Virus record (IMG/VR): IMGVR_UViG_3300028599_000003
From: a virus
DNA length: 64,000 nucleotides
Strand: one strand, 5' to 3'
Shown here: positions 1 to 64,000 of the stretch, piece after piece
How the letters are laid out: each line of letters starts with the position of its first letter
Position numbering within the stretch: the stretch's first letter is position 1
Notes under the pieces: generated by a model
The model's database searches: none
What the model was told of the DNA's origin: nothing
What the model saw: the letters and a program-made list of their open reading frames with translations, nothing else
Position numbers and translations under genes: made by a program

Positions 1-492
1 GCTAATGAAGAGGTTATGAGTTTATTTAAAAATCAATCAACTGATTTTGATTTAGATCCAATATCCACGCATGCAGAAGAATATCTTAAATCTAAGTTAG
101 AGACATTTGCTTTTGGTTTACATGGCTATGTTGATTATTATACAGTTGACACTGAGACAAAGACAGTTACAATATGTGACCTCAAAACATCCGGCAAGAC
201 TGTAGATAATTTTTCTGAAAGTGTTGACTTTTATAACTATTGGTTACAGGCAGCTATATACTCTAAAATGGTATATGATTCTCTTGGACAAGATAGAGAT
301 GACTACACAATAACATTTAAGTTTATAGTCATTGATAAGTATAATCAAGTATATGTTTATGAAGTATCACAAGAGTCAATGGTCAAATGGGCTGAGGGTT
401 TAGGTGGTGTTTTAAAGATTGCAGATTATCATTACAGTGAGAAAAACTATTCATTACCTTATGATTTGTTAATAGAAAAGGTTAAATTATAG
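1..492 (+). CDS. PD-(D/E)XK exonuclease (RecB/Cas4-like), 5'-truncated by the window edge
   Basis: Frame is open from base 1. Motifs G(Y)VD...CDLKTSG and YWLQAAIY are typical of PDDEXK_1 phage exonucleases. Confidence 0.8.
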   Translation, partial: ANEEVMSLFKNQSTDFDLDPISTHAEEYLKSKLETFAFGLHGYVDYYTVDTETKTVTICDLKTSGKTVDNFSESVDFYNYWLQAAIYSKMVYDSLGQDRDDYTITFKFIVIDKYNQVYVYEVSQESMVKWAEGLGGVLKIADYHYSEKNYSLPYDLLIEKVKL

Positions 493-493
493 T

Positions 494-1072
494 ATGGGTG
501 TATATTTAGAATATTTTCAAAAAAGCAAAGTATTTCTTTATCCTTTACTAGAAATAAAGAAAGGCATTACCCGTGTACCAATACAAACGTATGTTGCATG
601 GGATAATGTCTATTCTACAAATGACCTTAAGTTTTTATGTGTTTACACAACAAAAAAAAACCCAAAGTTCAATAGTTTTGTAAACAACAACTTAATGAAA
701 CATTCATTGCTTGAAGAAGTGATAGAGTTAAAAGAAAACAAGCACTTGTTTATTTATGATTTTACAAAGTTTAAATCTGACTATAAAAAATTCCTTGAAG
801 GTAAATATTCTCAGTACAGTTTAAATAGTAAAATTAGTATAATAGATTTCTTTGGAACACAAGATAAGATTGGATCATACGTTGAAGGATTTCTTACACC
901 AGAAGGTGTGCATGAAGAATATGCTGAATTCCTAGGTGTAAATATAAAATCTGTAGAAGATATATATGAAGTATGTACTCCTCCTGATCTTACCAAAGAA
1001 ATGTTAATTGATAATAATCATGTTATTAATCAATTATTAAAAAATAGTTCCATATCTTTGACAAATAAATAA
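494..1072 (+). CDS. hypothetical protein (192 aa)
   Basis: ORF starts 1 nt after the upstream stop, within the replication cluster. No motif recognised. Confidence 0.75.
   Translation: MGVYLEYFQKSKVFLYPLLEIKKGITRVPIQTYVAWDNVYSTNDLKFLCVYTTKKNPKFNSFVNNNLMKHSLLEEVIELKENKHLFIYDFTKFKSDYKKFLEGKYSQYSLNSKISIIDFFGTQDKIGSYVEGFLTPEGVHEEYAEFLGVNIKSVEDIYEVCTPPDLTKEMLIDNNHVINQLLKNSSISLTNK
1053..1060 (+). promoter_or_regulatory. Bacteroidota-type -7 promoter element (TATCTTTG)
   Basis: Exact TAnnTTTG match 18 nt upstream of the ATG at 1079. No clear -33 TTTG. Confidence 0.4.
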
Positions 1073-1078
1073 TAAATT

Positions 1079-1495
1079 ATGGCAAACCAAATTGGACAAA
1101 ACATGATGTTAGTAAATTCTACTTTTAGAAATACTAAATCATTTACTTTAATTCCTGTGAGCTTAGACTCACCTTACACAGAAGCCATGTTTGACCCAGC
1201 GTCAGGCATATTAGCAGTCATCAGTAAAGTGATGAAACAATCTTATCATATGGTACCTAAATTGGATGATGATGGTCAACCGCAAAGGTTAAAAAATCCA
1301 AATCCACAAACAGGTAAGACACATAAAGAAGAAAGAAGATTGGTAGATACATTTTCTGAGTTTTATCTTAGTGATAGAGCTGATATAGAAACATTCATTC
1401 ATATGTTTGCAATTAATGCTGATAACTTTTCAGTTGAAGAATTCTTTGTAGACTTACAGAAGACAGAACCTTCTAAAATAATTATTCCGGGCTAA
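1079..1495 (+). CDS. hypothetical protein (138 aa)
   Basis: ORF with an A-rich leader, followed by a terminator. Confidence 0.75.
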   Translation: MANQIGQNMMLVNSTFRNTKSFTLIPVSLDSPYTEAMFDPASGILAVISKVMKQSYHMVPKLDDDGQPQRLKNPNPQTGKTHKEERRLVDTFSEFYLSDRADIETFIHMFAINADNFSVEEFFVDLQKTEPSKIIIPG

Positions 1496-1535
1496 TAGGC
1501 TTCCCATACTATCCACCTATTAGACTGGTACAAAG

Positions 1536-1561
1536 AAACCTCATTGATTTGGGGTTTTTTT
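1536..1561 (+). terminator. intrinsic terminator
   Basis: AAACCTCA-ttgatt-TGGGGTTT stem followed by a T run. Confidence 0.7.
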
Positions 1562-1586
1562 GGCACTAATATTTAAAAGTACAAAC

Positions 1587-3578
1587 ATGAAACATTGGGT
1601 AATGGACTATGAGACTTTATCTAATTGTTTTACCGGGGTATTTGAACACTATAAGACTACTGAAAGGAAAATCTTTGTTGTTCATGACCTGCGTAATGAT
1701 TTAGATAGTTTCATAAGTTTCCTTGAAGAAAATATTAACAACAGAGAGTGGCATATATCCTACAATGGATTAGCTTTTGATGGCCAAGTCACTCATTATA
1801 TAATAGATAATCACTTTTTGTGGTCTGATTTAAGCGGTTGTGAAATTGCTCAAATCATTTATAAGTATGCCCAACGTTGTATTCAAAAATCTAATGCAAA
1901 AGAATTCAGTGATTACCCTCAATGGAAGATGCAAATAGGTCAGATAGACATATTTAAATTACATCATTGGGATAATCCAGCTAAACGTTCAAGTCTTAAA
2001 TGGATCCAGTATAGTATGGATTGGGAAAACATTCTAGATATGCCTATTCATCATGAGACAGAAATAAAAACTCAAGAAGAAATAGATATTATCCTTGAAT
2101 ATTGCATTAATGATGTTAGATCTACAAAAGAAATATATAATAGATCTAAGTCTCAGGTTGGCCTAAGAAAAGAACTAACTGCAACTTATGACATTAACAT
2201 GTTTAGTGCATCAGAACCAAGGATCAGTAAAGAAATATTTGGTTATTACTTATCTAGAAGCTTAAATATACCAATGAGAAATCTTAAACAAATGAGAACT
2301 CATAGGGATACCATAAAAGTTAAAGATATAATATTACCATACATCTCATTTACATCTCCTGAGTTTAAACTACTACATGAAAGGTTTAAATCACTTGAGA
2401 TAGATGCATCTAAGTTAAAGGGTAGTTTTAAGTACAACATCTTGTACAAAAATGTTAAGACTCATTTTGGATTAGGTGGTGCACACGGTGCAGCGGCTAA
2501 AGGTGTTTATGAAAGCTCAGATGATATGATTATTATGTCATCAGATGTTACTAGTTTTTACCCTAATCTTGCTATTAAAAATCAATGGTCTCCGGGTCAT
2601 TTCCCAAAAGAAGCATTTTGTGACCAGTATGAGTGGTTCTTTGAGGAGCGTAAGAAGATACCTAAGAGCAATCCAATGAATTATGTATATAAGATTATAC
2701 TTAATTCTACTTTTGGTCTTAGCAATGATATAAACAGCTTCTTTTATGATCCTGAGTTATGTATGAGAATTACAATTAATGGTCAGTTGACACTGATGAT
2801 GTTGTATGAGCAAATAATGGAACGTATACCTGGCGCAATTGCTTTATTGCAAAACACAGATGGTGTAGAAACTATTATACCTAGAGAGCACTATGATTTA
2901 TATATGGAAATATGTGAAGAATGGGAGCGCACTACAAGTTTAAACTTAGAACATGATGAATACCAAAAATTGGTACTTTCAGATGTTAATAATTACATTG
3001 GTGTAAACAACTTTGTAAACGTTGACATTACTAAGTGGAGAGAGATTAAACAGAGTCAGCCTCATTACCTATTTAAGGTTGAGAATGATAAGTTTAGCTT
3101 TGCCCCTGTTAAGCTTAAAGGTAGATTTGATTTTCATAACCTGCAGTTACATAAGAATAAGTCTAAGCTAGTGATCCCAAAGGCCATATATCAATACTTT
3201 GTTAATGATGTACTACCAGAAGATTACTTAGAAGAGAATAAAAATATTCTTGATTACTGTATAGGCGGTAAATCAAAAGGTGATTGGCAACAAGTAGCTC
3301 GTAGTATAAAAAATGGTTCCTTTAATGAAGAGTCTTTGCAGAAAATTAATAGATATTTTATATCTAAAGATGGTGTAAAGATTATTAAAGTCAACAAAAA
3401 TGACGGGCGTGAGATTCAATTAGAAGCAGGTAGATGGGTACAAACAGTCTTTAATAAGATGAAAGTGGCTCCTAAATGGTCTGACTATAATATAGATAAG
3501 CTATATTATATGCAAGCTATTGAAGCAGAGATTAATAGTATATTAACAGTAAATACAAATCAACTAAAATTATTTTAA
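1587..3578 (+). CDS. polB: family B DNA polymerase with 3'-5' exonuclease
   Basis: Exo motifs DYETL, YNGLAFD, YCINDV; polymerase motifs DVTSFYPN, KIILNSTFG, NTDG. ATG 1587 is preferred over TTG 1560, which lies inside the terminator. Confidence 0.93.
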   Translation: MKHWVMDYETLSNCFTGVFEHYKTTERKIFVVHDLRNDLDSFISFLEENINNREWHISYNGLAFDGQVTHYIIDNHFLWSDLSGCEIAQIIYKYAQRCIQKSNAKEFSDYPQWKMQIGQIDIFKLHHWDNPAKRSSLKWIQYSMDWENILDMPIHHETEIKTQEEIDIILEYCINDVRSTKEIYNRSKSQVGLRKELTATYDINMFSASEPRISKEIFGYYLSRSLNIPMRNLKQMRTHRDTIKVKDIILPYISFTSPEFKLLHERFKSLEIDASKLKGSFKYNILYKNVKTHFGLGGAHGAAAKGVYESSDDMIIMSSDVTSFYPNLAIKNQWSPGHFPKEAFCDQYEWFFEERKKIPKSNPMNYVYKIILNSTFGLSNDINSFFYDPELCMRITINGQLTLMMLYEQIMERIPGAIALLQNTDGVETIIPREHYDLYMEICEEWERTTSLNLEHDEYQKLVLSDVNNYIGVNNFVNVDITKWREIKQSQPHYLFKVENDKFSFAPVKLKGRFDFHNLQLHKNKSKLVIPKAIYQYFVNDVLPEDYLEENKNILDYCIGGKSKGDWQQVARSIKNGSFNEESLQKINRYFISKDGVKIIKVNKNDGREIQLEAGRWVQTVFNKMKVAPKWSDYNIDKLYYMQAIEAEINSILTVNTNQLKLF

Positions 3579-5207
<1,629 letters not shown>

Positions 5208-5225
5208 TAAACTAAAAACTAAATT

Positions 5226-5525
5226 ATGGATTATTTTGAATTAGAATGTGCAGTTGAAAGCTGGGCAGAAGAAAAAGGTATCTTTGACAAAGCCACACCA
5301 ATGGCCCAAGCGTTGAAGACATTAGAAGAAACAACTGAGCTTTGCACGGCTATCAATGCTGATGACCGTGAAGAGATTGTTGATGCTATGGGTGATATTA
5401 TGGTCACCCTGATTATTCAGGCTAAGATGCAAAATGTATCTTTAGAATATTGCCTTAAGTCAGCTTATAATGTTATCTCTAAACGTACAGGTAGAATGAT
5501 TAATGGACAATTTGTAAAAGATTAA
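5226..5525 (+). CDS. MazG-like nucleotide pyrophosphohydrolase
   Basis: KTLEETTEL and DAMGDIMVTL match the EExxE...ExxD acidic pattern of the all-alpha NTP-PPase fold. Confidence 0.8.
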   Translation: MDYFELECAVESWAEEKGIFDKATPMAQALKTLEETTELCTAINADDREEIVDAMGDIMVTLIIQAKMQNVSLEYCLKSAYNVISKRTGRMINGQFVKD

Positions 5526-5556
5526 TTTGCTGTGTCAGATTAATTTATTATATTTA
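5526..5556 (+). promoter_or_regulatory. Bacteroidota sigma-type promoter (TTTG-N19-TATATTTA)
   Basis: TTTG at 5526-5529, 19-nt spacer, TATATTTA at 5549-5556 (consensus TTTG-N19-21-TAnnTTTG), 20 nt upstream of ATG 5577. Confidence 0.55.
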
Positions 5557-5576
5557 CACTTCAAAAGTTTAATATT

Positions 5577-6458
5577 ATGGGACATAAAAAACCAACAGAG
5601 ACCACAAGGTCTTATTTAGAGAATGCACCCTTACCTAATCATGGTAAGACATATACAGTTGTCACACACAAAGAGGTGATAGACAATACGTTAACCCTGC
5701 TCAGAAAGAGCGGGTTCACAGTTCAAAGAGAGATATACAGAGCAAATACTAATGCTACAATTGCACAAGGTATTTATCATATCTATCCTAGTAGAAGTGT
5801 TGATGATGAAATCATTAATGAAACTGAATTAGGGATGATGTTTGCTTGGACAAATTCATATAATAAACTTGTTAGATTCCAGTGTGCTATTGGAGCTTAC
5901 GTTAAGATTTGTTATAACGGCATGGTTGCCGGGGATATGATGAATTTTAAAAGAAAGCATACCGGGACGGCAAATTTAGATTGTTCTATAAACATTGCTG
6001 ATCAAGTTAAGAATGCTGAAAAGTATTATAAACGTATTATCCAAGATAGAGATGCAATGAAAATGATCACTCTTACTGATAGAGAACAAGCTGAATTAGT
6101 AGGTAGAATGTTTGTACAAGAAGAATTGATTGATTCTCAACAAACATCTATTATTAAAGCTGAGCTAGCTAAACCATCATTTCATTATGGGACAGAATCA
6201 AATACCTGTTGGACTTTTTACAATCATGTTACACATGCATTAAAGAAAGCACATCCACGGTACTGGTTACAAGATAGCCAGAACTTTCATGACTTTATTG
6301 TTGCAGAGTGTTTGAATAACTCTCAACCTGCCCTAAAGAAAGAGACTATATTATCTGACAAAGTTGTAGTTATTTCTGAACCAGTAAGTGAAGTTGTTGA
6401 AGTTGATGAAGATATAACTGACACACAATTAATAGAAAATGTATTTTTAGATCAGTGA
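5577..6458 (+). CDS. DUF932/DUF945-like protein
   Basis: YTVVTHKEVI, NSYNK..RFQCAIGAYVKICYNG and WTFYNHVT resemble the NS-DG...CxNG family pattern. Confidence 0.6.
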   Translation: MGHKKPTETTRSYLENAPLPNHGKTYTVVTHKEVIDNTLTLLRKSGFTVQREIYRANTNATIAQGIYHIYPSRSVDDEIINETELGMMFAWTNSYNKLVRFQCAIGAYVKICYNGMVAGDMMNFKRKHTGTANLDCSINIADQVKNAEKYYKRIIQDRDAMKMITLTDREQAELVGRMFVQEELIDSQQTSIIKAELAKPSFHYGTESNTCWTFYNHVTHALKKAHPRYWLQDSQNFHDFIVAECLNNSQPALKKETILSDKVVVISEPVSEVVEVDEDITDTQLIENVFLDQ

Positions 6459-6529
6459 AATTAATAGTTGCACTTTTATTAGCTATACTCTTTTTATACA
6501 TTAGTAGTCAAAACAAAATGAATAAATAG
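6455..6529 (+). CDS. putative 24-aa hydrophobic peptide (VKLIVALLLAILFLYISSQNKMNK)
   Basis: GTG start overlaps the upstream TGA (GTGA); single hydrophobic helix. Below the ORF-track length cutoff. Confidence 0.35.
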   Translation: MKLIVALLLAILFLYISSQNKMNK

Positions 6530-6583
6530 GAGAAAACCAACCGGGGTCTGAGTTACGCATTCTTAGGCCCTGGCTCCTTATTT
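6524..6583 (+). other. long bulged RNA hairpin
   Basis: 12-bp inner stem 6541-6552/6562-6573 (with G-U pairs), 9-nt loop, 8-nt A-rich bulge, outer stem 6524-6532/6574-6583. Confidence 0.55.
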
Positions 6584-6607
6584 AATTACCCTACAAAAGA
6601 AAAACAC

Positions 6608-6799
6608 ATGAAGAAATTTCTAGAGTTTGCTTTAATATGGTATAGTCAGCAGATGGCAATACCTTTTTGGGTTATAGGTCATGTGCACTTATCAATAAAT
6701 ACATATAAAGACATACATGAAATTATTGCTAGCATGGGATTAAACCTGATCGTAGCAATAGGCTTTATTATAGACTATCGTAAAAATAAAGACAAATGA
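6608..6799 (+). CDS. small membrane protein (63 aa)
   Basis: Two hydrophobic segments and a basic C-terminus. Confidence 0.65.
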   Translation: MKKFLEFALIWYSQQMAIPFWVIGHVHLSINTYKDIHEIIASMGLNLIVAIGFIIDYRKNKDK

Positions 6800-6814
6800 A
6801 AACACCAAAGAGAA

Positions 6815-7114
6815 ATGAAAAAAGCTGAAACTAGAAAAGCTACTCCAGTATTTACTGGTGTTCTTAGATACTTCCCGGATGCTATTATGGAAATAGCTCG
6901 TGTATCCTTACAGGGAAACAAACAACACCATCCTGATAAACCTTTGCATTGGGACCGCACTAAATCTAATGATGACTTTGATGCATTAGCTAGACATCTT
7001 ATTGATGCAGGTACTATGGATGATGATGGAATTCGTCACACCGCAAAGGTTGCTTGGCGTGCTCTTGCATGTTTACAAAAAGAACTAGAAGATGCTGAAG
7101 CAATTGAAGAATAA
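6815..7114 (+). CDS. DUF5664-like dATP/dGTP diphosphohydrolase-domain protein
   Basis: G-x-x-KH/Y...W...DALARHL...H-x-A-x-VAW pattern. Confidence 0.7.
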   Translation: MKKAETRKATPVFTGVLRYFPDAIMEIARVSLQGNKQHHPDKPLHWDRTKSNDDFDALARHLIDAGTMDDDGIRHTAKVAWRALACLQKELEDAEAIEE

Positions 7115-7117
7115 TAA

Positions 7118-7137
7118 AGCCCGGAATAAACCGGGCT
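7118..7137. terminator. likely bidirectional intrinsic terminator
   Basis: Perfect AGCCCGG-aataaa-CCGGGCT hairpin between convergent genes, with A/T-rich flanks. Confidence 0.75.
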
Positions 7138-7156
7138 CTATTTTAAAATGCTATGT

Positions 7157-9913
7157 TTATTCTTTAGGGTAAAATCTAACTTCAATGTTACCTTGAAGTA
7201 GACCTTTAGTACTTGGTGTATTATCTTCCTCTAAGAAATCAATTTCAACAATTACAGGACCTATAGTAACAGGACTTTGTCTAAAGTATAATTCTGCAGG
7301 ATTAACTCCTTCTGTTATTACTGATCTACCACCTACTAGACACCATACATCCATACCTACACGTACATCTTCACAAGCGGTTGCCGGATCACCCGGTGCA
7401 TGAAAGGAAAAATTATACTGACCATTCTTTGCTAATGTACAAGTAACCTCACAAGATGTTGTATTTTCAAGTATGTTTAGTGTTATTGGGCTACCTTTTG
7501 GATGAGTCCATGATGCAACAAACGTCTTATAAGGTAAAGAACCACCACCAGTACCATTAGCAACTGCAGTAATTCTACCTTGTTGATCAACCGTTATGTC
7601 TGCACTAGTATATGCACCTGGCGTTACTGCTGTATCATCTAAATCAATAGTTAATGTATCTGTTGCAGATGCTGTTGATGTTAAACCAACACCTCCTGCT
7701 ATTAGTACAGTATTATTTGTTTCTATTGTTTGTGAACTTCCTAAATCTCCAACTAAGTTCCAGCTTGTATATTCTGTTGGTATTGATGGGAATGTAATTA
7801 AATTACCCTGGCCGTTTATATACTCAGATGCAGATCCTGCCCATGTAAAGTCTAAAGTACTGTCTCCTGTATTACTGCTATCATTTGTTACTGCAACATC
7901 TAATGCATCACCTGCTGTTGTTGCTGCTAATGATAGTACACTTGCAAAAGTTATAACACTAGGGTTACCTGATACCATGCTAACACCGGGACCAACAAAC
8001 TCAAACGCTCCTGACTCTGTAGTATTACCAACCTTAATACTATTTACTGTACTGAATGATAGAGCACTTATAGTTAATGTTTTAACACCATTTACATCTG
8101 TATCAACTGAACCTGATAAACCTGAACCTATTGTTACTTTTTCACTCCAATATCCTGCTTGAGTATCTGCTGCATCATATTTAAATTTCACATCTTCTTG
8201 AGTAGGGAATGTTGTTAATTCACCTTCTCCATTTATATACTGTCCAGCTACCCCTTTAAAATCTATAGTTAATTTAGGTGTTGTTGTTGGATCAGCTACA
8301 GTAAAGTCAATTGAATTTGCTACAACAGGAGTTACTTCAGTTGAAACAGTAGTTACAGTTCCTGGATTTCCTCCTGGAATTGCTGACCATACATTATCTT
8401 TACTTAAGAATTTACCTGAAGTATCTGTACCATCAACTGCTGATAATTCTGCTGTTACAACAACATCACCATCTACAGCACCTGTTGGTGTCATATCAAT
8501 ATATGTACCATTTTGTGTGTCTACAGTTTCAACTATGTTTGTTGGAATAGAAGGAAAAGCTTGTAAAGCACCTGTTCCATCTATATAGTCTGTTGTTGCT
8601 CCTGCACCTGCAAGAGTTAATGTTCCATTACTTGTTACAGGACTATTAGTTACAGTAAATGCTGAGGGAGCTGCTAAACCAACACTGGTTACAGTTCCTC
8701 CACCTCCTGATGCAATACCGTAAACAGTACCATCTATACTTATAGAAGTTAAGTCTACTGTAGGATTGCCCGGATTACCAACTACTACAGAACCTGATCC
8801 TTCAACCCATGGTACATTAACAACAAGTTGTGATGCATCATTGAATTGCACACCATAAGTTCTTTGATCTACATCTGATACAGCAGCTGCTGGTTGTGCT
8901 TGTACAACATCACTCCACAATTTACCTGTTCCGGTAACTGTAGATGTCATTACTGGTGAAGATGATCCTCCAGTTGCAGTAATTGTTACACCATTTGATC
9001 CATCATCAGTAAGTGTAATATTAGTACCTGCTTTTAATAGGACTTTGTCTAATGTTCCATCTGATCCTGCTAATCCTATTGCAAAATCATCTGTACCAGA
9101 TACTTCACCTGTTAAATCATAAGTAGTTTCTGCAGGTAAAGTAATTTTTTGTGTAGTAATTTCATCTACATGACCCCAATTATCTACTTTTATAACTGAA
9201 ACAGCATCAAAAGAATCTCCAAAACCTGGATCAAGATTGTTATTGATATAGGTAGTAGTAAGTTTATCATGGTTAAATGTTATAGAATCAGAACTATTGG
9301 CAATTGTTGTGATTTTATCACCACCAATAAAAAATACTGTACCATCACAATCAACATTAAATCCACCTTCTCCTCCTACAATCCATTTACAACCGCTTGC
9401 TTCATTATCTTTCCAACCTACAGTGCCATCAGGTAGTGCAACAAGGATCTGACTAGGTGTCCCTTCTGTTTGATTAAAATCTAAAACTTTTGATGCTAAC
9501 CATATCTTATTTAATGGGTCTGAAGTACCTAAACTAACATTACCTGCTAATGTTGAGTCTGCTTTAACAAAGAGATTACCATTTACACTAATTGTTGTGT
9601 TACCGGCATCTTGAGTTATGATACTATCTTTTAATGCTTTTAGTTCACATACTCCATCTGTCTCAGTATAAACAGGAACAAATCCTATTTCTCCTGATCC
9701 ATCTATAGTTCTAGTTAACCCTTTAGTTATTTCACATACTAAATCTTGACCCTTTATAACAAAAGGTTCCATCCTTGGTGCATAAGAAGTTCCAGTATTT
9801 AATGTACTGTTTCTCTTTTTACCAAACTCAAACCAATCTGTCTGTAGATTAAGAGTTTTCTTGTCTTTGTTTCTTTGCAGTAGGTTTAAAACCTCTTGTA
9901 TAAATACGCTCAT
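7157..9913 (-). CDS. virion fibre/spike protein (918 aa)
   Basis: Gly/Thr/Ser/Val-rich; GTVTSV motifs, three YI(N/D)GxGxLxxFP repeats and ITVDQQGRIT, all common in phage fibres. Confidence 0.75.
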   Translation of the reverse strand: MSVFIQEVLNLLQRNKDKKTLNLQTDWFEFGKKRNSTLNTGTSYAPRMEPFVIKGQDLVCEITKGLTRTIDGSGEIGFVPVYTETDGVCELKALKDSIITQDAGNTTISVNGNLFVKADSTLAGNVSLGTSDPLNKIWLASKVLDFNQTEGTPSQILVALPDGTVGWKDNEASGCKWIVGGEGGFNVDCDGTVFFIGGDKITTIANSSDSITFNHDKLTTTYINNNLDPGFGDSFDAVSVIKVDNWGHVDEITTQKITLPAETTYDLTGEVSGTDDFAIGLAGSDGTLDKVLLKAGTNITLTDDGSNGVTITATGGSSSPVMTSTVTGTGKLWSDVVQAQPAAAVSDVDQRTYGVQFNDASQLVVNVPWVEGSGSVVVGNPGNPTVDLTSISIDGTVYGIASGGGGTVTSVGLAAPSAFTVTNSPVTSNGTLTLAGAGATTDYIDGTGALQAFPSIPTNIVETVDTQNGTYIDMTPTGAVDGDVVVTAELSAVDGTDTSGKFLSKDNVWSAIPGGNPGTVTTVSTEVTPVVANSIDFTVADPTTTPKLTIDFKGVAGQYINGEGELTTFPTQEDVKFKYDAADTQAGYWSEKVTIGSGLSGSVDTDVNGVKTLTISALSFSTVNSIKVGNTTESGAFEFVGPGVSMVSGNPSVITFASVLSLAATTAGDALDVAVTNDSSNTGDSTLDFTWAGSASEYINGQGNLITFPSIPTEYTSWNLVGDLGSSQTIETNNTVLIAGGVGLTSTASATDTLTIDLDDTAVTPGAYTSADITVDQQGRITAVANGTGGGSLPYKTFVASWTHPKGSPITLNILENTTSCEVTCTLAKNGQYNFSFHAPGDPATACEDVRVGMDVWCLVGGRSVITEGVNPAELYFRQSPVTIGPVIVEIDFLEEDNTPSTKGLLQGNIEVRFYPKE

Positions 9914-9923
9914 TTTGTTTTTT

Positions 9924-10268
9924 TTATAAGTACAGTGCAGATAGTTTAACGCCTGCTTGTACTGTGCATGTTATTGTTATATTTCCATCAGCATCATTAA
10001 ATGCATCAACTTCAAAAGGTCCTAAAAAACCTTCTTGCCCAGCTGTCAAAGTTATTACAGCGTTTTCCTTAACTAATGTTCCTAATGAAGGATCTATTAC
10101 TGTTGTTACCACTGGTATTACAGTAGCAGTTACTGATACAGCACTATCATTTTCTAAATGAAAGAATTCTGTTCCTGTATTAGCTAATTTATCACCTGCT
10201 GCTGCAGGTGTTGTTGTTGTGGGCTTTAAACCCTCCTGCAATATTCTTTGTGCAATTAATGTTGCCAT
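9924..10268 (-). CDS. small beta-rich putative structural protein (114 aa)
   Basis: GDxxxNxG...GPF...FNDADG pattern recalled from small phage virion proteins. Confidence 0.6.
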   Translation of the reverse strand: MATLIAQRILQEGLKPTTTTPAAAGDKLANTGTEFFHLENDSAVSVTATVIPVVTTVIDPSLGTLVKENAVITLTAGQEGFLGPFEVDAFNDADGNITITCTVQAGVKLSALYL

Positions 10269-10274
10269 AATTAA

Positions 10275-10508
10275 TTATTTACAATATCCATTTTTAAAAG
10301 CTTCTGATTGAACAGGTTCTGCTGCTCTAGTAGACTTTTGTGGTGGATTTAAGTTTGTTTTTTTAGCCATTCTAATTCTTGCTTCTACAGCCTTTTTATT
10401 CTTAGCATTTTGTATTGCTTGAGGAATAGCCGTAGGATTATAAACACCATTAGTTGTAGCTCTTTTATAGTTAGCTCCCTGCATAGGGAATGATATCTTT
10501 TTTGCCAT
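10275..10508 (-). CDS. small basic protein (77 aa)
   Basis: Lys/Arg/Ala-rich, tightly packed in the operon. Confidence 0.7.
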   Translation of the reverse strand: MAKKISFPMQGANYKRATTNGVYNPTAIPQAIQNAKNKKAVEARIRMAKKTNLNPPQKSTRAAEPVQSEAFKNGYCK

Positions 10509-10510
10509 GA

Positions 10511-10693
10511 TTACTTCTTTTTAGATTTTGTTCCACCATACATTTTATAGTCTATCACTGACCCGCCAGACATAAAACCTTTTAGTCCTCCACTTTTAGC
10601 CATTGATTCCATTCCTGCTTTACCTGGAGTTATGTCTCCATCACCAGCACCTTTTGTAAATCCACCACCATATGTGTATTTTTCATTTTTCAT
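10511..10693 (-). CDS. small basic Gly-rich protein with repeated xxGG motifs (60 aa)
   Basis: YTYGGG, AKSGG, FMSGG, KMYGG; ends in KSKKK. Confidence 0.7.
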   Translation of the reverse strand: MKNEKYTYGGGFTKGAGDGDITPGKAGMESMAKSGGLKGFMSGGSVIDYKMYGGTKSKKK

Positions 10694-10705
10694 AATTCTT
10701 AATTT

Positions 10706-11173
10706 TTAATTTTTATTACTAATTGATTTAAATTTCTCAGCTCCCCTTGAACCAAAGTAAGCTACATAAACTGTTATTAATAATGACTTTAATAAGTCTA
10801 CCCATACTGAATCTACTTTAAAGTCAATGTCAGTACTGTCCAATAACATAAATATTACCATTGATATAGTTAAAAATATCAAAGTCATTGGTCTAGTGTT
10901 TTTACTTAGCCAAGAATCAGAGCTCATGTCACTGACCCAACGCTTGCTAACCTCTTGCATTTCAACCATATCTTGTTCAAGCAGTTTTAATGCATGCTCT
11001 TTATCAACTGGTGATAATGTTTCCTCTTTTTGTATTAAAGATTTAACCATACCTAAAACACCTGCATCAGGAAGCAACTCCCCGGCAAGACCAAGTATAC
11101 TAGGGACCTTCTTTGTAAGGAACTGTCCTACTTTGGTATCTTTAAACTTCTTTTTAGGTTTTTTATCACTCAT
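10706..11173 (-). CDS. holin, GTA/3TM-holin-like
   Basis: Amphipathic N-terminus, DSWLSKNTRP motif, two TM helices, YFGSRGxEK end. Confidence 0.75.
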   Translation of the reverse strand: MSDKKPKKKFKDTKVGQFLTKKVPSILGLAGELLPDAGVLGMVKSLIQKEETLSPVDKEHALKLLEQDMVEMQEVSKRWVSDMSSDSWLSKNTRPMTLIFLTISMVIFMLLDSTDIDFKVDSVWVDLLKSLLITVYVAYFGSRGAEKFKSISNKN

Positions 11174-11182
11174 TTTTTTAAT

Positions 11183-12181
11183 TTAAGGGTATACTAATAT
11201 CTCCAAAGGTGTTCTAAGCAATTGACTATCTTGTAGTACATTTGTTGCACCAAAATACGTTTGTAAAGAAAAGTCAGCACTACTTGTACTATTTATATTA
11301 AATAGATGTGGGCTTGACTTACCTGTTTGTGATATATTTATTACTGCTTTATCTATGTCAGCCAGATCACTGGAAAAATCAAATTGATATGTTCCTACAC
11401 CATCTCTACTTACACTTAATGTAAAATCTGTTGTATTTTCTAAAACAGTTATTACTGGAGCACTATCACCAGCTTGGGTCAACAATGCTCTATATATTTT
11501 TGGTATTGTTGTAAAGTTTGAAATACTTATTGTATCTCCTTTTGTTTGAACATCTATATCACCACCACCAATTAAAGTTCTAAACCTCAATTGATCACCC
11601 ACTTCACTTTCAAAAACTTCTTGGCCTCCACCTATATTAATTGCAGATGTTTGATCACCACCACCTGTTGCATTAATAACTAATGAACTACCATCATCAC
11701 TTATATTTATATTAGAACCTGCCACTATAGATTTAAATCTCAGTGATTCACCAACTTTATCTTTATATAAACCAAAACCTCCTCCTATATTTTCTGCAGT
11801 ATTTGGTTCACCTTCTGTTGTGATTTCTACATAGTCATCATCTGAAGATAAATTTAAAGTTAAATTAGAACTTAATGATTTAAGTGTACGGAAATATACT
11901 GTACATTCACCTGTATCAGGATCATTAACAGTTTTTTGATAAACTGTAGCTGTATCTCCTTTAGCTACAACTGGTGTATTTTCATTAGTACATCCCTTAC
12001 CTTCTATCTTAAAGTCACTAATCTTAATAAGCTTAACCGCTTTATAAGGGATGGGAGATGCTACACCAGTCATGTCTGGAGTTTCATTCCATTTACCTAG
12101 TACTAAGACATCATCTTTTTCAGCAACTTTAGAATACTTGCCTTGTCTAATTAAACTTAATATGTCAGTTAAAATATTCAT
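11183..12181 (-). CDS. fibre-like structural protein with tandem NIGGG...LRF(K/R)(S/T) repeats (332 aa)
   Basis: Two about 46-aa repeats (AENIGGG...LRFKSI; AINIGGG...LRFRTL) plus a partial third. The C-terminal LENTT domain is shared with 7157-9913. Confidence 0.7.
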   Translation of the reverse strand: MNILTDILSLIRQGKYSKVAEKDDVLVLGKWNETPDMTGVASPIPYKAVKLIKISDFKIEGKGCTNENTPVVAKGDTATVYQKTVNDPDTGECTVYFRTLKSLSSNLTLNLSSDDDYVEITTEGEPNTAENIGGGFGLYKDKVGESLRFKSIVAGSNINISDDGSSLVINATGGGDQTSAINIGGGQEVFESEVGDQLRFRTLIGGGDIDVQTKGDTISISNFTTIPKIYRALLTQAGDSAPVITVLENTTDFTLSVSRDGVGTYQFDFSSDLADIDKAVINISQTGKSSPHLFNINSTSSADFSLQTYFGATNVLQDSQLLRTPLEILVYP

Positions 12182-12184
12182 ATC

Positions 12185-12403
12185 TTATTTGCCATCATAG
12201 GTCCATCCACCCATTTTATATTTTTGTTTTTTATCTTTGCCGGATTTATCCTGTACAATTCTTTCTGCATCACCTCCCTTACGCATTTTTTCTGTGTAAG
12301 AGCCTTGCATCATGTCTTCTAGTTCACCACCAGTTCTCATAAGCATTTTACTTTTTTGCCTTGATAACTTCTGCTTTGGTAAACATGGTCTATTTTTTGC
12401 CAT
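12185..12403 (-). CDS. small basic protein with repeated MxxGG motifs (72 aa)
   Basis: MRTGG, MRKGG, YKMGG; Lys/Arg-rich. Confidence 0.7.
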   Translation of the reverse strand: MAKNRPCLPKQKLSRQKSKMLMRTGGELEDMMQGSYTEKMRKGGDAERIVQDKSGKDKKQKYKMGGWTYDGK

Positions 12404-12414
12404 TTTAATTAAAT

Positions 12415-12561
12415 TTAAATATCCAATGTAAACGTTACAAAGAACAAGTATACTTTCATTGTTGCATAATTAAACTCAGCATCTGGTTGTATAAACTCCC
12501 ATCCTAATGCTAATCTGTTATGTGGCCAATGAAATGCTATTTCTAATTGCCAATCTCCCAT
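12415..12561 (-). CDS. 48-aa aromatic-rich protein (MGDWQLEIAFHWPHNRLALGWEF...TLDI)
   Basis: Translated by hand; the ATG overlaps the upstream TAA (TAATG). Confidence 0.7.
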   Translation of the reverse strand: MGDWQLEIAFHWPHNRLALGWEFIQPDAEFNYATMKVYLFFVTFTLDI

Positions 12562-12662
12562 TATATTTTACTTTTGGTTTTATTACATAGTCCTTGACGG
12601 CAGTGTCCTAAACAAACCTTACCTCTTGAAACCCACTGAATTAATAAACAAATTTGTCTCAT
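12561..12662 (-). CDS. 33-aa Cys-rich basic peptide (MRQICLLIQWVSRGKVCLGHCRQGLCNKTKSKI)
   Basis: Translated by hand; coupled to neighbours on both sides (ATGA and TAATG overlaps). Confidence 0.65.
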   Translation of the reverse strand: MRQICLLIQWVSRGKVCLGHCRQGLCNKTKSKI

Positions 12663-12919
12663 TTTTTTACTGGTCTTTTTTTAGGAGCCCTTTTTCTAGT
12701 TTTACCTACAACAGCTTTAGGAACATGCCCTAGTTGATTACCAACCTCTTTTATTGCTCTACCTACATCAGCTAATTCATCTGCTGTAAGTTTATAGCGT
12801 TTTACAATTTCTACTAATGTAGATTTTGCTTTTTCATCTATTGTTGTTCTTGACCATATAGCTATCCAATAGTCTTGTAAACTATAAGTCCAAATAACGT
12901 GTATAATTTTCTTAAACAT
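12659..12919 (-). CDS. hypothetical protein with a very basic C-tail (86 aa)
   Basis: First gene downstream of a TTTGTATATTA motif; ends KTRKRAPKKRPVKK. Confidence 0.7.
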   Translation of the reverse strand: MFKKIIHVIWTYSLQDYWIAIWSRTTIDEKAKSTLVEIVKRYKLTADELADVGRAIKEVGNQLGHVPKAVVGKTRKRAPKKRPVKK

Positions 12920-12946
12920 ATTTATGTTTTTAAAGTACTATATTAA

Positions 12947-12957
12947 TAATATACAAA
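12947..12957 (-). promoter_or_regulatory. recurring upstream motif TTTGTATATTA (putative late promoter)
   Basis: Exact copy 28 nt upstream of start 12919; identical copies at 45841 and 63767. Confidence 0.6.
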
Positions 12958-13088
12958 TTTTGTCAGACTTAAACAACTGATTGAGACATATAAATATTAT
13001 CTTCGCATTGCTTACTGATATATATAAATAATAAACATTGGTTCTCTTTTATATCTCAGTTGTATTTAGTAAATTAAATATATCTAGT

Positions 13089-13123
13089 AGCTTCATTTTC
13101 TCCTGTAGGAAATGAGGCTTTTT
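13089..13123 (+). terminator. terminator-like hairpin in the leader of the RNR beta gene
   Basis: AGCTTCATT/AATGAGGCT stem capped by TCC-tgta-GGA, then TTTTT, ending 20 nt before ATG 13144. Confidence 0.5.
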
Positions 13124-13143
13124 AATCCTTAATAAATAACCTT

Positions 13144-14124
13144 ATGAACAAAAACATCTTTAAACCCAGAGTAAATATACTACCGTATGAGTATCCACAA
13201 CTATTAGCATACAAGGATGCCATTAGACATTCCTACTGGATTGATACAGAATTTAATTTTACAGAAGACATACAAGACTTTAAAGTCACTATATCAAATG
13301 AAGAAAAAGATGTTATTAAAAAGACAATGCTTGCTATTGCTCAGATAGAAGTTAATGTAAAAACTTTTTGGGGAGATCTTTATAAGCGCATGCCTATTAC
13401 AGAAGTAGGTGATGTAGGCTTTACTTTTGCTGAGTCAGAAGTAAGACATAAAGATGCCTACGCCAGGCTGCTTAGAATACTAGGATTAGAAAAAGAATTT
13501 CAATCAGTAGTTGAAGTGCCTGCAATAGAAGGTAGACTTAAGTACCTAAAGAAGTACTTAGATGGTACACGTTCTAGAGACAATAAAATGTATACTAAGT
13601 CTGTATTACTATTTTCTTTATTTATAGAACACGTAAGTCTATTTAGTCAGTTTTTAATTATGATGAGCTTTAACAAAGAAAAGAATGTACTTAAAGGTAT
13701 ATCTAATGTTGTTGAAGCTACTAGTAAAGAAGAAGAGATACACGGCAACTTTGGTGCTGAACTTATTAATATAATTAAGAAAGAAAACCCGGAGTGGTTT
13801 GATGAAGAGTTTGAAGAACTCATTTATTCTGCATGTAGAAAAGCATATAGAGCAGAGTGTGGTATACTAGATTGGATTTTTGAACAAGGAGAGCTTGAGT
13901 TCTTACCAAAACAAACCATCTATCACTTTATAAAAAACAGATTTAACAACTCTCTAGAAAAGATAGGTATGAAACCAATCTTTGAAGTCAACCAAGAACT
14001 TTTAAAATCAGTAGAATGGTTTGATATAGAGATAACAGGCACTAAAGAAGGAGACTTCTTTTACAAGAAGAGTGTTGACTACAATAAAAAAAGCAAAAGC
14101 ATCACAGTTGATGATTTATTTTAA
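13144..14124 (+). CDS. nrdB: ribonucleotide reductase beta subunit with class Id signature
   Basis: E69-xxx-K73 (AQIEVNVKTFW), E99xxH102, radical Tyr106, IEHVSLF, EEEIH. Confidence 0.93.
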   Translation: MNKNIFKPRVNILPYEYPQLLAYKDAIRHSYWIDTEFNFTEDIQDFKVTISNEEKDVIKKTMLAIAQIEVNVKTFWGDLYKRMPITEVGDVGFTFAESEVRHKDAYARLLRILGLEKEFQSVVEVPAIEGRLKYLKKYLDGTRSRDNKMYTKSVLLFSLFIEHVSLFSQFLIMMSFNKEKNVLKGISNVVEATSKEEEIHGNFGAELINIIKKENPEWFDEEFEELIYSACRKAYRAECGILDWIFEQGELEFLPKQTIYHFIKNRFNNSLEKIGMKPIFEVNQELLKSVEWFDIEITGTKEGDFFYKKSVDYNKKSKSITVDDLF

Positions 14125-14136
14125 AAACAAAAACCA

Positions 14137-15762
14137 ATGGAATATAATAAATACTACTGGCTGAATGAAGACAGCCGCACATTTTTATCAAGAGGGTATA
14201 TATCTGAAAGCCCTGAACAAAGAATCAAAGACATTGCTATAAAAGCAGAAAAGTATTTGAATATAAAAGGCTTTGCAGAAAAGTTTGAGGACTACATGGC
14301 AAGAGGTTTTTACTCTTTGTCTACTCCTGTATGGATTAATTTTGGTAAACAAAAAGGTTTACCTATAAGTTGTTATGGATCTAACGTTGATGATAACTTA
14401 GATAGCATATTAAATGCTGGCCGTGAAATTGGAATGATGAGTAAATATGGGGGAGGCACAAGTGCTTTTATTGGCAACATTAGAGCAAGAGGAACTGAAA
14501 TATCTACAGGCGGCTTTGCTGATGGCCCAGTGCACTATGCTAAGATTTATGATACTGTAGTAGATGTATGCAAGCAGTCTGAGGCTAGACGTGGTGCTTG
14601 TGCAGTATACCTACCAGTTGAGCATGCGGACATCTTAGAGTTCTTGGATATTGGCACAGAGGGTAACCCTATACAAAATTTGCAGTATGGTGTTACAGTT
14701 ACTGATCAATGGATGACTGAAATGAAAGAAGGAGATAAAAGCAAGCGTAAGGTATGGGCTAAGATTATTCAAAACAGAAGTGAATTTGGATTTCCGTATA
14801 TTATGTTTAAAGATAACTCTAATAACAACTCACCTTACAAAGAGCTTGGGATGGAAATCACAGCGTCTAATCTATGTTCAGAGATCCAGCTTCCCACTGA
14901 TAGTTATAACTCTTTTGTATGTTGCCTTGGTTCTATCAACTTATTACACTGGGACCTTATAAAAGAGACTGACGCAATTGAAACATATGTATATTTCTTA
15001 AATGCAGTAATGGATGAATTCATTATTAAGTCTGAAACCATGCCAGGCATGAAGAGAGCATTTAACTTTGCTGAGAAGCACAGAGCTATTGGTCTTGGTG
15101 TGTTGGGTTACCACTCATTGTTTCAGTCTAAGCTTCTTGAGTTTGACTCACTACAAGCTAAAGGTTTGAACAGTGAAATATTTAGAACTCTCAAAGATAG
15201 AAGTGAGATTGCTTCTAGAGAATTACATAATGAGTATGGATATACATCTCTTAGAGAAGGATATGCTAACACTACTCTTATGGCCATTGCTCCTACTAAG
15301 TCTAGTTCATTTATACATGGTGCTGTGTCTATGGGTATAGAGCCTATTAAGTCTAACTACTTTATTAAGGATCTTGCTAAGTCTAAAACTATTTACAAGA
15401 ACCCGTTTTTAGAAGAGGAGCTTGAGAAGTATGGTCTAAATACAGACAAGACTTGGAAGTCTATCTTAAAGAAAGATGGTAGCGTGCAACACTTAGATTT
15501 TCCTACCAAAGAAGTATTTAAATCATTTGTAGAGATATCTCCAAAAGAGATTGTTTTGCAAGCAGCACAAAGACAAAAGTATATTGATCAATCACAGTCA
15601 TTAAACTTAATGATAGATCCATCTGTCTCAGCTAAAGATATAAATAAATTATACATGTATGCCTGGGAAGAAGGTGTAAAAACTTTGTACTACCAGTTTA
15701 GTAAAAGCAGTGCTCAAGATTTTGCACGTAACATTTTAGAATGCTCAAGTTGTGAAGGTTAA
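14137..15762 (+). CDS. nrdA: ribonucleotide reductase class I alpha subunit without ATP-cone
   Basis: PISCY, SNLCSEI, APTKSSS, DQSQSLNL, KTLYY and C-terminal CSSC; only 541 aa. Confidence 0.95.
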   Translation: MEYNKYYWLNEDSRTFLSRGYISESPEQRIKDIAIKAEKYLNIKGFAEKFEDYMARGFYSLSTPVWINFGKQKGLPISCYGSNVDDNLDSILNAGREIGMMSKYGGGTSAFIGNIRARGTEISTGGFADGPVHYAKIYDTVVDVCKQSEARRGACAVYLPVEHADILEFLDIGTEGNPIQNLQYGVTVTDQWMTEMKEGDKSKRKVWAKIIQNRSEFGFPYIMFKDNSNNNSPYKELGMEITASNLCSEIQLPTDSYNSFVCCLGSINLLHWDLIKETDAIETYVYFLNAVMDEFIIKSETMPGMKRAFNFAEKHRAIGLGVLGYHSLFQSKLLEFDSLQAKGLNSEIFRTLKDRSEIASRELHNEYGYTSLREGYANTTLMAIAPTKSSSFIHGAVSMGIEPIKSNYFIKDLAKSKTIYKNPFLEEELEKYGLNTDKTWKSILKKDGSVQHLDFPTKEVFKSFVEISPKEIVLQAAQRQKYIDQSQSLNLMIDPSVSAKDINKLYMYAWEEGVKTLYYQFSKSSAQDFARNILECSSCEG

Positions 15763-16015
15763 AAAAAGAATACTTAAATTATTAGCTTATACAAATAAGC
15801 TTACATCATATCAAAAGGTTGCATCCCGTATAGGTTATATGGGTGCAGGCTTTTTGATAGCTGGTCAATGGACACTACATCCGGGATTATTTATACTGGG
15901 TTTTATATGTGTAGTTATACAAACATCATCACGTAAACAATGGAATCTTGTTGCTTTAAACGTTAATGGATTAATTGCTTGGACAGTTCATCTTATTAGA
16001 ACAATGGCAGGATAA
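15752..16015 (+). CDS. small multi-pass membrane protein (87 aa)
   Basis: Three hydrophobic segments; GTG start overlaps the end of nrdA. Confidence 0.65.
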   Translation: MKVKKRILKLLAYTNKLTSYQKVASRIGYMGAGFLIAGQWTLHPGLFILGFICVVIQTSSRKQWNLVALNVNGLIAWTVHLIRTMAG

Positions 16016-16024
16016 GACTAAAGT

Positions 16025-16438
16025 TTATTTTCTTAATCCTTTATGGTTGTCAATTCTATCTAGAACTTTATTAAGTTCTTCTGTTTTAATTAAGCCTGCC
16101 ATAGAAGCATTCTTTAAAGCGCTTATAAGTTGTAGTATCATAAAGGGTACTACAACTACCTCAGATAACCAGCTTGTACCTGAAAAACCTTTTTCTACCA
16201 TAAGTATAACTGTGAGGATAGCTATCCAAACAAAAGTGTTTCTAGTAATTCTTAATGCCTTATATGTTTTAAACCCTTCTCTTTTACAGCCAGCCCAAAC
16301 TCCAAAAATGCCATCTAACCATAATACTGAACAAACCGCCAGGTACTGTTCCATGTTTTCCATTGATAAATCAAAAAAGTACGTACATAAGTACGTGCAG
16401 AATGCTGTTATGCTCACTATAAGTAGTTTAGTTGTCAT
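16025..16438 (-). CDS. holin, Phage_holin_4_1-like
   Basis: TM helices; LDGIFGVWAG...K...LISALKNASMAG matches the D-x-x-(T/F)G...S-x-x-(E/K)N...G pattern. Confidence 0.75.
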   Translation of the reverse strand: MTTKLLIVSITAFCTYLCTYFFDLSMENMEQYLAVCSVLWLDGIFGVWAGCKREGFKTYKALRITRNTFVWIAILTVILMVEKGFSGTSWLSEVVVVPFMILQLISALKNASMAGLIKTEELNKVLDRIDNHKGLRK

Positions 16439-16829
16439 TGTTAAATTTAATTTTCTTTTGTACTCTTATAGGAGTAACAACATTAATTGGCTTTACTGGT
16501 TTAATTATTGGTGTTGTTACTAGTCTTGTATGCATTACAGGTGGACTGTATGTTTGTCTAACATTAACATTTGGAACACTGTGATAATTCCAATTCCAGT
16601 TCTGCCAGTTTCCTCTGTATTGATATCTATAATGATCACGGTTTATAAATTCTCTTATTCTATTATCAAGAATTCTAAACTTAAAGTCTCTAACAGGCAC
16701 CGCAAGAGTGTCACCTTTTTCTGTTATAGTTAAAATACTTTTAATCTTATAGCTTGTAGATATATTATATGTACCACAAGATGAGAACGTTAGGATTATT
16801 ACTGCTAATACTGTCAATATATTTTTCAT
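16428..16829 (-). CDS. lipoprotein (possible o-spanin-like)
   Basis: MKNILTVLAVIILTFSS-C signal II lipobox; Pro-rich C-terminus; immediately upstream of a holin. ATG 16829 is preferred over TTG 16841. Confidence 0.65.
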   Translation of the reverse strand: MKNILTVLAVIILTFSSCGTYNISTSYKIKSILTITEKGDTLAVPVRDFKFRILDNRIREFINRDHYRYQYRGNWQNWNWNYHSVPNVNVRQTYSPPVMHTRLVTTPIIKPVKPINVVTPIRVQKKIKFNNDN

Positions 16830-16862
16830 AGTTATTCTCAAATGTCTTTATATCCTATATAA

Positions 16863-16873
16863 TAATATACACT
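16863..16873 (-). promoter_or_regulatory. variant upstream motif (AGTGTATATTA)
   Basis: GTATATTATTA core shared with the 12947 copy; precedes the lipoprotein-holin pair. Confidence 0.45.
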
Positions 16874-16897
16874 TTTTTGGTGTACATATCAAACAAA

Positions 16898-16917
16898 TCC
16901 CTAGGTATTATCAGGGA
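16898..16917 (-). terminator. possible terminator after the giant-gene operon
   Basis: TCCCT-N10-AGGGA followed by TTTGTTTG on the - strand. Confidence 0.4.
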
Positions 16918-16928
16918 AACTCAATATT

Positions 16929-19900
16929 TTATTTAATATAGAAATCAGCATTCTTAAGATAAGAATCCCATTTTTGAATAGAATATACTATTGGAAACAC
17001 ATCTTTAAAGTTTTTATATAATTTTAATTCTCCTTTTCTGTTACCTCTTTGATATACATAATTAGAGTTGGCATAAAAAGCTTCTTCATTTCCAGTTACT
17101 TTTGCCATTGAATGTTTGAAACCTCCAATAAACAACATCTCAAAAAACTCAGACATTTCACTAACTGATCTTGATGCAGCAATTGGAGAGTTAAACATTT
17201 GTTCAACTTGCTCAAATCCTGCAAAAGAAGGCATAAATAATACAAGCTCTTTATAAACTCTATCTGCTTGATACCTTGTTAAATTCTTAAATCTCTTTTC
17301 AGTATCACTATCATCATCATCTCCGGATAGTATATCATCAAACAGTAAAGAAATAAACATGACACTAAACATAATACCTAAATCACCCATACTTCTATAG
17401 AAGCCAAACAACCTATTCTTAGCCCTTTGATCTATGTTACCACCTTGACCATAGTCTCTAGCACCTTGCTCACCAAACTTTTGGGTTGTGTATTCTTGAA
17501 CTTGTTGATCAAGATATTCTTTACCCATTGTTCTAAAGTTCATATTACCTTGGGCTAATTCTTTTCTTGCAAAATTTAAGAATGATAAAGCAGATCTATA
17601 TCTACCTTCCATCCATCCTAAATTTTGATCAAAGTATTCTCTCTGGTATCTTGCTCTAATTGCTGGAGCTAACCACTTTTTAAATTGAATAGCTAAAGCA
17701 CCTAATGTATGAGATTGCAATACAATTCTATCTTCCTTAGCGTAGTTACCATGAATTTGTTTATTGACTTCTCTTATCTCATTTCTGATTTCATATCTAA
17801 CCTCATCAGTATAAGTTGATTCTTGACCATTCCTTCTAATTACTGTATCAAAACCTTCTTTAATTTTATTACCATGTGTTGTTGCATCATATTCAAATGC
17901 ATCATAAAATGATAATTGTTCTCCTGTTTTGCTATTCTTAAGCATAGTATCCATAAGTATGGCCATACCCACTTTAGTTTGTGAATTATATTCCGCAGCA
18001 TCTTGCATTATATAACCCCATTCAGTTGCTCTATCAAACCAACTCTTACCATCATCAGTAGCTCTACTTTGTTCACGTATGTCAGACATACTATCCATCA
18101 TTCTAAACATGTCAACAAATCCCTCATACTTACTATTAGGCATTTTTTTATTATAGTCTGCTTTAGCTAAACCTGGTATAATCCCTAATGTTACTACGTC
18201 AAGTAAATCTTCTGCACCACCATGTGCCGTTCTTTGAACTAATCCTGGGATAGCTCTTTTATTAAATTCCCAAGTTGCTCTTTTAAATGATTTTTGGCTG
18301 TAAAATCTTCCACCAATGGACTCAATATTATTATTTATTCTACCAATTAAGTAGTTATTAAAGTTACCAAATGGATTAAATGCTACATATGATAAAGATG
18401 ATAGTTGAATAAGACCATCTGCAATTTTATCTACAGTACCCTTTGTAATGTTTTCATTATCATAATGAATCATAGACATAAACTTCTTAGCTCTACGTAC
18501 TACATTTTTTTCTTGTGTACTTGTATTTGCTTTAGTCCCTAGATTTTCAACAACCTTATCTTTTATTTTTGCTGTTAAATTTAATCTCATGCCTGGAGCT
18601 GGAGTATACGTTCTTTGCTCTATAACTTTTACAAAAGCCTTTAACGTGTCATCTACAGCACCCATTGTTTCATAGTTTTGGGCCATAGCACTAAACTTAA
18701 GTAAACTAGATGCCATATCTGTACTAACTTGACCTCTACTTGGTGTAGCTCTTAACCTTACCATTTTACCATTTAATACAGCTATTTCCTTCTTGTATCT
18801 CTGATCTTGGATTTCATTCTTTTTATACTTTGATTGCAAGAGATCAATCTCTTTTTGCAAATCAGCCATATCAGAATCAAGCTTAGGTCTACCTGTATAG
18901 TAGATAGGCATCTGATCAATGATATAACCTTCATTATCTAGTATAACATTTTTTTGAGTAGAAGTTTGTTGAAACATATTCCATGCTCTACTCTCTGACA
19001 TACTAGCGTACAACTTAGTAAACAATGTTCCATTGTCTTTTACTTCAGACATTAATTTATTCTGTACTAATGGTACTCTACCAAGCATGTTTGATGCTTG
19101 ACCAATTGGAATTTTCTTTAATAAGTCTTTCTCATACATATCTACGTATAAGTTATAGAACTCTCTTTGAGCAACAGACTTGGCATCAGTACCAGACATT
19201 ATAGCATCATACTTTGGATTTGCCATATTACGTCCGTCAAGTGTAGTAAGAAGTATTTCTCTAAACTCTACTTTTGGAACCATCATATCTTGACGGTCTT
19301 CTATAATCTGTCCTGTTGCTACACCTTTTACTCTTACTGCTCTAGTATATTCTATTGGCTCATAGTATCTTGCAACATAAGCAGCATACTCTCCATCTGA
19401 AACATTCTTTTTCTTTTCCCAGCTTCCTCTAGTATTACTTTCAGCACCTGGTCTCCATACTTCATATTGGTTTCTTATATCTATAAACTTTTGTGTATAT
19501 TTATGATATTGCCCTGAAGGACGCAGTGATCCATCATCTCTTTTTTCCTCAGCCATATAGAAGTCTCCATATGCTTTTTTCTTGGCAGCTAAATCTTTAT
19601 TATATTCTATATCCTCTGCACTTGCTTTTTCTAAATCATATACAGGTCTATACTGATAAGGTGTACCTTCATTGTCATATAATTCACTTCTAAGAGAATT
19701 TTGTATAGCCCAGTATTGCTCACCTACTTTTGTTACATATCTACCATTAAATGTACCGTCTGCATCAAACTCCAACATGAAATCATAAAGCTTATCAAGT
19801 TTTAGTTCAGGTGATAGTTTAGCAAGCTTTTGACCTGCTGCTCTAATAACTGTTTCCCTTTGAGCAACCAAATCAAGTAATTTTTGATTTTGCGCTTTTC

Positions 19901-22712
19901 TTATCTTATCCATTGTTGCCAACAAGATGTCAGGAGAAGTAGCTAAATCCTTGGTTTGATATTCTGTATCACTTATATCTGCAGCTTTTTCCATTAAAAG
20001 CTCTAGATCTTTTTCAGTAAACAAACTGTCCTTCCCTCCAAAATCATTGCTTGATTTCAACCTAACCATTTCTTTCACATAATCTTTTAATGCAGTACCT
20101 ACTATTCCTCCTGTGTCAGTACCAGCACCACTAAGTAAATTAAATTGTTGTTGTAATGATAGGATTAGATTCTTTTGAGATTTGTTTAATCCTTTCAAAT
20201 CATTAAGTATAAACAAACCTTCAAATGTCTTCATATACTTATCAAAGTTCAATACATAAGAAACATACTCTGGGGAGTTTATATTTTTAGGATCATCAAT
20301 GTAATTTCTAAAATCTTTTACTTGTGATAATGCATCTAATAGTACTTCAGATAAAGCTGTGGATTGACCTTTCACACCTCCAGCCATAGCTAAATTTATA
20401 TATGCTATTGTTTTAGATATTTGATCAATCTCATTCTCTTTTGTTGATTCCATATATATATTGGACTTCAACATAGGAATCATATCTCTTTTTTCAATAA
20501 GAGCTTTTTGATATGTATCTAATAAACCTGCGGCTGCATTATATTCATCATAATTTTCTGCTGCATTTTTATCTGCTTCAGTAGTTTCATCTACTTGGTC
20601 TTTACCATTCCATATTTTATTATATGATCCTTCCTGTTCTTGTTCTAACTTACTTTTTTGATAAGAAGTTATTGCTTCTGGTACAAGTGCATCAACTAAA
20701 TTAAGGTTTTGGCTTATTGGATGAGGAACCCATCTATCAAAGTTTATTGAACCATCAAATACTTGATCAACTCCCGTGCCTTCTATACCTACTTTAAAAT
20801 GTATTGTAGATGCTGCCCATTCATCATAAGATACTTCGTACCCCATGTTTTCTGCCATTCTTCTATAAACATTTACCTGTAAATTATGCTGTTGTTCTGT
20901 AGAAAGTTCAGTAGATAACCCTTGCTGTTTTAAAACACTATCATTTTCTAAAGCATAGAATCTCTCTTTATACTGATTTCCTAAACGTTTTCCTTTTTTA
21001 TCATTAAGTGGAACCTCTTTACTCAGTTCATTCTTTGTAGTCTTAAGATCCATGATATTAACTCTACCATGTTGATCTATAATAAAGACATCTGCTGTAC
21101 CTGCCATCTTAGATGCTTCATCAAACAAAACAACTTGAGATAAAACAATTGCTCCTTTCATTTTTAGACTATCCATAATGCTACCTAAAGTATCATATGT
21201 GTCTTTGGCTGCCTCTTTAGATATATTATTTGTTTCTAATGCAGCATATGAATCTTCAAAAGAAAGATTTGCAATAACACCATCTAACAATGTATCTACT
21301 TCATTACCAATGTCTAAATTTATTTGATGGGCAATTTGTTTATCTTTTGAAAGCTTTCCTTTTATTGCTGTAGTTACTGATGTATATACTTTTTCAGAAT
21401 CATTAGAGTTTATATATGTATGGTCTTCTTTATTAAGTGTGACAATAGAATCTCCTTCAGCTGCATCCTTTACTGATGCTGAGAGAGAGTCAACTATACC
21501 TGAGTTCTCACTCTGTGCTACATTAAACAACTGCATTATAATAGGCTTCTGTGTATCATTAGCTCTTTCTAATGCATCTTTAATTTGTATTTCTTTAGCT
21601 GGAGATAAACTATATCTAAGTTTACCATCTACTCTTTTTTCTAATTTAAACTGTATACCTTCTGTATTAAGTAATTTAGCTACATCACTAAGTGTTGTAC
21701 CTGGCTTAATAGCTGATACCGGAAGTTCTCTTCCAGTAATGTATTTGTTTAAGTTTTCTATTACACCTTTAAACCATTCAATAACCTCTTTAACTTTTGC
21801 TAAGAAGCCTTTTGTTGGTGTAGTTTCATATTCTTTTTTGAAGTGTCTTGATAATGCTTGCGTTACAATTTCAAGATCTCTTTCAGTATCACTGAAATTT
21901 CTTGTACTGCTATTGTAAGCATCTTCAATTTGTGCGGTTAACTCAGGAAAATTCTTAACTGCTTCATCAAGTAGTGAATTAAACAGTTCTTCATTATCCA
22001 TCTTTATTGCATCTATAAAAGGATGCAGCATTTCTTCAATAGCTATTTCATCTGTAACTCTACCTTTTATTAGATAAGCTACACCATCCATATAAAAAGA
22101 ATTTACTTCATTGAAAGCAACATTGTTGGTTTTAGTTTTTGGTAATGATTCATACATTACTTTAGCTTGAGCAACAGACAACATTTTAACTTGTACCTGC
22201 GGAAACATTCTCTTAAGATGCATGACTACAGCTCTAGATCTGTTAGTATCCCAAGACCTTGATTTTTCTAGTATATCTCTGGCTGAAAATATATCATTAT
22301 TAGCTTCTATTCTATAACTCTTTGGTGTTCTTGTTACAGAGAAGGATTCTCTTGGTATATTATTAATGTCTAAATACCTGTAAAATCTTTTTAGATTACT
22401 TTCTAAAAAGGCTTCATCATATGATTGAGTATTAGGATTAGAATTATTAATTAAAAACTGACCAGCTAAATTACTTCCTATTCTTTCTCTTCTTAAATTG
22501 TCAAGAACACTTTCACCAAAAGCTTGAGTCTTTAGTGAAAATGCAATGTTTTGATCCCTAACCATTGTCTGAGCTTGGGCAACACTAGGAAACACATCAG
22601 AATCATTAACACGTTGCCAGTCATTAATAACTTTAGACGTTTTGATATCAGAACCATATTCATCCTTTAATGCTTGGTATCCCGGATCATTTCTATTATA
22701 ACATTTAGCCAT
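16929..22712 (-). CDS. giant ejection/cargo protein with degenerate zincin and PD-(D/E)XK nuclease domains (1927 aa)
   Basis: EEMLHPF at 22023-22037 (HExxH-like); YTSVTT...GTAD...MDLKT...LQVNVY at about 20850-21400; lies directly downstream of the RNAP gene, as in crAss-like phages. Confidence 0.75.
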   Translation of the reverse strand: MAKCYNRNDPGYQALKDEYGSDIKTSKVINDWQRVNDSDVFPSVAQAQTMVRDQNIAFSLKTQAFGESVLDNLRRERIGSNLAGQFLINNSNPNTQSYDEAFLESNLKRFYRYLDINNIPRESFSVTRTPKSYRIEANNDIFSARDILEKSRSWDTNRSRAVVMHLKRMFPQVQVKMLSVAQAKVMYESLPKTKTNNVAFNEVNSFYMDGVAYLIKGRVTDEIAIEEMLHPFIDAIKMDNEELFNSLLDEAVKNFPELTAQIEDAYNSSTRNFSDTERDLEIVTQALSRHFKKEYETTPTKGFLAKVKEVIEWFKGVIENLNKYITGRELPVSAIKPGTTLSDVAKLLNTEGIQFKLEKRVDGKLRYSLSPAKEIQIKDALERANDTQKPIIMQLFNVAQSENSGIVDSLSASVKDAAEGDSIVTLNKEDHTYINSNDSEKVYTSVTTAIKGKLSKDKQIAHQINLDIGNEVDTLLDGVIANLSFEDSYAALETNNISKEAAKDTYDTLGSIMDSLKMKGAIVLSQVVLFDEASKMAGTADVFIIDQHGRVNIMDLKTTKNELSKEVPLNDKKGKRLGNQYKERFYALENDSVLKQQGLSTELSTEQQHNLQVNVYRRMAENMGYEVSYDEWAASTIHFKVGIEGTGVDQVFDGSINFDRWVPHPISQNLNLVDALVPEAITSYQKSKLEQEQEGSYNKIWNGKDQVDETTEADKNAAENYDEYNAAAGLLDTYQKALIEKRDMIPMLKSNIYMESTKENEIDQISKTIAYINLAMAGGVKGQSTALSEVLLDALSQVKDFRNYIDDPKNINSPEYVSYVLNFDKYMKTFEGLFILNDLKGLNKSQKNLILSLQQQFNLLSGAGTDTGGIVGTALKDYVKEMVRLKSSNDFGGKDSLFTEKDLELLMEKAADISDTEYQTKDLATSPDILLATMDKIRKAQNQKLLDLVAQRETVIRAAGQKLAKLSPELKLDKLYDFMLEFDADGTFNGRYVTKVGEQYWAIQNSLRSELYDNEGTPYQYRPVYDLEKASAEDIEYNKDLAAKKKAYGDFYMAEEKRDDGSLRPSGQYHKYTQKFIDIRNQYEVWRPGAESNTRGSWEKKKNVSDGEYAAYVARYYEPIEYTRAVRVKGVATGQIIEDRQDMMVPKVEFREILLTTLDGRNMANPKYDAIMSGTDAKSVAQREFYNLYVDMYEKDLLKKIPIGQASNMLGRVPLVQNKLMSEVKDNGTLFTKLYASMSESRAWNMFQQTSTQKNVILDNEGYIIDQMPIYYTGRPKLDSDMADLQKEIDLLQSKYKKNEIQDQRYKKEIAVLNGKMVRLRATPSRGQVSTDMASSLLKFSAMAQNYETMGAVDDTLKAFVKVIEQRTYTPAPGMRLNLTAKIKDKVVENLGTKANTSTQEKNVVRRAKKFMSMIHYDNENITKGTVDKIADGLIQLSSLSYVAFNPFGNFNNYLIGRINNNIESIGGRFYSQKSFKRATWEFNKRAIPGLVQRTAHGGAEDLLDVVTLGIIPGLAKADYNKKMPNSKYEGFVDMFRMMDSMSDIREQSRATDDGKSWFDRATEWGYIMQDAAEYNSQTKVGMAILMDTMLKNSKTGEQLSFYDAFEYDATTHGNKIKEGFDTVIRRNGQESTYTDEVRYEIRNEIREVNKQIHGNYAKEDRIVLQSHTLGALAIQFKKWLAPAIRARYQREYFDQNLGWMEGRYRSALSFLNFARKELAQGNMNFRTMGKEYLDQQVQEYTTQKFGEQGARDYGQGGNIDQRAKNRLFGFYRSMGDLGIMFSVMFISLLFDDILSGDDDDSDTEKRFKNLTRYQADRVYKELVLFMPSFAGFEQVEQMFNSPIAASRSVSEMSEFFEMLFIGGFKHSMAKVTGNEEAFYANSNYVYQRGNRKGELKLYKNFKDVFPIVYSIQKWDSYLKNADFYIK

Positions 22713-22727
22713 TTGATTATTCTTTAA

Positions 22728-25700
22728 TTATATAAGACATTTAAGTCTTTCAATTATATCTTGTTCTCCTTGTTCTGTTTGTGAAAATAAATCACCATAT
22801 AAAGCTATTGCATCGTCAAGTGTTTTTATATTTTCTCCAGAAAGCTTTTCTAAAGCAACACTATTACCTTCTACATTTGCATCCCACCATTCTACTAAGC
22901 TTGAAGCTTCTGAAATTTCTTCTGAAGCAAAAAGATCAAGTTCTAATTGTTCTTGTTCTTGTTGCTCAAGTTCAGTGGCTTCCGGAATGCTCATATCGGT
23001 GTCTTCTATAATAGCATTACCCGTTTCATCAAAGATAAGACTATCTGAGTTCTTAGACAACTCAGCCATTATTTGTGCCATGTCAGCTATATTTGTTTCT
23101 GGTGCATCTACATCCGCTTTAACTGTTACAGAGTCTGTAGTTTGATTTACTATTGCTGACTCAGAGTTCAGTACTTCATTAACGTCTTGTATAGCACCTT
23201 GATTAGTGTCAACTGGATACTCAACAAGTGGAGCAAATTCATCTGGTGAAAGTTCAGTATCTAAAATTGGATCTGCTGCTCTTTCTTCAGGTAAACTATT
23301 TTGTGTAGTCCCTCTTCCAACTTTTCTTGCTTGCTCATAAGTTAATCTTGGTCCTCCAACAAACCCACCACCAAACTGCTGGTTAGATCCCATTGATGAG
23401 ACCTGAGAGTATTCAGTAACTTTAGAGCTAGCGTCATCTTTTGCAAGCAGTCTAAACAATTTATAAGTATCTTTACCTTGTATTTCTGTTTTGACTCTTA
23501 CAAATTCTTTTGCATTCACATGATCAAAACTTTCAGTTGTAATAGTAAGTGTATTAGGTGTAGAAATAGGATCAAATTTAACACCATCATCTAAATTACT
23601 AGCTTCATACGTGCGGAGCAATGGACCAACAATATTAGATTGTAAGTATCCATATTTAAATTCTTTCATTACATCTTCCTTAGATATACCAAAGACACTT
23701 TCAAATTCTACTTGTCCTTTAAGTGCACTCTCTACAGCACCAACATTCTTAAGATATTTATTCATGATAAAAGGACTCATTGCACTCATAAGACTTCCGT
23801 ACTTAAGTTGCAATCCATCTTTAACCATCATGTAGTGTAGAATATCTTCTGCTACTGCCCTTGTGTCAAGTGAACCATATAGTTTTGCAAATGATGTTTG
23901 CAAATCAATTTTATTAGCTTTATTTAATCTTCTCCATGTATCTGCCTTTACAATATTTAACCCTGTATTATTACCATCAGTCCCAGCATACTGTGTACCT
24001 ATAAAATTATCTAAGAAATAATTAGGTTCTGCACCTTCTTTGGCTCTTTTAAATTGTAAGTCCTCAATTGTTTTTATCAATGATAAGTTTGTGACACCTA
24101 CAACATTTGGATAGAGCAAAGTATTCTCTACAGAAGAATTACCAGAACTATTATTAAGAAGATGTTGATATGACTTTATTGTTAAGTAAGATAACAAGTC
24201 TTGTTCAACACCATTTTTTGTTTTATTATCAAACCCTTTAGAGTCAGTATTCATTTCTTTATAAGTAGGCTTCAAAATATCATTGAAGTCTTGACTCATA
24301 GTTAGAATAGTGTTAGGTAAAAGATCATTATGTATTTGACCAAATATCTGCAAGTACTTACTTTGCCAAGTCTTACTACTCTTTCCATATATAGGTCTAA
24401 CATCCATAGGTGCATCTTTATCAAACAAAGAAGTGATGGTTTCAATATCATCTTTCATCTCTGGTATAGAGCTTGGTAAACCTTGTGTAAGACTTGTTAT
24501 TTTATTTATCTTAACTGTAAAATCTGCAACCTTATTAAATCTATCAAGTAAAAATAATATTTGCAGTCTTTCATTAGGTGTTAAATCTTCTGTACTGTCT
24601 ACTGCTGATTCTAAAAATTCATCAGTTAGTTTTACAAATGGAGCTTTATTACCGGTCTTTTCTTTTTGTTTTTGAGCTAATGCAGCTACTGCGTTTATAC
24701 GGTTTGCTAATAATTTATTAAAGCCAGCATCAAATTGATCATCTTTGTTTAATGCTTGATCATAAAGATCTCTTACTTCAGCTGAATTTATTAAAAGAAT
24801 TGCGGTTCTTAAAGGAACCCCTAAAGATACCATATTACCAACAAGCCCAACAGCTTTTATATTAAGACCAAATTTTGCTATTAAACGTTCTTTTGCATTA
24901 TCAGTCTCCATTGTAACTAGAGTAGAAATAATATCTTGTATTCTATCTCCGTTTATTTTGTCCTTAGTAAAGCCATCATATGTATTACCATTAAATTTAA
25001 TAGGTCTATCTAATTTAATATTATACTCACGTAGTAAACTCAATGCTAAATTAGGCTTAACAATAGCTCCAATTGCAGCACCTTTATTTGCTTCAAAAGC
25101 TTTTATCATACCATGAAGTGTGTCAATATCTACATCAGAATCCTTTCTACTTGCAAATAATTCCACACCCTCAAGGTTAGAAAGCTCATTAAATAATTCT
25201 TCTAGCATTTTTAAGTCAGCTGCTTGATAAGCTACAGGTAAATCTGACTTGCGTTCTCCGTTATCTTGATCAATAGACTTTAATGATTCACCAGTTACAC
25301 CAGTATTACCAGCTAGAGTATATCTATAGTCTAAAATATTATTGTTTAATACTGCTTCGTTTGGTGACCCGTGTTTTTTAACGTATGATTTGAATTGTGC
25401 CTGAGTAACAGGTAAACCCAATATCAACATTGCTCTAAGAGCTTCTTCATTAATCCTATTTACACCTTGATCATCAGTAACCCTAGTCTGTTCTGCGGCA
25501 CTTAAAGCGTTATCTCTTCTTATGGCAAGTGTTTTATCTTTATATAATGAAGATGCTGTACTAAATATGTTATTTGGTTCAGATGATTTTAAGTTCATGT
25601 ATTTCACATACTCAAAATAACTATTCCCGTCTCCGTAAGCTTTAAAGTTTTTATTACTATCTAAGTAGTATTCTTTCATTAATGCATAAACCTTATCAAT

Positions 25701-28700
25701 ATCAAAATCTGCTCCTGATATTTCTACAAGTTCTTTAGGAAATATAGCTGTAGAACCATAATACACAGGCATAAAATCAACAATTCTAATATTTACAGCA
25801 GAGTGTTTATCTTGTGTAGGTATACGTACTCCAAACATTTTGGCTATCACATCTGGTATAAGAGCATCCTTATTTTCTTGAATAAGTTCCATTACATCTC
25901 TAGACATAGGAGGCATAATAGTTTCACTATATCTTACTCCTGTTGGCTCACCATTTTTAACATCATTGTTTTTATATTCCATCACCCCAGTTCTAAGTAC
26001 ATCTAGAACAAGAACTCCGTCATGCTTACCATCAACAAGGTTATTTATATCTTCTAGGCTTTCTCCAGCATAAGAACTTTCTCTTACTACTTCAGACCTA
26101 CTTGGCATACCATTTTCCATTTCATAGACACGTCTATAAATTTTATGACCAAATGAAGATAATAAAGCAACTGATGTTCCAGGCACCTTTTCTCTTATTG
26201 TACCTTTACTGAAGTATGTTAAGAACATTTGTTCAAACTTCTTAGCTGTAATTGGACTATTTAAATTATACTTTTGAACTCCATCTTCAACAGCAAAAAA
26301 TTCAAGTAAGTTTGATGCTGCTCCTGATGCCATCAATCCTTTTTGTGCTTCTAATAAAAATGCAGCAAGGTTAGGCGTTATGGCACCTTTTTGTTTAGAT
26401 ATTTCAAACTCATCAAGAGCTGTGTCAAAACTAAATATTAAGTTCCTTTTATTCTTATACTTTAGGATTACCCTTTGTCCAACTGCATTATTGTATGCGT
26501 CTCTGACATCACCAACTGTTTTAAGTTCAGGGCTTCCTTCTATAAATATTTCTGTAGAACCATCTTGTTCACCAGTTATAAGCTCTTTGATCTGATTCAT
26601 ATCAGTTACTATAAGCTTATTAGATGGGTTAACAACCTGAAGACCTAGATATGAAGTATCTAAATTTATAGATGTTAAATTTTGTGTTGTATCAAATACA
26701 CCTGACTCAAGTGGGTTTATACCTTGCTTCAACATTTTTATTGCTGAAACTGGTGCCGCCATAGCAAAGTTTTGATTTGCTTCTTCATTAGCTTCCATTT
26801 GTTCACGCAAATAATGAAGCTGCTGCATATTAGGTTTGGCTTCCCATATACCGGTTTCTTTATTTCTATTAGATGTATACTCTTTAGTTAATACAGTAAC
26901 AGACATTTTTAAAGCTGTCTTACCATCCATGTATACAAACTTCTTAGAGTTTATAAAGTCTTGTTTTTTTGCTAAATTAATTGAGTCATTTTGAGATCCC
27001 CATGCTCTGTCTGCATTAATGGTTTGACCCATATCAATATCATTTAACATGCTTGCCATTGCAGGACTTAACCTTCCAAATGCAAATGTTGAATAGCGTA
27101 TACCTTTAGAAGTAATATAAACTTGTGCATCAGCTAAATCAATATCATTTCCTGTAAAATCAGACTTTGCTGTTGGATCCTGGAATGGATACAAATCAAA
27201 GTTAGTACTAGCATGTGTTATCCCTTTACTTGGATCAGTGACTTGGCTATATGCACTATAGTATGCTGCATTTTGTAGCTTGGCTCTTTTAACCTTATCA
27301 ACCATATCTTTTAAAGAAACAGCTTGGTCACCAAGTAATAAATCATTTATTGACTTAGAGTTAATATAATTATTAAAAAATATTTGCTTTAAGTTATATG
27401 CAGCATCATCAGTAAGATTTAGTTTAAGTTGTGATAATTCAACAGCAGATCTTGAAACACCTGATGCAATAGTCAACCCTTGTAATACTTGAGTAGATAA
27501 ATTATCTTTTGCTTTCAAAGATGTAATTACATCATTAAAGTCTTTGAAACTATCTTCTAAGCTACTATTAACTTCAGATCTTATAGATGAATTAGTTACT
27601 CCAACAGCCAATGAAACAGCTTGTTTAAATGAAACAGTTTCACCCAGTTTAGCTTTGTCTAAAACTACTTTTAGCAATGCTTGCTTAGTTGTTTCAGAAA
27701 GTAGTAGACCGTTATTAGTAAATTTAAAAGCTCTTCCTTTATCAGCCCTATCACTTTTTTCATTATTAAACCCTTCAATATTACCCGGCTCAGTTTCAAA
27801 TGCTAATGTTTCTCTGCTTATTCTATCAAACTCAGCTTCTATGCTATCTATAAATACATTTATAGCTTGAGGCGTAAGAACAACATTACCATTAACGTTT
27901 GTCACTGCTTTTATTACAGGTAAAGGAACAAGGTCTCCTGTATTTGCTGCTTCCATTACTCTTAAAAATACTGGAGCTATAGCAATTTCTTGTGCTCCTT
28001 GACCAATTACAGTTTCAACCTTACCTGTTCTTCTGTTAAAGTTTGATACATAATTATTTATTAGGGCTATTGCAAACTCTTGTGGGGTAAATTCCCCAAA
28101 GCTTTGAGTTGATTTATTCTTTGATACAGATTCATTTAATATATCTTCACTTGCTTGATCAGCTGCACTATTAGAAATCTGCTCTTTAATTTTACTACCA
28201 GCAACTCTTATTACCTTAAGTCTATTTGTATTAGATAGATTTAAAAAAGCTTCATTTTTAAGCAAATAATTATTTGATAAAAACTCATCATTGCTTAACT
28301 CATCAATTTTTGATTTGTTATTTAATGCAGCAACACTCTTTAAATGATATGTAGGCAATTGATGTGCATATACTATATCACCATTTGGATTTATAAATGT
28401 AGATGAACCAATAGATTCATCAAATGCAGCATTAGAAAGACTTAATTTAGTAAGTCTTGATGCCATACCATCTTCTTTAGTAGAGAACAGATCAGCTTTT
28501 TTATTCAACCCATCATATAGTTGATCTAGCAAACTGTTTGTAATGCCATCCTCTGTATATCCATCAGCTAATGCTTTTAGCTCAGGGCTATTTTTTAAAT
28601 CTTCTTCAGTTTTACTTTTAGCAATACTATAAGCAATATAATTAGGACTTAATCTAATACCTATTAGGTCAAACATCTTTTGAGAAAACTCTCTTGACAT

Positions 28701-31700
28701 TTGATATACCATAGATGTATCTTCTGGATATGATGTCATAGCTTCCTTCATATCCTTTGTTAATCTTAGAAAGTCTTTTACTCTGTTTGGATTAGCTGTA
28801 GCAAGTTTCTTTTTTGTTATGTATGCTTGGGCCCATTCATCTAGTTGAGCATTAATATCATCACGCTCAGAGGCAGTATATATTAATAAGTTTCCATTTG
28901 AATCTCTCTCATTAAATATATAATCAACCTTATAGTTTTCAAACCCTTTTAATATTGATATCAGTAAAGAACCATCTTTAACATCTCTGAAAGGTTCAGT
29001 AGAAGTTAATGCTTCTATTGTTAAACCAGTATCATTAAATAATTTATCTACAACTGCTTTACCTTGTGGGTTTAATCTAGAATATGAATACATTCTTTTA
29101 AGCATAACCACAGGATCACTTTCATTTGAAACTGATTTTAATATAGTAGTGTATGCCTCTAGAAACTTAACCGGTACTATTAAAGGTTCTCCCTCCGTTA
29201 ACTCTGTCTTTCCAAAAAAGTCAGTGTCAACCATAGTTGTAGTTGCTATATAAGATCTAACTTTATATGACAAAGAATTAAAACCACCTATCTCAGCTGC
29301 GTCTTTATTAAAATCACTTGTACTTCTTACACCTGATGTTTCCTCAACGTTTTCTATTTTTAATTGATTAGCCTGATCCATATCAGAAATAACATTAACC
29401 AAACCAAAAACTTCTTTTTTAATATCTTCTGGGTAATTAATAAATGCCATATCTATCTGTTCAAGATATAGTTTTTTGGCACCAGAAAACCCTTTATTAG
29501 CTTCTCCTTCCGGATCAAGCATTGTCATAAAGTCTGCTTCTAATTCATTATATATTTCAGTAGGGTTATATGACTTTTCAGTTAATGAAAGTTCATTTAC
29601 TCTTGTTATAAACATACCCGCCATTGATCTAATCAAAGGGTCTATTACATCTGAGTCAACATATAATTCACCTGATGGCTCACCTGCATCAACTACTTTA
29701 GAAGCTGTATCATATCTCACTAATGCATTAGCAATACTTAATGACCCACCTAATGAGTCTTCTAATTGAGTAAATTCATTAAGTTGTACAGGTGCATTTT
29801 TAAATTTACCAGCATCTATGTTTTCATATAATGTAAGTAACTCTACAGAAGAGTACTTAGAGAAAACACCTTTAATCCATTCTATTAACTTAGTAAAGAA
29901 TGATTTTATCTCAGTATTAGTTTTAGAAGATCTTGGGTTCTTTTTAAATGCCTCAAACTCATCCGCTAAATATTCTTCAGCAAATTCATTTTCTAATTCA
30001 ACATCAGTCATTTCCTGATATTGCTCAGCTGAATTTCTAAATCTTTGTAATTCACTCTTATATTTAGATCCGTACTTTGCTTTTACTTCTGCTTTTGCAA
30101 TGCTTCTATATTTATTAATTTGTTCTTGGGTAAGAACAGTTCTAAAAATACTGTGAAACGCTTCATGATACTTGTATGGGCTAAGTGGACTTGTATATAT
30201 AATACCGCTTACATCTACACCATTAGCTATCCTATCTAAATTCAAAACAAATGCACCTACTCTTTCATATCCGTTAGAAACACCATTATCAGCAAGAACT
30301 ATTAAATCCTCTACACCAATTATATCCGGCAGGTTTTCACTTGCCCAATCTAAAAATTCATTATAGTCTTCTACACGTTCAGTCTCTGATGTAGCTTGTA
30401 CTAATTTGTTAGCACCACGCTCTAATTTTTTTCTTTTAGCTAATAGATCTTGATACTCTTTACTTCCTCTAATAGCTTTTACTTTATCTTTTTTAGTAGT
30501 TAGACCTTCTTCTAACTTTTCTTTTAGAGCTATTAGTTCATCTTTAATAGTTTCAAGTTTTGTTTTTCCTGTAGGCTTTTCAATAGCCAATGCACCAGGT
30601 CCTCCTTGAACTGCAACAGCATAAGTAACTGATTGACGGAAGACATCATTTTTCATTAACTCTTGTTCACGTGGACTTAGCTCAATACCTCTCAGTATTG
30701 CATTTACAATATGATCAAGATTTTTTTGATAGTCTCCAAAGTTATTACTATCAACTCTGTCAACCATTTCTTCAAATTCAGCATCTTCCATATCAGATAC
30801 AGACTCATCAGCTTCTTCAGCTGTAGGTCTTTCTCTACCCATTGCTGATTTCAACTCTATCTCATCACTTCTAGTTGCATTAGGTATGTACGCTATATCA
30901 CGTGATAGTTGTATAGCATCTGACTCAGCTGAAACTTCTATTGTTTGATTTTGTACTACTTCTGGTAATACCTCTGTAGTACTATTATCATATATTTCTT
31001 GAGGTGCAACACCTTGAGCAAAAGACTTTCTGAAGTTTTTATTTTTTAAATCTGCACTTAATTTTTCTACAGCCGGATCAGTATTATAATTTGTAAGTAA
31101 AGTTTGAATTACATCTTTAGCTGATAGATCTTTTGCATTAACTTCTTCAGGCTTTAAACCAACGTTCATGCTTGTTTTACTGCCTTTATTATCTAAAGAA
31201 ATAAAGATAGACCCATCAGGACCCACATTAAGTTCAATCAAGTTACCAGGTCTGCTACTTAAAAATAATCTTTCTGATAATTCTTGATTATACTTTGCAG
31301 CTTCCTCCATGCTTTTTTCTGAATCCTTAATAGCACCTATTCTTTTAGCTGCCTCAACTACATCTACATATAGTTCTTCTAATTCAGTATTAGTATATTC
31401 AACCGGTTTTAAATTTACTTTTGCATATGTTCCATTTGGCAATCTTACCATAGCAAGATATCTATCTGTGCCTTTACCAGCATCCAATAGATTATCCCAT
31501 TGATTTTGTTTTTTTAATTGTGTTTCAATTGCATCTTCCAAAGCATCTCTTTCTTTACCTTTTAAATTTGTAGTAAAGTCATAAGTTCTTTCACCAGTTT
31601 CTTTATCATATTTTAAATCAAAAATAAATAAGTTACCCGCTTCATCTGCAGTATCATATAACAACGCATCCATTGGTAGAGGATATACTCTTTCTCTTGC

Positions 31701-34700
31701 TTTAGCATATGCAACTCTTCCTCCTTTAAGATTTAAGTTTATACTAAAAGGTATATCTTTTGAGTCTGCCATAAAGTAAACAACCTCATCTCCCACATTT
31801 AAATTATCAAATGTTTGAACAACTAATGCATTCAATGCAAATGCTCTATGTACTTGTTCAAGAGCTTCTGCTTTTTGTTCTTTATTTAAACCTTTTTTTG
31901 CTAGAATAACATTGCTTGCTTGTTCCGCAGTCATAGATCTTGGATCTATAGGGGAGCCAGTACGTTGATCTCTAATTAAAAATGATTCATTATTTAAATA
32001 AGCAAATACTCCTTCCGGACTATTAGATGGTTCAATACCCATCTCAGCTAACTTTGCATTAATAGTTTCTCGTAATGCAGGATTAGCTATACGTATACCA
32101 ACAACGTACTTACTTACTAATCTATCTATTAATGGATTAGCTTCTTTATATACTTTACCTTCTCTATTTTTAGCAGTGTAAGATCCAGTATTAGTTCCTC
32201 CTCTTGAATCAAGAGATACAACCAACTGTAAACCGGCTATTTCTTCTGGAGATAACATACTAAGAATAGCATTATATCTTTCTCTTGCTTTGGCATTATC
32301 AGATGATGAACCACCTTCAGTGTAATTAACATGAGGGTAAAGGGTAGTCAAATCATTAGTTTGAATTTTTGTTACCGTATCTGGAATTAAATTAAATGTA
32401 GTTTCTTCTAAAGTAAATCTACCTTTAAATTCTCCTTGCGGTATATACAAAAACTTTCTTTCTGCAAAAGGTCCTGTGTTATCAGACTCTTTGATTACTT
32501 TAAGTTTTTGGTTTGCACCATACTTTTTAGAAAAGCGTGGATCTTGAACAACAATATATTTTACACCGTCTTTATATATAACTTGACCATATGTTAATCC
32601 TGTTACTCCATCAAAATCAAAAGTAGTTGATGAATCTACAAGGTTTGCATTTAGTGCATCTAAAGCATTCTTAGCTATTTTACCTTGGTCTGCTAAGAAA
32701 ACTCCTTGAACAGATTTAAAGTTGGTATCTAAAAACTCAATAATATCATCTGAAAGTTCATTGCCTTTTTTATCTAAAAACTTGTACATCTTTACAATTT
32801 CTCCAGTCTGATTATCTACTACAGATATTTTATATATATCTGCAGTAACACCGCCTTTATAGAATTTTCTTTGTGGTGTGTTTTCTAGAGCTTGACCTTT
32901 TTTTAACTTTACATCTGCAATCTCAACTACATCAGCCATATCAACTCCTGATTGGTTTAATATAGATGTTATAACTGGATTATTAATTAATACTTCAGGG
33001 TCCAGTAAAAACTCTTCTAATCCTACATCTTCTTTTATTACATCTGTTCCAAGAGGATTATTAAATTCTAGTGTGCCTTCTACTCCTACCTCTGATTTTC
33101 CTGATGCCCATACTTTTTTAATTGCATTAACAACATTTCTAATGTTAACTGCTTCAGCAGAACTCATCCACGCAGTACTATCTAAAATAGGTAAGCCTAA
33201 TCTTGCTTGCTTAGCTCTATAATTTTTATAGGCTCTCTCCAATGCCTTAACTAATAAAGGACTATTAGTGCTTACATCAATTTTTATATCTATACCTGCC
33301 TTTTCTAAAAGTACATCAAGTGCAGATCTTGTTTCTTCAGTTTCTTCAATTGCAATTTCTTCTTCGGTTTGTGGTGCATCATCCTCTTTAGTATTGTCTG
33401 CTCTAGTTTCTTTATATGTAGTTAACAATCTTTGGACTTGACCAAATGCTACTGTATGAATTTCAGGTTGTATTTTACCATTATCATCATAAAAATCTGT
33501 CAAGAAAGCTGCATTACCAGTCTTCAAAAACATTTCTGTTTGTGCTATTGCTGGATAAACACCCAACTTACCTAACTGATTTATTAGTTCATTTGCCTCA
33601 ACTATATCTACATACTGCTTTAACATTTCTTCTGTTATCTTAGCACGTTGATTATATATCTCTTTGTTTACTTCATACTGTCTTTGTTGAATCTCAGAAA
33701 ACTTTTCTGGATTTTGCATGTACTGAATAGCTTTATCATATACACGTGCTCTTCCTTTTAATGCACCGTAGTCAACAATTTGTTCTAAGGCAGCATCAAT
33801 TTTTGCTTCATCCGCAAATGAACCAGCAGAAGATGCCATAAATCTTATATAGTTTCTAAACTCATTTCTAAGCTTTCCTTTTAAAAGTTTGTTTCTTTTA
33901 AAGGTTCCATTCTTAAATCTATTTTGTGGATCAGAAATGATCTTTTGAATAGCTTTTAATCTTTTAATTTTTTCTCTTTTGGTTTTGTTAGATTCCCCAA
34001 TACCTTCAGTTGCACCTTCAGTTGCAATCACTTCAAGGTTAAGCATGTCTATCTCATTCTGAATTGATTTCTCATCAAGCAGATTAGTTACATCATTTGC
34101 AGACATTTTATCAAACAAAGGATCAGATTGTAATTTATTATAGATACTATCTGCTCTTTCTAATGCTCTAGTAAATCCATCATTTGTAAACATGTATAAA
34201 TAACGTACATGTTCATATGCTTCTTCATTAAGCATTTCCTTAATGTATTCTCTTTGCTGTGTCTTAGGATTAAACTTGTTTTTGTTAAATGGGTTTTTAA
34301 ATTTGTCCTTGTTTTGATTATAAGACTCTTCCATCTTATCAATACCTACAAGCATATTATTAATACGTTCTCTTAACTTACCATCCTTCTTATCTTTATT
34401 AGATACTCCAGGAAATGCCTGAGCTAATTCTACATCACTTAATTCTAAAAATCCTTTTAACTGATCTTTAAAATGCTGTGAACCATTACCTGCAAACATT
34501 GTATAATATTGTTGGAACTTTGATCTATCTGCATTGTCAACAAAATTAAACATGTCAAGAGCACTCCTCATATTCTCAGCAGCTTCTTTTTGAACCATAA
34601 AGTTCAATCTGTTTAAGTCAAATAAACTAGATGGATCTATAGCTTGTGAATCCCATGATTTGTTATAAGACTCAACAACTTTATTAATCATTGTTTCTCT

Positions 34701-36578
34701 ATTAGTCTTATACTCAGTATATGCTTCTTTCTGAGACTTACTTGCTAAACCAATTCCAGCTTCCTGCAAACCATAATTATATATAGAAGGAACACCTTGA
34801 AAGAATAATTTTTGAGGACCACTTACTAAACCACCCATTAAAAAACCAGATAAGAATACACCTGCTCCTTGTGATGAAAACTGATCACCCATTGCTGATA
34901 GTATCATTTGATTCTTAAGAGCTTCTCCCCCTTGCGCAGGGTTATTTAATATTTCTGTATAGTATCCTACAGTTGCAGCTGAGATAGCTTCTTGACCAAT
35001 CTCTTGTATACCTTCTGCAACATTAGCAGCAAAGTAATCAAGCATTGCTATACCCCCACTACCAGCAAGTCCTTTAAATCCACCGGCTTTAACTTTTGCT
35101 ACAGTATTTTTAAATCCACCACCTATATACTTGAATGGGCTTTTGATAACTTCACCTGCAGCATTTACAACTTTTTTACCTGCGGTATTAACAATGTTTT
35201 TATTAATCCCCTTTTGAAACGTAGCACCAAGAGATCTTTGTATACCTCTTTGAAAACCACCCATTGCATTACCAATAACAAACCAGTTACTAGCATATAT
35301 AAGAGGTGCATTACCTAACATAGTTTTGAATGCTGCTTGATTAGCTGCAGCACTAACATCTCTATTATCAGTAATACCTTGACCTCCACTAAAATTATTA
35401 GCATCTGTAAGACCTTGCTTCATAACTTTATTATATACCATCCCTGACTCCAGCTTACTTTCAGCCATTGCTAAGTTTACTGCTCTAAGATCTCTATAGA
35501 AACCTCCAAAGCCAGTACCCATTTTAGCTAGGTTGGTCATGTTTTGTCCAGCATTTTGTGCTGTCTTCATATTTTGGAATGCCTTCAGAGTATTTGGTGT
35601 AAAGCCTTTACCTAATGTATTAAGAGTCATTTTTCCACCTGTAACAGCAGCATTATAAAAATCTCTTGCTGTCTCAAGTTCTTTTGCTTTTTGTAGTATC
35701 TTTCTTGTTCTATCAAATAGCTTAGTAAAACTATATAAAGCTTTCCCACCTTTACCAATATTTGAAGCAGTCTTTACAGCTGCAGGTGCAGCTAAAGCTC
35801 CTCCTGATAATCCTGATGCACCAGCAAGTATAATCTCTTCAATAGCAATAGAACTTAGTATACCAAATGTATATGCAGAGTTAGCTGCTAAATTATTGAA
35901 GAAAGCAAGGCCACCACCTCTTGTAGATGATGAAATACCCATAGTGTCTTCAAACTCAGTTGCAGCTTCAAAATCAGGAGCAAGATAATCTCCACCACTA
36001 AACAAAGATCCATATACAGAATTTAATCCTGTACCAGCAAGAGACATCCATTGACCTCTCATTCTAGTCATATCATCCCATATAGTAGAATTTGCATTAT
36101 AATAATTCTCCATATTAGAGTATGGAGAAAATCCTAACTTATCAAACTCAGGATGATTATAATATCTCTCAAATTGACCCTGTCTCATTCCTGAAAATAT
36201 AGGAGCCATTCTAGTTTCTGAAATTGGTTTTTTTTCTAAAGTTAATGCTTTTTGAATCAGGGAAAAATCATTATCTGCAGGTTGATCTTGAGATCTTGGG
36301 TTATATGTATCAGATGCAAAACTAGGTACAGCTACTCCTAATGAGGCCATAGCTCCTATACCATACTTATCTATTTCAGCTTTGTATTCATTTACACCTG
36401 AAACATCATCAGCTGCTAAATCACTACTTAATAGATAGTCATTAAAGTTTTCCTCTGGAGAGTCAAACATTTCTGCAATTGGCTCAAAGCGGAACTGCCC
36501 TTCAGGTATTATACTTGGGGCAGGTCTTTCTTGATTCTTAATCTCTTGCGCTAATGGCTTATTAGATTCGTTTTCCAT
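22728..36578 (-). CDS. virion-packaged DNA-dependent RNA polymerase (crAss-like, phi14:2 gp66-type) fused to zincin and Gly-rich hydrophobic N-terminal regions (4616 aa)
   Basis: GADFDIDK at 25695-25709, preceded by RIPTQDKHS; HEAFH...EEYLADEF at 30153-30167; hydrophobic Gly/Ala-rich helices in the first about 650 aa. Confidence 0.88.
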   Translation of the reverse strand: MENESNKPLAQEIKNQERPAPSIIPEGQFRFEPIAEMFDSPEENFNDYLLSSDLAADDVSGVNEYKAEIDKYGIGAMASLGVAVPSFASDTYNPRSQDQPADNDFSLIQKALTLEKKPISETRMAPIFSGMRQGQFERYYNHPEFDKLGFSPYSNMENYYNANSTIWDDMTRMRGQWMSLAGTGLNSVYGSLFSGGDYLAPDFEAATEFEDTMGISSSTRGGGLAFFNNLAANSAYTFGILSSIAIEEIILAGASGLSGGALAAPAAVKTASNIGKGGKALYSFTKLFDRTRKILQKAKELETARDFYNAAVTGGKMTLNTLGKGFTPNTLKAFQNMKTAQNAGQNMTNLAKMGTGFGGFYRDLRAVNLAMAESKLESGMVYNKVMKQGLTDANNFSGGQGITDNRDVSAAANQAAFKTMLGNAPLIYASNWFVIGNAMGGFQRGIQRSLGATFQKGINKNIVNTAGKKVVNAAGEVIKSPFKYIGGGFKNTVAKVKAGGFKGLAGSGGIAMLDYFAANVAEGIQEIGQEAISAATVGYYTEILNNPAQGGEALKNQMILSAMGDQFSSQGAGVFLSGFLMGGLVSGPQKLFFQGVPSIYNYGLQEAGIGLASKSQKEAYTEYKTNRETMINKVVESYNKSWDSQAIDPSSLFDLNRLNFMVQKEAAENMRSALDMFNFVDNADRSKFQQYYTMFAGNGSQHFKDQLKGFLELSDVELAQAFPGVSNKDKKDGKLRERINNMLVGIDKMEESYNQNKDKFKNPFNKNKFNPKTQQREYIKEMLNEEAYEHVRYLYMFTNDGFTRALERADSIYNKLQSDPLFDKMSANDVTNLLDEKSIQNEIDMLNLEVIATEGATEGIGESNKTKREKIKRLKAIQKIISDPQNRFKNGTFKRNKLLKGKLRNEFRNYIRFMASSAGSFADEAKIDAALEQIVDYGALKGRARVYDKAIQYMQNPEKFSEIQQRQYEVNKEIYNQRAKITEEMLKQYVDIVEANELINQLGKLGVYPAIAQTEMFLKTGNAAFLTDFYDDNGKIQPEIHTVAFGQVQRLLTTYKETRADNTKEDDAPQTEEEIAIEETEETRSALDVLLEKAGIDIKIDVSTNSPLLVKALERAYKNYRAKQARLGLPILDSTAWMSSAEAVNIRNVVNAIKKVWASGKSEVGVEGTLEFNNPLGTDVIKEDVGLEEFLLDPEVLINNPVITSILNQSGVDMADVVEIADVKLKKGQALENTPQRKFYKGGVTADIYKISVVDNQTGEIVKMYKFLDKKGNELSDDIIEFLDTNFKSVQGVFLADQGKIAKNALDALNANLVDSSTTFDFDGVTGLTYGQVIYKDGVKYIVVQDPRFSKKYGANQKLKVIKESDNTGPFAERKFLYIPQGEFKGRFTLEETTFNLIPDTVTKIQTNDLTTLYPHVNYTEGGSSSDNAKARERYNAILSMLSPEEIAGLQLVVSLDSRGGTNTGSYTAKNREGKVYKEANPLIDRLVSKYVVGIRIANPALRETINAKLAEMGIEPSNSPEGVFAYLNNESFLIRDQRTGSPIDPRSMTAEQASNVILAKKGLNKEQKAEALEQVHRAFALNALVVQTFDNLNVGDEVVYFMADSKDIPFSINLNLKGGRVAYAKARERVYPLPMDALLYDTADEAGNLFIFDLKYDKETGERTYDFTTNLKGKERDALEDAIETQLKKQNQWDNLLDAGKGTDRYLAMVRLPNGTYAKVNLKPVEYTNTELEELYVDVVEAAKRIGAIKDSEKSMEEAAKYNQELSERLFLSSRPGNLIELNVGPDGSIFISLDNKGSKTSMNVGLKPEEVNAKDLSAKDVIQTLLTNYNTDPAVEKLSADLKNKNFRKSFAQGVAPQEIYDNSTTEVLPEVVQNQTIEVSAESDAIQLSRDIAYIPNATRSDEIELKSAMGRERPTAEEADESVSDMEDAEFEEMVDRVDSNNFGDYQKNLDHIVNAILRGIELSPREQELMKNDVFRQSVTYAVAVQGGPGALAIEKPTGKTKLETIKDELIALKEKLEEGLTTKKDKVKAIRGSKEYQDLLAKRKKLERGANKLVQATSETERVEDYNEFLDWASENLPDIIGVEDLIVLADNGVSNGYERVGAFVLNLDRIANGVDVSGIIYTSPLSPYKYHEAFHSIFRTVLTQEQINKYRSIAKAEVKAKYGSKYKSELQRFRNSAEQYQEMTDVELENEFAEEYLADEFEAFKKNPRSSKTNTEIKSFFTKLIEWIKGVFSKYSSVELLTLYENIDAGKFKNAPVQLNEFTQLEDSLGGSLSIANALVRYDTASKVVDAGEPSGELYVDSDVIDPLIRSMAGMFITRVNELSLTEKSYNPTEIYNELEADFMTMLDPEGEANKGFSGAKKLYLEQIDMAFINYPEDIKKEVFGLVNVISDMDQANQLKIENVEETSGVRSTSDFNKDAAEIGGFNSLSYKVRSYIATTTMVDTDFFGKTELTEGEPLIVPVKFLEAYTTILKSVSNESDPVVMLKRMYSYSRLNPQGKAVVDKLFNDTGLTIEALTSTEPFRDVKDGSLLISILKGFENYKVDYIFNERDSNGNLLIYTASERDDINAQLDEWAQAYITKKKLATANPNRVKDFLRLTKDMKEAMTSYPEDTSMVYQMSREFSQKMFDLIGIRLSPNYIAYSIAKSKTEEDLKNSPELKALADGYTEDGITNSLLDQLYDGLNKKADLFSTKEDGMASRLTKLSLSNAAFDESIGSSTFINPNGDIVYAHQLPTYHLKSVAALNNKSKIDELSNDEFLSNNYLLKNEAFLNLSNTNRLKVIRVAGSKIKEQISNSAADQASEDILNESVSKNKSTQSFGEFTPQEFAIALINNYVSNFNRRTGKVETVIGQGAQEIAIAPVFLRVMEAANTGDLVPLPVIKAVTNVNGNVVLTPQAINVFIDSIEAEFDRISRETLAFETEPGNIEGFNNEKSDRADKGRAFKFTNNGLLLSETTKQALLKVVLDKAKLGETVSFKQAVSLAVGVTNSSIRSEVNSSLEDSFKDFNDVITSLKAKDNLSTQVLQGLTIASGVSRSAVELSQLKLNLTDDAAYNLKQIFFNNYINSKSINDLLLGDQAVSLKDMVDKVKRAKLQNAAYYSAYSQVTDPSKGITHASTNFDLYPFQDPTAKSDFTGNDIDLADAQVYITSKGIRYSTFAFGRLSPAMASMLNDIDMGQTINADRAWGSQNDSINLAKKQDFINSKKFVYMDGKTALKMSVTVLTKEYTSNRNKETGIWEAKPNMQQLHYLREQMEANEEANQNFAMAAPVSAIKMLKQGINPLESGVFDTTQNLTSINLDTSYLGLQVVNPSNKLIVTDMNQIKELITGEQDGSTEIFIEGSPELKTVGDVRDAYNNAVGQRVILKYKNKRNLIFSFDTALDEFEISKQKGAITPNLAAFLLEAQKGLMASGAASNLLEFFAVEDGVQKYNLNSPITAKKFEQMFLTYFSKGTIREKVPGTSVALLSSFGHKIYRRVYEMENGMPSRSEVVRESSYAGESLEDINNLVDGKHDGVLVLDVLRTGVMEYKNNDVKNGEPTGVRYSETIMPPMSRDVMELIQENKDALIPDVIAKMFGVRIPTQDKHSAVNIRIVDFMPVYYGSTAIFPKELVEISGADFDIDKVYALMKEYYLDSNKNFKAYGDGNSYFEYVKYMNLKSSEPNNIFSTASSLYKDKTLAIRRDNALSAAEQTRVTDDQGVNRINEEALRAMLILGLPVTQAQFKSYVKKHGSPNEAVLNNNILDYRYTLAGNTGVTGESLKSIDQDNGERKSDLPVAYQAADLKMLEELFNELSNLEGVELFASRKDSDVDIDTLHGMIKAFEANKGAAIGAIVKPNLALSLLREYNIKLDRPIKFNGNTYDGFTKDKINGDRIQDIISTLVTMETDNAKERLIAKFGLNIKAVGLVGNMVSLGVPLRTAILLINSAEVRDLYDQALNKDDQFDAGFNKLLANRINAVAALAQKQKEKTGNKAPFVKLTDEFLESAVDSTEDLTPNERLQILFLLDRFNKVADFTVKINKITSLTQGLPSSIPEMKDDIETITSLFDKDAPMDVRPIYGKSSKTWQSKYLQIFGQIHNDLLPNTILTMSQDFNDILKPTYKEMNTDSKGFDNKTKNGVEQDLLSYLTIKSYQHLLNNSSGNSSVENTLLYPNVVGVTNLSLIKTIEDLQFKRAKEGAEPNYFLDNFIGTQYAGTDGNNTGLNIVKADTWRRLNKANKIDLQTSFAKLYGSLDTRAVAEDILHYMMVKDGLQLKYGSLMSAMSPFIMNKYLKNVGAVESALKGQVEFESVFGISKEDVMKEFKYGYLQSNIVGPLLRTYEASNLDDGVKFDPISTPNTLTITTESFDHVNAKEFVRVKTEIQGKDTYKLFRLLAKDDASSKVTEYSQVSSMGSNQQFGGGFVGGPRLTYEQARKVGRGTTQNSLPEERAADPILDTELSPDEFAPLVEYPVDTNQGAIQDVNEVLNSESAIVNQTTDSVTVKADVDAPETNIADMAQIMAELSKNSDSLIFDETGNAIIEDTDMSIPEATELEQQEQEQLELDLFASEEISEASSLVEWWDANVEGNSVALEKLSGENIKTLDDAIALYGDLFSQTEQGEQDIIERLKCLI

Positions 36579-36592
36579 CTACTTTTGATTTA

Positions 36593-39500
36593 TTATTTAC
36601 CTTGTATTGCCTGATCCTTTTTTCTAAGAGCCTGATTGTTTCTTCTAATTTCTTCTAGTGTTTGTTGTACTTGATTTACTTGCAAATCAATTCCTGGCAA
36701 GCCTTGTGAGAAATCCATTTTATGAGTATTTGTTGATGTTGTATACTCACTCCAATTAGCTTGTAGATCTTTGTCTGTTGGGTAAGGGTTATACCTATTG
36801 ATTTCTGTTATTAAATCATAATCACCTGTACCATTTTTTGCAATTCTATATGTAGCTGTAGGTGTTATACCATTATCATTAGGAACTGTGTATTCAGCGT
36901 AACTACTATTGTCACCACCAAGAATATCTATTTCTGTTGAAGAAAAATAATCATTCTTTCTTGCTTTAATGTTTATATCATCTGACTGTGGAAATACTAT
37001 AAATATACCTGTACCATCATTGTTTTCTCCTAATCCTTTTAATCTAGCAATATCATCTGTAGTTAATGCACCAAACTGTTTTGCAACATCTGCTGAAGAT
37101 CCTTTTACTTTTGATGCTAACCACTCTGCCATATTACTTATTTCAAAACCAGCATGAGTTTTATCTCCTTTAGAAGCAATATCATAAACTGATTTATATG
37201 CAAGATCAAATATAGGTGCTATTGCAGCTGAGTTGGATCTCTTAGGATTACCAACCCAGGTTTGTGCATCTTTCATTAAAAGATTAAATACCTTCATTGC
37301 TAATGGATCTTTCTGCACCAACTGGTCTTCATTAGTTAAGTTACCTATACCAATACCATACGGTGTACCTGATTTCTTTAATGAACCTATCTGAAGCGCC
37401 ATGCTTTTTACTTCATTATAAGCATCTGAATCTGGAGCTAATGGATTAAATCCATATTCAAAAGTAATATTATTTGTTACATCAGCATAGCCACCATCAA
37501 TACCAAACTTAATTGATTCAAATGTAGCAGAATTAGTACCTGCATCCATTCTATCTGTTAGAGCTGCATTTAAATTTGTAGTTAAAGCATCATAAACTTT
37601 CCCTGCTTCTTCTCTAAGTTCACTCTTTGAAATTCTGTTTGCTTGTTTAGGTATATCTATAGGTCTAGCACCTCTTATTGCTTGTACTGCAGGTATACCA
37701 GTATCTTCAGTTGTGAACATTGTTCCATCTTGATCTGGACTATCTACATAAAATAAAGGTGTGCTGCTATTAAAAGCTGCTCTAACCTTATTCATATCCC
37801 AATTACCCATCGTTTCTGTTACCCTGTAATCTTTATTGGCTCTACCATCTACTGTCCAGTCTTGATCAGTATTAGTTAATTCACCAGCGTTAAGTCTTCT
37901 TAAAGCTTCTTGAAAATGTTCTTCTTTTGTATATGGTATACCGTTCTGATCAAACTTACCTGGCATACCTGCTTCAAGCATACCCCCTATGTTTTTATTA
38001 GAAGTTGATCCTGTTGTAGTTGCTTTTAGAATATCATTATTTTCAAAGGCTTCATTATAAACTTCATATGCCTTACTTATAAAAACATCACCTGCCTTTC
38101 TCTTTGTTTCAATTCCATTTGGCCCAACCATTCTATTATATAATCCATCATACCTAGTAGACATGTCTGCATCATCACCCTGAGTTATTCTTATATCATC
38201 TTTTGTTTGTTGTCTAGTATTAACAAAATTATCTTTATTAGTATTATAAAGTTCTGTTATACCATCTAAATACTTTAATCCTCCTGTACCATCATTATTT
38301 ACAGTAGCAGATAACATACGTCTTAGGTCCTCAATAGATCCATTTACTTCTCCTCTACCAGGAATATTTATAGTATATGTTTGATTTTCATCTGCCGTGT
38401 TCCCCTTTGGATTCATTAATTGTAGCATACCGGGTTGTGTAGCAGTTCCTAATAATGCATTTATCTCATCTTTACCAACGCTTTGTACATGTTCAGCATA
38501 AGCTTTTTGTGTATCACCAATAATATCTGAATTTGCTGTTGGCTCTCCATCTTCATCCACCGCAAATGTTGTTGTATTATCATCACTTATACTAAATTCA
38601 GGACTACTTAATGCACTAAATAAATCATTAGCGGCACCACCACCATTGACACCCATACCCTCAGCCCAAGGTAATGGAACAAGATTACCCTCAGCATCAT
38701 ATTGATAACCTTTATCCAACATTGTATTAGCATCTCTTCTGTTTGCATTATATGCTGCAAGATTAAGTTGATTAGCTGCACGTGCTCTAATTTCAGCCAT
38801 ATTCCACATAGACTTCTTTTCATCAACAGCAAACTGATTTGGATTCATTTCATAAATGTAATCTCTAGCACTCCAAGCCTGTGCGGATTCTTTCATATCT
38901 GACATAATATTACTTTGCATATATAAATTATATGCTTTATTAATCAGATTTTTATTTGTTGGAGTAGGTCTACTTACTTCTTGAGCAATTTGTTTTTTTG
39001 CTTCTATATCTAATTTATATTTTTCAATATCAGATAGTTGTTCTTGATTTAATTTATCTAGTTCACTACCAGGAACAAGACCATTTTGACCTTTATAATT
39101 AGACCATGTTACTGCAGAAGTCTCTAACTTACGTAAAGTTTCAACATCATTATTTAATTCTGCTATATTTCTTTCTTCAATTCTTTTGATGGTTTCTGAA
39201 GCCCATAGTTCTTGACCATTACTAAGAGATGCAGCAGCTCCACTTTCAACAGCTTGAGTGGCCCAGTCCATTCCTGAAACATAAGCCTCCATTTGATAAG
39301 ATTTCTGTACAGATGGATTATCTAATAGTGTGTTTCTTATTTGTTGTAACGCTGCACCAGTAACTAAAGAACCATTTTGTTCAGTAATAATCCAATCAGT
39401 ATTAGTTATTTCTTTTCTGTTCTCACGTGACTCTGGTAAATTCTTATTAAAGTTTGGATTTGGTTGCTTGGCAAATCTATCCATCTTCATTTTTAATGGG

Positions 39501-40060
39501 GGATCCATGTTAGCCAACATTTGCTGACTCATTTTAAATAAGTTAGCTTTTGGTACATAATCAGGAAGAGCCATGCCTAATGCTTGATCTGGATCAGAAT
39601 TAATAAATTCATCCATTTTGTATTGCATACCTCTTACACCAACATCCCAATATTTTTCTTGTACTGTTTGGTCAGGAGAGTTTAATAAGTTCTGTGCTCT
39701 TTGAGATTGGTCTCTAAACCTTGAGGTAAAGACCATATCTTTGACAGTAATATCATCATCATAGAATGGTGCAAACACACCTTTAGCTGCATCTACATTA
39801 GAAGCTAGTGATAAATCTAATCCTGATATTTGTTCTATTTGTGGAGCTATTTGTTCAGCGTACTGATCTCTTCTCGCTTTAGTATCCTCTCTTGATAAGT
39901 CAGCATAAACAACTTTATTGTATAAGTCATTTGTAGCTTTATAATTGGCATCATACTTATCCGTTCTAGTTTGTAGAACGGCAGACAGAAATTTATAATC
40001 CGGTGTAAACGGTTTAATGTCTGGTAAGTAAGTATCTGCTCCTTTAACGTATGTTGCCAT
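36593..40060 (-). CDS. large ejection/cargo protein (1155 aa)
   Basis: First of three giant co-oriented genes; N-terminal PFTPDYKFL..VLQ.R..KYD helix. Assignment is mainly by synteny. Confidence 0.6.
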   Translation of the reverse strand: MATYVKGADTYLPDIKPFTPDYKFLSAVLQTRTDKYDANYKATNDLYNKVVYADLSREDTKARRDQYAEQIAPQIEQISGLDLSLASNVDAAKGVFAPFYDDDITVKDMVFTSRFRDQSQRAQNLLNSPDQTVQEKYWDVGVRGMQYKMDEFINSDPDQALGMALPDYVPKANLFKMSQQMLANMDPPLKMKMDRFAKQPNPNFNKNLPESRENRKEITNTDWIITEQNGSLVTGAALQQIRNTLLDNPSVQKSYQMEAYVSGMDWATQAVESGAAASLSNGQELWASETIKRIEERNIAELNNDVETLRKLETSAVTWSNYKGQNGLVPGSELDKLNQEQLSDIEKYKLDIEAKKQIAQEVSRPTPTNKNLINKAYNLYMQSNIMSDMKESAQAWSARDYIYEMNPNQFAVDEKKSMWNMAEIRARAANQLNLAAYNANRRDANTMLDKGYQYDAEGNLVPLPWAEGMGVNGGGAANDLFSALSSPEFSISDDNTTTFAVDEDGEPTANSDIIGDTQKAYAEHVQSVGKDEINALLGTATQPGMLQLMNPKGNTADENQTYTINIPGRGEVNGSIEDLRRMLSATVNNDGTGGLKYLDGITELYNTNKDNFVNTRQQTKDDIRITQGDDADMSTRYDGLYNRMVGPNGIETKRKAGDVFISKAYEVYNEAFENNDILKATTTGSTSNKNIGGMLEAGMPGKFDQNGIPYTKEEHFQEALRRLNAGELTNTDQDWTVDGRANKDYRVTETMGNWDMNKVRAAFNSSTPLFYVDSPDQDGTMFTTEDTGIPAVQAIRGARPIDIPKQANRISKSELREEAGKVYDALTTNLNAALTDRMDAGTNSATFESIKFGIDGGYADVTNNITFEYGFNPLAPDSDAYNEVKSMALQIGSLKKSGTPYGIGIGNLTNEDQLVQKDPLAMKVFNLLMKDAQTWVGNPKRSNSAAIAPIFDLAYKSVYDIASKGDKTHAGFEISNMAEWLASKVKGSSADVAKQFGALTTDDIARLKGLGENNDGTGIFIVFPQSDDINIKARKNDYFSSTEIDILGGDNSSYAEYTVPNDNGITPTATYRIAKNGTGDYDLITEINRYNPYPTDKDLQANWSEYTTSTNTHKMDFSQGLPGIDLQVNQVQQTLEEIRRNNQALRKKDQAIQGK

Positions 40061-40119
40061 AATGTAAAATTAATATAATTATATAAGTTTACAAAGTGTT
40101 TTGTATAAACCCTTTAGGT

Positions 40120-43071
40120 TTACATTCCCATCTTACCACTGTAAAACGGCACTGCCCACTTTGATAGTCTTTTTATTTCTTTTCCTTTTTGTGATTGATT
40201 CAACATTCCTCTTGCTGCATCATAACCTACAGGTGCACCTTGATTGATTAGCTCTTGTTGTGCATTTGATCTTGTATTAGTAGTATTTGAGTCAGGACCA
40301 TATATCCTTTCCCACATATCTTTTGTAACTTCTCTTTGAACACCCTTATCATCTTTACCAACAAGCTCCTGTAATCTTTGCCACTTTTCTATATTTGCTT
40401 GAGTTTGATCTCCTTGAGAATCTTTCAACAATCTTTTACCATTAGGACCAAATTCAACATCACCACCTTTTAAAGGGTTAACATTATAATAATCATACAA
40501 CTGGTTCATATTATATGTATTGGCTGCGTTTGTTATACCAGCATTATATAAATCATTATATCTACCAGTTTTCCAATTTTTAAAATTCTGAGCATTCTGT
40601 AATGCTACAGTGGTATCATCATATAATTGTTTGTTTGTTGCATTGTTAGCCATGTCAACTTTCATATCTAGTTGTGGTTGCATTGTTGCAACTTGATTCA
40701 TAGTTCTAACATTGTTCTGGTTAACTTGATTTATAGCTTTAGCATTAGCATCTAAAGTTTTACCTTGAATATTACTACGTGCAATTGCCTGTGGTCCATA
40801 TGCACCTAATGCATTTGCCATAGTGTTTTGTGCTGCTAAATTTGCATTGACTCTTCCTGTATAATCATCTAATACATAATCAATTTTTTGATCTTCTAGT
40901 TGAGGAGCCCAAGGCAGGAACAATTCATCATCAATAGCATTTAATGCAAGTATGTTATTAACATCTTGTTTCCACCACTCTTTTTCTGGGTCAGGTTTAA
41001 CTGGTGGTGTTTTTTTCTTTTCTTCTGGATCATCTGGTAAATCCATAAACTGCTCATCACCAGGTTGATAGTCCATATCAAACCCAGGTGCATTTACAGT
41101 ATAACCACCTCTCTTACCATCAAACCTTCTTTTATTCCATTCATCATCTAACTTGCCATCACCATCTTTATCATAAGTATCAGGATCATTTTTAAGTCTT
41201 TCCTCCAATACTTCATCGGTAAAGAAATAAGGTATGTACTGAACACCTTTTTTATCAAAGTATGCTTTTCTTTTTTCTTCATATTTATTTTGGAATCCTC
41301 TCCAGTTTGCATCATAGTTTGGATCACTCATTTTCATATTAAACTTGAAGTCTATACCATCTGCTTTTAAAGCATCTATAACAGCCTGATTTCTGTAATA
41401 AAAATCTTCTTCTGATTCTTTACTAGAAAACATATCTGAACCATATCCAAAGCCATCTGTATTTTTAGACTGAGTATCAGGCAATTTATTACCAGAAAAC
41501 TTACCACTTATAAAAGTTGCTACGTCACCTACATCTGGATCATTATTTAACTCTTGTTGAGTTCTTATTTCAGGAGTATAAGTATCAGATAAACCACCAG
41601 CCCCAGATATTTTATTTTGATCAAACACCTGAACTTCAGTAGCCTCTTTCATAGTTCTACCATCAATAGGCCCTCTAACAAAAGATATTTTATTTTTACC
41701 GTCTTTCTTTACTATTGTAGGAGAATATCCATCTGCTATATACTTATCATACTGTTTAGCTTTTTCACTTCCAGCAGCATAAGGATTTTTAGCACCATTA
41801 GTATTAACCACAGTTTCTACTTGTTTGTCAGTTGCAGTTGTAGTTTTATCTGTTGTTAGAGCATCTGTTTCTGTCTCAGTAGTTGTCTCAGTAGTTTCTT
41901 CCATGAGTCTATATGCATCTGGCACTTGACCACTTTGAATTGCAATAAGAGCTTGTCTTCTTAATTCTGATTTGGGTATTGGATCAGAACCATCTTCTAG
42001 ATACCATGCTTTACCATTCCAAGTAGCATCTTTCATGTTCTTAGGATACCCAATTTTTTTTCTTTCATAGTAATCTCTTGCAGTTTCTCCTTTCCTTTGA
42101 TAGCTTTCTAATTCTTTACCATAACCAGCTTTAACTAAAAAGTCTCCAAGCTCAGTTCCATACTGTGCCATAGATCCCATCATAGCATTATTTTCCATTG
42201 CTAACCCTGGCTCTCCTGGTTGAGGCATAAATGCTTCCATAGGTGCTGGCATTCCTTGCTGAGGCATCTGTTGTTGCATACCTTCTTGCTGTTCTTGTTG
42301 AGCCATCATTTGTTGCATCATCATTATTTGTTGCTGTTGCTCAATAGGTAATGCTGCTAAAGCTTTAGCTTCTGCTTCTTTCCTTGATATCTCTTCTACT
42401 TTAGCTGTAAACTCAATAGGGTCTTCACCTATAGAAACTAAATATGGATGAGATGCTAAAGGTACACCATCAGAAAAATCCTTTTTGGCTTCTTGTACAA
42501 AAGCAAGCTTTGATAAGTCATTCATGTTTTTCTTCAACATAAGCTCTGCACTTGTAGCTGATATTTTATCTGCATACTGTGAATCTAATTCACCATAATA
42601 CTCTTGTAACCCAAACTTCTTAGAAATTTTAGCAGGTGTTTTTTTACTTCCACCTACTCCAAACTCACTCATTTCATCTTTTGTAAACTTAAGTTTTCTT
42701 GTGTCAGAAAAAACAAAAGATTGTTCTGGCAAAAACATTGGTACACCTCCACTACCGTGTCTTGGTCCTTGTATGTCATACAGACCAAATGTACCGTCAT
42801 CATTTAAATCAGTTAAAACTGTTTCTCCACCCTCTGCTTCTAAATTAGCATCTTCTCTGGGTACACTTGATAAACTATATCTAACAGATTCATCACGTGA
42901 ATTATTAAAATTAGTATTACCATAATATGCTTGTGGAGTTGTAACCAAACCGTAGTCAGATTGATCACCTGTTACCATACCACCATGTTCCATAGACATT
43001 GCATCTTCAACAACCTTTCCATTACGGATGCTAAAACCTTGTGGTAATTTGTTTATTTTAATTTTTGCCAT
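40120..43071 (-). CDS. modular virion cargo protein (983 aa)
   Basis: ANLEAEGGE...GPRHGSGG...FVFSD module recalled from crAss-like virion proteins; Q/M/P-rich spacer; N/Q/A-rich C-terminal helices. Confidence 0.65.
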   Translation of the reverse strand: MAKIKINKLPQGFSIRNGKVVEDAMSMEHGGMVTGDQSDYGLVTTPQAYYGNTNFNNSRDESVRYSLSSVPREDANLEAEGGETVLTDLNDDGTFGLYDIQGPRHGSGGVPMFLPEQSFVFSDTRKLKFTKDEMSEFGVGGSKKTPAKISKKFGLQEYYGELDSQYADKISATSAELMLKKNMNDLSKLAFVQEAKKDFSDGVPLASHPYLVSIGEDPIEFTAKVEEISRKEAEAKALAALPIEQQQQIMMMQQMMAQQEQQEGMQQQMPQQGMPAPMEAFMPQPGEPGLAMENNAMMGSMAQYGTELGDFLVKAGYGKELESYQRKGETARDYYERKKIGYPKNMKDATWNGKAWYLEDGSDPIPKSELRRQALIAIQSGQVPDAYRLMEETTETTTETETDALTTDKTTTATDKQVETVVNTNGAKNPYAAGSEKAKQYDKYIADGYSPTIVKKDGKNKISFVRGPIDGRTMKEATEVQVFDQNKISGAGGLSDTYTPEIRTQQELNNDPDVGDVATFISGKFSGNKLPDTQSKNTDGFGYGSDMFSSKESEEDFYYRNQAVIDALKADGIDFKFNMKMSDPNYDANWRGFQNKYEEKRKAYFDKKGVQYIPYFFTDEVLEERLKNDPDTYDKDGDGKLDDEWNKRRFDGKRGGYTVNAPGFDMDYQPGDEQFMDLPDDPEEKKKTPPVKPDPEKEWWKQDVNNILALNAIDDELFLPWAPQLEDQKIDYVLDDYTGRVNANLAAQNTMANALGAYGPQAIARSNIQGKTLDANAKAINQVNQNNVRTMNQVATMQPQLDMKVDMANNATNKQLYDDTTVALQNAQNFKNWKTGRYNDLYNAGITNAANTYNMNQLYDYYNVNPLKGGDVEFGPNGKRLLKDSQGDQTQANIEKWQRLQELVGKDDKGVQREVTKDMWERIYGPDSNTTNTRSNAQQELINQGAPVGYDAARGMLNQSQKGKEIKRLSKWAVPFYSGKMGM

Positions 43072-43073
43072 AA

Positions 43074-45821
43074 TTATAATTTTTCTATGTCAGCTCCAGC
43101 TGCAATTAGTTTTGCTAACATTCTTGAATCAACTTCTACAGTTTGTTCACCTCCATTTTGTTTTTTTGATTTAATCAAATGAAGATACCCATCACTATCA
43201 TCATAATAGGTTTTATTTTTAAAGCTATATGATTTACCATCTTCTGGATCCGGGTCTGAAGTATAATAAGGAGCTTTATTTTTATGATTTACATTAACCT
43301 GTTCACCTGCATTATATGCTTCAGGATCAATTTGTGATGCTAAATATTGCTGTAATTTAAACTGAGGAAACATCTTGGCACCGCTTACGCTATTACTATT
43401 TCCCACAAATAATGTATCATTTTGAGTAACTCCCATTTGAGACATAATATCTTTTATAGCTGTAACATCACTTTTGTTTTTATTTTTAAATAATTCTATA
43501 TATTCATCTAGATATTCATGATCATAGTTTTTGATTCTATTTTTTCTCTCTTTCCTAGTTTCACCTTTATCTTGATACTTAGATAACTCTCTTTTAATAA
43601 CTCTATCCCTATTTGCTAAATATGCTTCTTCTCCTTTAGCTCCACCATATGCCATATTACTAAGTATGTTATGCTGTGCTTCTGGAGGTAATGCTTTGAA
43701 GCCAGGGTTGTTTACACCACCACCTTCTTTACTCATATATAATCCTGTTGTTGCATCACCTTCACTACCCATCAAACCAGAATTAATATCAAACGTACCT
43801 CTTTTATTAAAGGCATCTGTCTTAGTTCCATATATATTATCTGCAACTAAATCACCTCTTAATTCTTCTTGTGCTTTCTTTTTATTTCTTTCATCAAACC
43901 AATCATTAGCAACATCTGCTGCACCAACAGCAAAGTTTGATAAATCACCAAATGCTGTGGCAACTGTACTATTTAAAGCTCTATCTAAAAATCCACCTAC
44001 ACCACCATAGTTTGCATCAACTTCAGGACCCTTTATATCTGTAAATAAATCTGCTGCTGATCTTTGTGCAGGCACATCATTTGTTTGAGCTACTGGTGGA
44101 GTTGGGTTAAAAGGATTATTAAACCCAGCTACATATTCTTGATACAATTGTGGACCATTAGCAACACCTCTTGTAACAGGATCTTGCGCAACCCATTCTT
44201 GAAAAGAAAGCATTTGATTTGCTACTGGACCTGCCATTTGCATATTAGGTATTTCAGCTCCATACTTAACTAACATTTGTTGATAGTCAGAAAAATTAGG
44301 AACGCCTTTATTAAACCCTGGATCTAAAGGACCATCATAGTCTTTTGGTATAAACTGATCAAACCCAGGATCATTATTTTCAATAGACTCTGGTAATTTC
44401 ATATCAAAGCTAGGATCTAAATCTACTTCTTGTGGATCTTTACTAGTAGCACCTGGGTCTTTACCGCCAGCTGACATTGGATCTACTTTATATTCAGTTG
44501 GTATTTCTTGTCCTTTCCTTTTTAATATAGATTCAATATATGCTTTTGTTTCTGCTGATCCACTTTGCCACTTTTCTAGCAAATCATCAGATACTTTTTT
44601 TACGGCACTTGGGGCATTTATATCATCTAGTACTTTATCTGCTTCTGTTTTTATAATATTTCCTAATGCATCTTTCTGTTGAGTTAGTTCTGGATTTTCA
44701 ACTTGAAATTGTTTAAACCATGTTGCTGCAGCATTTTTATTTTCATCACTTGTATCAAACTTAACGTCATAAGTGGCATTAGCCATCTTTTGCATTTTGT
44801 TATTAATATGCTTACCACGCCAGTCTCTAAAGCTACCATCCTTTACACCATCACCATCTTTATCCTTACCACTAAACATATCTTCATATGCAGTTAAAGC
44901 CACGTTTGCAGCTTTTCCTAAATTAAATTCTGCATCATTAAAAATAGCAGGATTAATATACATTGGTCCTGGCTCAAGTATACCTTCATCTTCTAGATTA
45001 CTTATTAAACCTTTATTTTTAGTTTTAACTGCGTCCTCACTTTTAGAAGCATTTAAAAAATCAGACATCATTTTTGTATTATCTGTACCCTCTTCAGATG
45101 TTACTACTGCTCCTGTTTCTACTCCGTCTGCTGCTTTAGGTGCATCATGATTATAACCTGCTTCTTTAAGTCTAAGATGAGTAGCCATATCTCTAGCTCT
45201 AATCTTTCTATCACCTTTATACATAAAGTGTGGTTCAAATTCACCACCCTCTTCTTTTTTCCATCCAGCTGCATTCTTTGCAAAGTTAGCCATCTTAACT
45301 ACTGAAGCAGGATAGTTATCTGTATTGCTCATAACTTTGTTATAAGCTTCAGATACTGACATACCTCTTGCTTTAGCCCATCTTGTAAACTTACCCTTGT
45401 TTTCTGGTTTAATTTCTATACCAGATTTAGCCTGATCAATAGATGTTATATTCATATCCATACCAGGAGCTTCTTGTTGTATTTCTTCTGCTCTTGCTAG
45501 TTGTTGTGGATTATTTGTAATTTGCTGTGGACTAGGTTCTTGTGGTTGTTGTAGTTTTTGTACATCTTCAAACAAACTTATAATTGCTTCTTCTTCATAA
45601 CCCAACTGCATAAGAGCTTGACCTATAATATTTTGATCAACTTCTTGCTGCATTAAACCCATCAATACTTCTTGAGGTTGCTGACCTTCTTGAACAGCTG
45701 CAGTAAACATTTCACTTATCTGCATAACTTGCGGATCAACTTGAGGTTGTTGCTGCAGACCAGGTTGTTGAGGAATCATTGATCCTCCTTGTTGTTTTAC
45801 ACTTTTTTTGTTTAAATCCAC
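43074..45821 (-). CDS. modular virion cargo protein (915 aa)
   Basis: Q-rich N-terminus; IKPENKGKFT...ANFAKNAAGW and FEPHFMY...GYNH mini-modules separated by xxGG/xAxG motifs. Confidence 0.65.
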   Translation of the reverse strand: MDLNKKSVKQQGGSMIPQQPGLQQQPQVDPQVMQISEMFTAAVQEGQQPQEVLMGLMQQEVDQNIIGQALMQLGYEEEAIISLFEDVQKLQQPQEPSPQQITNNPQQLARAEEIQQEAPGMDMNITSIDQAKSGIEIKPENKGKFTRWAKARGMSVSEAYNKVMSNTDNYPASVVKMANFAKNAAGWKKEEGGEFEPHFMYKGDRKIRARDMATHLRLKEAGYNHDAPKAADGVETGAVVTSEEGTDNTKMMSDFLNASKSEDAVKTKNKGLISNLEDEGILEPGPMYINPAIFNDAEFNLGKAANVALTAYEDMFSGKDKDGDGVKDGSFRDWRGKHINNKMQKMANATYDVKFDTSDENKNAAATWFKQFQVENPELTQQKDALGNIIKTEADKVLDDINAPSAVKKVSDDLLEKWQSGSAETKAYIESILKRKGQEIPTEYKVDPMSAGGKDPGATSKDPQEVDLDPSFDMKLPESIENNDPGFDQFIPKDYDGPLDPGFNKGVPNFSDYQQMLVKYGAEIPNMQMAGPVANQMLSFQEWVAQDPVTRGVANGPQLYQEYVAGFNNPFNPTPPVAQTNDVPAQRSAADLFTDIKGPEVDANYGGVGGFLDRALNSTVATAFGDLSNFAVGAADVANDWFDERNKKKAQEELRGDLVADNIYGTKTDAFNKRGTFDINSGLMGSEGDATTGLYMSKEGGGVNNPGFKALPPEAQHNILSNMAYGGAKGEEAYLANRDRVIKRELSKYQDKGETRKERKNRIKNYDHEYLDEYIELFKNKNKSDVTAIKDIMSQMGVTQNDTLFVGNSNSVSGAKMFPQFKLQQYLASQIDPEAYNAGEQVNVNHKNKAPYYTSDPDPEDGKSYSFKNKTYYDDSDGYLHLIKSKKQNGGEQTVEVDSRMLAKLIAAGADIEKL

Positions 45822-45840
45822 GTTGATAATATTATATTAT

Positions 45841-45851
45841 TAATATACAAA
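45841..45851 (-). promoter_or_regulatory. recurring upstream motif TTTGTATATTA
   Basis: Exact copy 20 nt upstream of GTG 45821. Confidence 0.6.
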
Positions 45852-45881
45852 TAATTAAGGAGATTCACTAATCTTTAGGGT

Positions 45882-48800
45882 TTAAGCTTGATAAAGATGA
45901 GTCAAAATATAGTTAGGTGGTGACATATTACCCAACTCTTTTGCATCTTTATAATGCTTTCTATTTAATTTATCATATAAACTTTTAGCTTTACTCTCAT
46001 TGTCAGTTCCATTATAGACACCATCTATATAATCTTTATACATTTGTATTTGTTTTTTCTCTCCTCCTACTGCATAGTTTGGCATATACTTTCCTTTTTG
46101 TTGAAATTTTAAATACTTAGCATGTTTTTTAACGTTATCTGTATATGTTTTACCACCATCCTTACTTGATCCTCCCCAGTGTTTAGGAAGTGTGTTAAAT
46201 AAATCATTTCTATCTACACCCTTTCTATTATTAGCTAAGAATGCTAATCTTAATACAGTTGCTATAGCTGCTTTTTCAGGATCTAATAAATCTTTATTAG
46301 ATGTTATACCAAACTTCTTTAATATATTTATTTGTTTTTTGTCCTTTGGTAAATTCTTATCTTCCTTTATTATATTATCCCATCTAAGTTGAGTTAAACC
46401 AACACTGTTATAATCTTCTTTTGCACTTTTTTCATAAACAGGAAGATCAGTCTTCAAACTATCTTTTACAGCAAGAGCTATTAAAGGAGAAAGAGATGTT
46501 AATCCATCTAATGTATCTATTTTATAACCATCATATTTTTTAAATACATCAGGTGAAGAAGTAACTTTAGGTAAAAGATCAGTTGAGCCAACTATTGGTA
46601 AGTCACCTTTTCTATTTTGATCAGCTACAAATTTTGTAACACCTCTTGTAAAGTTTCCACCAGCACTGTGTGTATCACCAAAATTAGATTCATTACCATA
46701 AATACCAAAAGCAATTCTAGCAATATCATTATATACATCACTAGGTATACCTGCCTCTACCATTATTTTCTTTTTGTTATTTACTAAAGAATTTATAAAT
46801 GGTTTAGTTGAGTTTTCTTGTTCTTCTTTATCTGAGGAGTCTGAAGTAAAAAAATTACCAATGGACTTTAGAGTACCCGTTTCATTATATACTTCCTCTT
46901 CAAAAGATTGTTGATCAAACACTGGACGTATAGGTTGGTAGTTTAATGTATTTACTGAATAATTAGATCCTTGTTGAGTTTGCTCTTTACCTTTAGAATC
47001 TATATAATTAGAAGTATATTTTTCTCTATTATCCTCTGACATTTTTAATACAGCTTGTCCATCAACCCATTGAAAATTATTACCATCATCTTCTGGTAAT
47101 ACATATACCGCTGTACCTGCAGGCATTCCTAGATCATACAATGCTTGTAAATCAGTACATTGACCATTTATACAACCATTACTTGCTCTATTGTTTTCAA
47201 CATTTCCATCATCAAATAAACCTTTTCTACCAGAAGTAGGGCCATGAATAGCAGTAGCTACATCTATGTCAGTACCATCTGTAAATAAATTAAATGAAGG
47301 AACTCCCTTACCACCATATTTATCTGGTGAGTCAGCATAACTTTCTTTTATATAATACTTACCTGCACCAGTGTTTTTGTTTCCAGCACTCCAGTTAGGA
47401 ATCCATTTACCATTTCTTTTATCTTCATCTGTTATCTTACCATCTTGGTTAAAATCCCACATCTTTGTTACAGTCAAAGCATCACCTTTATTAGCACCTG
47501 TAAGAACTTCAAAGTCTAATATTGACTTTCCACCTCTCCAAACTTCTAATCTCTTTGTTTTTTTATTTACTATAACATAATGACCATTAGGATCATTAAC
47601 CATTTGAGCTTTCTTTATTATATCCTCATCAGCTGAATCATTAATATTCTTTCTGTCTTCATCTAATAAATCAACGTCCTGCCATGTTTCTTCAATTTCT
47701 TCTACTTCCTCATAATTAGATTGAGGTATAACAATATCTTGACCAGCAAAAATTTCATTAATGTTTTTAATTGAACTATTAGCTTCTACAATTTTTCTAA
47801 GAGGAACACCAAATCTTGTTGCTATCCTACCTAATGTATCTCCTGACTTAATATCATAATTAAGAAATTTAGTTTTAGACTTAGGTAATTTTAATTCTTG
47901 ATTGATATCTATTTGACTAGGGTTATCAATATTATTTAACTTTGCAATTTCATCTACAGAAGTACCAAATTGTTCTGCTATTCTTGTCAGGTTATCTCCT
48001 GACTTAATTGTATAAGTTGTCAGATTATCATCTTCTTGTTTAGGCTTTTCCTCAGCTTGTCTAAAAGGACCCATATAAGGAGTAACTGGTTCCTGTACAT
48101 AATTATCTTGTTGCCACATTTCAGGAAGATAAAAACTTTGTTCTTCTTCTGCTTCTTCTTGTCTAATGGGACCTGCATATTGTTTTACCGGAAGACTATC
48201 TTGGTCATTTATATCTTTATAATTATATAACTGCTTATAATAGTCATAAGCTTCATCAGTAGTTGTCTTTAAAAAGTTCTCCTGTACATTAGGTCTGCCT
48301 TCTGTATTTTTATCATACAGAATCATATCAATGTAATCTTGAGTTTCCTGTGGAAGTCTAGATACCCATTTTACATCATTGTATATATCTTCACCCTCTT
48401 CTTTTAATTCATTTAATAAGTCTAATGTATTGCCTCTGCCCCAGTTATATGCAGCTAAAGTTTTAATTAATCTTACATCATCATCTTGATTTTCTTTATT
48501 AATAAATGAAGAGTTGTATAATTCATTCATTGACCACTCTTGAACTTTATAATTTTGTTCAGGGTCATAAGGATCTATTTCATCTACCTTATTTGCTTTT
48601 TTATAATCTGTTATAAGGCTATCTCCTATTTGACCAAGACCCATATATCCTTTATTGCTTTTGGCTTTTGGATCTAGATTAGATTCAACAAAAGCTTGCT
48701 TGTATAAAAGATTTGAGTCTACCTTATTTTTTGTTTTTTCTTTTTTATCAGAATCTTTAGGTATGTAAATCCTATCATAAAATTCATATGGCTTTATACC

Positions 48801-51182
48801 TGCATTTGCTATGCTGTTAAAATCATATTTATCATACATAGAAAGATACTTCTGATCTCTTTCTTTATCATAACCAACCTGTACCTGAAAGTTTTGAAGT
48901 GGATCTGTATCCATAAACTTACTACCGCTTTGTCCAGTTGCCTCAAAATAAGCTTCTTTCATATATGGTAATAAACCATCTACTGTTTGTTTCTCACCAA
49001 TAGCCATGTCTTGGAAATCCAATAAGAAACCTTCTTTATCAAATATCTCATCAGATATTTTATAGTACTGAACATCACTATCTTTAGCCGTAGTTGGTTT
49101 GTATTCTGTTTGCTGTTTTATATACTTATCCTTAGTTGGAATTTTTAATGCACGTGCCCATGCCTCTTCAGAAAAATCAAGATCCCCGTCTTTATCAAGT
49201 GAAGGAGATTCAGGATCTGTTAAACCTAATGCATCACCTATTAATCCAAATCCTTCATTAACAATACTTCCAAACCCCGGATAAGAAACAGGTCTTACTT
49301 GTTCAAACATTTTTAATCTAGTTTCTATATCAAGATCTGGACTCATTAAATCCTTAGTTTGTTTACCTAGCCATGTAGAAAATTCATCTGCCTTTTCAGC
49401 TGCTCCTTCTAAAACAGGAATGACTGCCTCATCTAATGTATTATTACCTCTATTACCTGTTTGTGCTTTTGGAATTGCACCGCCTTTTTGTGCATACCTT
49501 GATTTAGAATCTTTAGATGCATCTGATACAGTATTAAGCATATCAAATATTTCATCATCACTATATATATCTTGCAACTGTAATAAAGGATTATAACCAC
49601 TATCTTCTCCTCTATCTAAATCTTTCACTCTAGATTTTAATTCTTGATATTTTTCTGGAGTTAACTTTTCCGTAAAAGGATCATATATACCTAAATCTTG
49701 TGCTGCTGATCTAATTGTATTTAATCTAGTTCTAGCTTCTGTTGGTTCAGACACATAATCAGCCCAACTATCTTTAGAAATACCTATAGATCCTTCTTGT
49801 ATAGTCCCATCCCTGTTAAACTTTACTATAGGATTACCTTTATCATCATATTTCTCATAGTATGCTTCATCATAATTATTTATTATAGGAACTCCATTAT
49901 CATCATAACCCTCTATATTAAGTCTTTCATCATTAAATCTTTTAACAGTTTTTTCAGGTATAAGCCTATCTGTACCCAGATTTTTTGTAATCTGCATACC
50001 TCTTCTTTGTAAATCATTTAATGGTTGGTCAGTTAAAAAATTATATCCTGCATTTGCTAAACTAACAAAAGGTGATGTCATTGAACCAGTAAAATTTGCT
50101 AAAGCTGCTTTATCCTTTAAAGATAAATTTACCATATATTTAGCCCGTGTGTCGGGCCCTACTCTATCACTACTATGACCTATTTCATGTTCAGCAGTAT
50201 TTACATGAACATGATCTTGATCCAAACCAGCTTGTGCTGGTTCATAAAATTTAATCTTTCCATTATTATTATATGATACTGCAGCTGTTCCCTCATTTCC
50301 TTCTTTTACACCATCTTCAAGCTCAAGATTTATATTTTCTAAATTAGATTTTCTACCAAAAGTTATAAAGTCAGCGTCATCATTTGGGCCAACTTCATTT
50401 GCTAAGATTTCCTTATACATTGGTGAATCTAACCACTGACTTTGAAATGAATTTTTAACAACATCATCATCAATTTTTACTCCTATGTCCTCACCTGCAT
50501 TTTGAGCTTTTGGTAATGCACTACCACCACACTTGTGACATGTAGAGACATCAGCTCCACCATCTGCAGCTTTCCATTTCCAACCACAACTATTGCATTC
50601 CATGGTTTTATCTAATAAACCACCACCAAGTTTCATTTTAGGTTTCCAAGAACCTTTACCAAACTTTAATGCACGTTCTTTATCTTTTCCAAAGTCTATA
50701 ATCTCACCTCTTCTTTTAGCTTCTTCATATACAGGCTTCCAGTCTATTTTTGCTTGTTCAGACATGTCAACCCAAGTACCATCTTCATCTTGAAATAATG
50801 TAGGAAAAGAAAACCAATTTTTACCATCTAAAGTTTCAGTTGCCATAAGATGTGTGGACACAGAACCATCCTCATTGTCCCTAACACCATTTCTTTTTGG
50901 AACTTCATAACCTGTCTGTGCCATAGGTACTTCTAACACACTATCTCCTGGAAACTGATAGTTATTACCAGGCATCATTATCTGACTATTACCTAGATTA
51001 TCTGTTCCCATAACAGGAAAATCTACATCCTCCATTGTTATTGAACCTGACTCAATGATATTAACCGGATTGGTTTTATCAGAGCTAGTACGTTTATAAC
51101 CATCTACAGATATATATTGTGTTATATCTTGAAGATATTCATTTGGTCCTCCCGGTAGTCCTATGCTTTTTTTACGTGCCAT
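45882..51182 (-). CDS. multidomain virion peptidoglycan-active protein: Zn ribbon, HExxH peptidase, SLT transglycosylase, 2x LysM, YkuD L,D-transpeptidase-like, second lysozyme-like domain (1766 aa)
   Basis: CNSC/CHKC; HEIGH 50175-50189; VESN..GLGQ..AAYNWG..ETQDY; YTIKSGDNL and YDIKSGDTL; IHG...SNGCIN; GNESNF..VGLTQ..LLDP. Confidence 0.88.
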   Translation of the reverse strand: MARKKSIGLPGGPNEYLQDITQYISVDGYKRTSSDKTNPVNIIESGSITMEDVDFPVMGTDNLGNSQIMMPGNNYQFPGDSVLEVPMAQTGYEVPKRNGVRDNEDGSVSTHLMATETLDGKNWFSFPTLFQDEDGTWVDMSEQAKIDWKPVYEEAKRRGEIIDFGKDKERALKFGKGSWKPKMKLGGGLLDKTMECNSCGWKWKAADGGADVSTCHKCGGSALPKAQNAGEDIGVKIDDDVVKNSFQSQWLDSPMYKEILANEVGPNDDADFITFGRKSNLENINLELEDGVKEGNEGTAAVSYNNNGKIKFYEPAQAGLDQDHVHVNTAEHEIGHSSDRVGPDTRAKYMVNLSLKDKAALANFTGSMTSPFVSLANAGYNFLTDQPLNDLQRRGMQITKNLGTDRLIPEKTVKRFNDERLNIEGYDDNGVPIINNYDEAYYEKYDDKGNPIVKFNRDGTIQEGSIGISKDSWADYVSEPTEARTRLNTIRSAAQDLGIYDPFTEKLTPEKYQELKSRVKDLDRGEDSGYNPLLQLQDIYSDDEIFDMLNTVSDASKDSKSRYAQKGGAIPKAQTGNRGNNTLDEAVIPVLEGAAEKADEFSTWLGKQTKDLMSPDLDIETRLKMFEQVRPVSYPGFGSIVNEGFGLIGDALGLTDPESPSLDKDGDLDFSEEAWARALKIPTKDKYIKQQTEYKPTTAKDSDVQYYKISDEIFDKEGFLLDFQDMAIGEKQTVDGLLPYMKEAYFEATGQSGSKFMDTDPLQNFQVQVGYDKERDQKYLSMYDKYDFNSIANAGIKPYEFYDRIYIPKDSDKKEKTKNKVDSNLLYKQAFVESNLDPKAKSNKGYMGLGQIGDSLITDYKKANKVDEIDPYDPEQNYKVQEWSMNELYNSSFINKENQDDDVRLIKTLAAYNWGRGNTLDLLNELKEEGEDIYNDVKWVSRLPQETQDYIDMILYDKNTEGRPNVQENFLKTTTDEAYDYYKQLYNYKDINDQDSLPVKQYAGPIRQEEAEEEQSFYLPEMWQQDNYVQEPVTPYMGPFRQAEEKPKQEDDNLTTYTIKSGDNLTRIAEQFGTSVDEIAKLNNIDNPSQIDINQELKLPKSKTKFLNYDIKSGDTLGRIATRFGVPLRKIVEANSSIKNINEIFAGQDIVIPQSNYEEVEEIEETWQDVDLLDEDRKNINDSADEDIIKKAQMVNDPNGHYVIVNKKTKRLEVWRGGKSILDFEVLTGANKGDALTVTKMWDFNQDGKITDEDKRNGKWIPNWSAGNKNTGAGKYYIKESYADSPDKYGGKGVPSFNLFTDGTDIDVATAIHGPTSGRKGLFDDGNVENNRASNGCINGQCTDLQALYDLGMPAGTAVYVLPEDDGNNFQWVDGQAVLKMSEDNREKYTSNYIDSKGKEQTQQGSNYSVNTLNYQPIRPVFDQQSFEEEVYNETGTLKSIGNFFTSDSSDKEEQENSTKPFINSLVNNKKKIMVEAGIPSDVYNDIARIAFGIYGNESNFGDTHSAGGNFTRGVTKFVADQNRKGDLPIVGSTDLLPKVTSSPDVFKKYDGYKIDTLDGLTSLSPLIALAVKDSLKTDLPVYEKSAKEDYNSVGLTQLRWDNIIKEDKNLPKDKKQINILKKFGITSNKDLLDPEKAAIATVLRLAFLANNRKGVDRNDLFNTLPKHWGGSSKDGGKTYTDNVKKHAKYLKFQQKGKYMPNYAVGGEKKQIQMYKDYIDGVYNGTDNESKAKSLYDKLNRKHYKDAKELGNMSPPNYILTHLYQA

Positions 51183-54100
51183 TATCTTTGTGATAGTAAA
51201 AGTTTAGTATTATTTAATCTCAATAACATCTTTCTGTTTCCAGATACATTTCTACGTAAAATAACATTATTAGAATAATGTCTAAACTTCTTACGTTGAG
51301 TAGCACTCTTTGCATAATTAATGTTAATGTAATTTAATGGTCTTACATAACCATTACATGATGTATCAAATATAGGCTGCTCTGCATTTGTGAATTCTCC
51401 TCTGTCATTAGTTACATCCCAAAATTGATTAAATCTAAATTTGTGTTCTACTTTAGAAACTAGTATTTGTATACCATTAAATTGTAAAGTTGGAAAGTCT
51501 AAGTTTGTCCAAGGACTATTAACTGGTTGTGGATTTAATAATAGTAAACCTGATGTTTGATCATTATTATAAATAATAGAAGCATCAAAGTTAAAATCTA
51601 AATCTTCCCATTTATCTCCACCACACATATTATATTGTGGGTCTCCTTTATATACATAAGTTTCTAATTGATATTCAAAACTTCTTACTGTATTAACAGA
51701 TTGACCTGTATTAGATATTAAATCTATTTCCCAAGGATAGTCTTCACCATAATAATTTACAAATGAATCACATCTTACATTGTGTCTCCAAAATCCTCCT
51801 ACATTATAATTAGGTGTTACAGAATCAAAATAGAAATAATTACATATTAATGGTGTTGGATCTATCCAAGTTGGATCTCCAATAATAAATATACCAGGAG
51901 CTGTATCTGGACATGTTCCTGATTGAGTTGTTGTTGATCCTGGAACTGTTGATGTTGGACATTCACAAGTTACCTTTCTACATATTGGAGGAGTTACGTC
52001 ATCACATGCACCAGATGTTGCAGTATAAGTAGAAGTAACCGGATCTAAAAATACTTTAGTATATCCTGCTGGACAATCACAAGTAAAATCAGTACCACAT
52101 ACAGCTCCTGCAATTGCTGTTGCTACACTTTGAAAAGTTGTTGGGTCAGATGCATTAATACCAAATTGAAATGGATCAACATTTACTGGCCCATTTGACA
52201 TAGATATATCATTCAATACACCCGGAGTTGGTGGTATTGAAGAAGTTGCACCACAATACATTGCATAAACAAATTGATATGCTGGAGCAGTACCTGCACC
52301 AACAGATGTAAAAGTTTGACCAACATTATTACCTGGTGCACTAGTTGTATCTGTAATAAGAATCTGTATAGCTCTATAATTAGGTTGTGATGTTCTATCA
52401 CCTAATGTTGAATTAGCTGGATTAGTTAGTATGCCATTACCAGTCTGTAATCCTAAAAGTACATTAGTTGAGCCACCAGTCCAGTTTGCATTATACCAAG
52501 CAGTAGCTTGCGCTTCTGTTATTGTATGACTCATTGTTACACCTCCCGGCATAGTATAAACACGTGCTGCACCATCCCATACATCAAATCCAATTTGCAT
52601 TTGACTGTTGGACATAAATGTTTGTATTTGTGGATCATTTAAAAATGCAGTCAACCAAGTTTGTTGAGCCGCTCTTCTACCAAACTGATTAGTACTACCA
52701 GATACATCCATTGATATTACTACATCAACTAAACAATTTACAGGACCACCTCCTATTGTAGCTGCAATGTTTTCTATAGTTACTTCAGCAGGTATTGATT
52801 CATTAATCCCTATCTCACATAATCCAGTAGTAGAATTAAAATTATATCCCGGAGGACATTGTGGTATTGTAGTAGTTACTGTCTTAGTTGTAAAGAAATG
52901 ATTTATACTAGGTAAAGCTAACTCAGGATGCCAGTCATGAAAAGATATCCATGCTTTAGACTTTGGATCATAAGACACTGTCCATGAGCAATCATCAAAA
53001 TATACTGGATCACCAATATCAATACTTACTGGTACTCTTGCCTCTCCTCTTATTTCTACAGGTTTAAACGGTCTATCAACAAATGTTGCTTGACCTATGT
53101 AGTCAGGCTTCAATTGATAATCTTTTTTCATAAAGTAGACTATATCATCTACTGAATCATACATTACTTGACATCCTACTCCTGCTACAGGATTATCTGT
53201 CCATTGTGTATTTTCTGAACTTGGAAATTGTTTTATAAATCTAGAAGGTAAGTATTTGTTAAACCACCATTTCATTCCATTATTAGATATAGGGTCCATA
53301 CCTTTACCAGCATATTGAAATATTTTACCTTGTTGTTGAGATATAAAAAATAATCCTAATGGTGTATTAATAACACCTCTTAAACTTTCACATGATCCAT
53401 ACTCATTTGACAAATCTGCATTTGCAACATTTTGGAACGGTTGACTAAATAAACCTCCGTCACCTATAGTAAGCTTTGTGTCTAGTTGAGTCTTTAATGT
53501 ATCAAGACCTTGAAACATTTGAGGAGATAAATAAGGGAAGAATATTAATGCTCCATTCTTATTTATAGGTTTAATAACACTTACTTCATTTTTAAAATCT
53601 TTATAGTTATTATTTAAAAACACTCTCCAGTAATCTCTTTTTGATTCTTCCTGTGCTTGTAATGAATAAATTAATCTTTTTGGATAACTAACAAAACATG
53701 TCTCAGAAACATATGGGTCATAATCCCTAGGTTGCACCTGACCAAATGAAGTCATTTGAGTTGGAAACTTTGATCCAGACAATGAATCATCATACTTATA
53801 AAAGTTATCTGCTTTAATATTATCAGCATGAAATAGTACACCTAAGTCATTATACTCATAAGCGTCATAGAATCTTTTATCTGGTGAATCTTCCCAATCT
53901 CTATATGCTAAATTAACTTCTGACTCTACAAAGAATTCATTAATCCCATTTATATGAGTATACATATATGCCCTTTTCATTTGAAAAGCAGGATTTAAAT
54001 TTCCACCTCCACCTGAACCTCCAAACAGACTTCCAAAAAGATTTGTGCTTTGACAGTTTCCAGATCCTCTATCTAAATAAAATTGATTTGTTGGTAAAGC

Positions 54101-57100
54101 ATCTTCCCATGACCCTGAAGCTAAACCTAATGTTGCAACTTCACGTGCCATATTACTTATGTCAAACTTAGTTGAGTTTAACCAAAATCTTGGATAAGGT
54201 ATGTTTACATATAAACTATAATCAAATGCATGACCGTTGGGTTGCCCTTTTAAGAAGTTTGTAAAAATAGGCATTATACATTTTTCAGTATATCTATTAA
54301 TTGACACATCTCCACTAAAGATTGGTTTAGATGTATATAAAGCTTCAGGTGGTAAGTTATTATCTAATAACTCAACACAACCTCTCATTTGTATTTGCTT
54401 TATACCATCTAATTGACCATACTGATTATCAAAGTTAAACTTTAAAGCACCGTATAATGCAGATATACTTGTTTGTCTTTCTGCTTTACTAAAGTCTTTA
54501 ATTAAAGAATTTTGAAAATCATTAACGCTACCATCAGTTCTTACATAACCACCAAGTGCAAAACGTGAATAATCAACTGTAGTAGGTATAGCTAATTCTT
54601 TTTCTGTTGAAACAGCTACAGTAGATGGTCTAAATAAATTATTAATTTTATATTTAATACCATCAAAAGTTTGAAATGATGATCCTATATAATTAGAATC
54701 ATTATTTTTTGTTCTAAATATATCGTTCTGATTAATTTTTGCAAAATTATTAAAGAATCCAGTAGAGTTATATTTTAAAACAAAGTCATAAAAACTAACC
54801 ATGTTATAAAATAAATCAATGATTTCATCACCACCTATTGCAATATTCTTTTGTGCCATTGATACACCAATGATTCCTCTTAGAAGACTTGGCATTGCTG
54901 CTTCAGGTTTATCATAAACTGTTCCTTCTTCAATACCACCACCTTGAGTACCAGGGACTGCAGTTTTTACGAAGTTAGTTGCACCCTGAATATTTAATTG
55001 TGTTGATGAAACAATTCCACCTGCATATATATCTGCAAAATCTACAAGGTCATCTAATAGTGTATCTAATAAAATATCCCATATTGCATTACCTATTGCT
55101 AAAGCACCTATTGATGCTGGGGCAGCAGTAAATCCACCTGTTACAGTACCACCATTAGTAAAACCTCCAACAAACCATGGTGCATATACTGGATTCAAAC
55201 CTTGAACCGGTAATGCTTTCTTGTTTGTAGTACCCTGAACAGCATTAAGAGCATATCCAATTCCTATTACTACTGCAAGAGATGCAGCAGCAGGTCTTAG
55301 TAATTTAAATTGTGGGTGATCTTCTGAAGGAGTAAACCTGCCTGCAGACTTGCCATGAATGTTACCATATATTTTAGTTTCATATGCATTTAAAAATGGT
55401 TTAGCAAACATTAAATCTGGAGCATGAAAAGAAAACACATCCTTTGTAAATCCCTTTAAAGGTTCATAATGATTTATACTTCCTGTAAAATCTCCTTGAT
55501 CACAAAAATTCTCTGTGGTTTTATTTCTAGTACCATCTTGAAAAAATACATCATGCTGCAAAGAGTTATAAGGATAGTTAGGATACAACCCTTGTGAATT
55601 TCCTAGTATATTTTCAGAATCTGGTATATCATATTTACGCATGTTTTTAAACATACCTTTTGCCAAAATAGATCTTGCTCCTTGTCTAGACCCTCTTAGT
55701 ATTTCATAACCTACAACATTTTCAATATAAGATCCGTCATTATATTTAGGTCTACCAATATTAGTAAATTCAACACCTACTAAATTTATATTATCACCAT
55801 CAGTAGTACTAATATGTAATGGAGAGTTTGCACCCCCTATTGACTCATCAGGCATCTTGTGATGTCTTATAGGTTTACCACATAGATTACCCCAAATATC
55901 TGGTCTGTTAGATGGATAAAGTTCTGTTGATTCCCAATAGCCCATTTTACCTCTTGCAATAACTAAACTATTATCTTCTTGAGGTTCGTTAAGATTTAAA
56001 TTTGTTGCAGTTGCAGTATTATATACTTTAAATAAAGGTTCTCCATCAGTATTTAATACATTATCTCCAAATACAATTTCATTCTCCATAGTACCATTAT
56101 AGTTTTCTGGAGCCCTTCCGGGTATATGATATGAAGAAGATCTTTCACCTGTATTATATATCCATCTAATAAAAAATGCATATTGCTCATCACGCATGAA
56201 ACCTAACTTGTTTCCACCTAATGTGTAATACTTACTAGACAAAGAATTTATAACCCAATTTGTTTGGATTTGATTTGCAATAGGTTGATAATTAAAATCA
56301 AATTGTTCAGTTGGTCCTTGTCTTATTAACCAATCATTTACAACAAACATAGACTCTGACTTTTCATAAGCCGGACTTCTAAGAGGTATTAATTTTAAAT
56401 CTATAGCAGGTAATGCTGGATCTATAAAATCAATATTAATGTCTGATTGTTCTGTGCTATATAAACCAATTCTCTTTGCTAGAGTTTGGCCTTGGTTTCT
56501 CATTAATAGTACTAATTCATAATAATAATAATCTTGATCTAAATTAGAAACTTTTATATTTAAAGAACTATCTGAACCTTGGTGACTAAATAAAGATTGT
56601 AAATTAGATATACCAATATAGTCTGTAACTTTTTGTTCATTCTCTACATATGCAATAAATGCTTGATACGTTCCATTACGTAACATACCACCGTCTGTTG
56701 CTTTATCTAATTCTATACAAGGTGTATCTACTAGTGGAGCTAATCTTATTTCTTGACAATCTAATTTTTTAGGTTCTATGATTTCATATCTAACACACGG
56801 GTCTCCATCAATATCCGGACCTGTAATTTGAACTTTTTTCCAGGGTATATCATCTATATTTAAAGCTCTTGATGGATTGTTTGCATCATCCCAATATACT
56901 TCCCAAGTACAATCAAAATTTTCTTTTGCTGCACCTGTAATTAAATGTTTTTTAGTAAAATTTAAACACGGGTCATTAACTAATGTAGTGTACTTACATT
57001 CACTATCATCAAACCTTCCTATTTCAGAACTTACATTATCAGTTGAAAAAACTATCCACTCATCACCATATCTATGTATAGCACCTATAACTGTATATGG

Positions 57101-57313
57101 AATAACACCACATGATAAGTTTGATGGCTCATTGCCAATCATTCCTATATCTCCATCCTCAGAATTATTTGCTGCATTCCTTGCATGCCACCATGCTTGT
57201 TGACCTTCAAATGAAGGAGCAACATCTTTATTCATACCTTTAGTAAATGTATTTATATTTACTGATGATGAACCTTTGCCCTGTGGTTGAGGAGGTGTTT
57301 CCTTTTTAGCCAT
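51182..57313 (-). CDS. tail muzzle / tail stabilisation protein (crAss-like) with inserted vWA domain (2043 aa)
   Basis: N-terminal NTFTKGMNKD, NEPSN, WTVSYDP...WISFHDW; follows two ring-protein genes; DVSGS MIDAS-type motif at about 52694-52708. Confidence 0.72.
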   Translation of the reverse strand: MAKKETPPQPQGKGSSSVNINTFTKGMNKDVAPSFEGQQAWWHARNAANNSEDGDIGMIGNEPSNLSCGVIPYTVIGAIHRYGDEWIVFSTDNVSSEIGRFDDSECKYTTLVNDPCLNFTKKHLITGAAKENFDCTWEVYWDDANNPSRALNIDDIPWKKVQITGPDIDGDPCVRYEIIEPKKLDCQEIRLAPLVDTPCIELDKATDGGMLRNGTYQAFIAYVENEQKVTDYIGISNLQSLFSHQGSDSSLNIKVSNLDQDYYYYELVLLMRNQGQTLAKRIGLYSTEQSDINIDFIDPALPAIDLKLIPLRSPAYEKSESMFVVNDWLIRQGPTEQFDFNYQPIANQIQTNWVINSLSSKYYTLGGNKLGFMRDEQYAFFIRWIYNTGERSSSYHIPGRAPENYNGTMENEIVFGDNVLNTDGEPLFKVYNTATATNLNLNEPQEDNSLVIARGKMGYWESTELYPSNRPDIWGNLCGKPIRHHKMPDESIGGANSPLHISTTDGDNINLVGVEFTNIGRPKYNDGSYIENVVGYEILRGSRQGARSILAKGMFKNMRKYDIPDSENILGNSQGLYPNYPYNSLQHDVFFQDGTRNKTTENFCDQGDFTGSINHYEPLKGFTKDVFSFHAPDLMFAKPFLNAYETKIYGNIHGKSAGRFTPSEDHPQFKLLRPAAASLAVVIGIGYALNAVQGTTNKKALPVQGLNPVYAPWFVGGFTNGGTVTGGFTAAPASIGALAIGNAIWDILLDTLLDDLVDFADIYAGGIVSSTQLNIQGATNFVKTAVPGTQGGGIEEGTVYDKPEAAMPSLLRGIIGVSMAQKNIAIGGDEIIDLFYNMVSFYDFVLKYNSTGFFNNFAKINQNDIFRTKNNDSNYIGSSFQTFDGIKYKINNLFRPSTVAVSTEKELAIPTTVDYSRFALGGYVRTDGSVNDFQNSLIKDFSKAERQTSISALYGALKFNFDNQYGQLDGIKQIQMRGCVELLDNNLPPEALYTSKPIFSGDVSINRYTEKCIMPIFTNFLKGQPNGHAFDYSLYVNIPYPRFWLNSTKFDISNMAREVATLGLASGSWEDALPTNQFYLDRGSGNCQSTNLFGSLFGGSGGGGNLNPAFQMKRAYMYTHINGINEFFVESEVNLAYRDWEDSPDKRFYDAYEYNDLGVLFHADNIKADNFYKYDDSLSGSKFPTQMTSFGQVQPRDYDPYVSETCFVSYPKRLIYSLQAQEESKRDYWRVFLNNNYKDFKNEVSVIKPINKNGALIFFPYLSPQMFQGLDTLKTQLDTKLTIGDGGLFSQPFQNVANADLSNEYGSCESLRGVINTPLGLFFISQQQGKIFQYAGKGMDPISNNGMKWWFNKYLPSRFIKQFPSSENTQWTDNPVAGVGCQVMYDSVDDIVYFMKKDYQLKPDYIGQATFVDRPFKPVEIRGEARVPVSIDIGDPVYFDDCSWTVSYDPKSKAWISFHDWHPELALPSINHFFTTKTVTTTIPQCPPGYNFNSTTGLCEIGINESIPAEVTIENIAATIGGGPVNCLVDVVISMDVSGSTNQFGRRAAQQTWLTAFLNDPQIQTFMSNSQMQIGFDVWDGAARVYTMPGGVTMSHTITEAQATAWYNANWTGGSTNVLLGLQTGNGILTNPANSTLGDRTSQPNYRAIQILITDTTSAPGNNVGQTFTSVGAGTAPAYQFVYAMYCGATSSIPPTPGVLNDISMSNGPVNVDPFQFGINASDPTTFQSVATAIAGAVCGTDFTCDCPAGYTKVFLDPVTSTYTATSGACDDVTPPICRKVTCECPTSTVPGSTTTQSGTCPDTAPGIFIIGDPTWIDPTPLICNYFYFDSVTPNYNVGGFWRHNVRCDSFVNYYGEDYPWEIDLISNTGQSVNTVRSFEYQLETYVYKGDPQYNMCGGDKWEDLDFNFDASIIYNNDQTSGLLLLNPQPVNSPWTNLDFPTLQFNGIQILVSKVEHKFRFNQFWDVTNDRGEFTNAEQPIFDTSCNGYVRPLNYININYAKSATQRKKFRHYSNNVILRRNVSGNRKMLLRLNNTKLLLSQR

Positions 57314-57319
57314 AATATA

Positions 57320-58234
57320 TTATCTCTTTGGTCCTGTTACTACTTGAGGGTTAGCAGGCGCATAACTTAAAAACATATTGTAATAATTATGATACTGTGC
57401 TCTTCTGTTCATATTCCAAACTTTTCTCATTTCTTGGAAGTTTGGTGTATTAACAAAACCTAATGCGTTATTTCTTGCTCCTCTTAGTCTACTTTCTACT
57501 AGCTGTAATTGTTGAGATACATTCTCACCATTCCAAACCATATTTTCTAATATTCTTTGTTTTATTGCATACTCATAATATTCATTGCAATATGGTTGAT
57601 CTAATACTAATAAATCACCCTCTGCATTTTCCATAGCACCTTGGTAACTTAAATAGACTTTTCCTGTATTAAACGTAGTTATTAAAAAACCATCTTTTAC
57701 TTCTGCTATATCTACTGCTTGTGCACCTAGACTAGGACAGTAACAAACTTTATCATTAACGTCTTTGATTCTTAATTCAGTCCAAGTATTAAATGTTCTA
57801 AATTGACCACCCCCTATTCTCTGAACTAATTGATAACTATCTTTATCATTACATGTTTTAACAACACATACATCTTTACATACCTTTCCATCTTCACATG
57901 GTGCTACATCACCAGGAGCAGGAACATATGGTACGTCATTGAATGTTTCAACATGGGTTCCTGATGGCATTGTGCTATTTACAGTGTATGATCCACATCT
58001 AAATGCGTAGTTTAAATATTGAAAATCAAAAGGTAATTGACCTTTACCATGTTCTATATCTATAATAACTTCTTTAGTTCTATGTATACGTAACCCTAAA
58101 TCATAATTTACACGTGTTGCAACTTTAATAAGTTGAGCAGGTTCAATTAATCCTTCAAGTGCATACGTTGAAAAATCAATGGAAACATCTTCCATCAATT
58201 GACTAAAAGTTCTATATTTTTGTGATACCCCCAT
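57320..58234 (-). CDS. tail ring / tubular adaptor protein (304 aa)
   Basis: Position between an IHF-like gene and the muzzle, as in crAss-like tail modules; YLSYQG...D...YEYAIKQRILE. Confidence 0.55.
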   Translation of the reverse strand: MGVSQKYRTFSQLMEDVSIDFSTYALEGLIEPAQLIKVATRVNYDLGLRIHRTKEVIIDIEHGKGQLPFDFQYLNYAFRCGSYTVNSTMPSGTHVETFNDVPYVPAPGDVAPCEDGKVCKDVCVVKTCNDKDSYQLVQRIGGGQFRTFNTWTELRIKDVNDKVCYCPSLGAQAVDIAEVKDGFLITTFNTGKVYLSYQGAMENAEGDLLVLDQPYCNEYYEYAIKQRILENMVWNGENVSQQLQLVESRLRGARNNALGFVNTPNFQEMRKVWNMNRRAQYHNYYNMFLSYAPANPQVVTGPKR

Positions 58235-58245
58235 TGTTGTATTTT

Positions 58246-58920
58246 TTAAGTTCTTGCTATGTTACGTTTGTTATCTGAATCTTCAGATGGTATTTGTAAT
58301 GTACCTGACATAGTAGCAATAACTTGGCTTTCTATTTCTGCAAACAATGCTTCTGGTATGTAAATTTCTTGCTCATATCTAGGGGTGCAATCATTTTCTG
58401 TATCACAATCCCATTTAGTTATATCTGAGTCAAATACACCTTCTACTTTAATTGCATCCCATGCAATGTTTGGACAGTAGATGTAACCATCTAACCACCA
58501 AAAATATAATGTTTTGTTATATCTAAAAGAAGTACTTTTTGTTAATGATGTATATGTACCAGGTTGGGTTCCTTGCAGCTCTTGTGAACCATCTATTGAA
58601 CTAATGGTACGTATTAATGGACCCCAGTAACCTTCAAACATTGAAGGTAATCTATGTTTTGAACGTTTTATTGTACAACCACTTTGTATTCCAGCACAAT
58701 GAGCTTCAACTTTATCTACTTCAATTAATTCTACATATGGTAATGTTTTCCATACTGAATTAAATTTTAATAATTTATTTGCATAATCTTGCCTTCTCAT
58801 TAAAAACTGAGCATACTTTTCAATTAAGCTATAGATATATCTATCAGTGACAAAAGCATCTTGAACTCCTGCTTTTACTTGGCCTCTAATTCTTGATACT
58901 ACGTCTGCTATTGTTGCCAT
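58246..58920 (-). CDS. tail ring / adaptor protein (224 aa)
   Basis: Synteny plus LYFWWLDGYIY...VEGVF pattern. Confidence 0.55.
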   Translation of the reverse strand: MATIADVVSRIRGQVKAGVQDAFVTDRYIYSLIEKYAQFLMRRQDYANKLLKFNSVWKTLPYVELIEVDKVEAHCAGIQSGCTIKRSKHRLPSMFEGYWGPLIRTISSIDGSQELQGTQPGTYTSLTKSTSFRYNKTLYFWWLDGYIYCPNIAWDAIKVEGVFDSDITKWDCDTENDCTPRYEQEIYIPEALFAEIESQVIATMSGTLQIPSEDSDNKRNIART

Positions 58921-58925
58921 GTTTT

Positions 58926-59492
58926 TTATTTTTCAAATTCATTATAATACTTTAATGCTTTAATGGTTTCTTCAGGGTTTTCATCATAAAGATGAGCCAC
59001 CTTGTATTTATTTTTCATTACTACATATTTGGTCCAATTGATGGGGTAAGTTTTTGCAACAGTTCTTTTAAAATCTCTGCATGCTACAAATCTCCACAAC
59101 TCCCTATTTTTAAATCTATATTTAGTTGAGTAATTTGTATAAAATATTTTACCTAAATTTCCATCTGTTTCCCAGTTTTTATTTTGTAAGACTTTACCAT
59201 ACTGATTTGAAAGAGCATAATTAGTATTCACTGATTTTGATGAAGGACATGTACCAATAAATAGATACCCTAATGAATCAGGCAACTCTACACCATCTCT
59301 ATTCTCTACTACAGCATTCCAAAGTCTAACATTATATATATTTATTATCTTTTTTAATTTAACGTTATCTATGTCAGAGTATAAAGGTTTCTTGTCTTTA
59401 AACTCTTTGATTGTTTCTTCATTTAATAACCCCATTCTTTTCTCTCTATATCTAGGAGCTTTCAAATCAGGTTTTTTGAAATTGTTGATCAT
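58926..59492 (-). CDS. HU/IHF-like DNA-binding protein (188 aa)
   Basis: Helix followed by VELPDSLGYLFIG (HU-type V.L..FG.F); basic; crAss-like gene order. Confidence 0.6.
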   Translation of the reverse strand: MINNFKKPDLKAPRYREKRMGLLNEETIKEFKDKKPLYSDIDNVKLKKIINIYNVRLWNAVVENRDGVELPDSLGYLFIGTCPSSKSVNTNYALSNQYGKVLQNKNWETDGNLGKIFYTNYSTKYRFKNRELWRFVACRDFKRTVAKTYPINWTKYVVMKNKYKVAHLYDENPEETIKALKYYNEFEK

Positions 59493-59505
59493 ACAGTTAT
59501 ATTTA

Positions 59506-59516
59506 TAATTTACAAA
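59506..59516 (-). promoter_or_regulatory. variant upstream motif TTTGTAAATTA
   Basis: One mismatch to TTTGTATATTA, 14 nt upstream of ATG 59492, overlapping the upstream terminator tail. Confidence 0.5.
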
Positions 59517-59549
59517 AAAAACCCCACTTAAAGAAATTTAATGTGAGGT
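59514..59549 (-). terminator. intrinsic terminator
   Basis: ACCTCAC...GTGGGGT followed by a long T run on the - strand. Confidence 0.6.
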
Positions 59550-59551
59550 CT

Positions 59552-60775
59552 TTACAATGCTTGATAAGTTAATTCACATATATTACCCATTGTAGGGTGT
59601 TGTATTTCTAGTTTACCTGAACGTCTATTGCCTACATATTTGTTACTATAATGATAGTAATCTGTTTTACCCAGGCTAGGTAACGTCTTTTCTATAAAAC
59701 CTGCTGTTTCATTTGATGTCATATATTCAACCTTTCTGTCTGTATGTATATGACCTTTAAATAATGTTCTGTTTGTTGTGTCACCCCAAGCTTTTGGATA
59801 CTCTGATGCATATATTAAAGGATTATTCTTGCTACGCTTATCCCCATGTTCAAATGCATTAAAGTTATTATGCCATACATGAACCTTTCTTTCTTCATAT
59901 TTTACATCCCATGTTATCTTATCACAGTCTATTGATCTTGAGAGAGCATGAGCTAAATGATAAGAAGAAAGTCTATCATGATTTCCCGGAACATATACTA
60001 CTACTAATTTGTCACAAAAAGATTTAATATATGTTACAGCCCAATGCATTGCATCAAATGCTTGTACATAAGCCTCTGTAGCGCTCATACAGTTGTCTAA
60101 AAGTGTTCCGCTTGTAGTTGTGCCCTGGAAGGTATCCATGTTGATTAAATCACCTCCTACAACAAAGTACATAGTTTCTATGTGATGTATAGCATTTGCT
60201 CTACTAACTAAGTTCTTAACTGTATCTTCAAAATCTTTATCTATGGTATCATTACCTTCTTTGCCAAAATGAATATCTTGTAGAGATATTACTGCACAAT
60301 GTGGATCATCAGTAAATTTATTTTTATAAGGTATATTTGATATTTTGTATTTTTTGGGAGTCCAGTTTTTTAGTAAGTCTTCAAATAGTTTTTCTTCTGG
60401 ATTTTTTATTTGTGATACTAATGCTGAAACTCTCCAGTGATCACCCATTTGTTTATTCCAATACTGAGACAATTTCCATTTATCAGTGTCTATCTTTAGT
60501 AAGATTATTATTTCTTCTGCACTTTTAGGCTCATGATCAAAAGTTCCAGATAACTTCCCAGTTCCATTTTCTAAATCAATTGCTTCTGCAATTTGTGCAT
60601 TGTCTGCAGCTTTACTAAAAAATATAGATTTCTTTCTTTTGTTTTTTCTTTCTGCTAATAATTCTTTTTTTACTTTCTTATATTGCTTTTCTGTAATGTT
60701 CAGTTTTTCAGCACAATAAGATGGGTGCTTTTTCCATTTTAAACTGTCAAGAACTTTTTGCTTTATATTATCCAT
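59552..60775 (-). CDS. calcineurin-like metallophosphoesterase with basic N-terminal domain (407 aa)
   Basis: DIHFG, GGDLIN, PGNHD, EHGD, GHIH motifs. Confidence 0.85.
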   Translation of the reverse strand: MDNIKQKVLDSLKWKKHPSYCAEKLNITEKQYKKVKKELLAERKNKRKKSIFFSKAADNAQIAEAIDLENGTGKLSGTFDHEPKSAEEIIILLKIDTDKWKLSQYWNKQMGDHWRVSALVSQIKNPEEKLFEDLLKNWTPKKYKISNIPYKNKFTDDPHCAVISLQDIHFGKEGNDTIDKDFEDTVKNLVSRANAIHHIETMYFVVGGDLINMDTFQGTTTSGTLLDNCMSATEAYVQAFDAMHWAVTYIKSFCDKLVVVYVPGNHDRLSSYHLAHALSRSIDCDKITWDVKYEERKVHVWHNNFNAFEHGDKRSKNNPLIYASEYPKAWGDTTNRTLFKGHIHTDRKVEYMTSNETAGFIEKTLPSLGKTDYYHYSNKYVGNRRSGKLEIQHPTMGNICELTYQAL

Positions 60776-60800
60776 AAGTTAAATAATTTGATTTTTTTAT

Positions 60801-60810
60801 TGTAAAGATA
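60801..60810 (-). promoter_or_regulatory. Bacteroidota -7-like element TATCTTTACA
   Basis: Near-consensus TAnnTTTG, 26 nt upstream of ATG 60775. Confidence 0.4.
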
Positions 60811-60812
60811 AG

Positions 60813-60845
60813 AAAAAAAAAGAGACTGGAATATATCCAGCCTCT
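60813..60845 (-). terminator. intrinsic terminator
   Basis: AGAGGCTGGA-tatat-TCCAGTCTCT followed by a T run. Confidence 0.8.
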
Positions 60846-60893
60846 TCCAACGTTTGTAGTAGAAAACCAACAAACCACCACGTGTTGTTTTTT

Positions 60894-61454
60894 TTATGCT
60901 GACAGAGTTGAAATAAGTATTTCAATTGGTTTACATCCTGTGTTACCAGCATCTACAACTTTAACTTTATATGCTGTACTAGCAGTTAAATTTGTTATAG
61001 TAAAGTTATTTACTGTAGGTACAATAGGTCCTAGTGGATTAGCTAATGTCCATCCTACAGGTGATATTTGTTCATCAACATATACATTTAAACCTGTGCT
61101 GTTACTCCATATTCCATCCCATATAACTGAAATAGTACTACCTGTTACTGCACCTGCATAAACATTATATGGATCATGTTGTACATCATTTGAAGTACAT
61201 GTCCCAAGGCCGTTAGATAATATCATAGAAAACTTTTGTATAATAGAATCTAATCTTTCACCAGAAGTTATAACTATTCTACTACCAGGATCACCTATTT
61301 GAAAAGATGTTCCACAATAGCTTACACATGAAGCACACTGCACATCATCACACCTTTCACTACCTGTACTACAATCAGTATAGGTACATGCATTAGTTAT
61401 TGCTGTGTCAGCACAACTACATTTTTGACTACATTTTGTACAATTACATGCCAT
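60894..61454 (-). CDS. Cys-rich + FN3-like structural protein (186 aa)
   Basis: 11 Cys in the first 47 aa; ISVIWD...FTITNLTASTAYKVKV FN3 pattern. Confidence 0.7.
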   Translation of the reverse strand: MACNCTKCSQKCSCADTAITNACTYTDCSTGSERCDDVQCASCVSYCGTSFQIGDPGSRIVITSGERLDSIIQKFSMILSNGLGTCTSNDVQHDPYNVYAGAVTGSTISVIWDGIWSNSTGLNVYVDEQISPVGWTLANPLGPIVPTVNNFTITNLTASTAYKVKVVDAGNTGCKPIEILISTLSA

Positions 61455-61480
61455 TGTTTATTTTTTTATTTTTATTTATT

Positions 61481-63715
61481 TTAGGTTAATGGAGTACTGC
61501 CTCCACAACCAGATATTATTAAACTAGATATTGTACTTGGATCAGTGCTCGTAGTATACGTAGCTCCTGTTCCAGTTGCAAGCTCTCTCCAAGGATATAC
61601 TGCTGGACTTATTGTTCCACCATTATCCCAATCCATATTAACACCTGCTCCCATACAGAATACTTTAATTCCATTATTATTACATGTTGTTATCAATGAC
61701 AGGATTCTAGAGTATGTTGTCATATTCATTATATCTTCATCTCCTCCCGGTAAATTATCTGTAATTAGTATAACATATTTTGCAACATTGTTTCTAAATG
61801 CTCCATTAAATGCAGCACCTCCAACTACTTGTTGTAGTGCTAAATCCATTGGTTCAGCTCCACCTGCTCCTGATCCCATGTTAACACAAGTACCATCTAC
61901 ACCTCCAGCTAATTTATTTAGCTGAGTTGTAAATGCAGTTCCGTTATCATTGGCAAACATTTCCCAAGCAGTATATATTAAATTAGTTCCGGCAGAACCA
62001 GCAACAACTAATCTTTGTGTTGTTGGAAGAACTGTGTAATCAGCACAAGTACCATAATTTGGATCTCCACTAGTTTCATCTACAGTAGTTAAACCTATTC
62101 TATAATTATTTGATCCTGATGAAGAATCTATTGTACTTACTAAATTAGCCGCTCCTGATTGTATTGTTTGAATTTGAGATGTCATACTACTTGTATAATC
62201 TACTAAGAATACTACATCCATACCTTGACTACATGGTGCATCTGCTGTGAGTGTTTCAATTGCTATATTTGGACAAACATTTGACCCTCCACTTATAGAT
62301 ACCGTTAATCTAATATTATATACTGTTTGTGGTATTAAACCTGAAAATGATCCTGTTACGCTAGATCCTGGGTTGTTTATAGTATCTGTAGCTACAACTG
62401 TACCAGAAGAATTAATTACTTCTATAAGGTATGTTGCTGTAGTTCCTAATAAATTATTAAATTGGAAATTAAAAGAATTCTGTGTTATACTACTTATAGT
62501 CATAGATGGACAAGGAATAATTCCTGTTATTAAACTAGATTGCGTTTCAACACATGTATCATTTCCATCTGTAACACTAAACTCAACTGTTGCAGTTAGA
62601 TCTGTAGCAGTATCTAATGATGCTACATTTACACTTATACCTGTAGAATTATTCTGTAATGATGATACACTAACAATTTGCTGAGTTGAAACACCTTTAG
62701 AATCAACTATTGTGATTTTACTAAAACCTGCACTATCATTAAATGTACTAGGTATAGATGAGTTTATAAAGTTAAATACTACGTCTGTTATTAAACCTGT
62801 ACCACCACTGATAGTATTTGCAGTAGTATATGAGAATATAATTCCATCACATCCTCCAGGACAACAATTTGTTTGAATGCTTGTAATAGCTGAATACATA
62901 TCATCAATCACAACCCATGCGTTTTGCATAGACTGAGCTAATGTAGAAGCTGAATTATTCCATCCAACTATACCACTATATGATGCATCACTATTTGATA
63001 ACTGAGTATATGAACCTGTTATTGCAGATTGTGAAATTGCAGAATTTATAGCAGATGGAAATCCAACTGCATTTCTTAATTCACAAAACGCACTTTCTAA
63101 TGCTAGTACAACTACTGAAACATTAGTTAAAACCCCTACATTACTTATACATGTAGGTACAATTTGAGCTTCTACAACAGCACCACTACAAGGTAATACA
63201 CAAGCTTCTAGTACATCTATTCTTGTATTTAAACTTGTTAATGTTGAATTGATTGTATTAATACTTGCTAAATTAGTACATACTTGATTTGCTATAAGTG
63301 TAGCAAATTGATCTAATGGAAGTTGAGTTACTGGATTACCGCTTGCATCATTATACTGCATACATGCAGGTAATGTCATTATAGGAAGAGAAGCAGTAGA
63401 TTTATCATTTCCACTACCACTATCTGCATTTAAACATATTTGATTAACCATTGCCTGTAAAACAGGAACAAGTTGAGTAGGCGTAGCACCTCTAACATTT
63501 AAACAAGTAATATCTAACCCAGTAAGATTAGGGTTCATATCTACACCACTTTCTAAAAGGTCACAAACCTTAGTTGCAAGTTTAAATACAACTTCACTAA
63601 TAGAGTCACCATTACATAGGTCTATACAAGAAATATCTGGCCCTTGCCATATTACACAATTAGAAGATATATTATCACATCCATTTGTGGTGCCGCTTGA
63701 GTTCGTTGGGATCAT
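61481..63715 (-). CDS. Cys-rich/coiled-coil + FN3 + vWA structural protein (744 aa)
   Basis: CDNISSNCVIWQG module; FSGLIPQTVYNIRL (FN3); DVVFLVDYTSSM...RIGL...YVILITD (vWA). Confidence 0.8.
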   Translation of the reverse strand: MIPTNSSGTTNGCDNISSNCVIWQGPDISCIDLCNGDSISEVVFKLATKVCDLLESGVDMNPNLTGLDITCLNVRGATPTQLVPVLQAMVNQICLNADSGSGNDKSTASLPIMTLPACMQYNDASGNPVTQLPLDQFATLIANQVCTNLASINTINSTLTSLNTRIDVLEACVLPCSGAVVEAQIVPTCISNVGVLTNVSVVVLALESAFCELRNAVGFPSAINSAISQSAITGSYTQLSNSDASYSGIVGWNNSASTLAQSMQNAWVVIDDMYSAITSIQTNCCPGGCDGIIFSYTTANTISGGTGLITDVVFNFINSSIPSTFNDSAGFSKITIVDSKGVSTQQIVSVSSLQNNSTGISVNVASLDTATDLTATVEFSVTDGNDTCVETQSSLITGIIPCPSMTISSITQNSFNFQFNNLLGTTATYLIEVINSSGTVVATDTINNPGSSVTGSFSGLIPQTVYNIRLTVSISGGSNVCPNIAIETLTADAPCSQGMDVVFLVDYTSSMTSQIQTIQSGAANLVSTIDSSSGSNNYRIGLTTVDETSGDPNYGTCADYTVLPTTQRLVVAGSAGTNLIYTAWEMFANDNGTAFTTQLNKLAGGVDGTCVNMGSGAGGAEPMDLALQQVVGGAAFNGAFRNNVAKYVILITDNLPGGDEDIMNMTTYSRILSLITTCNNNGIKVFCMGAGVNMDWDNGGTISPAVYPWRELATGTGATYTTSTDPSTISSLIISGCGGSTPLT

Positions 63716-63766
63716 AAATGTTTTATTTTACTATAATGTACTGCGTTGTTGTAAACTATACATTTA

Positions 63767-63777
63767 TAATATACAAA
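63767..63777 (-). promoter_or_regulatory. recurring upstream motif TTTGTATATTA
   Basis: Exact copy 52 nt upstream of ATG 63715. Confidence 0.55.
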
Positions 63778-63824
63778 ATTTTTTAAAACCAAACAAGTTA
63801 ATGCTAGTTTTAAAAAATTTTGTA
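63772..63824. repeat. perfect 18-bp inverted repeat with 17-nt spacer
   Basis: TACAAAATTTTTTAAAAC (63772-63789) / GTTTTAAAAAATTTTGTA (63807-63824). Confidence 0.8.
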
Positions 63825-63844
63825 AACAGTTATGAGAATAAAAT

Positions 63845-64000
63845 TTAAGCTTTTTCTAAAGGGGTGTCTTCTTTCTCAATATCAGATATAGTACCATCTT
63901 CAAGGCTAATATTAACTGAACCATATTTTGTCTCTAATGATTCACTTACAGTTTTCCATTCAGCTTGCAGTTCTGAATGTTTAGATACTAATTGATTCTT
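63845..64000 (-). CDS. small coiled-coil phage protein, 5'-truncated by the window edge
   Basis: Hand translation: KNQLVSKHSELQAEWKTVSESLETKYGSVNISLEDGTISDIEKEDTPLEKA*. Confidence 0.65.
   Translation of the reverse strand, partial: KNQLVSKHSELQAEWKTVSESLETKYGSVNISLEDGTISDIEKEDTPLEKA

Follow-up and report, generated by a model that had tools for sequence, protein, structure and literature searches.

Avoidance of short words is one of the few readouts of defence pressure on uncultured virus–host pairs. The known cases concern sites of 4–8 bp that are mostly palindromic and are avoided symmetrically on both strands, and a trinucleotide with replication-strand asymmetry is familiar from human POLE proofreading mutants, whose mutational signature is TCG>TTG. 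Orientation-dependent escape is described for phage T7, which evades EcoP15I by carrying its sites in one orientation (PMC3874151), and natural strand-specific nickases recognise sites of 2–3 nt, such as N.BceSVIII (S^RT) and Nt.CviPII (^CCD) (PMC3592412, PMC3017599); in other phages, nickases with strand-specific sites of 3–7 bp adjoin terminases (PMC3592412). Suppression of CpG through methylation and deamination occurs in vertebrates and in Mycoplasma with M.MpeI (cited in PMC11282364), and a weak depletion of CRISPR PAMs is reported for phages (PMC4246573).

Here a non-palindromic word of 3 nt, TCG/CGA, is nearly banned from one strand, whatever the direction of transcription, in a widespread marine crAss-like phage lineage, and demonstrably by ongoing selection. 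We know of no described system that explains such a strand-polarised ban.

Genome organisation and affiliation

The carrier of the signature is an uncultured marine crAss-like phage. The stretch of DNA analysed, referred to as the window, comprises 64,000 nucleotides of its 90,577-bp contig; assemblies are circular. A crAss-type virion module and a replication module resembling that of cultured members place the phage in the Crassvirales. The window opens with the end of the replication/early-middle block (1–7114, +), including genes for a DNA polymerase (1560–3578, +) with 32% identity to that of Cellulophaga phage phi14:2 (Steigviridae), GroEL (3579–5207, +) and MazG (5226–5525, +), and two small conserved genes (6608–6799 and 6815–7114, both +), the latter encoding a MazZ-like dGTP diphosphohydrolase N-terminal domain. 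A short − block of genes without assigned function (7157–12919), with neither TCG nor CGA on its + strand, is followed by a second + block (13144–16733) encoding the ribonucleotide reductase small and large subunits, which shows the same TCG/CGA bias and has a + strand TCG at 13003 in its upstream spacer. The late/virion block (16929–64000, −) contains giant ORFs of 1927, 4616, 1155, 983, 915, 1766 and 2043 aa, as well as crAss tail ring proteins at 57320–58920 (−) recognised through the Pfam families CrAss_Ring_1 (5.7e-08) and CrAss_Ring_2 (2.2e-17), whose homologues derive mostly from Flavobacterium and Cellulophaga phages. The host of the lineage probably belongs to the Flavobacteriia, because these crAss-like phages lack Shine–Dalgarno sites.

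Depletion and strand polarity of TCG and CGA

On the + strand of the window, CG occurs 385 times (O/E 0.23), TCG 21 times against 134 expected under a first-order Markov model, and CGA once against 107 expected, while TCGA is absent from both window and contig. The general CG deficit is accompanied by an excess of TG and CA, and ACGT (103 copies) and CCGG (54) are common. The preliminary description, counted by eye, had reported scarce CG with frequent ACGT and CCGG, about 20 TCG, a single CGA at 54970 and no TCGA; computation confirms the observation and makes it stronger than first claimed. Over the 90.6-kb contig, in the orientation of the window, 39 TCG stand against 3 CGA. The sole + strand CGA of the window (54970–54972, context TTTACGAAGTT) lies within the gene for the 2043-aa protein (51182–57313, −); in the sense direction of that gene it is a TCG at codon position 2. 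The late block otherwise holds 15 + strand TCG (sense CGA), and the − genes of the contig, with their 72 Arg CGN codons, never place one of these after a T-ending codon.

Codon usage does not produce this depletion. Compared with 300 shuffles that preserved protein sequence and codon usage, the + genes of the contig contain 16 sense TCG (85 expected) and 1 sense CGA (115 expected), and the − genes 2 sense TCG (86 expected) and 18 sense CGA (186 expected). Since the deficits in + and − genes mirror each other, the imbalance follows the genome strand and not the coding strand. Relative to synonymous shuffles, O/E is about 0.01–0.03 for top-strand CGA and about 0.1–0.2 for top-strand TCG in either gene orientation. 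The depletion extends to all three codon phases, xxC|GAx junctions have disappeared from + genes, the bias is equal in early and late gene blocks, and intergenic DNA of seven strongly depleted genomes holds 38 TCG and 2 CGA. The imbalance had been said to persist across both coding orientations, which the shuffles bear out; depletion and polarity likewise hold in the recounts then proposed, against codon-preserving shuffles and on the full contig and relatives.

Among the 32 trinucleotide/reverse-complement pairs, only CGA/TCG is biased alike in both gene orientations. The only polarised tetranucleotides are ACGA/TCGT, CCGA/TCGG and GCGA/TCGC, other CpG contexts tracking the sense strand, and the surroundings of 454 and 1357 survivors reveal no extended flanking motif beyond the trinucleotide. 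No dinucleotide or other trinucleotide pair has a consistent genome-strand bias, four-fold degenerate sites likewise lack a skew that holds throughout, and no polarity switch of the TCG:CGA ratio was found along the genomes, a pattern without the consistent GC/AT skew and sign switch of replication-strand compositional asymmetry. The earlier hint at a process with ssDNA, replication or injection polarity is not demonstrated, given the missing skew and switch, a symmetric sub-clade and circular assemblies; the data agree about equally with double-stranded DNA being read in an orientation-dependent way, by a Type III-like enzyme or a nickase.

Four + strand TCG (6750, 6778, 6898 and 7033) cluster in the two small genes at 6608–6799 and 6815–7114, such that between 6750 and 7035 TCG accounts for 4 of 8 CpGs and CGA for none. 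The cluster itself is real, but its reading as a recent acquisition is not sustained, the genes being kept in relatives at 59–91% aa identity with homologues that are likewise TCG-rich and CGA-free. There are two conserved regions in which top-strand TCGT is tolerated or even concentrated.

Distribution among relatives

The trait is common to some 200 metagenomic relatives. Around the DNA polymerase, 80 loci contain 850 TCG against 238 CGA, and 80 late-gene loci contain 382 sense TCG against 979 sense CGA, the same genome-strand bias recurring in 74 of these late-gene loci and being reversed in 2. The top-strand factor is 2.1–11.3 in ten larger genomes, and counts in relatives run from 16 to 103 for TCG against 5 to 41 for CGA, so the bias is strong and never absolute. 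Its strength differs by sub-clade, with several tips showing a relaxed form and one clade a symmetric one; the TCG:CGA ratio varies among strongly depleted clades, and polymerases that are 74–90% identical accompany very different degrees of depletion. Differences in strength between sub-clades would be expected if hosts or defence repertoires changed. Top-strand TCG occurs once per 1–7 kb at positions mostly not conserved between relatives, and is nearly missing from some members, one genome, G004, having none in 19.5 kb of + genes.

The trait is absent from the controls. The cultured crAss-like Cellulophaga phage phi14:2, which is without CCGG, carries 312 TCG, 316 CGA and 92 TCGA (factor 0.96), and in Flavobacterium phage FpV4 (factor 1.17) TCG/CGA make up most of the remaining CpGs. 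Bacterial contigs binned with a relative have a CG O/E of 0.2–0.3, as in the phage, and contain TCG and CGA at expectation.

Selection on the phage DNA

Two close relatives were set against an outgroup in 34 comparisons, and transitions that create a CpG were scored relative to the number of ancestral sites. Top-strand CGA was gained 20 times in 16,994 ancestral sites and top-strand TCG 37 times in 17,179, compared with 909 gains in 69,772 sites for the six other CpG trinucleotides; gains of CGA and TCG are thus 11 and 6 times rarer than the same transitions leading to other CpG contexts. Ancestral top-strand TCG was lost in 11 of 49 cases (22%), inside the 12–28% range of other CpGs. Close relatives share fewer top-strand CGA sites than expected, both in the polymerase block (12 of 60, 27 expected) and in the late block (6 of 24, 14 expected). 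CpG trinucleotides turn over faster than others. No phage methyltransferase of the C5, N6/N4 or D12 type (PF00145, PF01555, PF02086) was found in the complete relatives searched. These results point to ongoing selection on the phage DNA, not hypermutation or codon usage. The preliminary description had left a choice between selection and mutation against this context; a strong DNA-level force is upheld, and decay of the 5mC type is disfavoured because motif-creating mutations are filtered, TCG loss is not faster and the phages carry no recognised methyltransferase.

Possible nature of the filter

Depletion, polarity, spread through the lineage, absence from controls and filtering of new motif-creating mutations are read directly from the genomes. 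They suggest that the bare trinucleotide in phage DNA is read by something sensitive to its orientation. As to what the filter is and how its polarity arises, we infer, with somewhat less than even confidence, an anti-phage host defence that would read the bare word in an orientation- or strand-dependent way. We read the pattern itself as the signature of ongoing purifying selection on the phage's own DNA against bare TCG/CGA, about ten times stricter against + strand CGA (− strand TCG) than against the opposite orientation; it ignores transcription direction and reading frame and overlies the general CpG shortage common to the phage and other low-GC genomes. The agent would most likely be an enzyme of an uncultured marine host of Flavobacteriia type that recognises a 3-nt word on unmodified DNA. 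The candidates are a strand-specific nickase that cuts frequently, a Type III-like system that hemimethylates and needs oppositely oriented sites, and an enzyme that attacks the motif on whichever strand is more often single-stranded. There is no recognisable phage DNA methyltransferase, and the phage would therefore escape passively, by simply not having the word.

Escape from a Type III-like system would leave sites in one orientation only; the contig has 39 against 3, a bias that is strong but never absolute, one clade is symmetric and a few opposite-orientation sites persist in nearly every genome. With the minority orientation gone, such a system should exert almost no selection on the majority orientation, whereas top-strand TCG is still 5–10-fold depleted (O/E 0.07–0.31 relative to synonymous shuffles) and its gains are still filtered, being about 6-fold too few; in place of an asymmetric site of 5–6 bp, only the trinucleotide is informative in the 454 and 1357 contexts. 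Against exposure as single-stranded DNA counts that the general skew it predicts is not found at four-fold degenerate sites and that the TCG:CGA ratio is inconstant. The two conserved regions that tolerate or concentrate top-strand TCGT count against a simple, uniform defence.

We know of no restriction or defence system with such a 3-nt asymmetric target and such an effect on phage genomes. It is conceivable, though we consider it less likely than not, that a novel activity in uncultured marine Flavobacteriia or in the phage itself reads bare TCG on one strand, be it a strand-specific nickase with a 3-nt site, an enzyme that modifies bases in ssDNA or a restriction system that hemimethylates and depends on orientation. 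If so, the cost per site would be high enough for a 110-kb lineage to delete about 90–99% of some 350 expected sites, a process still ongoing, and among 'restriction' targets known to shape viral genomes this word would be the shortest and the first with strand polarity.

It is unlikely that the C of TCG is a mutational hotspot, of a TC(G)-preferring deaminase or, by analogy with the POLE-mutant signature, of polymerase error, more active on one replication strand, such that the word decays with the help of second-order selection against hazardous sites. The general CG deficit with its TG and CA excess, the predominance of CGA<->TGA and TCG<->TCA/TTG transitions among differences between relatives, and the phages' own DNA polymerase and uracil-DNA glycosylase are in keeping with such a hotspot, and one-directional (e.g. 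rolling-circle) replication of a circular map would fit the genome-wide polarity. Yet ancestral TCG loss (11/49) lies within the range of other CpGs (12–28%), the deficit residing instead in gains, 6–11 times too few; general GC or AT strand skew is missing, and polymerases of 74–90% identity coexist with very different depletion. Deamination of bottom-strand TCG at xxC|GAx would moreover yield the non-synonymous change GAx>AAx, whereas what is observed is synonymous replacement of the flanking C (TGA 30 against CAA 5), so that selection on the word would be needed anyway. We consider it quite unlikely that TCG on one strand is read in some DNA transaction of the phage's own, with accidental copies being purged from the genome; the reader would be a packaging/terminase-associated nickase, a host-DNA-degrading nuclease or a DnaG-type primase, an enzyme that recognises a template trinucleotide through its zinc finger, and the polarity would come from one-way packaging or replication. 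The trait is inherited across the whole phage clade, a zinc-ribbon/Toprim primase and a DnaB-like helicase are encoded, nickases sit beside terminases in phages elsewhere (PMC3592412), and top-strand TCG, at one per 1–7 kb and with TCGT concentrated in two conserved regions, is distributed as functional sites might be. However, the phage proteins scanned yielded no recognisable nuclease, HNH or other candidate reader, the TCG positions are mostly unconserved between relatives, and the 19.5 kb of + genes without TCG in G004 are hard to square with required priming sites; primase sites on the leading-strand template would carry no obvious cost, and repeated independent relaxation in tip clades is easier to obtain through changing hosts.

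That a CRISPR system of the host uses TCG/CGA as its PAM, with strand-biased spacer acquisition creating the polarity, is very improbable: PAMs are asymmetric words of 2–5 nt and each copy removed would bring a small additive benefit, yet the PAM depletion reported is modest and nowhere near 10–100-fold, and PAM avoidance would not be expected to yield a uniform polarity across the genome. The one scan of genome contigs brought up only mis-binned phage contigs. Least credible is TaqI-like avoidance of TCGA, or of several 6-bp TCG...CGA sites, combined with the general loss of CpG and the codon usage of an AT-rich genome. TCGA is indeed absent from window and contig, CpG is scarce in general, and mild classical avoidance of CATG, GGTACC and GGATCC is present. 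As a sufficient explanation it is refuted: the half-sites are themselves depleted 5–100-fold in every flanking context, the loss is strand-polarised and not that of a Type II palindrome (TCG 21 against 134, CGA 1 against 107), TCG/CGA stay at or above expectation in two related phages and in bacterial contigs just as poor in CpG, and shuffles preserving codon usage still predict 85–186 copies per class. The missing half-sites and the polarity also support the earlier view that a double-stranded restriction target cannot explain the imbalance, as far as ordinary palindromic sites such as TCGA are concerned.

The pattern offers concrete handles: a motif with its polarity, some sub-clades that show the trait and others that lack it, and differing patterns in cultured phages of Flavobacteriia. 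These could guide a search for new DNA-targeting immunity or for a new constraint arising from phage DNA metabolism, and the signature could serve as a host- or defence-linked marker to sort metagenomic phages.

Comparison with known systems

The POLE-mutant signature shares the trinucleotide and the strand asymmetry, but is a mutational process of tumour cells, whereas here general skew, polarity switch and raised loss are all lacking. CpG suppression by methylation and deamination resembles the present case in its CG deficit, TG/CA excess and faster turnover of CpG trinucleotides; the phage differs in that the extra loss affects a single flanking context on a single strand and that the word, lost no faster than other CpGs, is filtered at its creation, and no methyltransferase was found. 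Frequent nickases likewise read asymmetric words of 2–3 nt on one strand of duplex DNA, although none is known for TCG, as a Bacteroidota defence or as a shaper of phage genomes, and none was found here.

Closer is T7 with EcoP15I, where an asymmetric site lies nearly all in one orientation genome-wide, which could render an orientation-dependent enzyme harmless (PMC3874151). The T7 site, CAGCAG, is 6 bp long, in contrast to 3 nt without extended context, and T7 genes all run in one direction, so that its bias may be a by-product of transcription, whereas here genes of both orientations are biased. T7 sites are also not depleted overall, while here the majority orientation is itself 5–10-fold depleted and a few minority-orientation sites persist. 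With classical avoidance of palindromic 4–6-mers the phage shares the DNA-level removal of a short word by a genome without a protective methyltransferase. The classical argument that very frequent sites are not selectable one by one would here require a small additive cost per site, and what has been removed is a non-palindromic trinucleotide, reduced in strand-polarised fashion from about 350 expected copies to about 40.

Phage identity and probable host

The contig holding the window is a single-contig virus record of 90,577 bp (64 kb of it in the window; CheckV completeness 79%). Encoded in the window are a DNA polymerase, GroEL, both ribonucleotide reductase subunits, an SbcD-like exonuclease, MazG- and MazZ-like nucleotide pyrophosphohydrolases, crAss-type tail ring proteins 1 and 2, and a row of giant late ORFs of 915–4616 aa, but no tRNA gene; the remainder of the contig adds a uracil-DNA glycosylase, a DnaB-like helicase, a zinc-ribbon/Toprim primase and a SNF2-type helicase. 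Gene calls in window orientation place an early/replication block on the + strand (entering from beyond the window's edge and ending at 7114, and again at 13144–16733) and a second gene set on the − strand (7157–12919 and 16929 onward). Megablast against cultured phages returned no match. The polymerase shares 32% identity with that of Cellulophaga phage phi14:2 (Crassvirales), cultured-phage homologues of the ring protein belong mostly to Flavobacterium and Cellulophaga phages, and a Shine-Dalgarno-like sequence precedes just 2 of 71 genes, the leaders being A-rich as in Bacteroidota. On this combination of relatives and leaders the phage is an uncultured crAss-like phage, and its host, as judged from sequence, is very probably of Flavobacteriia type.

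A scan of genome contigs matched only phage contigs mis-binned into 'Campylobacteraceae' and 'Clostridium' MAGs. The family contigs concerned (L101 and L103 in CAKZOX01, 'uncultured Campylobacteraceae'; L102 in JANZQE01, 'Clostridium sp.') thus lie in bacterial bins of unrelated phyla, presumably as a result of the low GC and low CpG that they have in common with those bins, and the JANZQE01 bin holds five GroEL genes. Both bins are contaminated and unfit for host assignment, and Campylobacteraceae or Clostridium are disfavoured as hosts because the phage lacks Shine-Dalgarno sites.

The MazZ-like gene (6815–7114, +) carries a dATP/dGTP diphosphohydrolase N-terminal domain (PF18909, 1.6e-11) and lies near the MazG-like pyrophosphohydrolase gene (5226–5525, +); no PurZ-like gene was seen, leaving a Z-base genome without support. 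Relatives encode a DUF1599 'nucleotide modification associated' domain and a dNMP kinase. Four relatives have 'DTRs' of 72–404 bp, which we reject as physical genome ends since their differing map positions identify them as overlaps left by the assembly of circular maps. Compared with the stored genome record, the window has five single-base differences (2312, 22514, 24351, 24804 and 43755; one C/G, the others transitions), and no TCG or CGA is gained or lost through them.

Near-absence of TCG and CGA

The preliminary description, made by eye, had reported that CG is scarce and TCG and CGA almost missing, and had proposed Markov models and codon-preserving shuffles as checks; its counts of TCG, CGA and TCGA proved nearly exact, and the observation is confirmed and extended here. 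The window contains 385 CG (O/E 0.23), with 21 TCG against 134 expected and a single CGA, at 54970, against 107 expected under a first-order Markov model. TCGA does not occur, and ACG, CCG, CGT and CGG exceed expectation. Across the entire contig TCG (39) and CGA (3) are the two most depleted of the 64 trinucleotides.

Synonymous-codon shuffles, performed per gene so that neither the proteins nor the codon usage, itself already biased, changed, predicted 85–186 copies per class where 1–18 are present: on the sense strand of + genes 16 TCG against 85 and 1 CGA against 115, and on that of − genes 2 TCG against 86 and 18 CGA against 186. The depletion hits all three codon phases, and Arg CGN codons follow a T-ending codon in 0 of 72 cases in − genes versus 10 of 74 in + genes. 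Codon usage and amino-acid composition are ruled out as causes by these shuffles and by intergenic counts, and an assembly or sequencing artefact by the recurrence of the pattern in ~200 independent metagenome contigs. A longer hidden motif was also considered; the flank profiles of the surviving sites are flat, and with no extended context around them the unit is the trinucleotide itself.

General CpG depletion does not account for the pattern, as CpG-poor controls keep both words. Phage phi14:2 (KC821624.1, L099 and L100) has a CG O/E of 0.46 with 312 TCG, 316 CGA and 92 TCGA and a strand factor of 0.96, and Flavobacterium phage FpV4 (KT876724.1, L246 and L247) has only 106 CG in 88 kb (O/E 0.06), most of them in 57 TCG and 45 CGA, with 15 TCGA and a strand factor of 1.17. 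Bacterial contigs of a MAG containing a mis-binned relative match it in GC and in CG O/E (0.2–0.3), with TCG and CGA at Markov expectation, whereas the phage contig in that bin has 8 TCG against 22 expected and 2 CGA against 31. The near-absence of TCG and CGA is therefore no corollary of CpG poverty but a specific feature of this phage lineage.

The two cultured phages have other word preferences of their own. CCGG occurs 0–1 times in 100 kb of phi14:2 versus 54 times in the window, a classical HpaII/MspI-type avoidance that is absent from the window's phage, and the context rule in FpV4 is the opposite of that in the window's phage, with ACG and GCG depleted. Filtering of CpG by context may be widespread among Flavobacteriia phages and may differ from host to host.

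Selection against new copies

Sharing of sites was scored in independent pairs of close relatives (86–98% nucleotide identity) against the other CpG trinucleotides of each pair. Top-strand CGA sites common to both relatives numbered 12 of 60 in the polymerase block (27 expected) and 6 of 24 in the late block (14 expected; one barely depleted outgroup pair left out), and top-strand TCG sites were shared like other CpGs. Changes were polarised in 34 three-way comparisons, each with two close relatives and an outgroup, counting CpG-creating transitions (T>C, A>G) per ancestral opportunity. Gains creating top-strand CGA (20 in 16,994 opportunities, rate 0.0012) and TCG (37 in 17,179, rate 0.0022) were rare against those creating the six other CpG trinucleotides (909 in 69,772, rate 0.013). 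Ancestral TCG sites were lost in 22% of cases (11 of 49), compared with 12–28% for other CpGs. A hypermutable motif should show raised loss; what is seen instead is suppressed gain and ordinary loss. New copies are filtered out, and the few established ones sit where they are tolerated.

Codon junctions lead to the same point. The xxC|GAx junction is gone from + genes (1 observed), and between relatives synonymous C/T differences at the flank prevail (TGA 30 versus CAA 5). Deamination of the bottom-strand TCG at such junctions would alter Asp/Glu codons, yet the changes are synonymous, so that it is the word itself that is selected against. These data show ongoing DNA-level selection to be the cause of the near-absence. 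Strong selection or mutation had both been offered at the outset, and it is selection that the gain and loss rates uphold; 5mC deamination finds no backing in a TCG loss no higher than that of other CpGs, or in the phage proteins and complete relatives searched, where no methyltransferase was found.

Strand polarity

The sense strand of + genes keeps TCG and lacks CGA, and that of − genes does the reverse, so in both sets TCG exceeds CGA on the + strand of the window; the imbalance indeed persists across both coding orientations, as first noted by eye. CGA/TCG is the only trinucleotide/reverse-complement pair biased in the same direction in both gene sets, and no dinucleotide behaves in this way. 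Among pooled tetranucleotides TCGT:ACGA stands at 115:12 in + genes and 136:28 in − genes, and TCGG/CCGA and TCGC/GCGA have the same genome-strand polarity, while ACGC/GCGT, ACGG/CCGT and CCGC/GCGG change direction with the sense strand, like coding effects. Between the genes of seven strongly depleted genomes, the top strand carries 38 TCG and 2 CGA. A two-factor decomposition (top strand and sense strand) of the synonymous-shuffle O/E values gave a top-strand factor of 5.5 in the contig and 2.1–11.3 in nine larger relatives, and a smaller sense-strand factor of 1.3–5. The TCG:CGA ratio switches sign along none of the genomes looked at, and no general skew recurs consistently at four-fold degenerate sites.

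In a screen of 5–7-mers for polarity, almost every leading 5-mer includes TCG or CGA; a few weak CpG words and the 7-mer AACCTGC came up besides. AACCTGC is ~4x commoner than its reverse complement in both gene orientations (16:4 and 61:15, pooled over genomes G000, G008, G009, G010, G013 and G014), and CCCGC and ACCCG are likewise polar; these three may be additional strand-polar words, or may reflect protein motifs that recur.

Distribution among relatives

The pattern holds in the full contig and in relatives, a repetition that the preliminary description had also proposed. Searching IMG/VR with the polymerase brought up 206 relatives, and the 80 loci retained (CG O/E 0.15–0.37) contain 850 polymerase-sense TCG and 238 CGA. 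A late-gene search found 118, and the 80 loci retained contain 382 sense TCG and 979 sense CGA, with the same genome-strand bias in 74 of 80 and a reversed one in 2. On the polymerase tree near-absent top-strand CGA is the common state, with partial relaxation in tip clades (L031/L036/L063, L029/L030/L034/L042, L053/L054 and L033) and in the basal L072–L080 group. The TCG:CGA ratio is heterogeneous across strongly depleted clades (simulated p about 1e-4), and in the clade L059/L065–L070/L075 depletion is about symmetric and among the strongest. The sub-clade with symmetric depletion is also the one with a longer polymerase match, ~2570 nt versus the usual ~2010 (L065:6959–9530, L067:10001–12572), which suggests an insertion in the gene, be it an intein, an intron or an extra domain.

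When gene content was compared between strict and relaxed genomes, the sole lead was a PhoH-like ATPase gene after the polymerase (e.g. L093:17228–17890, +). Absent from the window's phage, it turns up in 9 of the 18 relaxed loci (CGA O/E at least 0.1) and 2 of the 62 strict loci, a tally over ~four independent clades that amounts to a lead and not an association test.

Candidate agents

A phage methyltransferase, HNH or other nuclease was considered as agent or protector and set aside: family searches of complete relatives found neither an HNH domain nor a methyltransferase of the C5, N6/N4 or D12 types, and Pfam and PHROGs yielded no nuclease, deaminase or methyltransferase candidate in ~60 proteins. 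Palindrome avoidance in the contig and five relatives is mild (CATG 0.63, GGTACC 0.27 and GGATCC 0.39 of expectation). The contig has no CGCG.

The top-ranked candidate, which we hold tentatively and by analogy, is a putative host defence that would read TCG/CGA in an orientation- or strand-dependent manner. Each ingredient has precedent, in that strand-specific nickases with 2–3-nt sites exist (PMC3592412) and T7 escapes the orientation-dependent Type III enzyme EcoP15I by keeping its sites in one orientation (PMC3874151), but no known system joins them. Every sub-model of such a defence also misfits: the majority orientation is not neutral, there is no general skew, and the ratio varies by clade. 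A strand-asymmetric mutational hotspot ranks second and is unlikely, being opposed by the gain and loss data. Ranked third, and doubtful, is a reader intrinsic to the phage, such as a primase, terminase or nickase; clade-wide inheritance of the trait speaks for it, as do two conserved TCGT-rich regions, against which stand the poor conservation of site positions and members almost without sites. One of these regions, spanning ~700 nt in the early region of the contig, has 9 TCG among 15 CpGs, all nine of them TCGT; homologues of the other (window 6608–7114) in relatives lack CGA, and as many as 7 of 11 CpGs in them are TCG. PAM avoidance appears highly improbable, and TCGA restriction combined with CpG depletion the least probable of all.

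Within the TCGT-rich ~700 nt lies a GC-richer non-coding stretch of ~185 nt (L097:18737–18917, −, ~18.6 kb before the window start), with many short helices, a terminator-like T run at its end, 3 of the 39 contig TCGs and no CGA.

What the preliminary description made of the pattern thus stands in part. Selection against the word at the DNA level is borne out; for the ssDNA-, replication- or injection-linked process at which it had hinted, neither a general strand skew nor a switch of polarity along the genomes speaks.

Comparison with known systems

Our literature search found no paper on TCG/CGA avoidance and none reporting a motif of this kind from marine methylomes. Palindromic restriction avoidance, methylation-driven CpG decay and replication skew each fail to accommodate the pattern of this phage, and it departs from T7-type Type III orientation escape in two of three features. 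In kind it belongs with the short-word avoidance already known from phage genomes, from which it differs in that the word is only 3 nt long and non-palindromic, that hundreds of expected sites have been removed near-totally, and that the polarity follows the genome strand independently of transcription.

Follow-up and report, generated by a model that had tools for sequence, protein, structure and literature searches.

Why three neighbouring long proteins of one phage carry the same short peptide at their internal borders was the question raised by the locus studied here. It lies in a 64,000-nucleotide stretch of viral DNA (IMG/VR record IMGVR_UViG_3300028599_000003, the window) from an uncultured, divergent marine crAss-like podovirus that holds three probable cargo genes. 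An initial annotation had proposed a conserved short motif at the module boundaries of the three products, explained by cleavage, docking or DNA-level shuffling. The three open reading frames were confirmed as stated there, on the minus strand; they are listed here with the two CrAss_Ring genes:

45882..51182, minus strand: P0001, 1766 aa, predicted polyvalent cargo/ejection protein (open reading frame and translation)
43074..45821, minus strand: P0002, 915 aa, predicted cargo protein (open reading frame, AlphaFold profile, hhalign)
40120..43071, minus strand: P0003, 983 aa, predicted cargo protein with more than 1000 homologs
58246-58920: CrAss_Ring_2, Pfam match, just upstream of the muzzle-like and cargo genes
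57320-58234: CrAss_Ring_1, Pfam match, just upstream of the same genes

Probable cargo genes and the two-part tag

The CrAss_Ring genes are followed by the gene of a 2043-aa muzzle-like virion structural protein, then by P0001 to P0003, a 1155-aa protein and a 4616-aa protein in which DFDID and HEAFH motifs are present. The three genes occupy the cargo position of crAss-like phages, between the tail ring and muzzle genes and the virion RNA-polymerase genes, and their products are probably packed into the particle and injected. A relative of the N-module, gp040 of Cellulophaga phage phi4:1, is annotated as a structural protein. All three proteins share one plan, with a conserved N-terminal module, a variable payload and a conserved C-terminal module.

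In the related loci the consensus unit of the tag was found to be about 11-14 residues long, [KR]-Y-G-G-x-L-P-K-A-Q-x-G-x-E. It is a two-part bracket, with a half A of the form hydrophobic-x-x-G-G and a half B of the form (L/I)-P-(K/M)-A-Q-x-G-x-(E), and the halves may adjoin (YGGxLPKAQxG) or stand on either side of a small inserted module. The gap from GG to the Ala of AQ is most commonly 4 residues (35 contexts), which is the empty bracket; the longer gap classes (about 16-25, 36-39 and 75-77 residues) each hold a small module. Of the AQ.G sites, 39% have Glu at +2 after the Gly, and GG-E is common among the tag contexts, but G-x-E is missing from the commonest empty brackets. Every string listed in the initial annotation was present, although the motif is longer than written there. 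Its count of about 20 copies holds for loose half-sites; strict copies in the three cargo proteins number only about 6-9.

According to the homology coverage profile, P0001 is conserved at both ends, in an N-module (1-93) and a C-module (1709-1766), and variable in between. The middle contains a Zn ribbon, a module with a HEIGH zincin signature (motif at residue 332), and SLT, two LysM and YkuD domains (the last three types identified by Pfam), so that P0001 combines at least two unrelated effector domains in one polypeptide, as polyvalent proteins do. Its tags are:

51147..51161, minus strand: GLPGG (aa 8-12), half-A tag opening the N-module, conserved in the P1-class relatives inspected; 75-aa gap class
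50904..50933, minus strand: EVPMAQTGYE (aa 84-93), half-B tag closing the N-module
50490..50639, minus strand: bracket with insert (aa 182-231), KMKLGGG, CxxC...CxxC zinc-ribbon mini-module, LPKAQNAGE
49455..49499, minus strand: RYAQKGGAIPKAQTG (aa 562-576), contiguous two-part tag (empty bracket) before the enzyme block; position matrix 20.0 bits
46059..46109, minus strand: KFQQKGKYMPNYAVGGE (aa 1692-1708), half-A type tags before the conserved C-terminal module

At the N-module end the consensus E-[VI]-P-M-A-Q-x-G-x-E was found in 38 non-identical relatives; 34 BLAST segment ends fall in aa 81-100, and comparison with the related locus L002 placed a nucleotide-level breakpoint at aa 86. L002 joins KMKLGGG directly to LPKAQTG as an empty bracket (KMKLGGGLLPKAQTG), while here the Zn ribbon and the zincin module intervene. 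Nucleotide identity of 97-98% to L002 and L003 begins at aa 569-571, and 25 BLAST segment starts lie in aa 1681-1720. The enzyme block between them (577-1690, 1100 aa) is not subdivided by the tag.

The P0002 class has a nearly invariant 13-aa N-terminal leader with GG at its end. The tags of P0002 are:

45783..45797, minus strand: KQQGG (aa 9-13), end of the leader, in a segment with pLDDT<50 (1-26)
45414..45437, minus strand: DQAKSGIE (aa 129-136), half-B tag directly before the confident module 140-186
45117..45263, minus strand: bracket with insert (aa 187-235), WKKEEGG, 33-aa beta-beta-alpha mini-module, APKAADGVE
44229..44270, minus strand: VKYGAEIPNMQMAG (aa 518-531), degenerate contiguous two-part tag at the end of the low-confidence segment 435-534
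43557..43736, minus strand: tag cluster (aa 696-755), MSKEGGG, NPGFKALPPEAQ module, MAYGG, helix module, KYQDKGET
43146..43166, minus strand: KKQNGGE (aa 886-892), half-A tag before the invariant C-terminal helix (LIAAGADI)

Q10, G12 and G13 of the leader were conserved in at least 90% of 47 homologs, as were G134 and E136, where the low-confidence segment 93-136 stops. Within the 187-235 bracket, pLDDT is below 50 only at 187-194 and from 228 on, and the enclosed module reaches 62-81; relatives carry this bracket with PKAQxGxE, and L011 has a breakpoint against P0002 at aa 193. Relatives have KYGxELPKAQxG, comparable to VKYGAEIPNMQMAG, and YGGEKGEAAYLANRDKVIKREMAKAQDGG in the 696-755 cluster. 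This cluster contains breakpoints at aa 701, 704, 721 and 743, and as a cassette it is also inserted in the P0003 homolog P0097. At the C-terminal end nucleotide segments begin at aa 887 and 897.

The N-domain of P0003 is highly conserved and its C-terminal part coiled; three sites are tagged:

42979..42993, minus strand: MEHGG (aa 27-31), half-A tag; M27, G30 and G31 invariant in 66 homologs
42082..42174, minus strand: SMAQYG-TELGDF-LVKAGYG-KELE-SYQRKGET (aa 300-330), tag cluster between a Q/M-rich region and the variable middle modules
40177..40200, minus strand: NQSQKGKE (aa 958-965), tag before the conserved C-terminal tail KWAVPFYSGKMG, in the low-confidence tail 945-983

In the 300-330 cluster G305 was invariant and A302 nearly so among the 66 homologs, which have FLxKAQxG and YQxKGE here. 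The pLDDT stays below 50 up to aa 323 and a confident module starts at about 330; the breakpoint against L011 is at aa 315. G963 was invariant in a 29-sequence alignment.

Specificity of the tag and exchange of modules

A short Gly- and Gln-containing motif could be a chance or compositional artefact of Gly-/Gln-rich linkers. We compared tag patterns in the three cargo proteins with the rest of the 28.7-kaa proteome. AQ.G occurred 5 times in the cargo proteins (0.71 expected) and 3 times elsewhere (4.9 expected), and [MK]AQ.G 3 times (0.07 expected) and 0 times elsewhere (0.5 expected), both patterns having been picked after inspection of the data. Both counts exceed chance in the cargo proteins. 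A position matrix gave 6 matches of at least 12 bits proteome-wide, all 6 in the three cargo proteins, compared with 0.59 per shuffled proteome; it was trained on relatives whose sites are homologous to those it matched, and so is not an independent test. With only the three proteins as input, de novo EM performed no better than on shuffled controls, and the significance of the tag therefore rests on comparative data. The loosest variants of the initial annotation (KYG, SQKG) are also weak by themselves.

The comparative data refute an artefact, and we give it practically no weight. Across 80 related loci the density of [MK]AQ.G per 1000 aa was 0.92, 0.91 and 0.75 in the three cargo classes, but in the flanking giants it fell sharply, to 0.01 for the class of the 1155-aa protein and 0.00 for that of the 2043-aa muzzle-like protein. 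G001, a complete relative, carries it solely in the three cargo homologs and not in its capsid, portal or scaffold proteins; looser patterns were at chance level in its remaining virion proteins and not enriched in its 4607-aa polyprotein. Several tag columns are invariant. A strict 11-aa pattern had 43 matches in IMG/VR, always in frame in long open reading frames, where about 1 was estimated by chance. Among cellular genomes (596 Gb) the same pattern had 2 matches, on contigs that both carry homologs of this phage's structural and cargo genes. The tag is restricted to this phage group.

The tags were then related to module edges. The ends of BLAST segments are concentrated at the tags; compared with random positions, endpoints are 2-3 times more often no more than 5 aa away from one. 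In AlphaFold models of P0002 and P0003, which were poor overall (mean pLDDT 52-58), 12 of the 14 tags fall in segments with pLDDT<50, usually edging a confident module (binomial P ~0.002). Both results agree with the earlier impression that the copies lie between modules rather than inside them. The tag is a conserved peptide that marks module boundaries in cargo-type proteins, as had been proposed.

Nucleotide-level mosaic breakpoints were determined between close relatives with genomes 89-98% identical, taking the motifs of the initial annotation as tags. Fifteen of the 28 breakpoints lay within 6 aa of a tag, compared with 3.2 expected, and none of 20,000 random draws reached 15, which also argues against an artefact. 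Where close relatives have recently recombined, the exchanged stretches begin and end at tag copies, and an intact tag is left in frame. Gain or loss of a cassette between two tag copies was observed in the comparison of L002 with this phage.

These exchanges would also be expected if the tags were solely recombination joints, DNA stretches that aid cassette exchange and encode a peptide without function. Codon usage inside the tag (GCT/GCA 68/64, CAA/CAG 105/29, GGT/GGA 90/35) matched the genome at large, and synonymous sites vary as much there as elsewhere. Because synonymous codons follow genome usage, the tag is kept by selection on the peptide and not by DNA microhomology. Of the proposed microhomology joints, module exchange at the motif was directly seen, but the DNA microhomology was not upheld, 'CCxAAAGCx' being the codons for P-K-A. 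Tag residues are moreover invariant in homologs down to about 45% identity, where flanking linker residues vary, and half-tags are present, too, at the ends of proteins and in small proteins that are not mosaic. We consider a pure recombination joint improbable.

Junction motifs are familiar from polymorphic toxins, as VENN in CdiA and the pre-toxin motifs of Rhs and Maf. There, too, a short conserved peptide at the border of constant and variable parts coincides with recombination breakpoints. The likeness is one of behaviour only: the sequences are unrelated, the setting here is a phage virion with many joints per protein, and the tag brackets both sides of a module, whereas polymorphic toxins have one constant-to-toxin border.

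Cleavage site or uncut connector

Cleavage would make the tags protease sites at which cargo precursors are cut, in the capsid or after ejection, and the payload freed from its conserved N- and C-terminal handles. Cutting would fall to the conserved zincin in the RNA-polymerase polyprotein, to a phage protease of unrecognised type or to a host protease, and such sites would define a new viral polyprotein-processing system. Gly-Gly is a classic cleavage site in adenovirus and ASFV, with (M/I/L)-x-G-G as the adenain consensus; T4 gp21 cuts at L/I-x-E sites and has a capsid-targeting sequence, and phiKZ gp175 cuts at S/A/G-x-E sites. As in these systems, the tags are short small-residue-plus-Glu or Gly-Gly motifs, here in proteins that are probably placed inside the capsid. 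They lie in exposed linkers at module edges, their G-x-E and GG-E forms resemble [S/A/G]-x-E head-protease sites, and the P0002-class leader is reminiscent of the capsid-targeting sequence of T4 or of double-glycine leaders. In adenain sites, however, the hydrophobic residue is one position closer to the glycines than in the hydrophobic-x-x-G-G of the tag.

Autoproteolytic processing by embedded zincins has been proposed for polyvalent proteins of phages and conjugative elements (Iyer et al. 2017, PMC5512222), and the phi14:2 preprint speculated that the giant polyproteins of crAss-like phages are cleaved, perhaps by a zincin domain (bioRxiv 10.1101/2020.03.07.982082). Like the probable cargo proteins described here, polyvalent proteins are large, injected and multidomain, with shuffled effectors including lytic transglycosylase and zincin-like peptidase. 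In contrast to the defined tag at the cargo joints, no conserved junction peptide is described for them, and the word 'linker' is absent from that paper (PMC5512222).

We searched the relatives for a protease. Unlike in T4 and phiKZ, none of five complete relatives had a match to Peptidase_S77 or S78 at E up to 1, and [MK]AQ.G is absent from head proteins of G001. Peptidase_C48 and C39, the cysteine-protease families searched, were absent from G000-G004; the negative results for these four families cover 4-5 complete relatives. PHROG scans found no protease in the head module of G001. Two zincins had originally been named as candidate proteases. The one in P0001 (position 50175) cannot be the general tag protease, because its module was found in just about 3 lineages among 80 tag-bearing loci, and it is a rare payload. 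In the 4616-aa protein, the HEAFH zincin, which is kept in both G000 and G001, may be a tag protease. Neither the HEIGH region nor the HEAFH region matched a Pfam peptidase family.

The form of the tag also speaks against cutting. The non-cargo virion proteins and the polyprotein of G001 lack [MK]AQ.G. The commonest form, the empty bracket, is hard to read as two cleavage sites, and many brackets hold modules of 16-40 aa, from which cutting at both halves would leave tiny peptides. The 8-11 conserved residues exceed the needs of most protease sites. Weighing both sides, we regard cleavage as rather unlikely.

Our preferred explanation, held with a confidence a little short of even, is that the tag is an uncut connector or docking handle. 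It would form a standard peptide bracket, a Gly-Gly turn joined to a short P-K-A-Q turn that Gly caps. Whatever module the bracket holds would thereby enter the virion and be arranged or threaded along portal and tail, like gp45 of crAss001. Recombination between tag copies would yield functional chimeras, because all cassettes have the same ends; such standard ends would keep chimeras in frame and would explain the shuffling of injected enzymes between close relatives.

The closest known counterpart is gp45 (cargo protein C1) of Bacteroides phage crAss001, whose gene likewise follows the muzzle gene and precedes the RNA-polymerase genes. The P0002-class profile (127-189) matched gp45 (366-425) in hhalign with a probability of 83.7% and an E-value of 8e-6, in one module only; module 137-186 of P0002 is homologous to gp45 residues 375-422, and DQAKSGIE aligns with IAKDGGD of gp45. 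The P0003 profile had no match to gp45. Pfam crAss_CARG1 (PF25725), which represents the gp45 domain bound to the portal, was not detected at E up to 10 in P0001 (residues 1-260), P0002, P0003 or the 1155-aa protein, while gp45 itself, as the control, scored 222 bits. Half-tags were found in gp45 as AYGG (207-210), AEGGG (261-265), AFGG (425-428) and AYGG (560-563), although no LPKAQxG half was seen.

In the crAss001 virion, gp45 segments 214-245 and 425-552 are docked on the tail rings and the portal, respectively (PMC10172136), and the GG half-tags flank both. The modelled chain is continuous from A425 through G428, that is through AFGG, into the portal-bound domain, which argues against cleavage. 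The paper names four gp45 peptides, none across a tag, has no intact-mass data for gp45, and mentions neither the motif nor any processing (Bayfield et al. 2023, PMC10172136). No published description of the junction tag was found in the literature searched.

Address code and small basic proteins

The bracket might further act as a plug-and-play address code, in which a portal, tail-ring or inner-capsid receptor recognises YGG/LPKAQxG, modules beside or between the halves are packaged and later ejected, and small basic GG-repeat proteins use the same receptor. We offer this as a speculative extension that is more probably wrong than right. If true, cargo loading in tailed phages would be comparable to that by encapsulin loading peptides, and the rapid evolution of injected effectors would be explained. 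Encapsulin cargo-loading peptides, too, are short and conserved, sit on otherwise unrelated cargo and direct it inside an HK97-fold shell. Each of them, however, is a lone tag at a terminus, for which the binding pocket is known, whereas the cargo tags here are internal, repeated and two-part. As an address label, the tag could be used for loading foreign proteins into phage particles. How the approximately 5 MDa of protein carried by crAss-like phages is selected, arranged and released is an open question (PMC10172136), on which the junction tag gives a direct experimental handle.

Half-A tags were also observed in two small basic proteins of the window:

12185..12403, minus strand: 72-aa basic protein with three half-A tags, LMRTGG, KMRKGG and YKMGG
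10511..10693, minus strand: 60-aa basic protein with four half-A tags (YTYGG, MAKSGG, FMSGG, KMYGG) and a Lys-rich tail

The 72-aa protein may belong to the same system as the cargo tags, and its homolog in G001 has kept all three half-A tags.

The cargo-type genes and their surroundings

The window is minus-strand sequence of a viral contig (IMG/VR, 90.6 kb) with a CheckV completeness estimate of 79%. The three large open reading frames of the initial annotation were recovered with the same coordinates and lengths.

Cargo-type open reading frames
45882-51182, minus strand: P0001, 1766 aa
43074-45821, minus strand: P0002, 915 aa
40120-43071, minus strand: P0003, 983 aa

Upstream of these genes are CrAss_Ring_2 and CrAss_Ring_1 genes (Pfam) and then a gene for a 2043-aa virion structural (muzzle-like) protein, and downstream are genes for proteins of 1155 aa, 4616 aa (with HEAFH and DFDID motifs) and 1927 aa. 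This arrangement is that of crAss-like phages, where genes following that of the muzzle code for cargo proteins that are packaged into the virion (PMC10172136). P0001 contains SLT, two LysM and YkuD domains (Pfam). P0002 and P0003 are without any Pfam family, and Protein Data Bank profile searches with their alignments gave no credible match. No close cultured relative was found, as GenBank phages gave no match to the region (megablast) or to P0003 (tblastn), and the only relatives of the muzzle-like protein among them were at 25% identity. More than 1000 homologues of P0003 were detected in marine metagenomes, on contigs of up to 117 kb. For comparison we used 80 related loci, with homologues of the three proteins assigned to classes P1, P2 and P3, and one complete relative (G001, 114 kb).

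The N-termini of P0001 (51147-51182) and P0003 (43036-43071) are alike (MARKKSIGLPGG and MAKIKINKLPQG, respectively), and by this likeness the common start may be an N-terminal signal. A 407-aa protein encoded centrally in the structural module (59552-60775, minus strand) matches PHROG 704, 'DNA repair exonuclease' (E 6e-46), an odd annotation for that place.

A two-part peptide at module edges

The short linker motif reported in the initial annotation is real, but as written there it was too short: in a sequence logo built from 166 non-redundant AQ.G sites of relatives, the unit was longer, [KR]-Y-G-G-x-L-P-K-A-Q-x-G-x-E. This tag is built of two halves, half A (hydrophobic-x-x-G-G) and half B ((L/I)-P-(K/M)-A-Q-x-G-x-(E)), which are either adjacent, forming an empty bracket, or split around a small module. 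The spacing from GG to the Ala of AQ was most commonly 4 residues (35 contexts). The other gap classes, of about 16-25, 36-39 and 75-77 residues, contained a helix module, a Cys knuckle, a zinc ribbon, a beta-beta-alpha module or the P1 N-module itself.

Examples of tag brackets
P0001, aa 182-231: filled bracket, KMKLGGG, zinc ribbon, LPKAQNAGE
P0002, aa 187-235: filled bracket, WKKEEGG, 33-aa module, APKAADGVE
P0001, aa 562-576: empty bracket, RYAQKGGAIPKAQTG

In the N-terminal regions of P1-class relatives (e.g. loci L017, L022 and L054) a second small Cys module (GRCWPGYKPVSGK.AYSKGSC) recurred inside brackets, and a beta-rich module (SVSWQWKGKTYSGTLIP...) did likewise, beside the zinc ribbon.

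The tags had been described as lying between modules, and this was borne out by BLAST segment ends and by the AlphaFold profile, but not for the 1100-aa enzyme block of P0001, which is not subdivided. BLAST segment ends of P0001 clustered at tags, with 34 ends at aa 81-100, eight starts and eight ends at aa 181-200, eight ends at aa 221-240 and 25 starts at aa 1681-1720. Among 134 P1- and P2-class proteins, endpoints were located at most 5 aa from a tag 2-3 times as often as random positions. In P0002 and P0003, 12 of the 14 tags were in AlphaFold segments with pLDDT <50 (P ~0.002), mostly right where a confident module begins or ends, in models that were poor overall (pLDDT 52 and 58), too poor for fold searches, and served for the confidence profile only. 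Residues 1-240 of P0003 (42352-43071) had a pLDDT of only 30-50 even though conservation in the family is highest here, where dozens of residues are invariant (EAEGGETVLTDL, GPRH..GGVPMFLPEQSF); this part may fold only within an assembly. Tag clusters are adjoined by Gln/Met/Pro-rich low-complexity stretches at P0002 aa 15-118 (45468-45779) and P0003 aa 240-300 (42172-42354), and these stretches (QQQPQ..., MMMQQMMAQQEQQ) are conserved in kind across homologues.

Conservation of the tag and module exchange

De novo EM motif search on P0001-P0003 alone was first caught by Q/M-rich low complexity and, once this was masked, performed no better than shuffled controls; the case therefore rests on the comparison with relatives. 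In the cargo proteins, the tag forms a conserved bracket at the junctions. Across the 80 loci, the density of [MK]AQ.G per 1000 aa was 0.92 in P1, 0.91 in P2 and 0.75 in P3, as compared to 0.01 in the 1155-aa class and 0.00 in the muzzle-like class. Residues M27, G30, G31 and G305 were invariant in 66 P3 homologues, with variable residues in the adjoining linkers, and in 47 P2 homologues Q10, G12, G13, G134, E136, G233 and G700 were at least 90% conserved. Within the genome, AQ.G was found five times in P0001-P0003 (0.71 expected) and three times elsewhere (4.9 expected), with patterns picked post hoc. A position matrix from relatives gave six hits of at least 12 bits, all in P0001-P0003, compared to 0.59 per shuffled proteome, the sites being homologous to the training sites and the test thus not independent. 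An earlier matrix, for which the N-module border was the training site, was dropped as too site-specific.

Searched as a DNA pattern, YGGx[LF]PKAQxG had 43 sites in IMG/VR, all in frame in long ORFs, with about one estimated by chance, and two sites in cellular genomes totalling 596 Gb.

Cellular-labelled contigs with the tag pattern
JBLHPD010000256.1 (L127): 'Clostridium sp.' MAG
CBDHFF010000001.1 (L128): 'Rickettsiales' MAG, 120 kb

Since homologues of the muzzle, P1, P3 or 1155-aa proteins of this phage are present on them, both probably belong to phages of this family and were assigned to bacterial MAGs during binning.

Modules are swapped at the tag. When the three genes were compared with six close relatives by blastn and internal segment ends were counted, 15 of the 28 distinct breakpoints were within 6 aa of the motif strings of the initial annotation (3.2 expected; 15 was not reached in any of 20,000 random draws). 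P0001 and its counterpart in relative L002 were 89% identical up to aa 86 (...EVP|MAQTG) and 98% identical from aa 571 (|PKAQTG), and between these points only aa 107-190 aligned, at 73% identity. The L002 sequence KMKLGGGLLPKAQTGNRGNNTLD corresponds to P0001 residues 182-188 fused straight to residue 571 onward, and thus cassettes were gained or lost between tag copies with the tag left intact. Such exchange is what a pure DNA joint would give, and CCxAAAGCx had been proposed as a microhomology joint of this kind; however, that string is the codons for P-K-A. Synonymous codons in 134 tag instances matched genome usage (GCT/GCA 68/64, CAA/CAG 105/29, GGT/GGA 90/35, CCT/CCA 60/43), so that selection acts on the peptide. 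We therefore regard a pure DNA joint as very improbable. Exchange at the tags then follows as a consequence or is a secondary benefit.

In two relatives (L022:6900-7200 and L014:7780-8050) the P2-class gene is split; the upstream pieces share one end sequence (...LNHLLWKECKLNFVA, or ...EPSALERMQAKLRNFVA read in a different frame), and stop codons come next. The pattern resembles insertion of a mobile element or intron.

Possible docking or cleavage and the relation to cultured phages

The function that we tentatively rate as most likely for the tag is an uncut connector or docking peptide. Protease cleavage at the tags is ranked second and appears doubtful. GG is a classic cleavage site in adenovirus and ASFV, and by analogy the GG of the tag may be one as well. 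G-x-E follows 39% of AQ.G sites, and a conserved leader of 13 aa in the P2 class has GG at its end. It has also been speculated that embedded zincins process crAss polyproteins and polyvalent proteins (bioRxiv 10.1101/2020.03.07.982082; PMC5512222). However, peptidase families S77, S78, C48 and C39 were absent from complete relatives, and PHROG scans found no protease in the head module of G001. The zincin of P0001 had been put forward as a candidate protease for the tags, a role that does not agree with the presence of its module in only about three lineages among the 80 loci. In G001, [MK]AQ.G was confined to the three cargo homologues and not found in other virion proteins, and its 4607-aa polyprotein showed no tag enrichment. 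Furthermore, the commonest form of the tag is the empty bracket and many brackets enclose no more than 16-40 residues; double cutting of these would yield useless peptides.

Three other candidates were dropped: a sortase-type LPxTG signal (spacing and variable residue do not fit), the tag Lys as acceptor for the YkuD transpeptidase (the Lys is variable, and only a minority possess YkuD) and a transglutaminase Q-tag.

A connector or docking role can be compared with gp45, the cargo protein C1 of Bacteroides phage crAss001. The P0002-class profile matched gp45 at 366-425 (hhalign 83.7%, E 8e-6), and tags flank the matching module in both proteins (QAKSG and WKKEEGG in P0002, IAKDGG and WNAFGG in gp45). 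Pfam crAss_CARG1 was not detectable in the proteins of the window, and P0002 is therefore called a relative of gp45 by one module only. We set the gp45 sequence against the residue ranges of the crAss001 paper (PMC10172136). In the tail-ring-bound segment (214-245), the first residue is 4 residues past AYGG (207-210) and the last is 15 residues short of AEGGG. The portal-bound domain (425-552) opens with AFGG itself (425-428), and its end is 6 residues ahead of MFAYGG. In the model, the chain is continuous through GG428, so there is no cut after GG at that site. The authors treated gp45 as a single chain spanning the portal; of the four gp45 peptides named in their paper none spans a tag, and intact masses are not given there (PMC10172136). 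By eye the N-domain of P0003 (EAEGGET...GGVPMFLPEQSFIFSD) resembles the portal-bound domain, a likeness left unsupported by negative results for both the P0003 profile against gp45 and crAss_CARG1.

The tag was also found in the cultured Cellulophaga phage phi4:1, in proteins annotated as structural: gp040 has a P1-type N-module ending LEVPNFQAGG and three more FQxGG tags, and gp041 has TYAQAGGE. The corresponding proteins of Flavobacterium phage FPSV-S29 lack it. Literature searches on the motif string and on crAss cargo processing gave no description of the tag, and against the published record it stands as a novel feature in proteins of a known kind (crAss cargo or polyvalent proteins). It can be tested experimentally in phi4:1 and crAss001.

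Two small basic (Lys/Arg-rich) proteins of the window consist mostly of hydrophobic-x-x-GG repeats.

Small basic proteins with half-A repeats
12185-12403, minus strand: 72 aa; LMRTGG, KMRKGG, YKMGG
10511-10693, minus strand: 60 aa; YTYGG, MAKSGG, FMSGG, KMYGG

The repeats are kept in the G001 homologues, and the two proteins may be internal DNA-associated virion proteins using the same tag. C-termini with a hydrophobic-x-x-GG tag and then a short Lys-rich tail (YKMYGGTKSKKK, LQYGGSNKKSKKK, YKQYGGPKKVKK, EYTGGTKKAKGGKVRTKKKK, KLKWGGKKR) recurred in the 10511-10693 protein, in G001 proteins 44886-45155 and 45158-45358, in crAss001 gp45 (L137:11988-14513) and in phi4:1 gp040 (L135:28737-31424).
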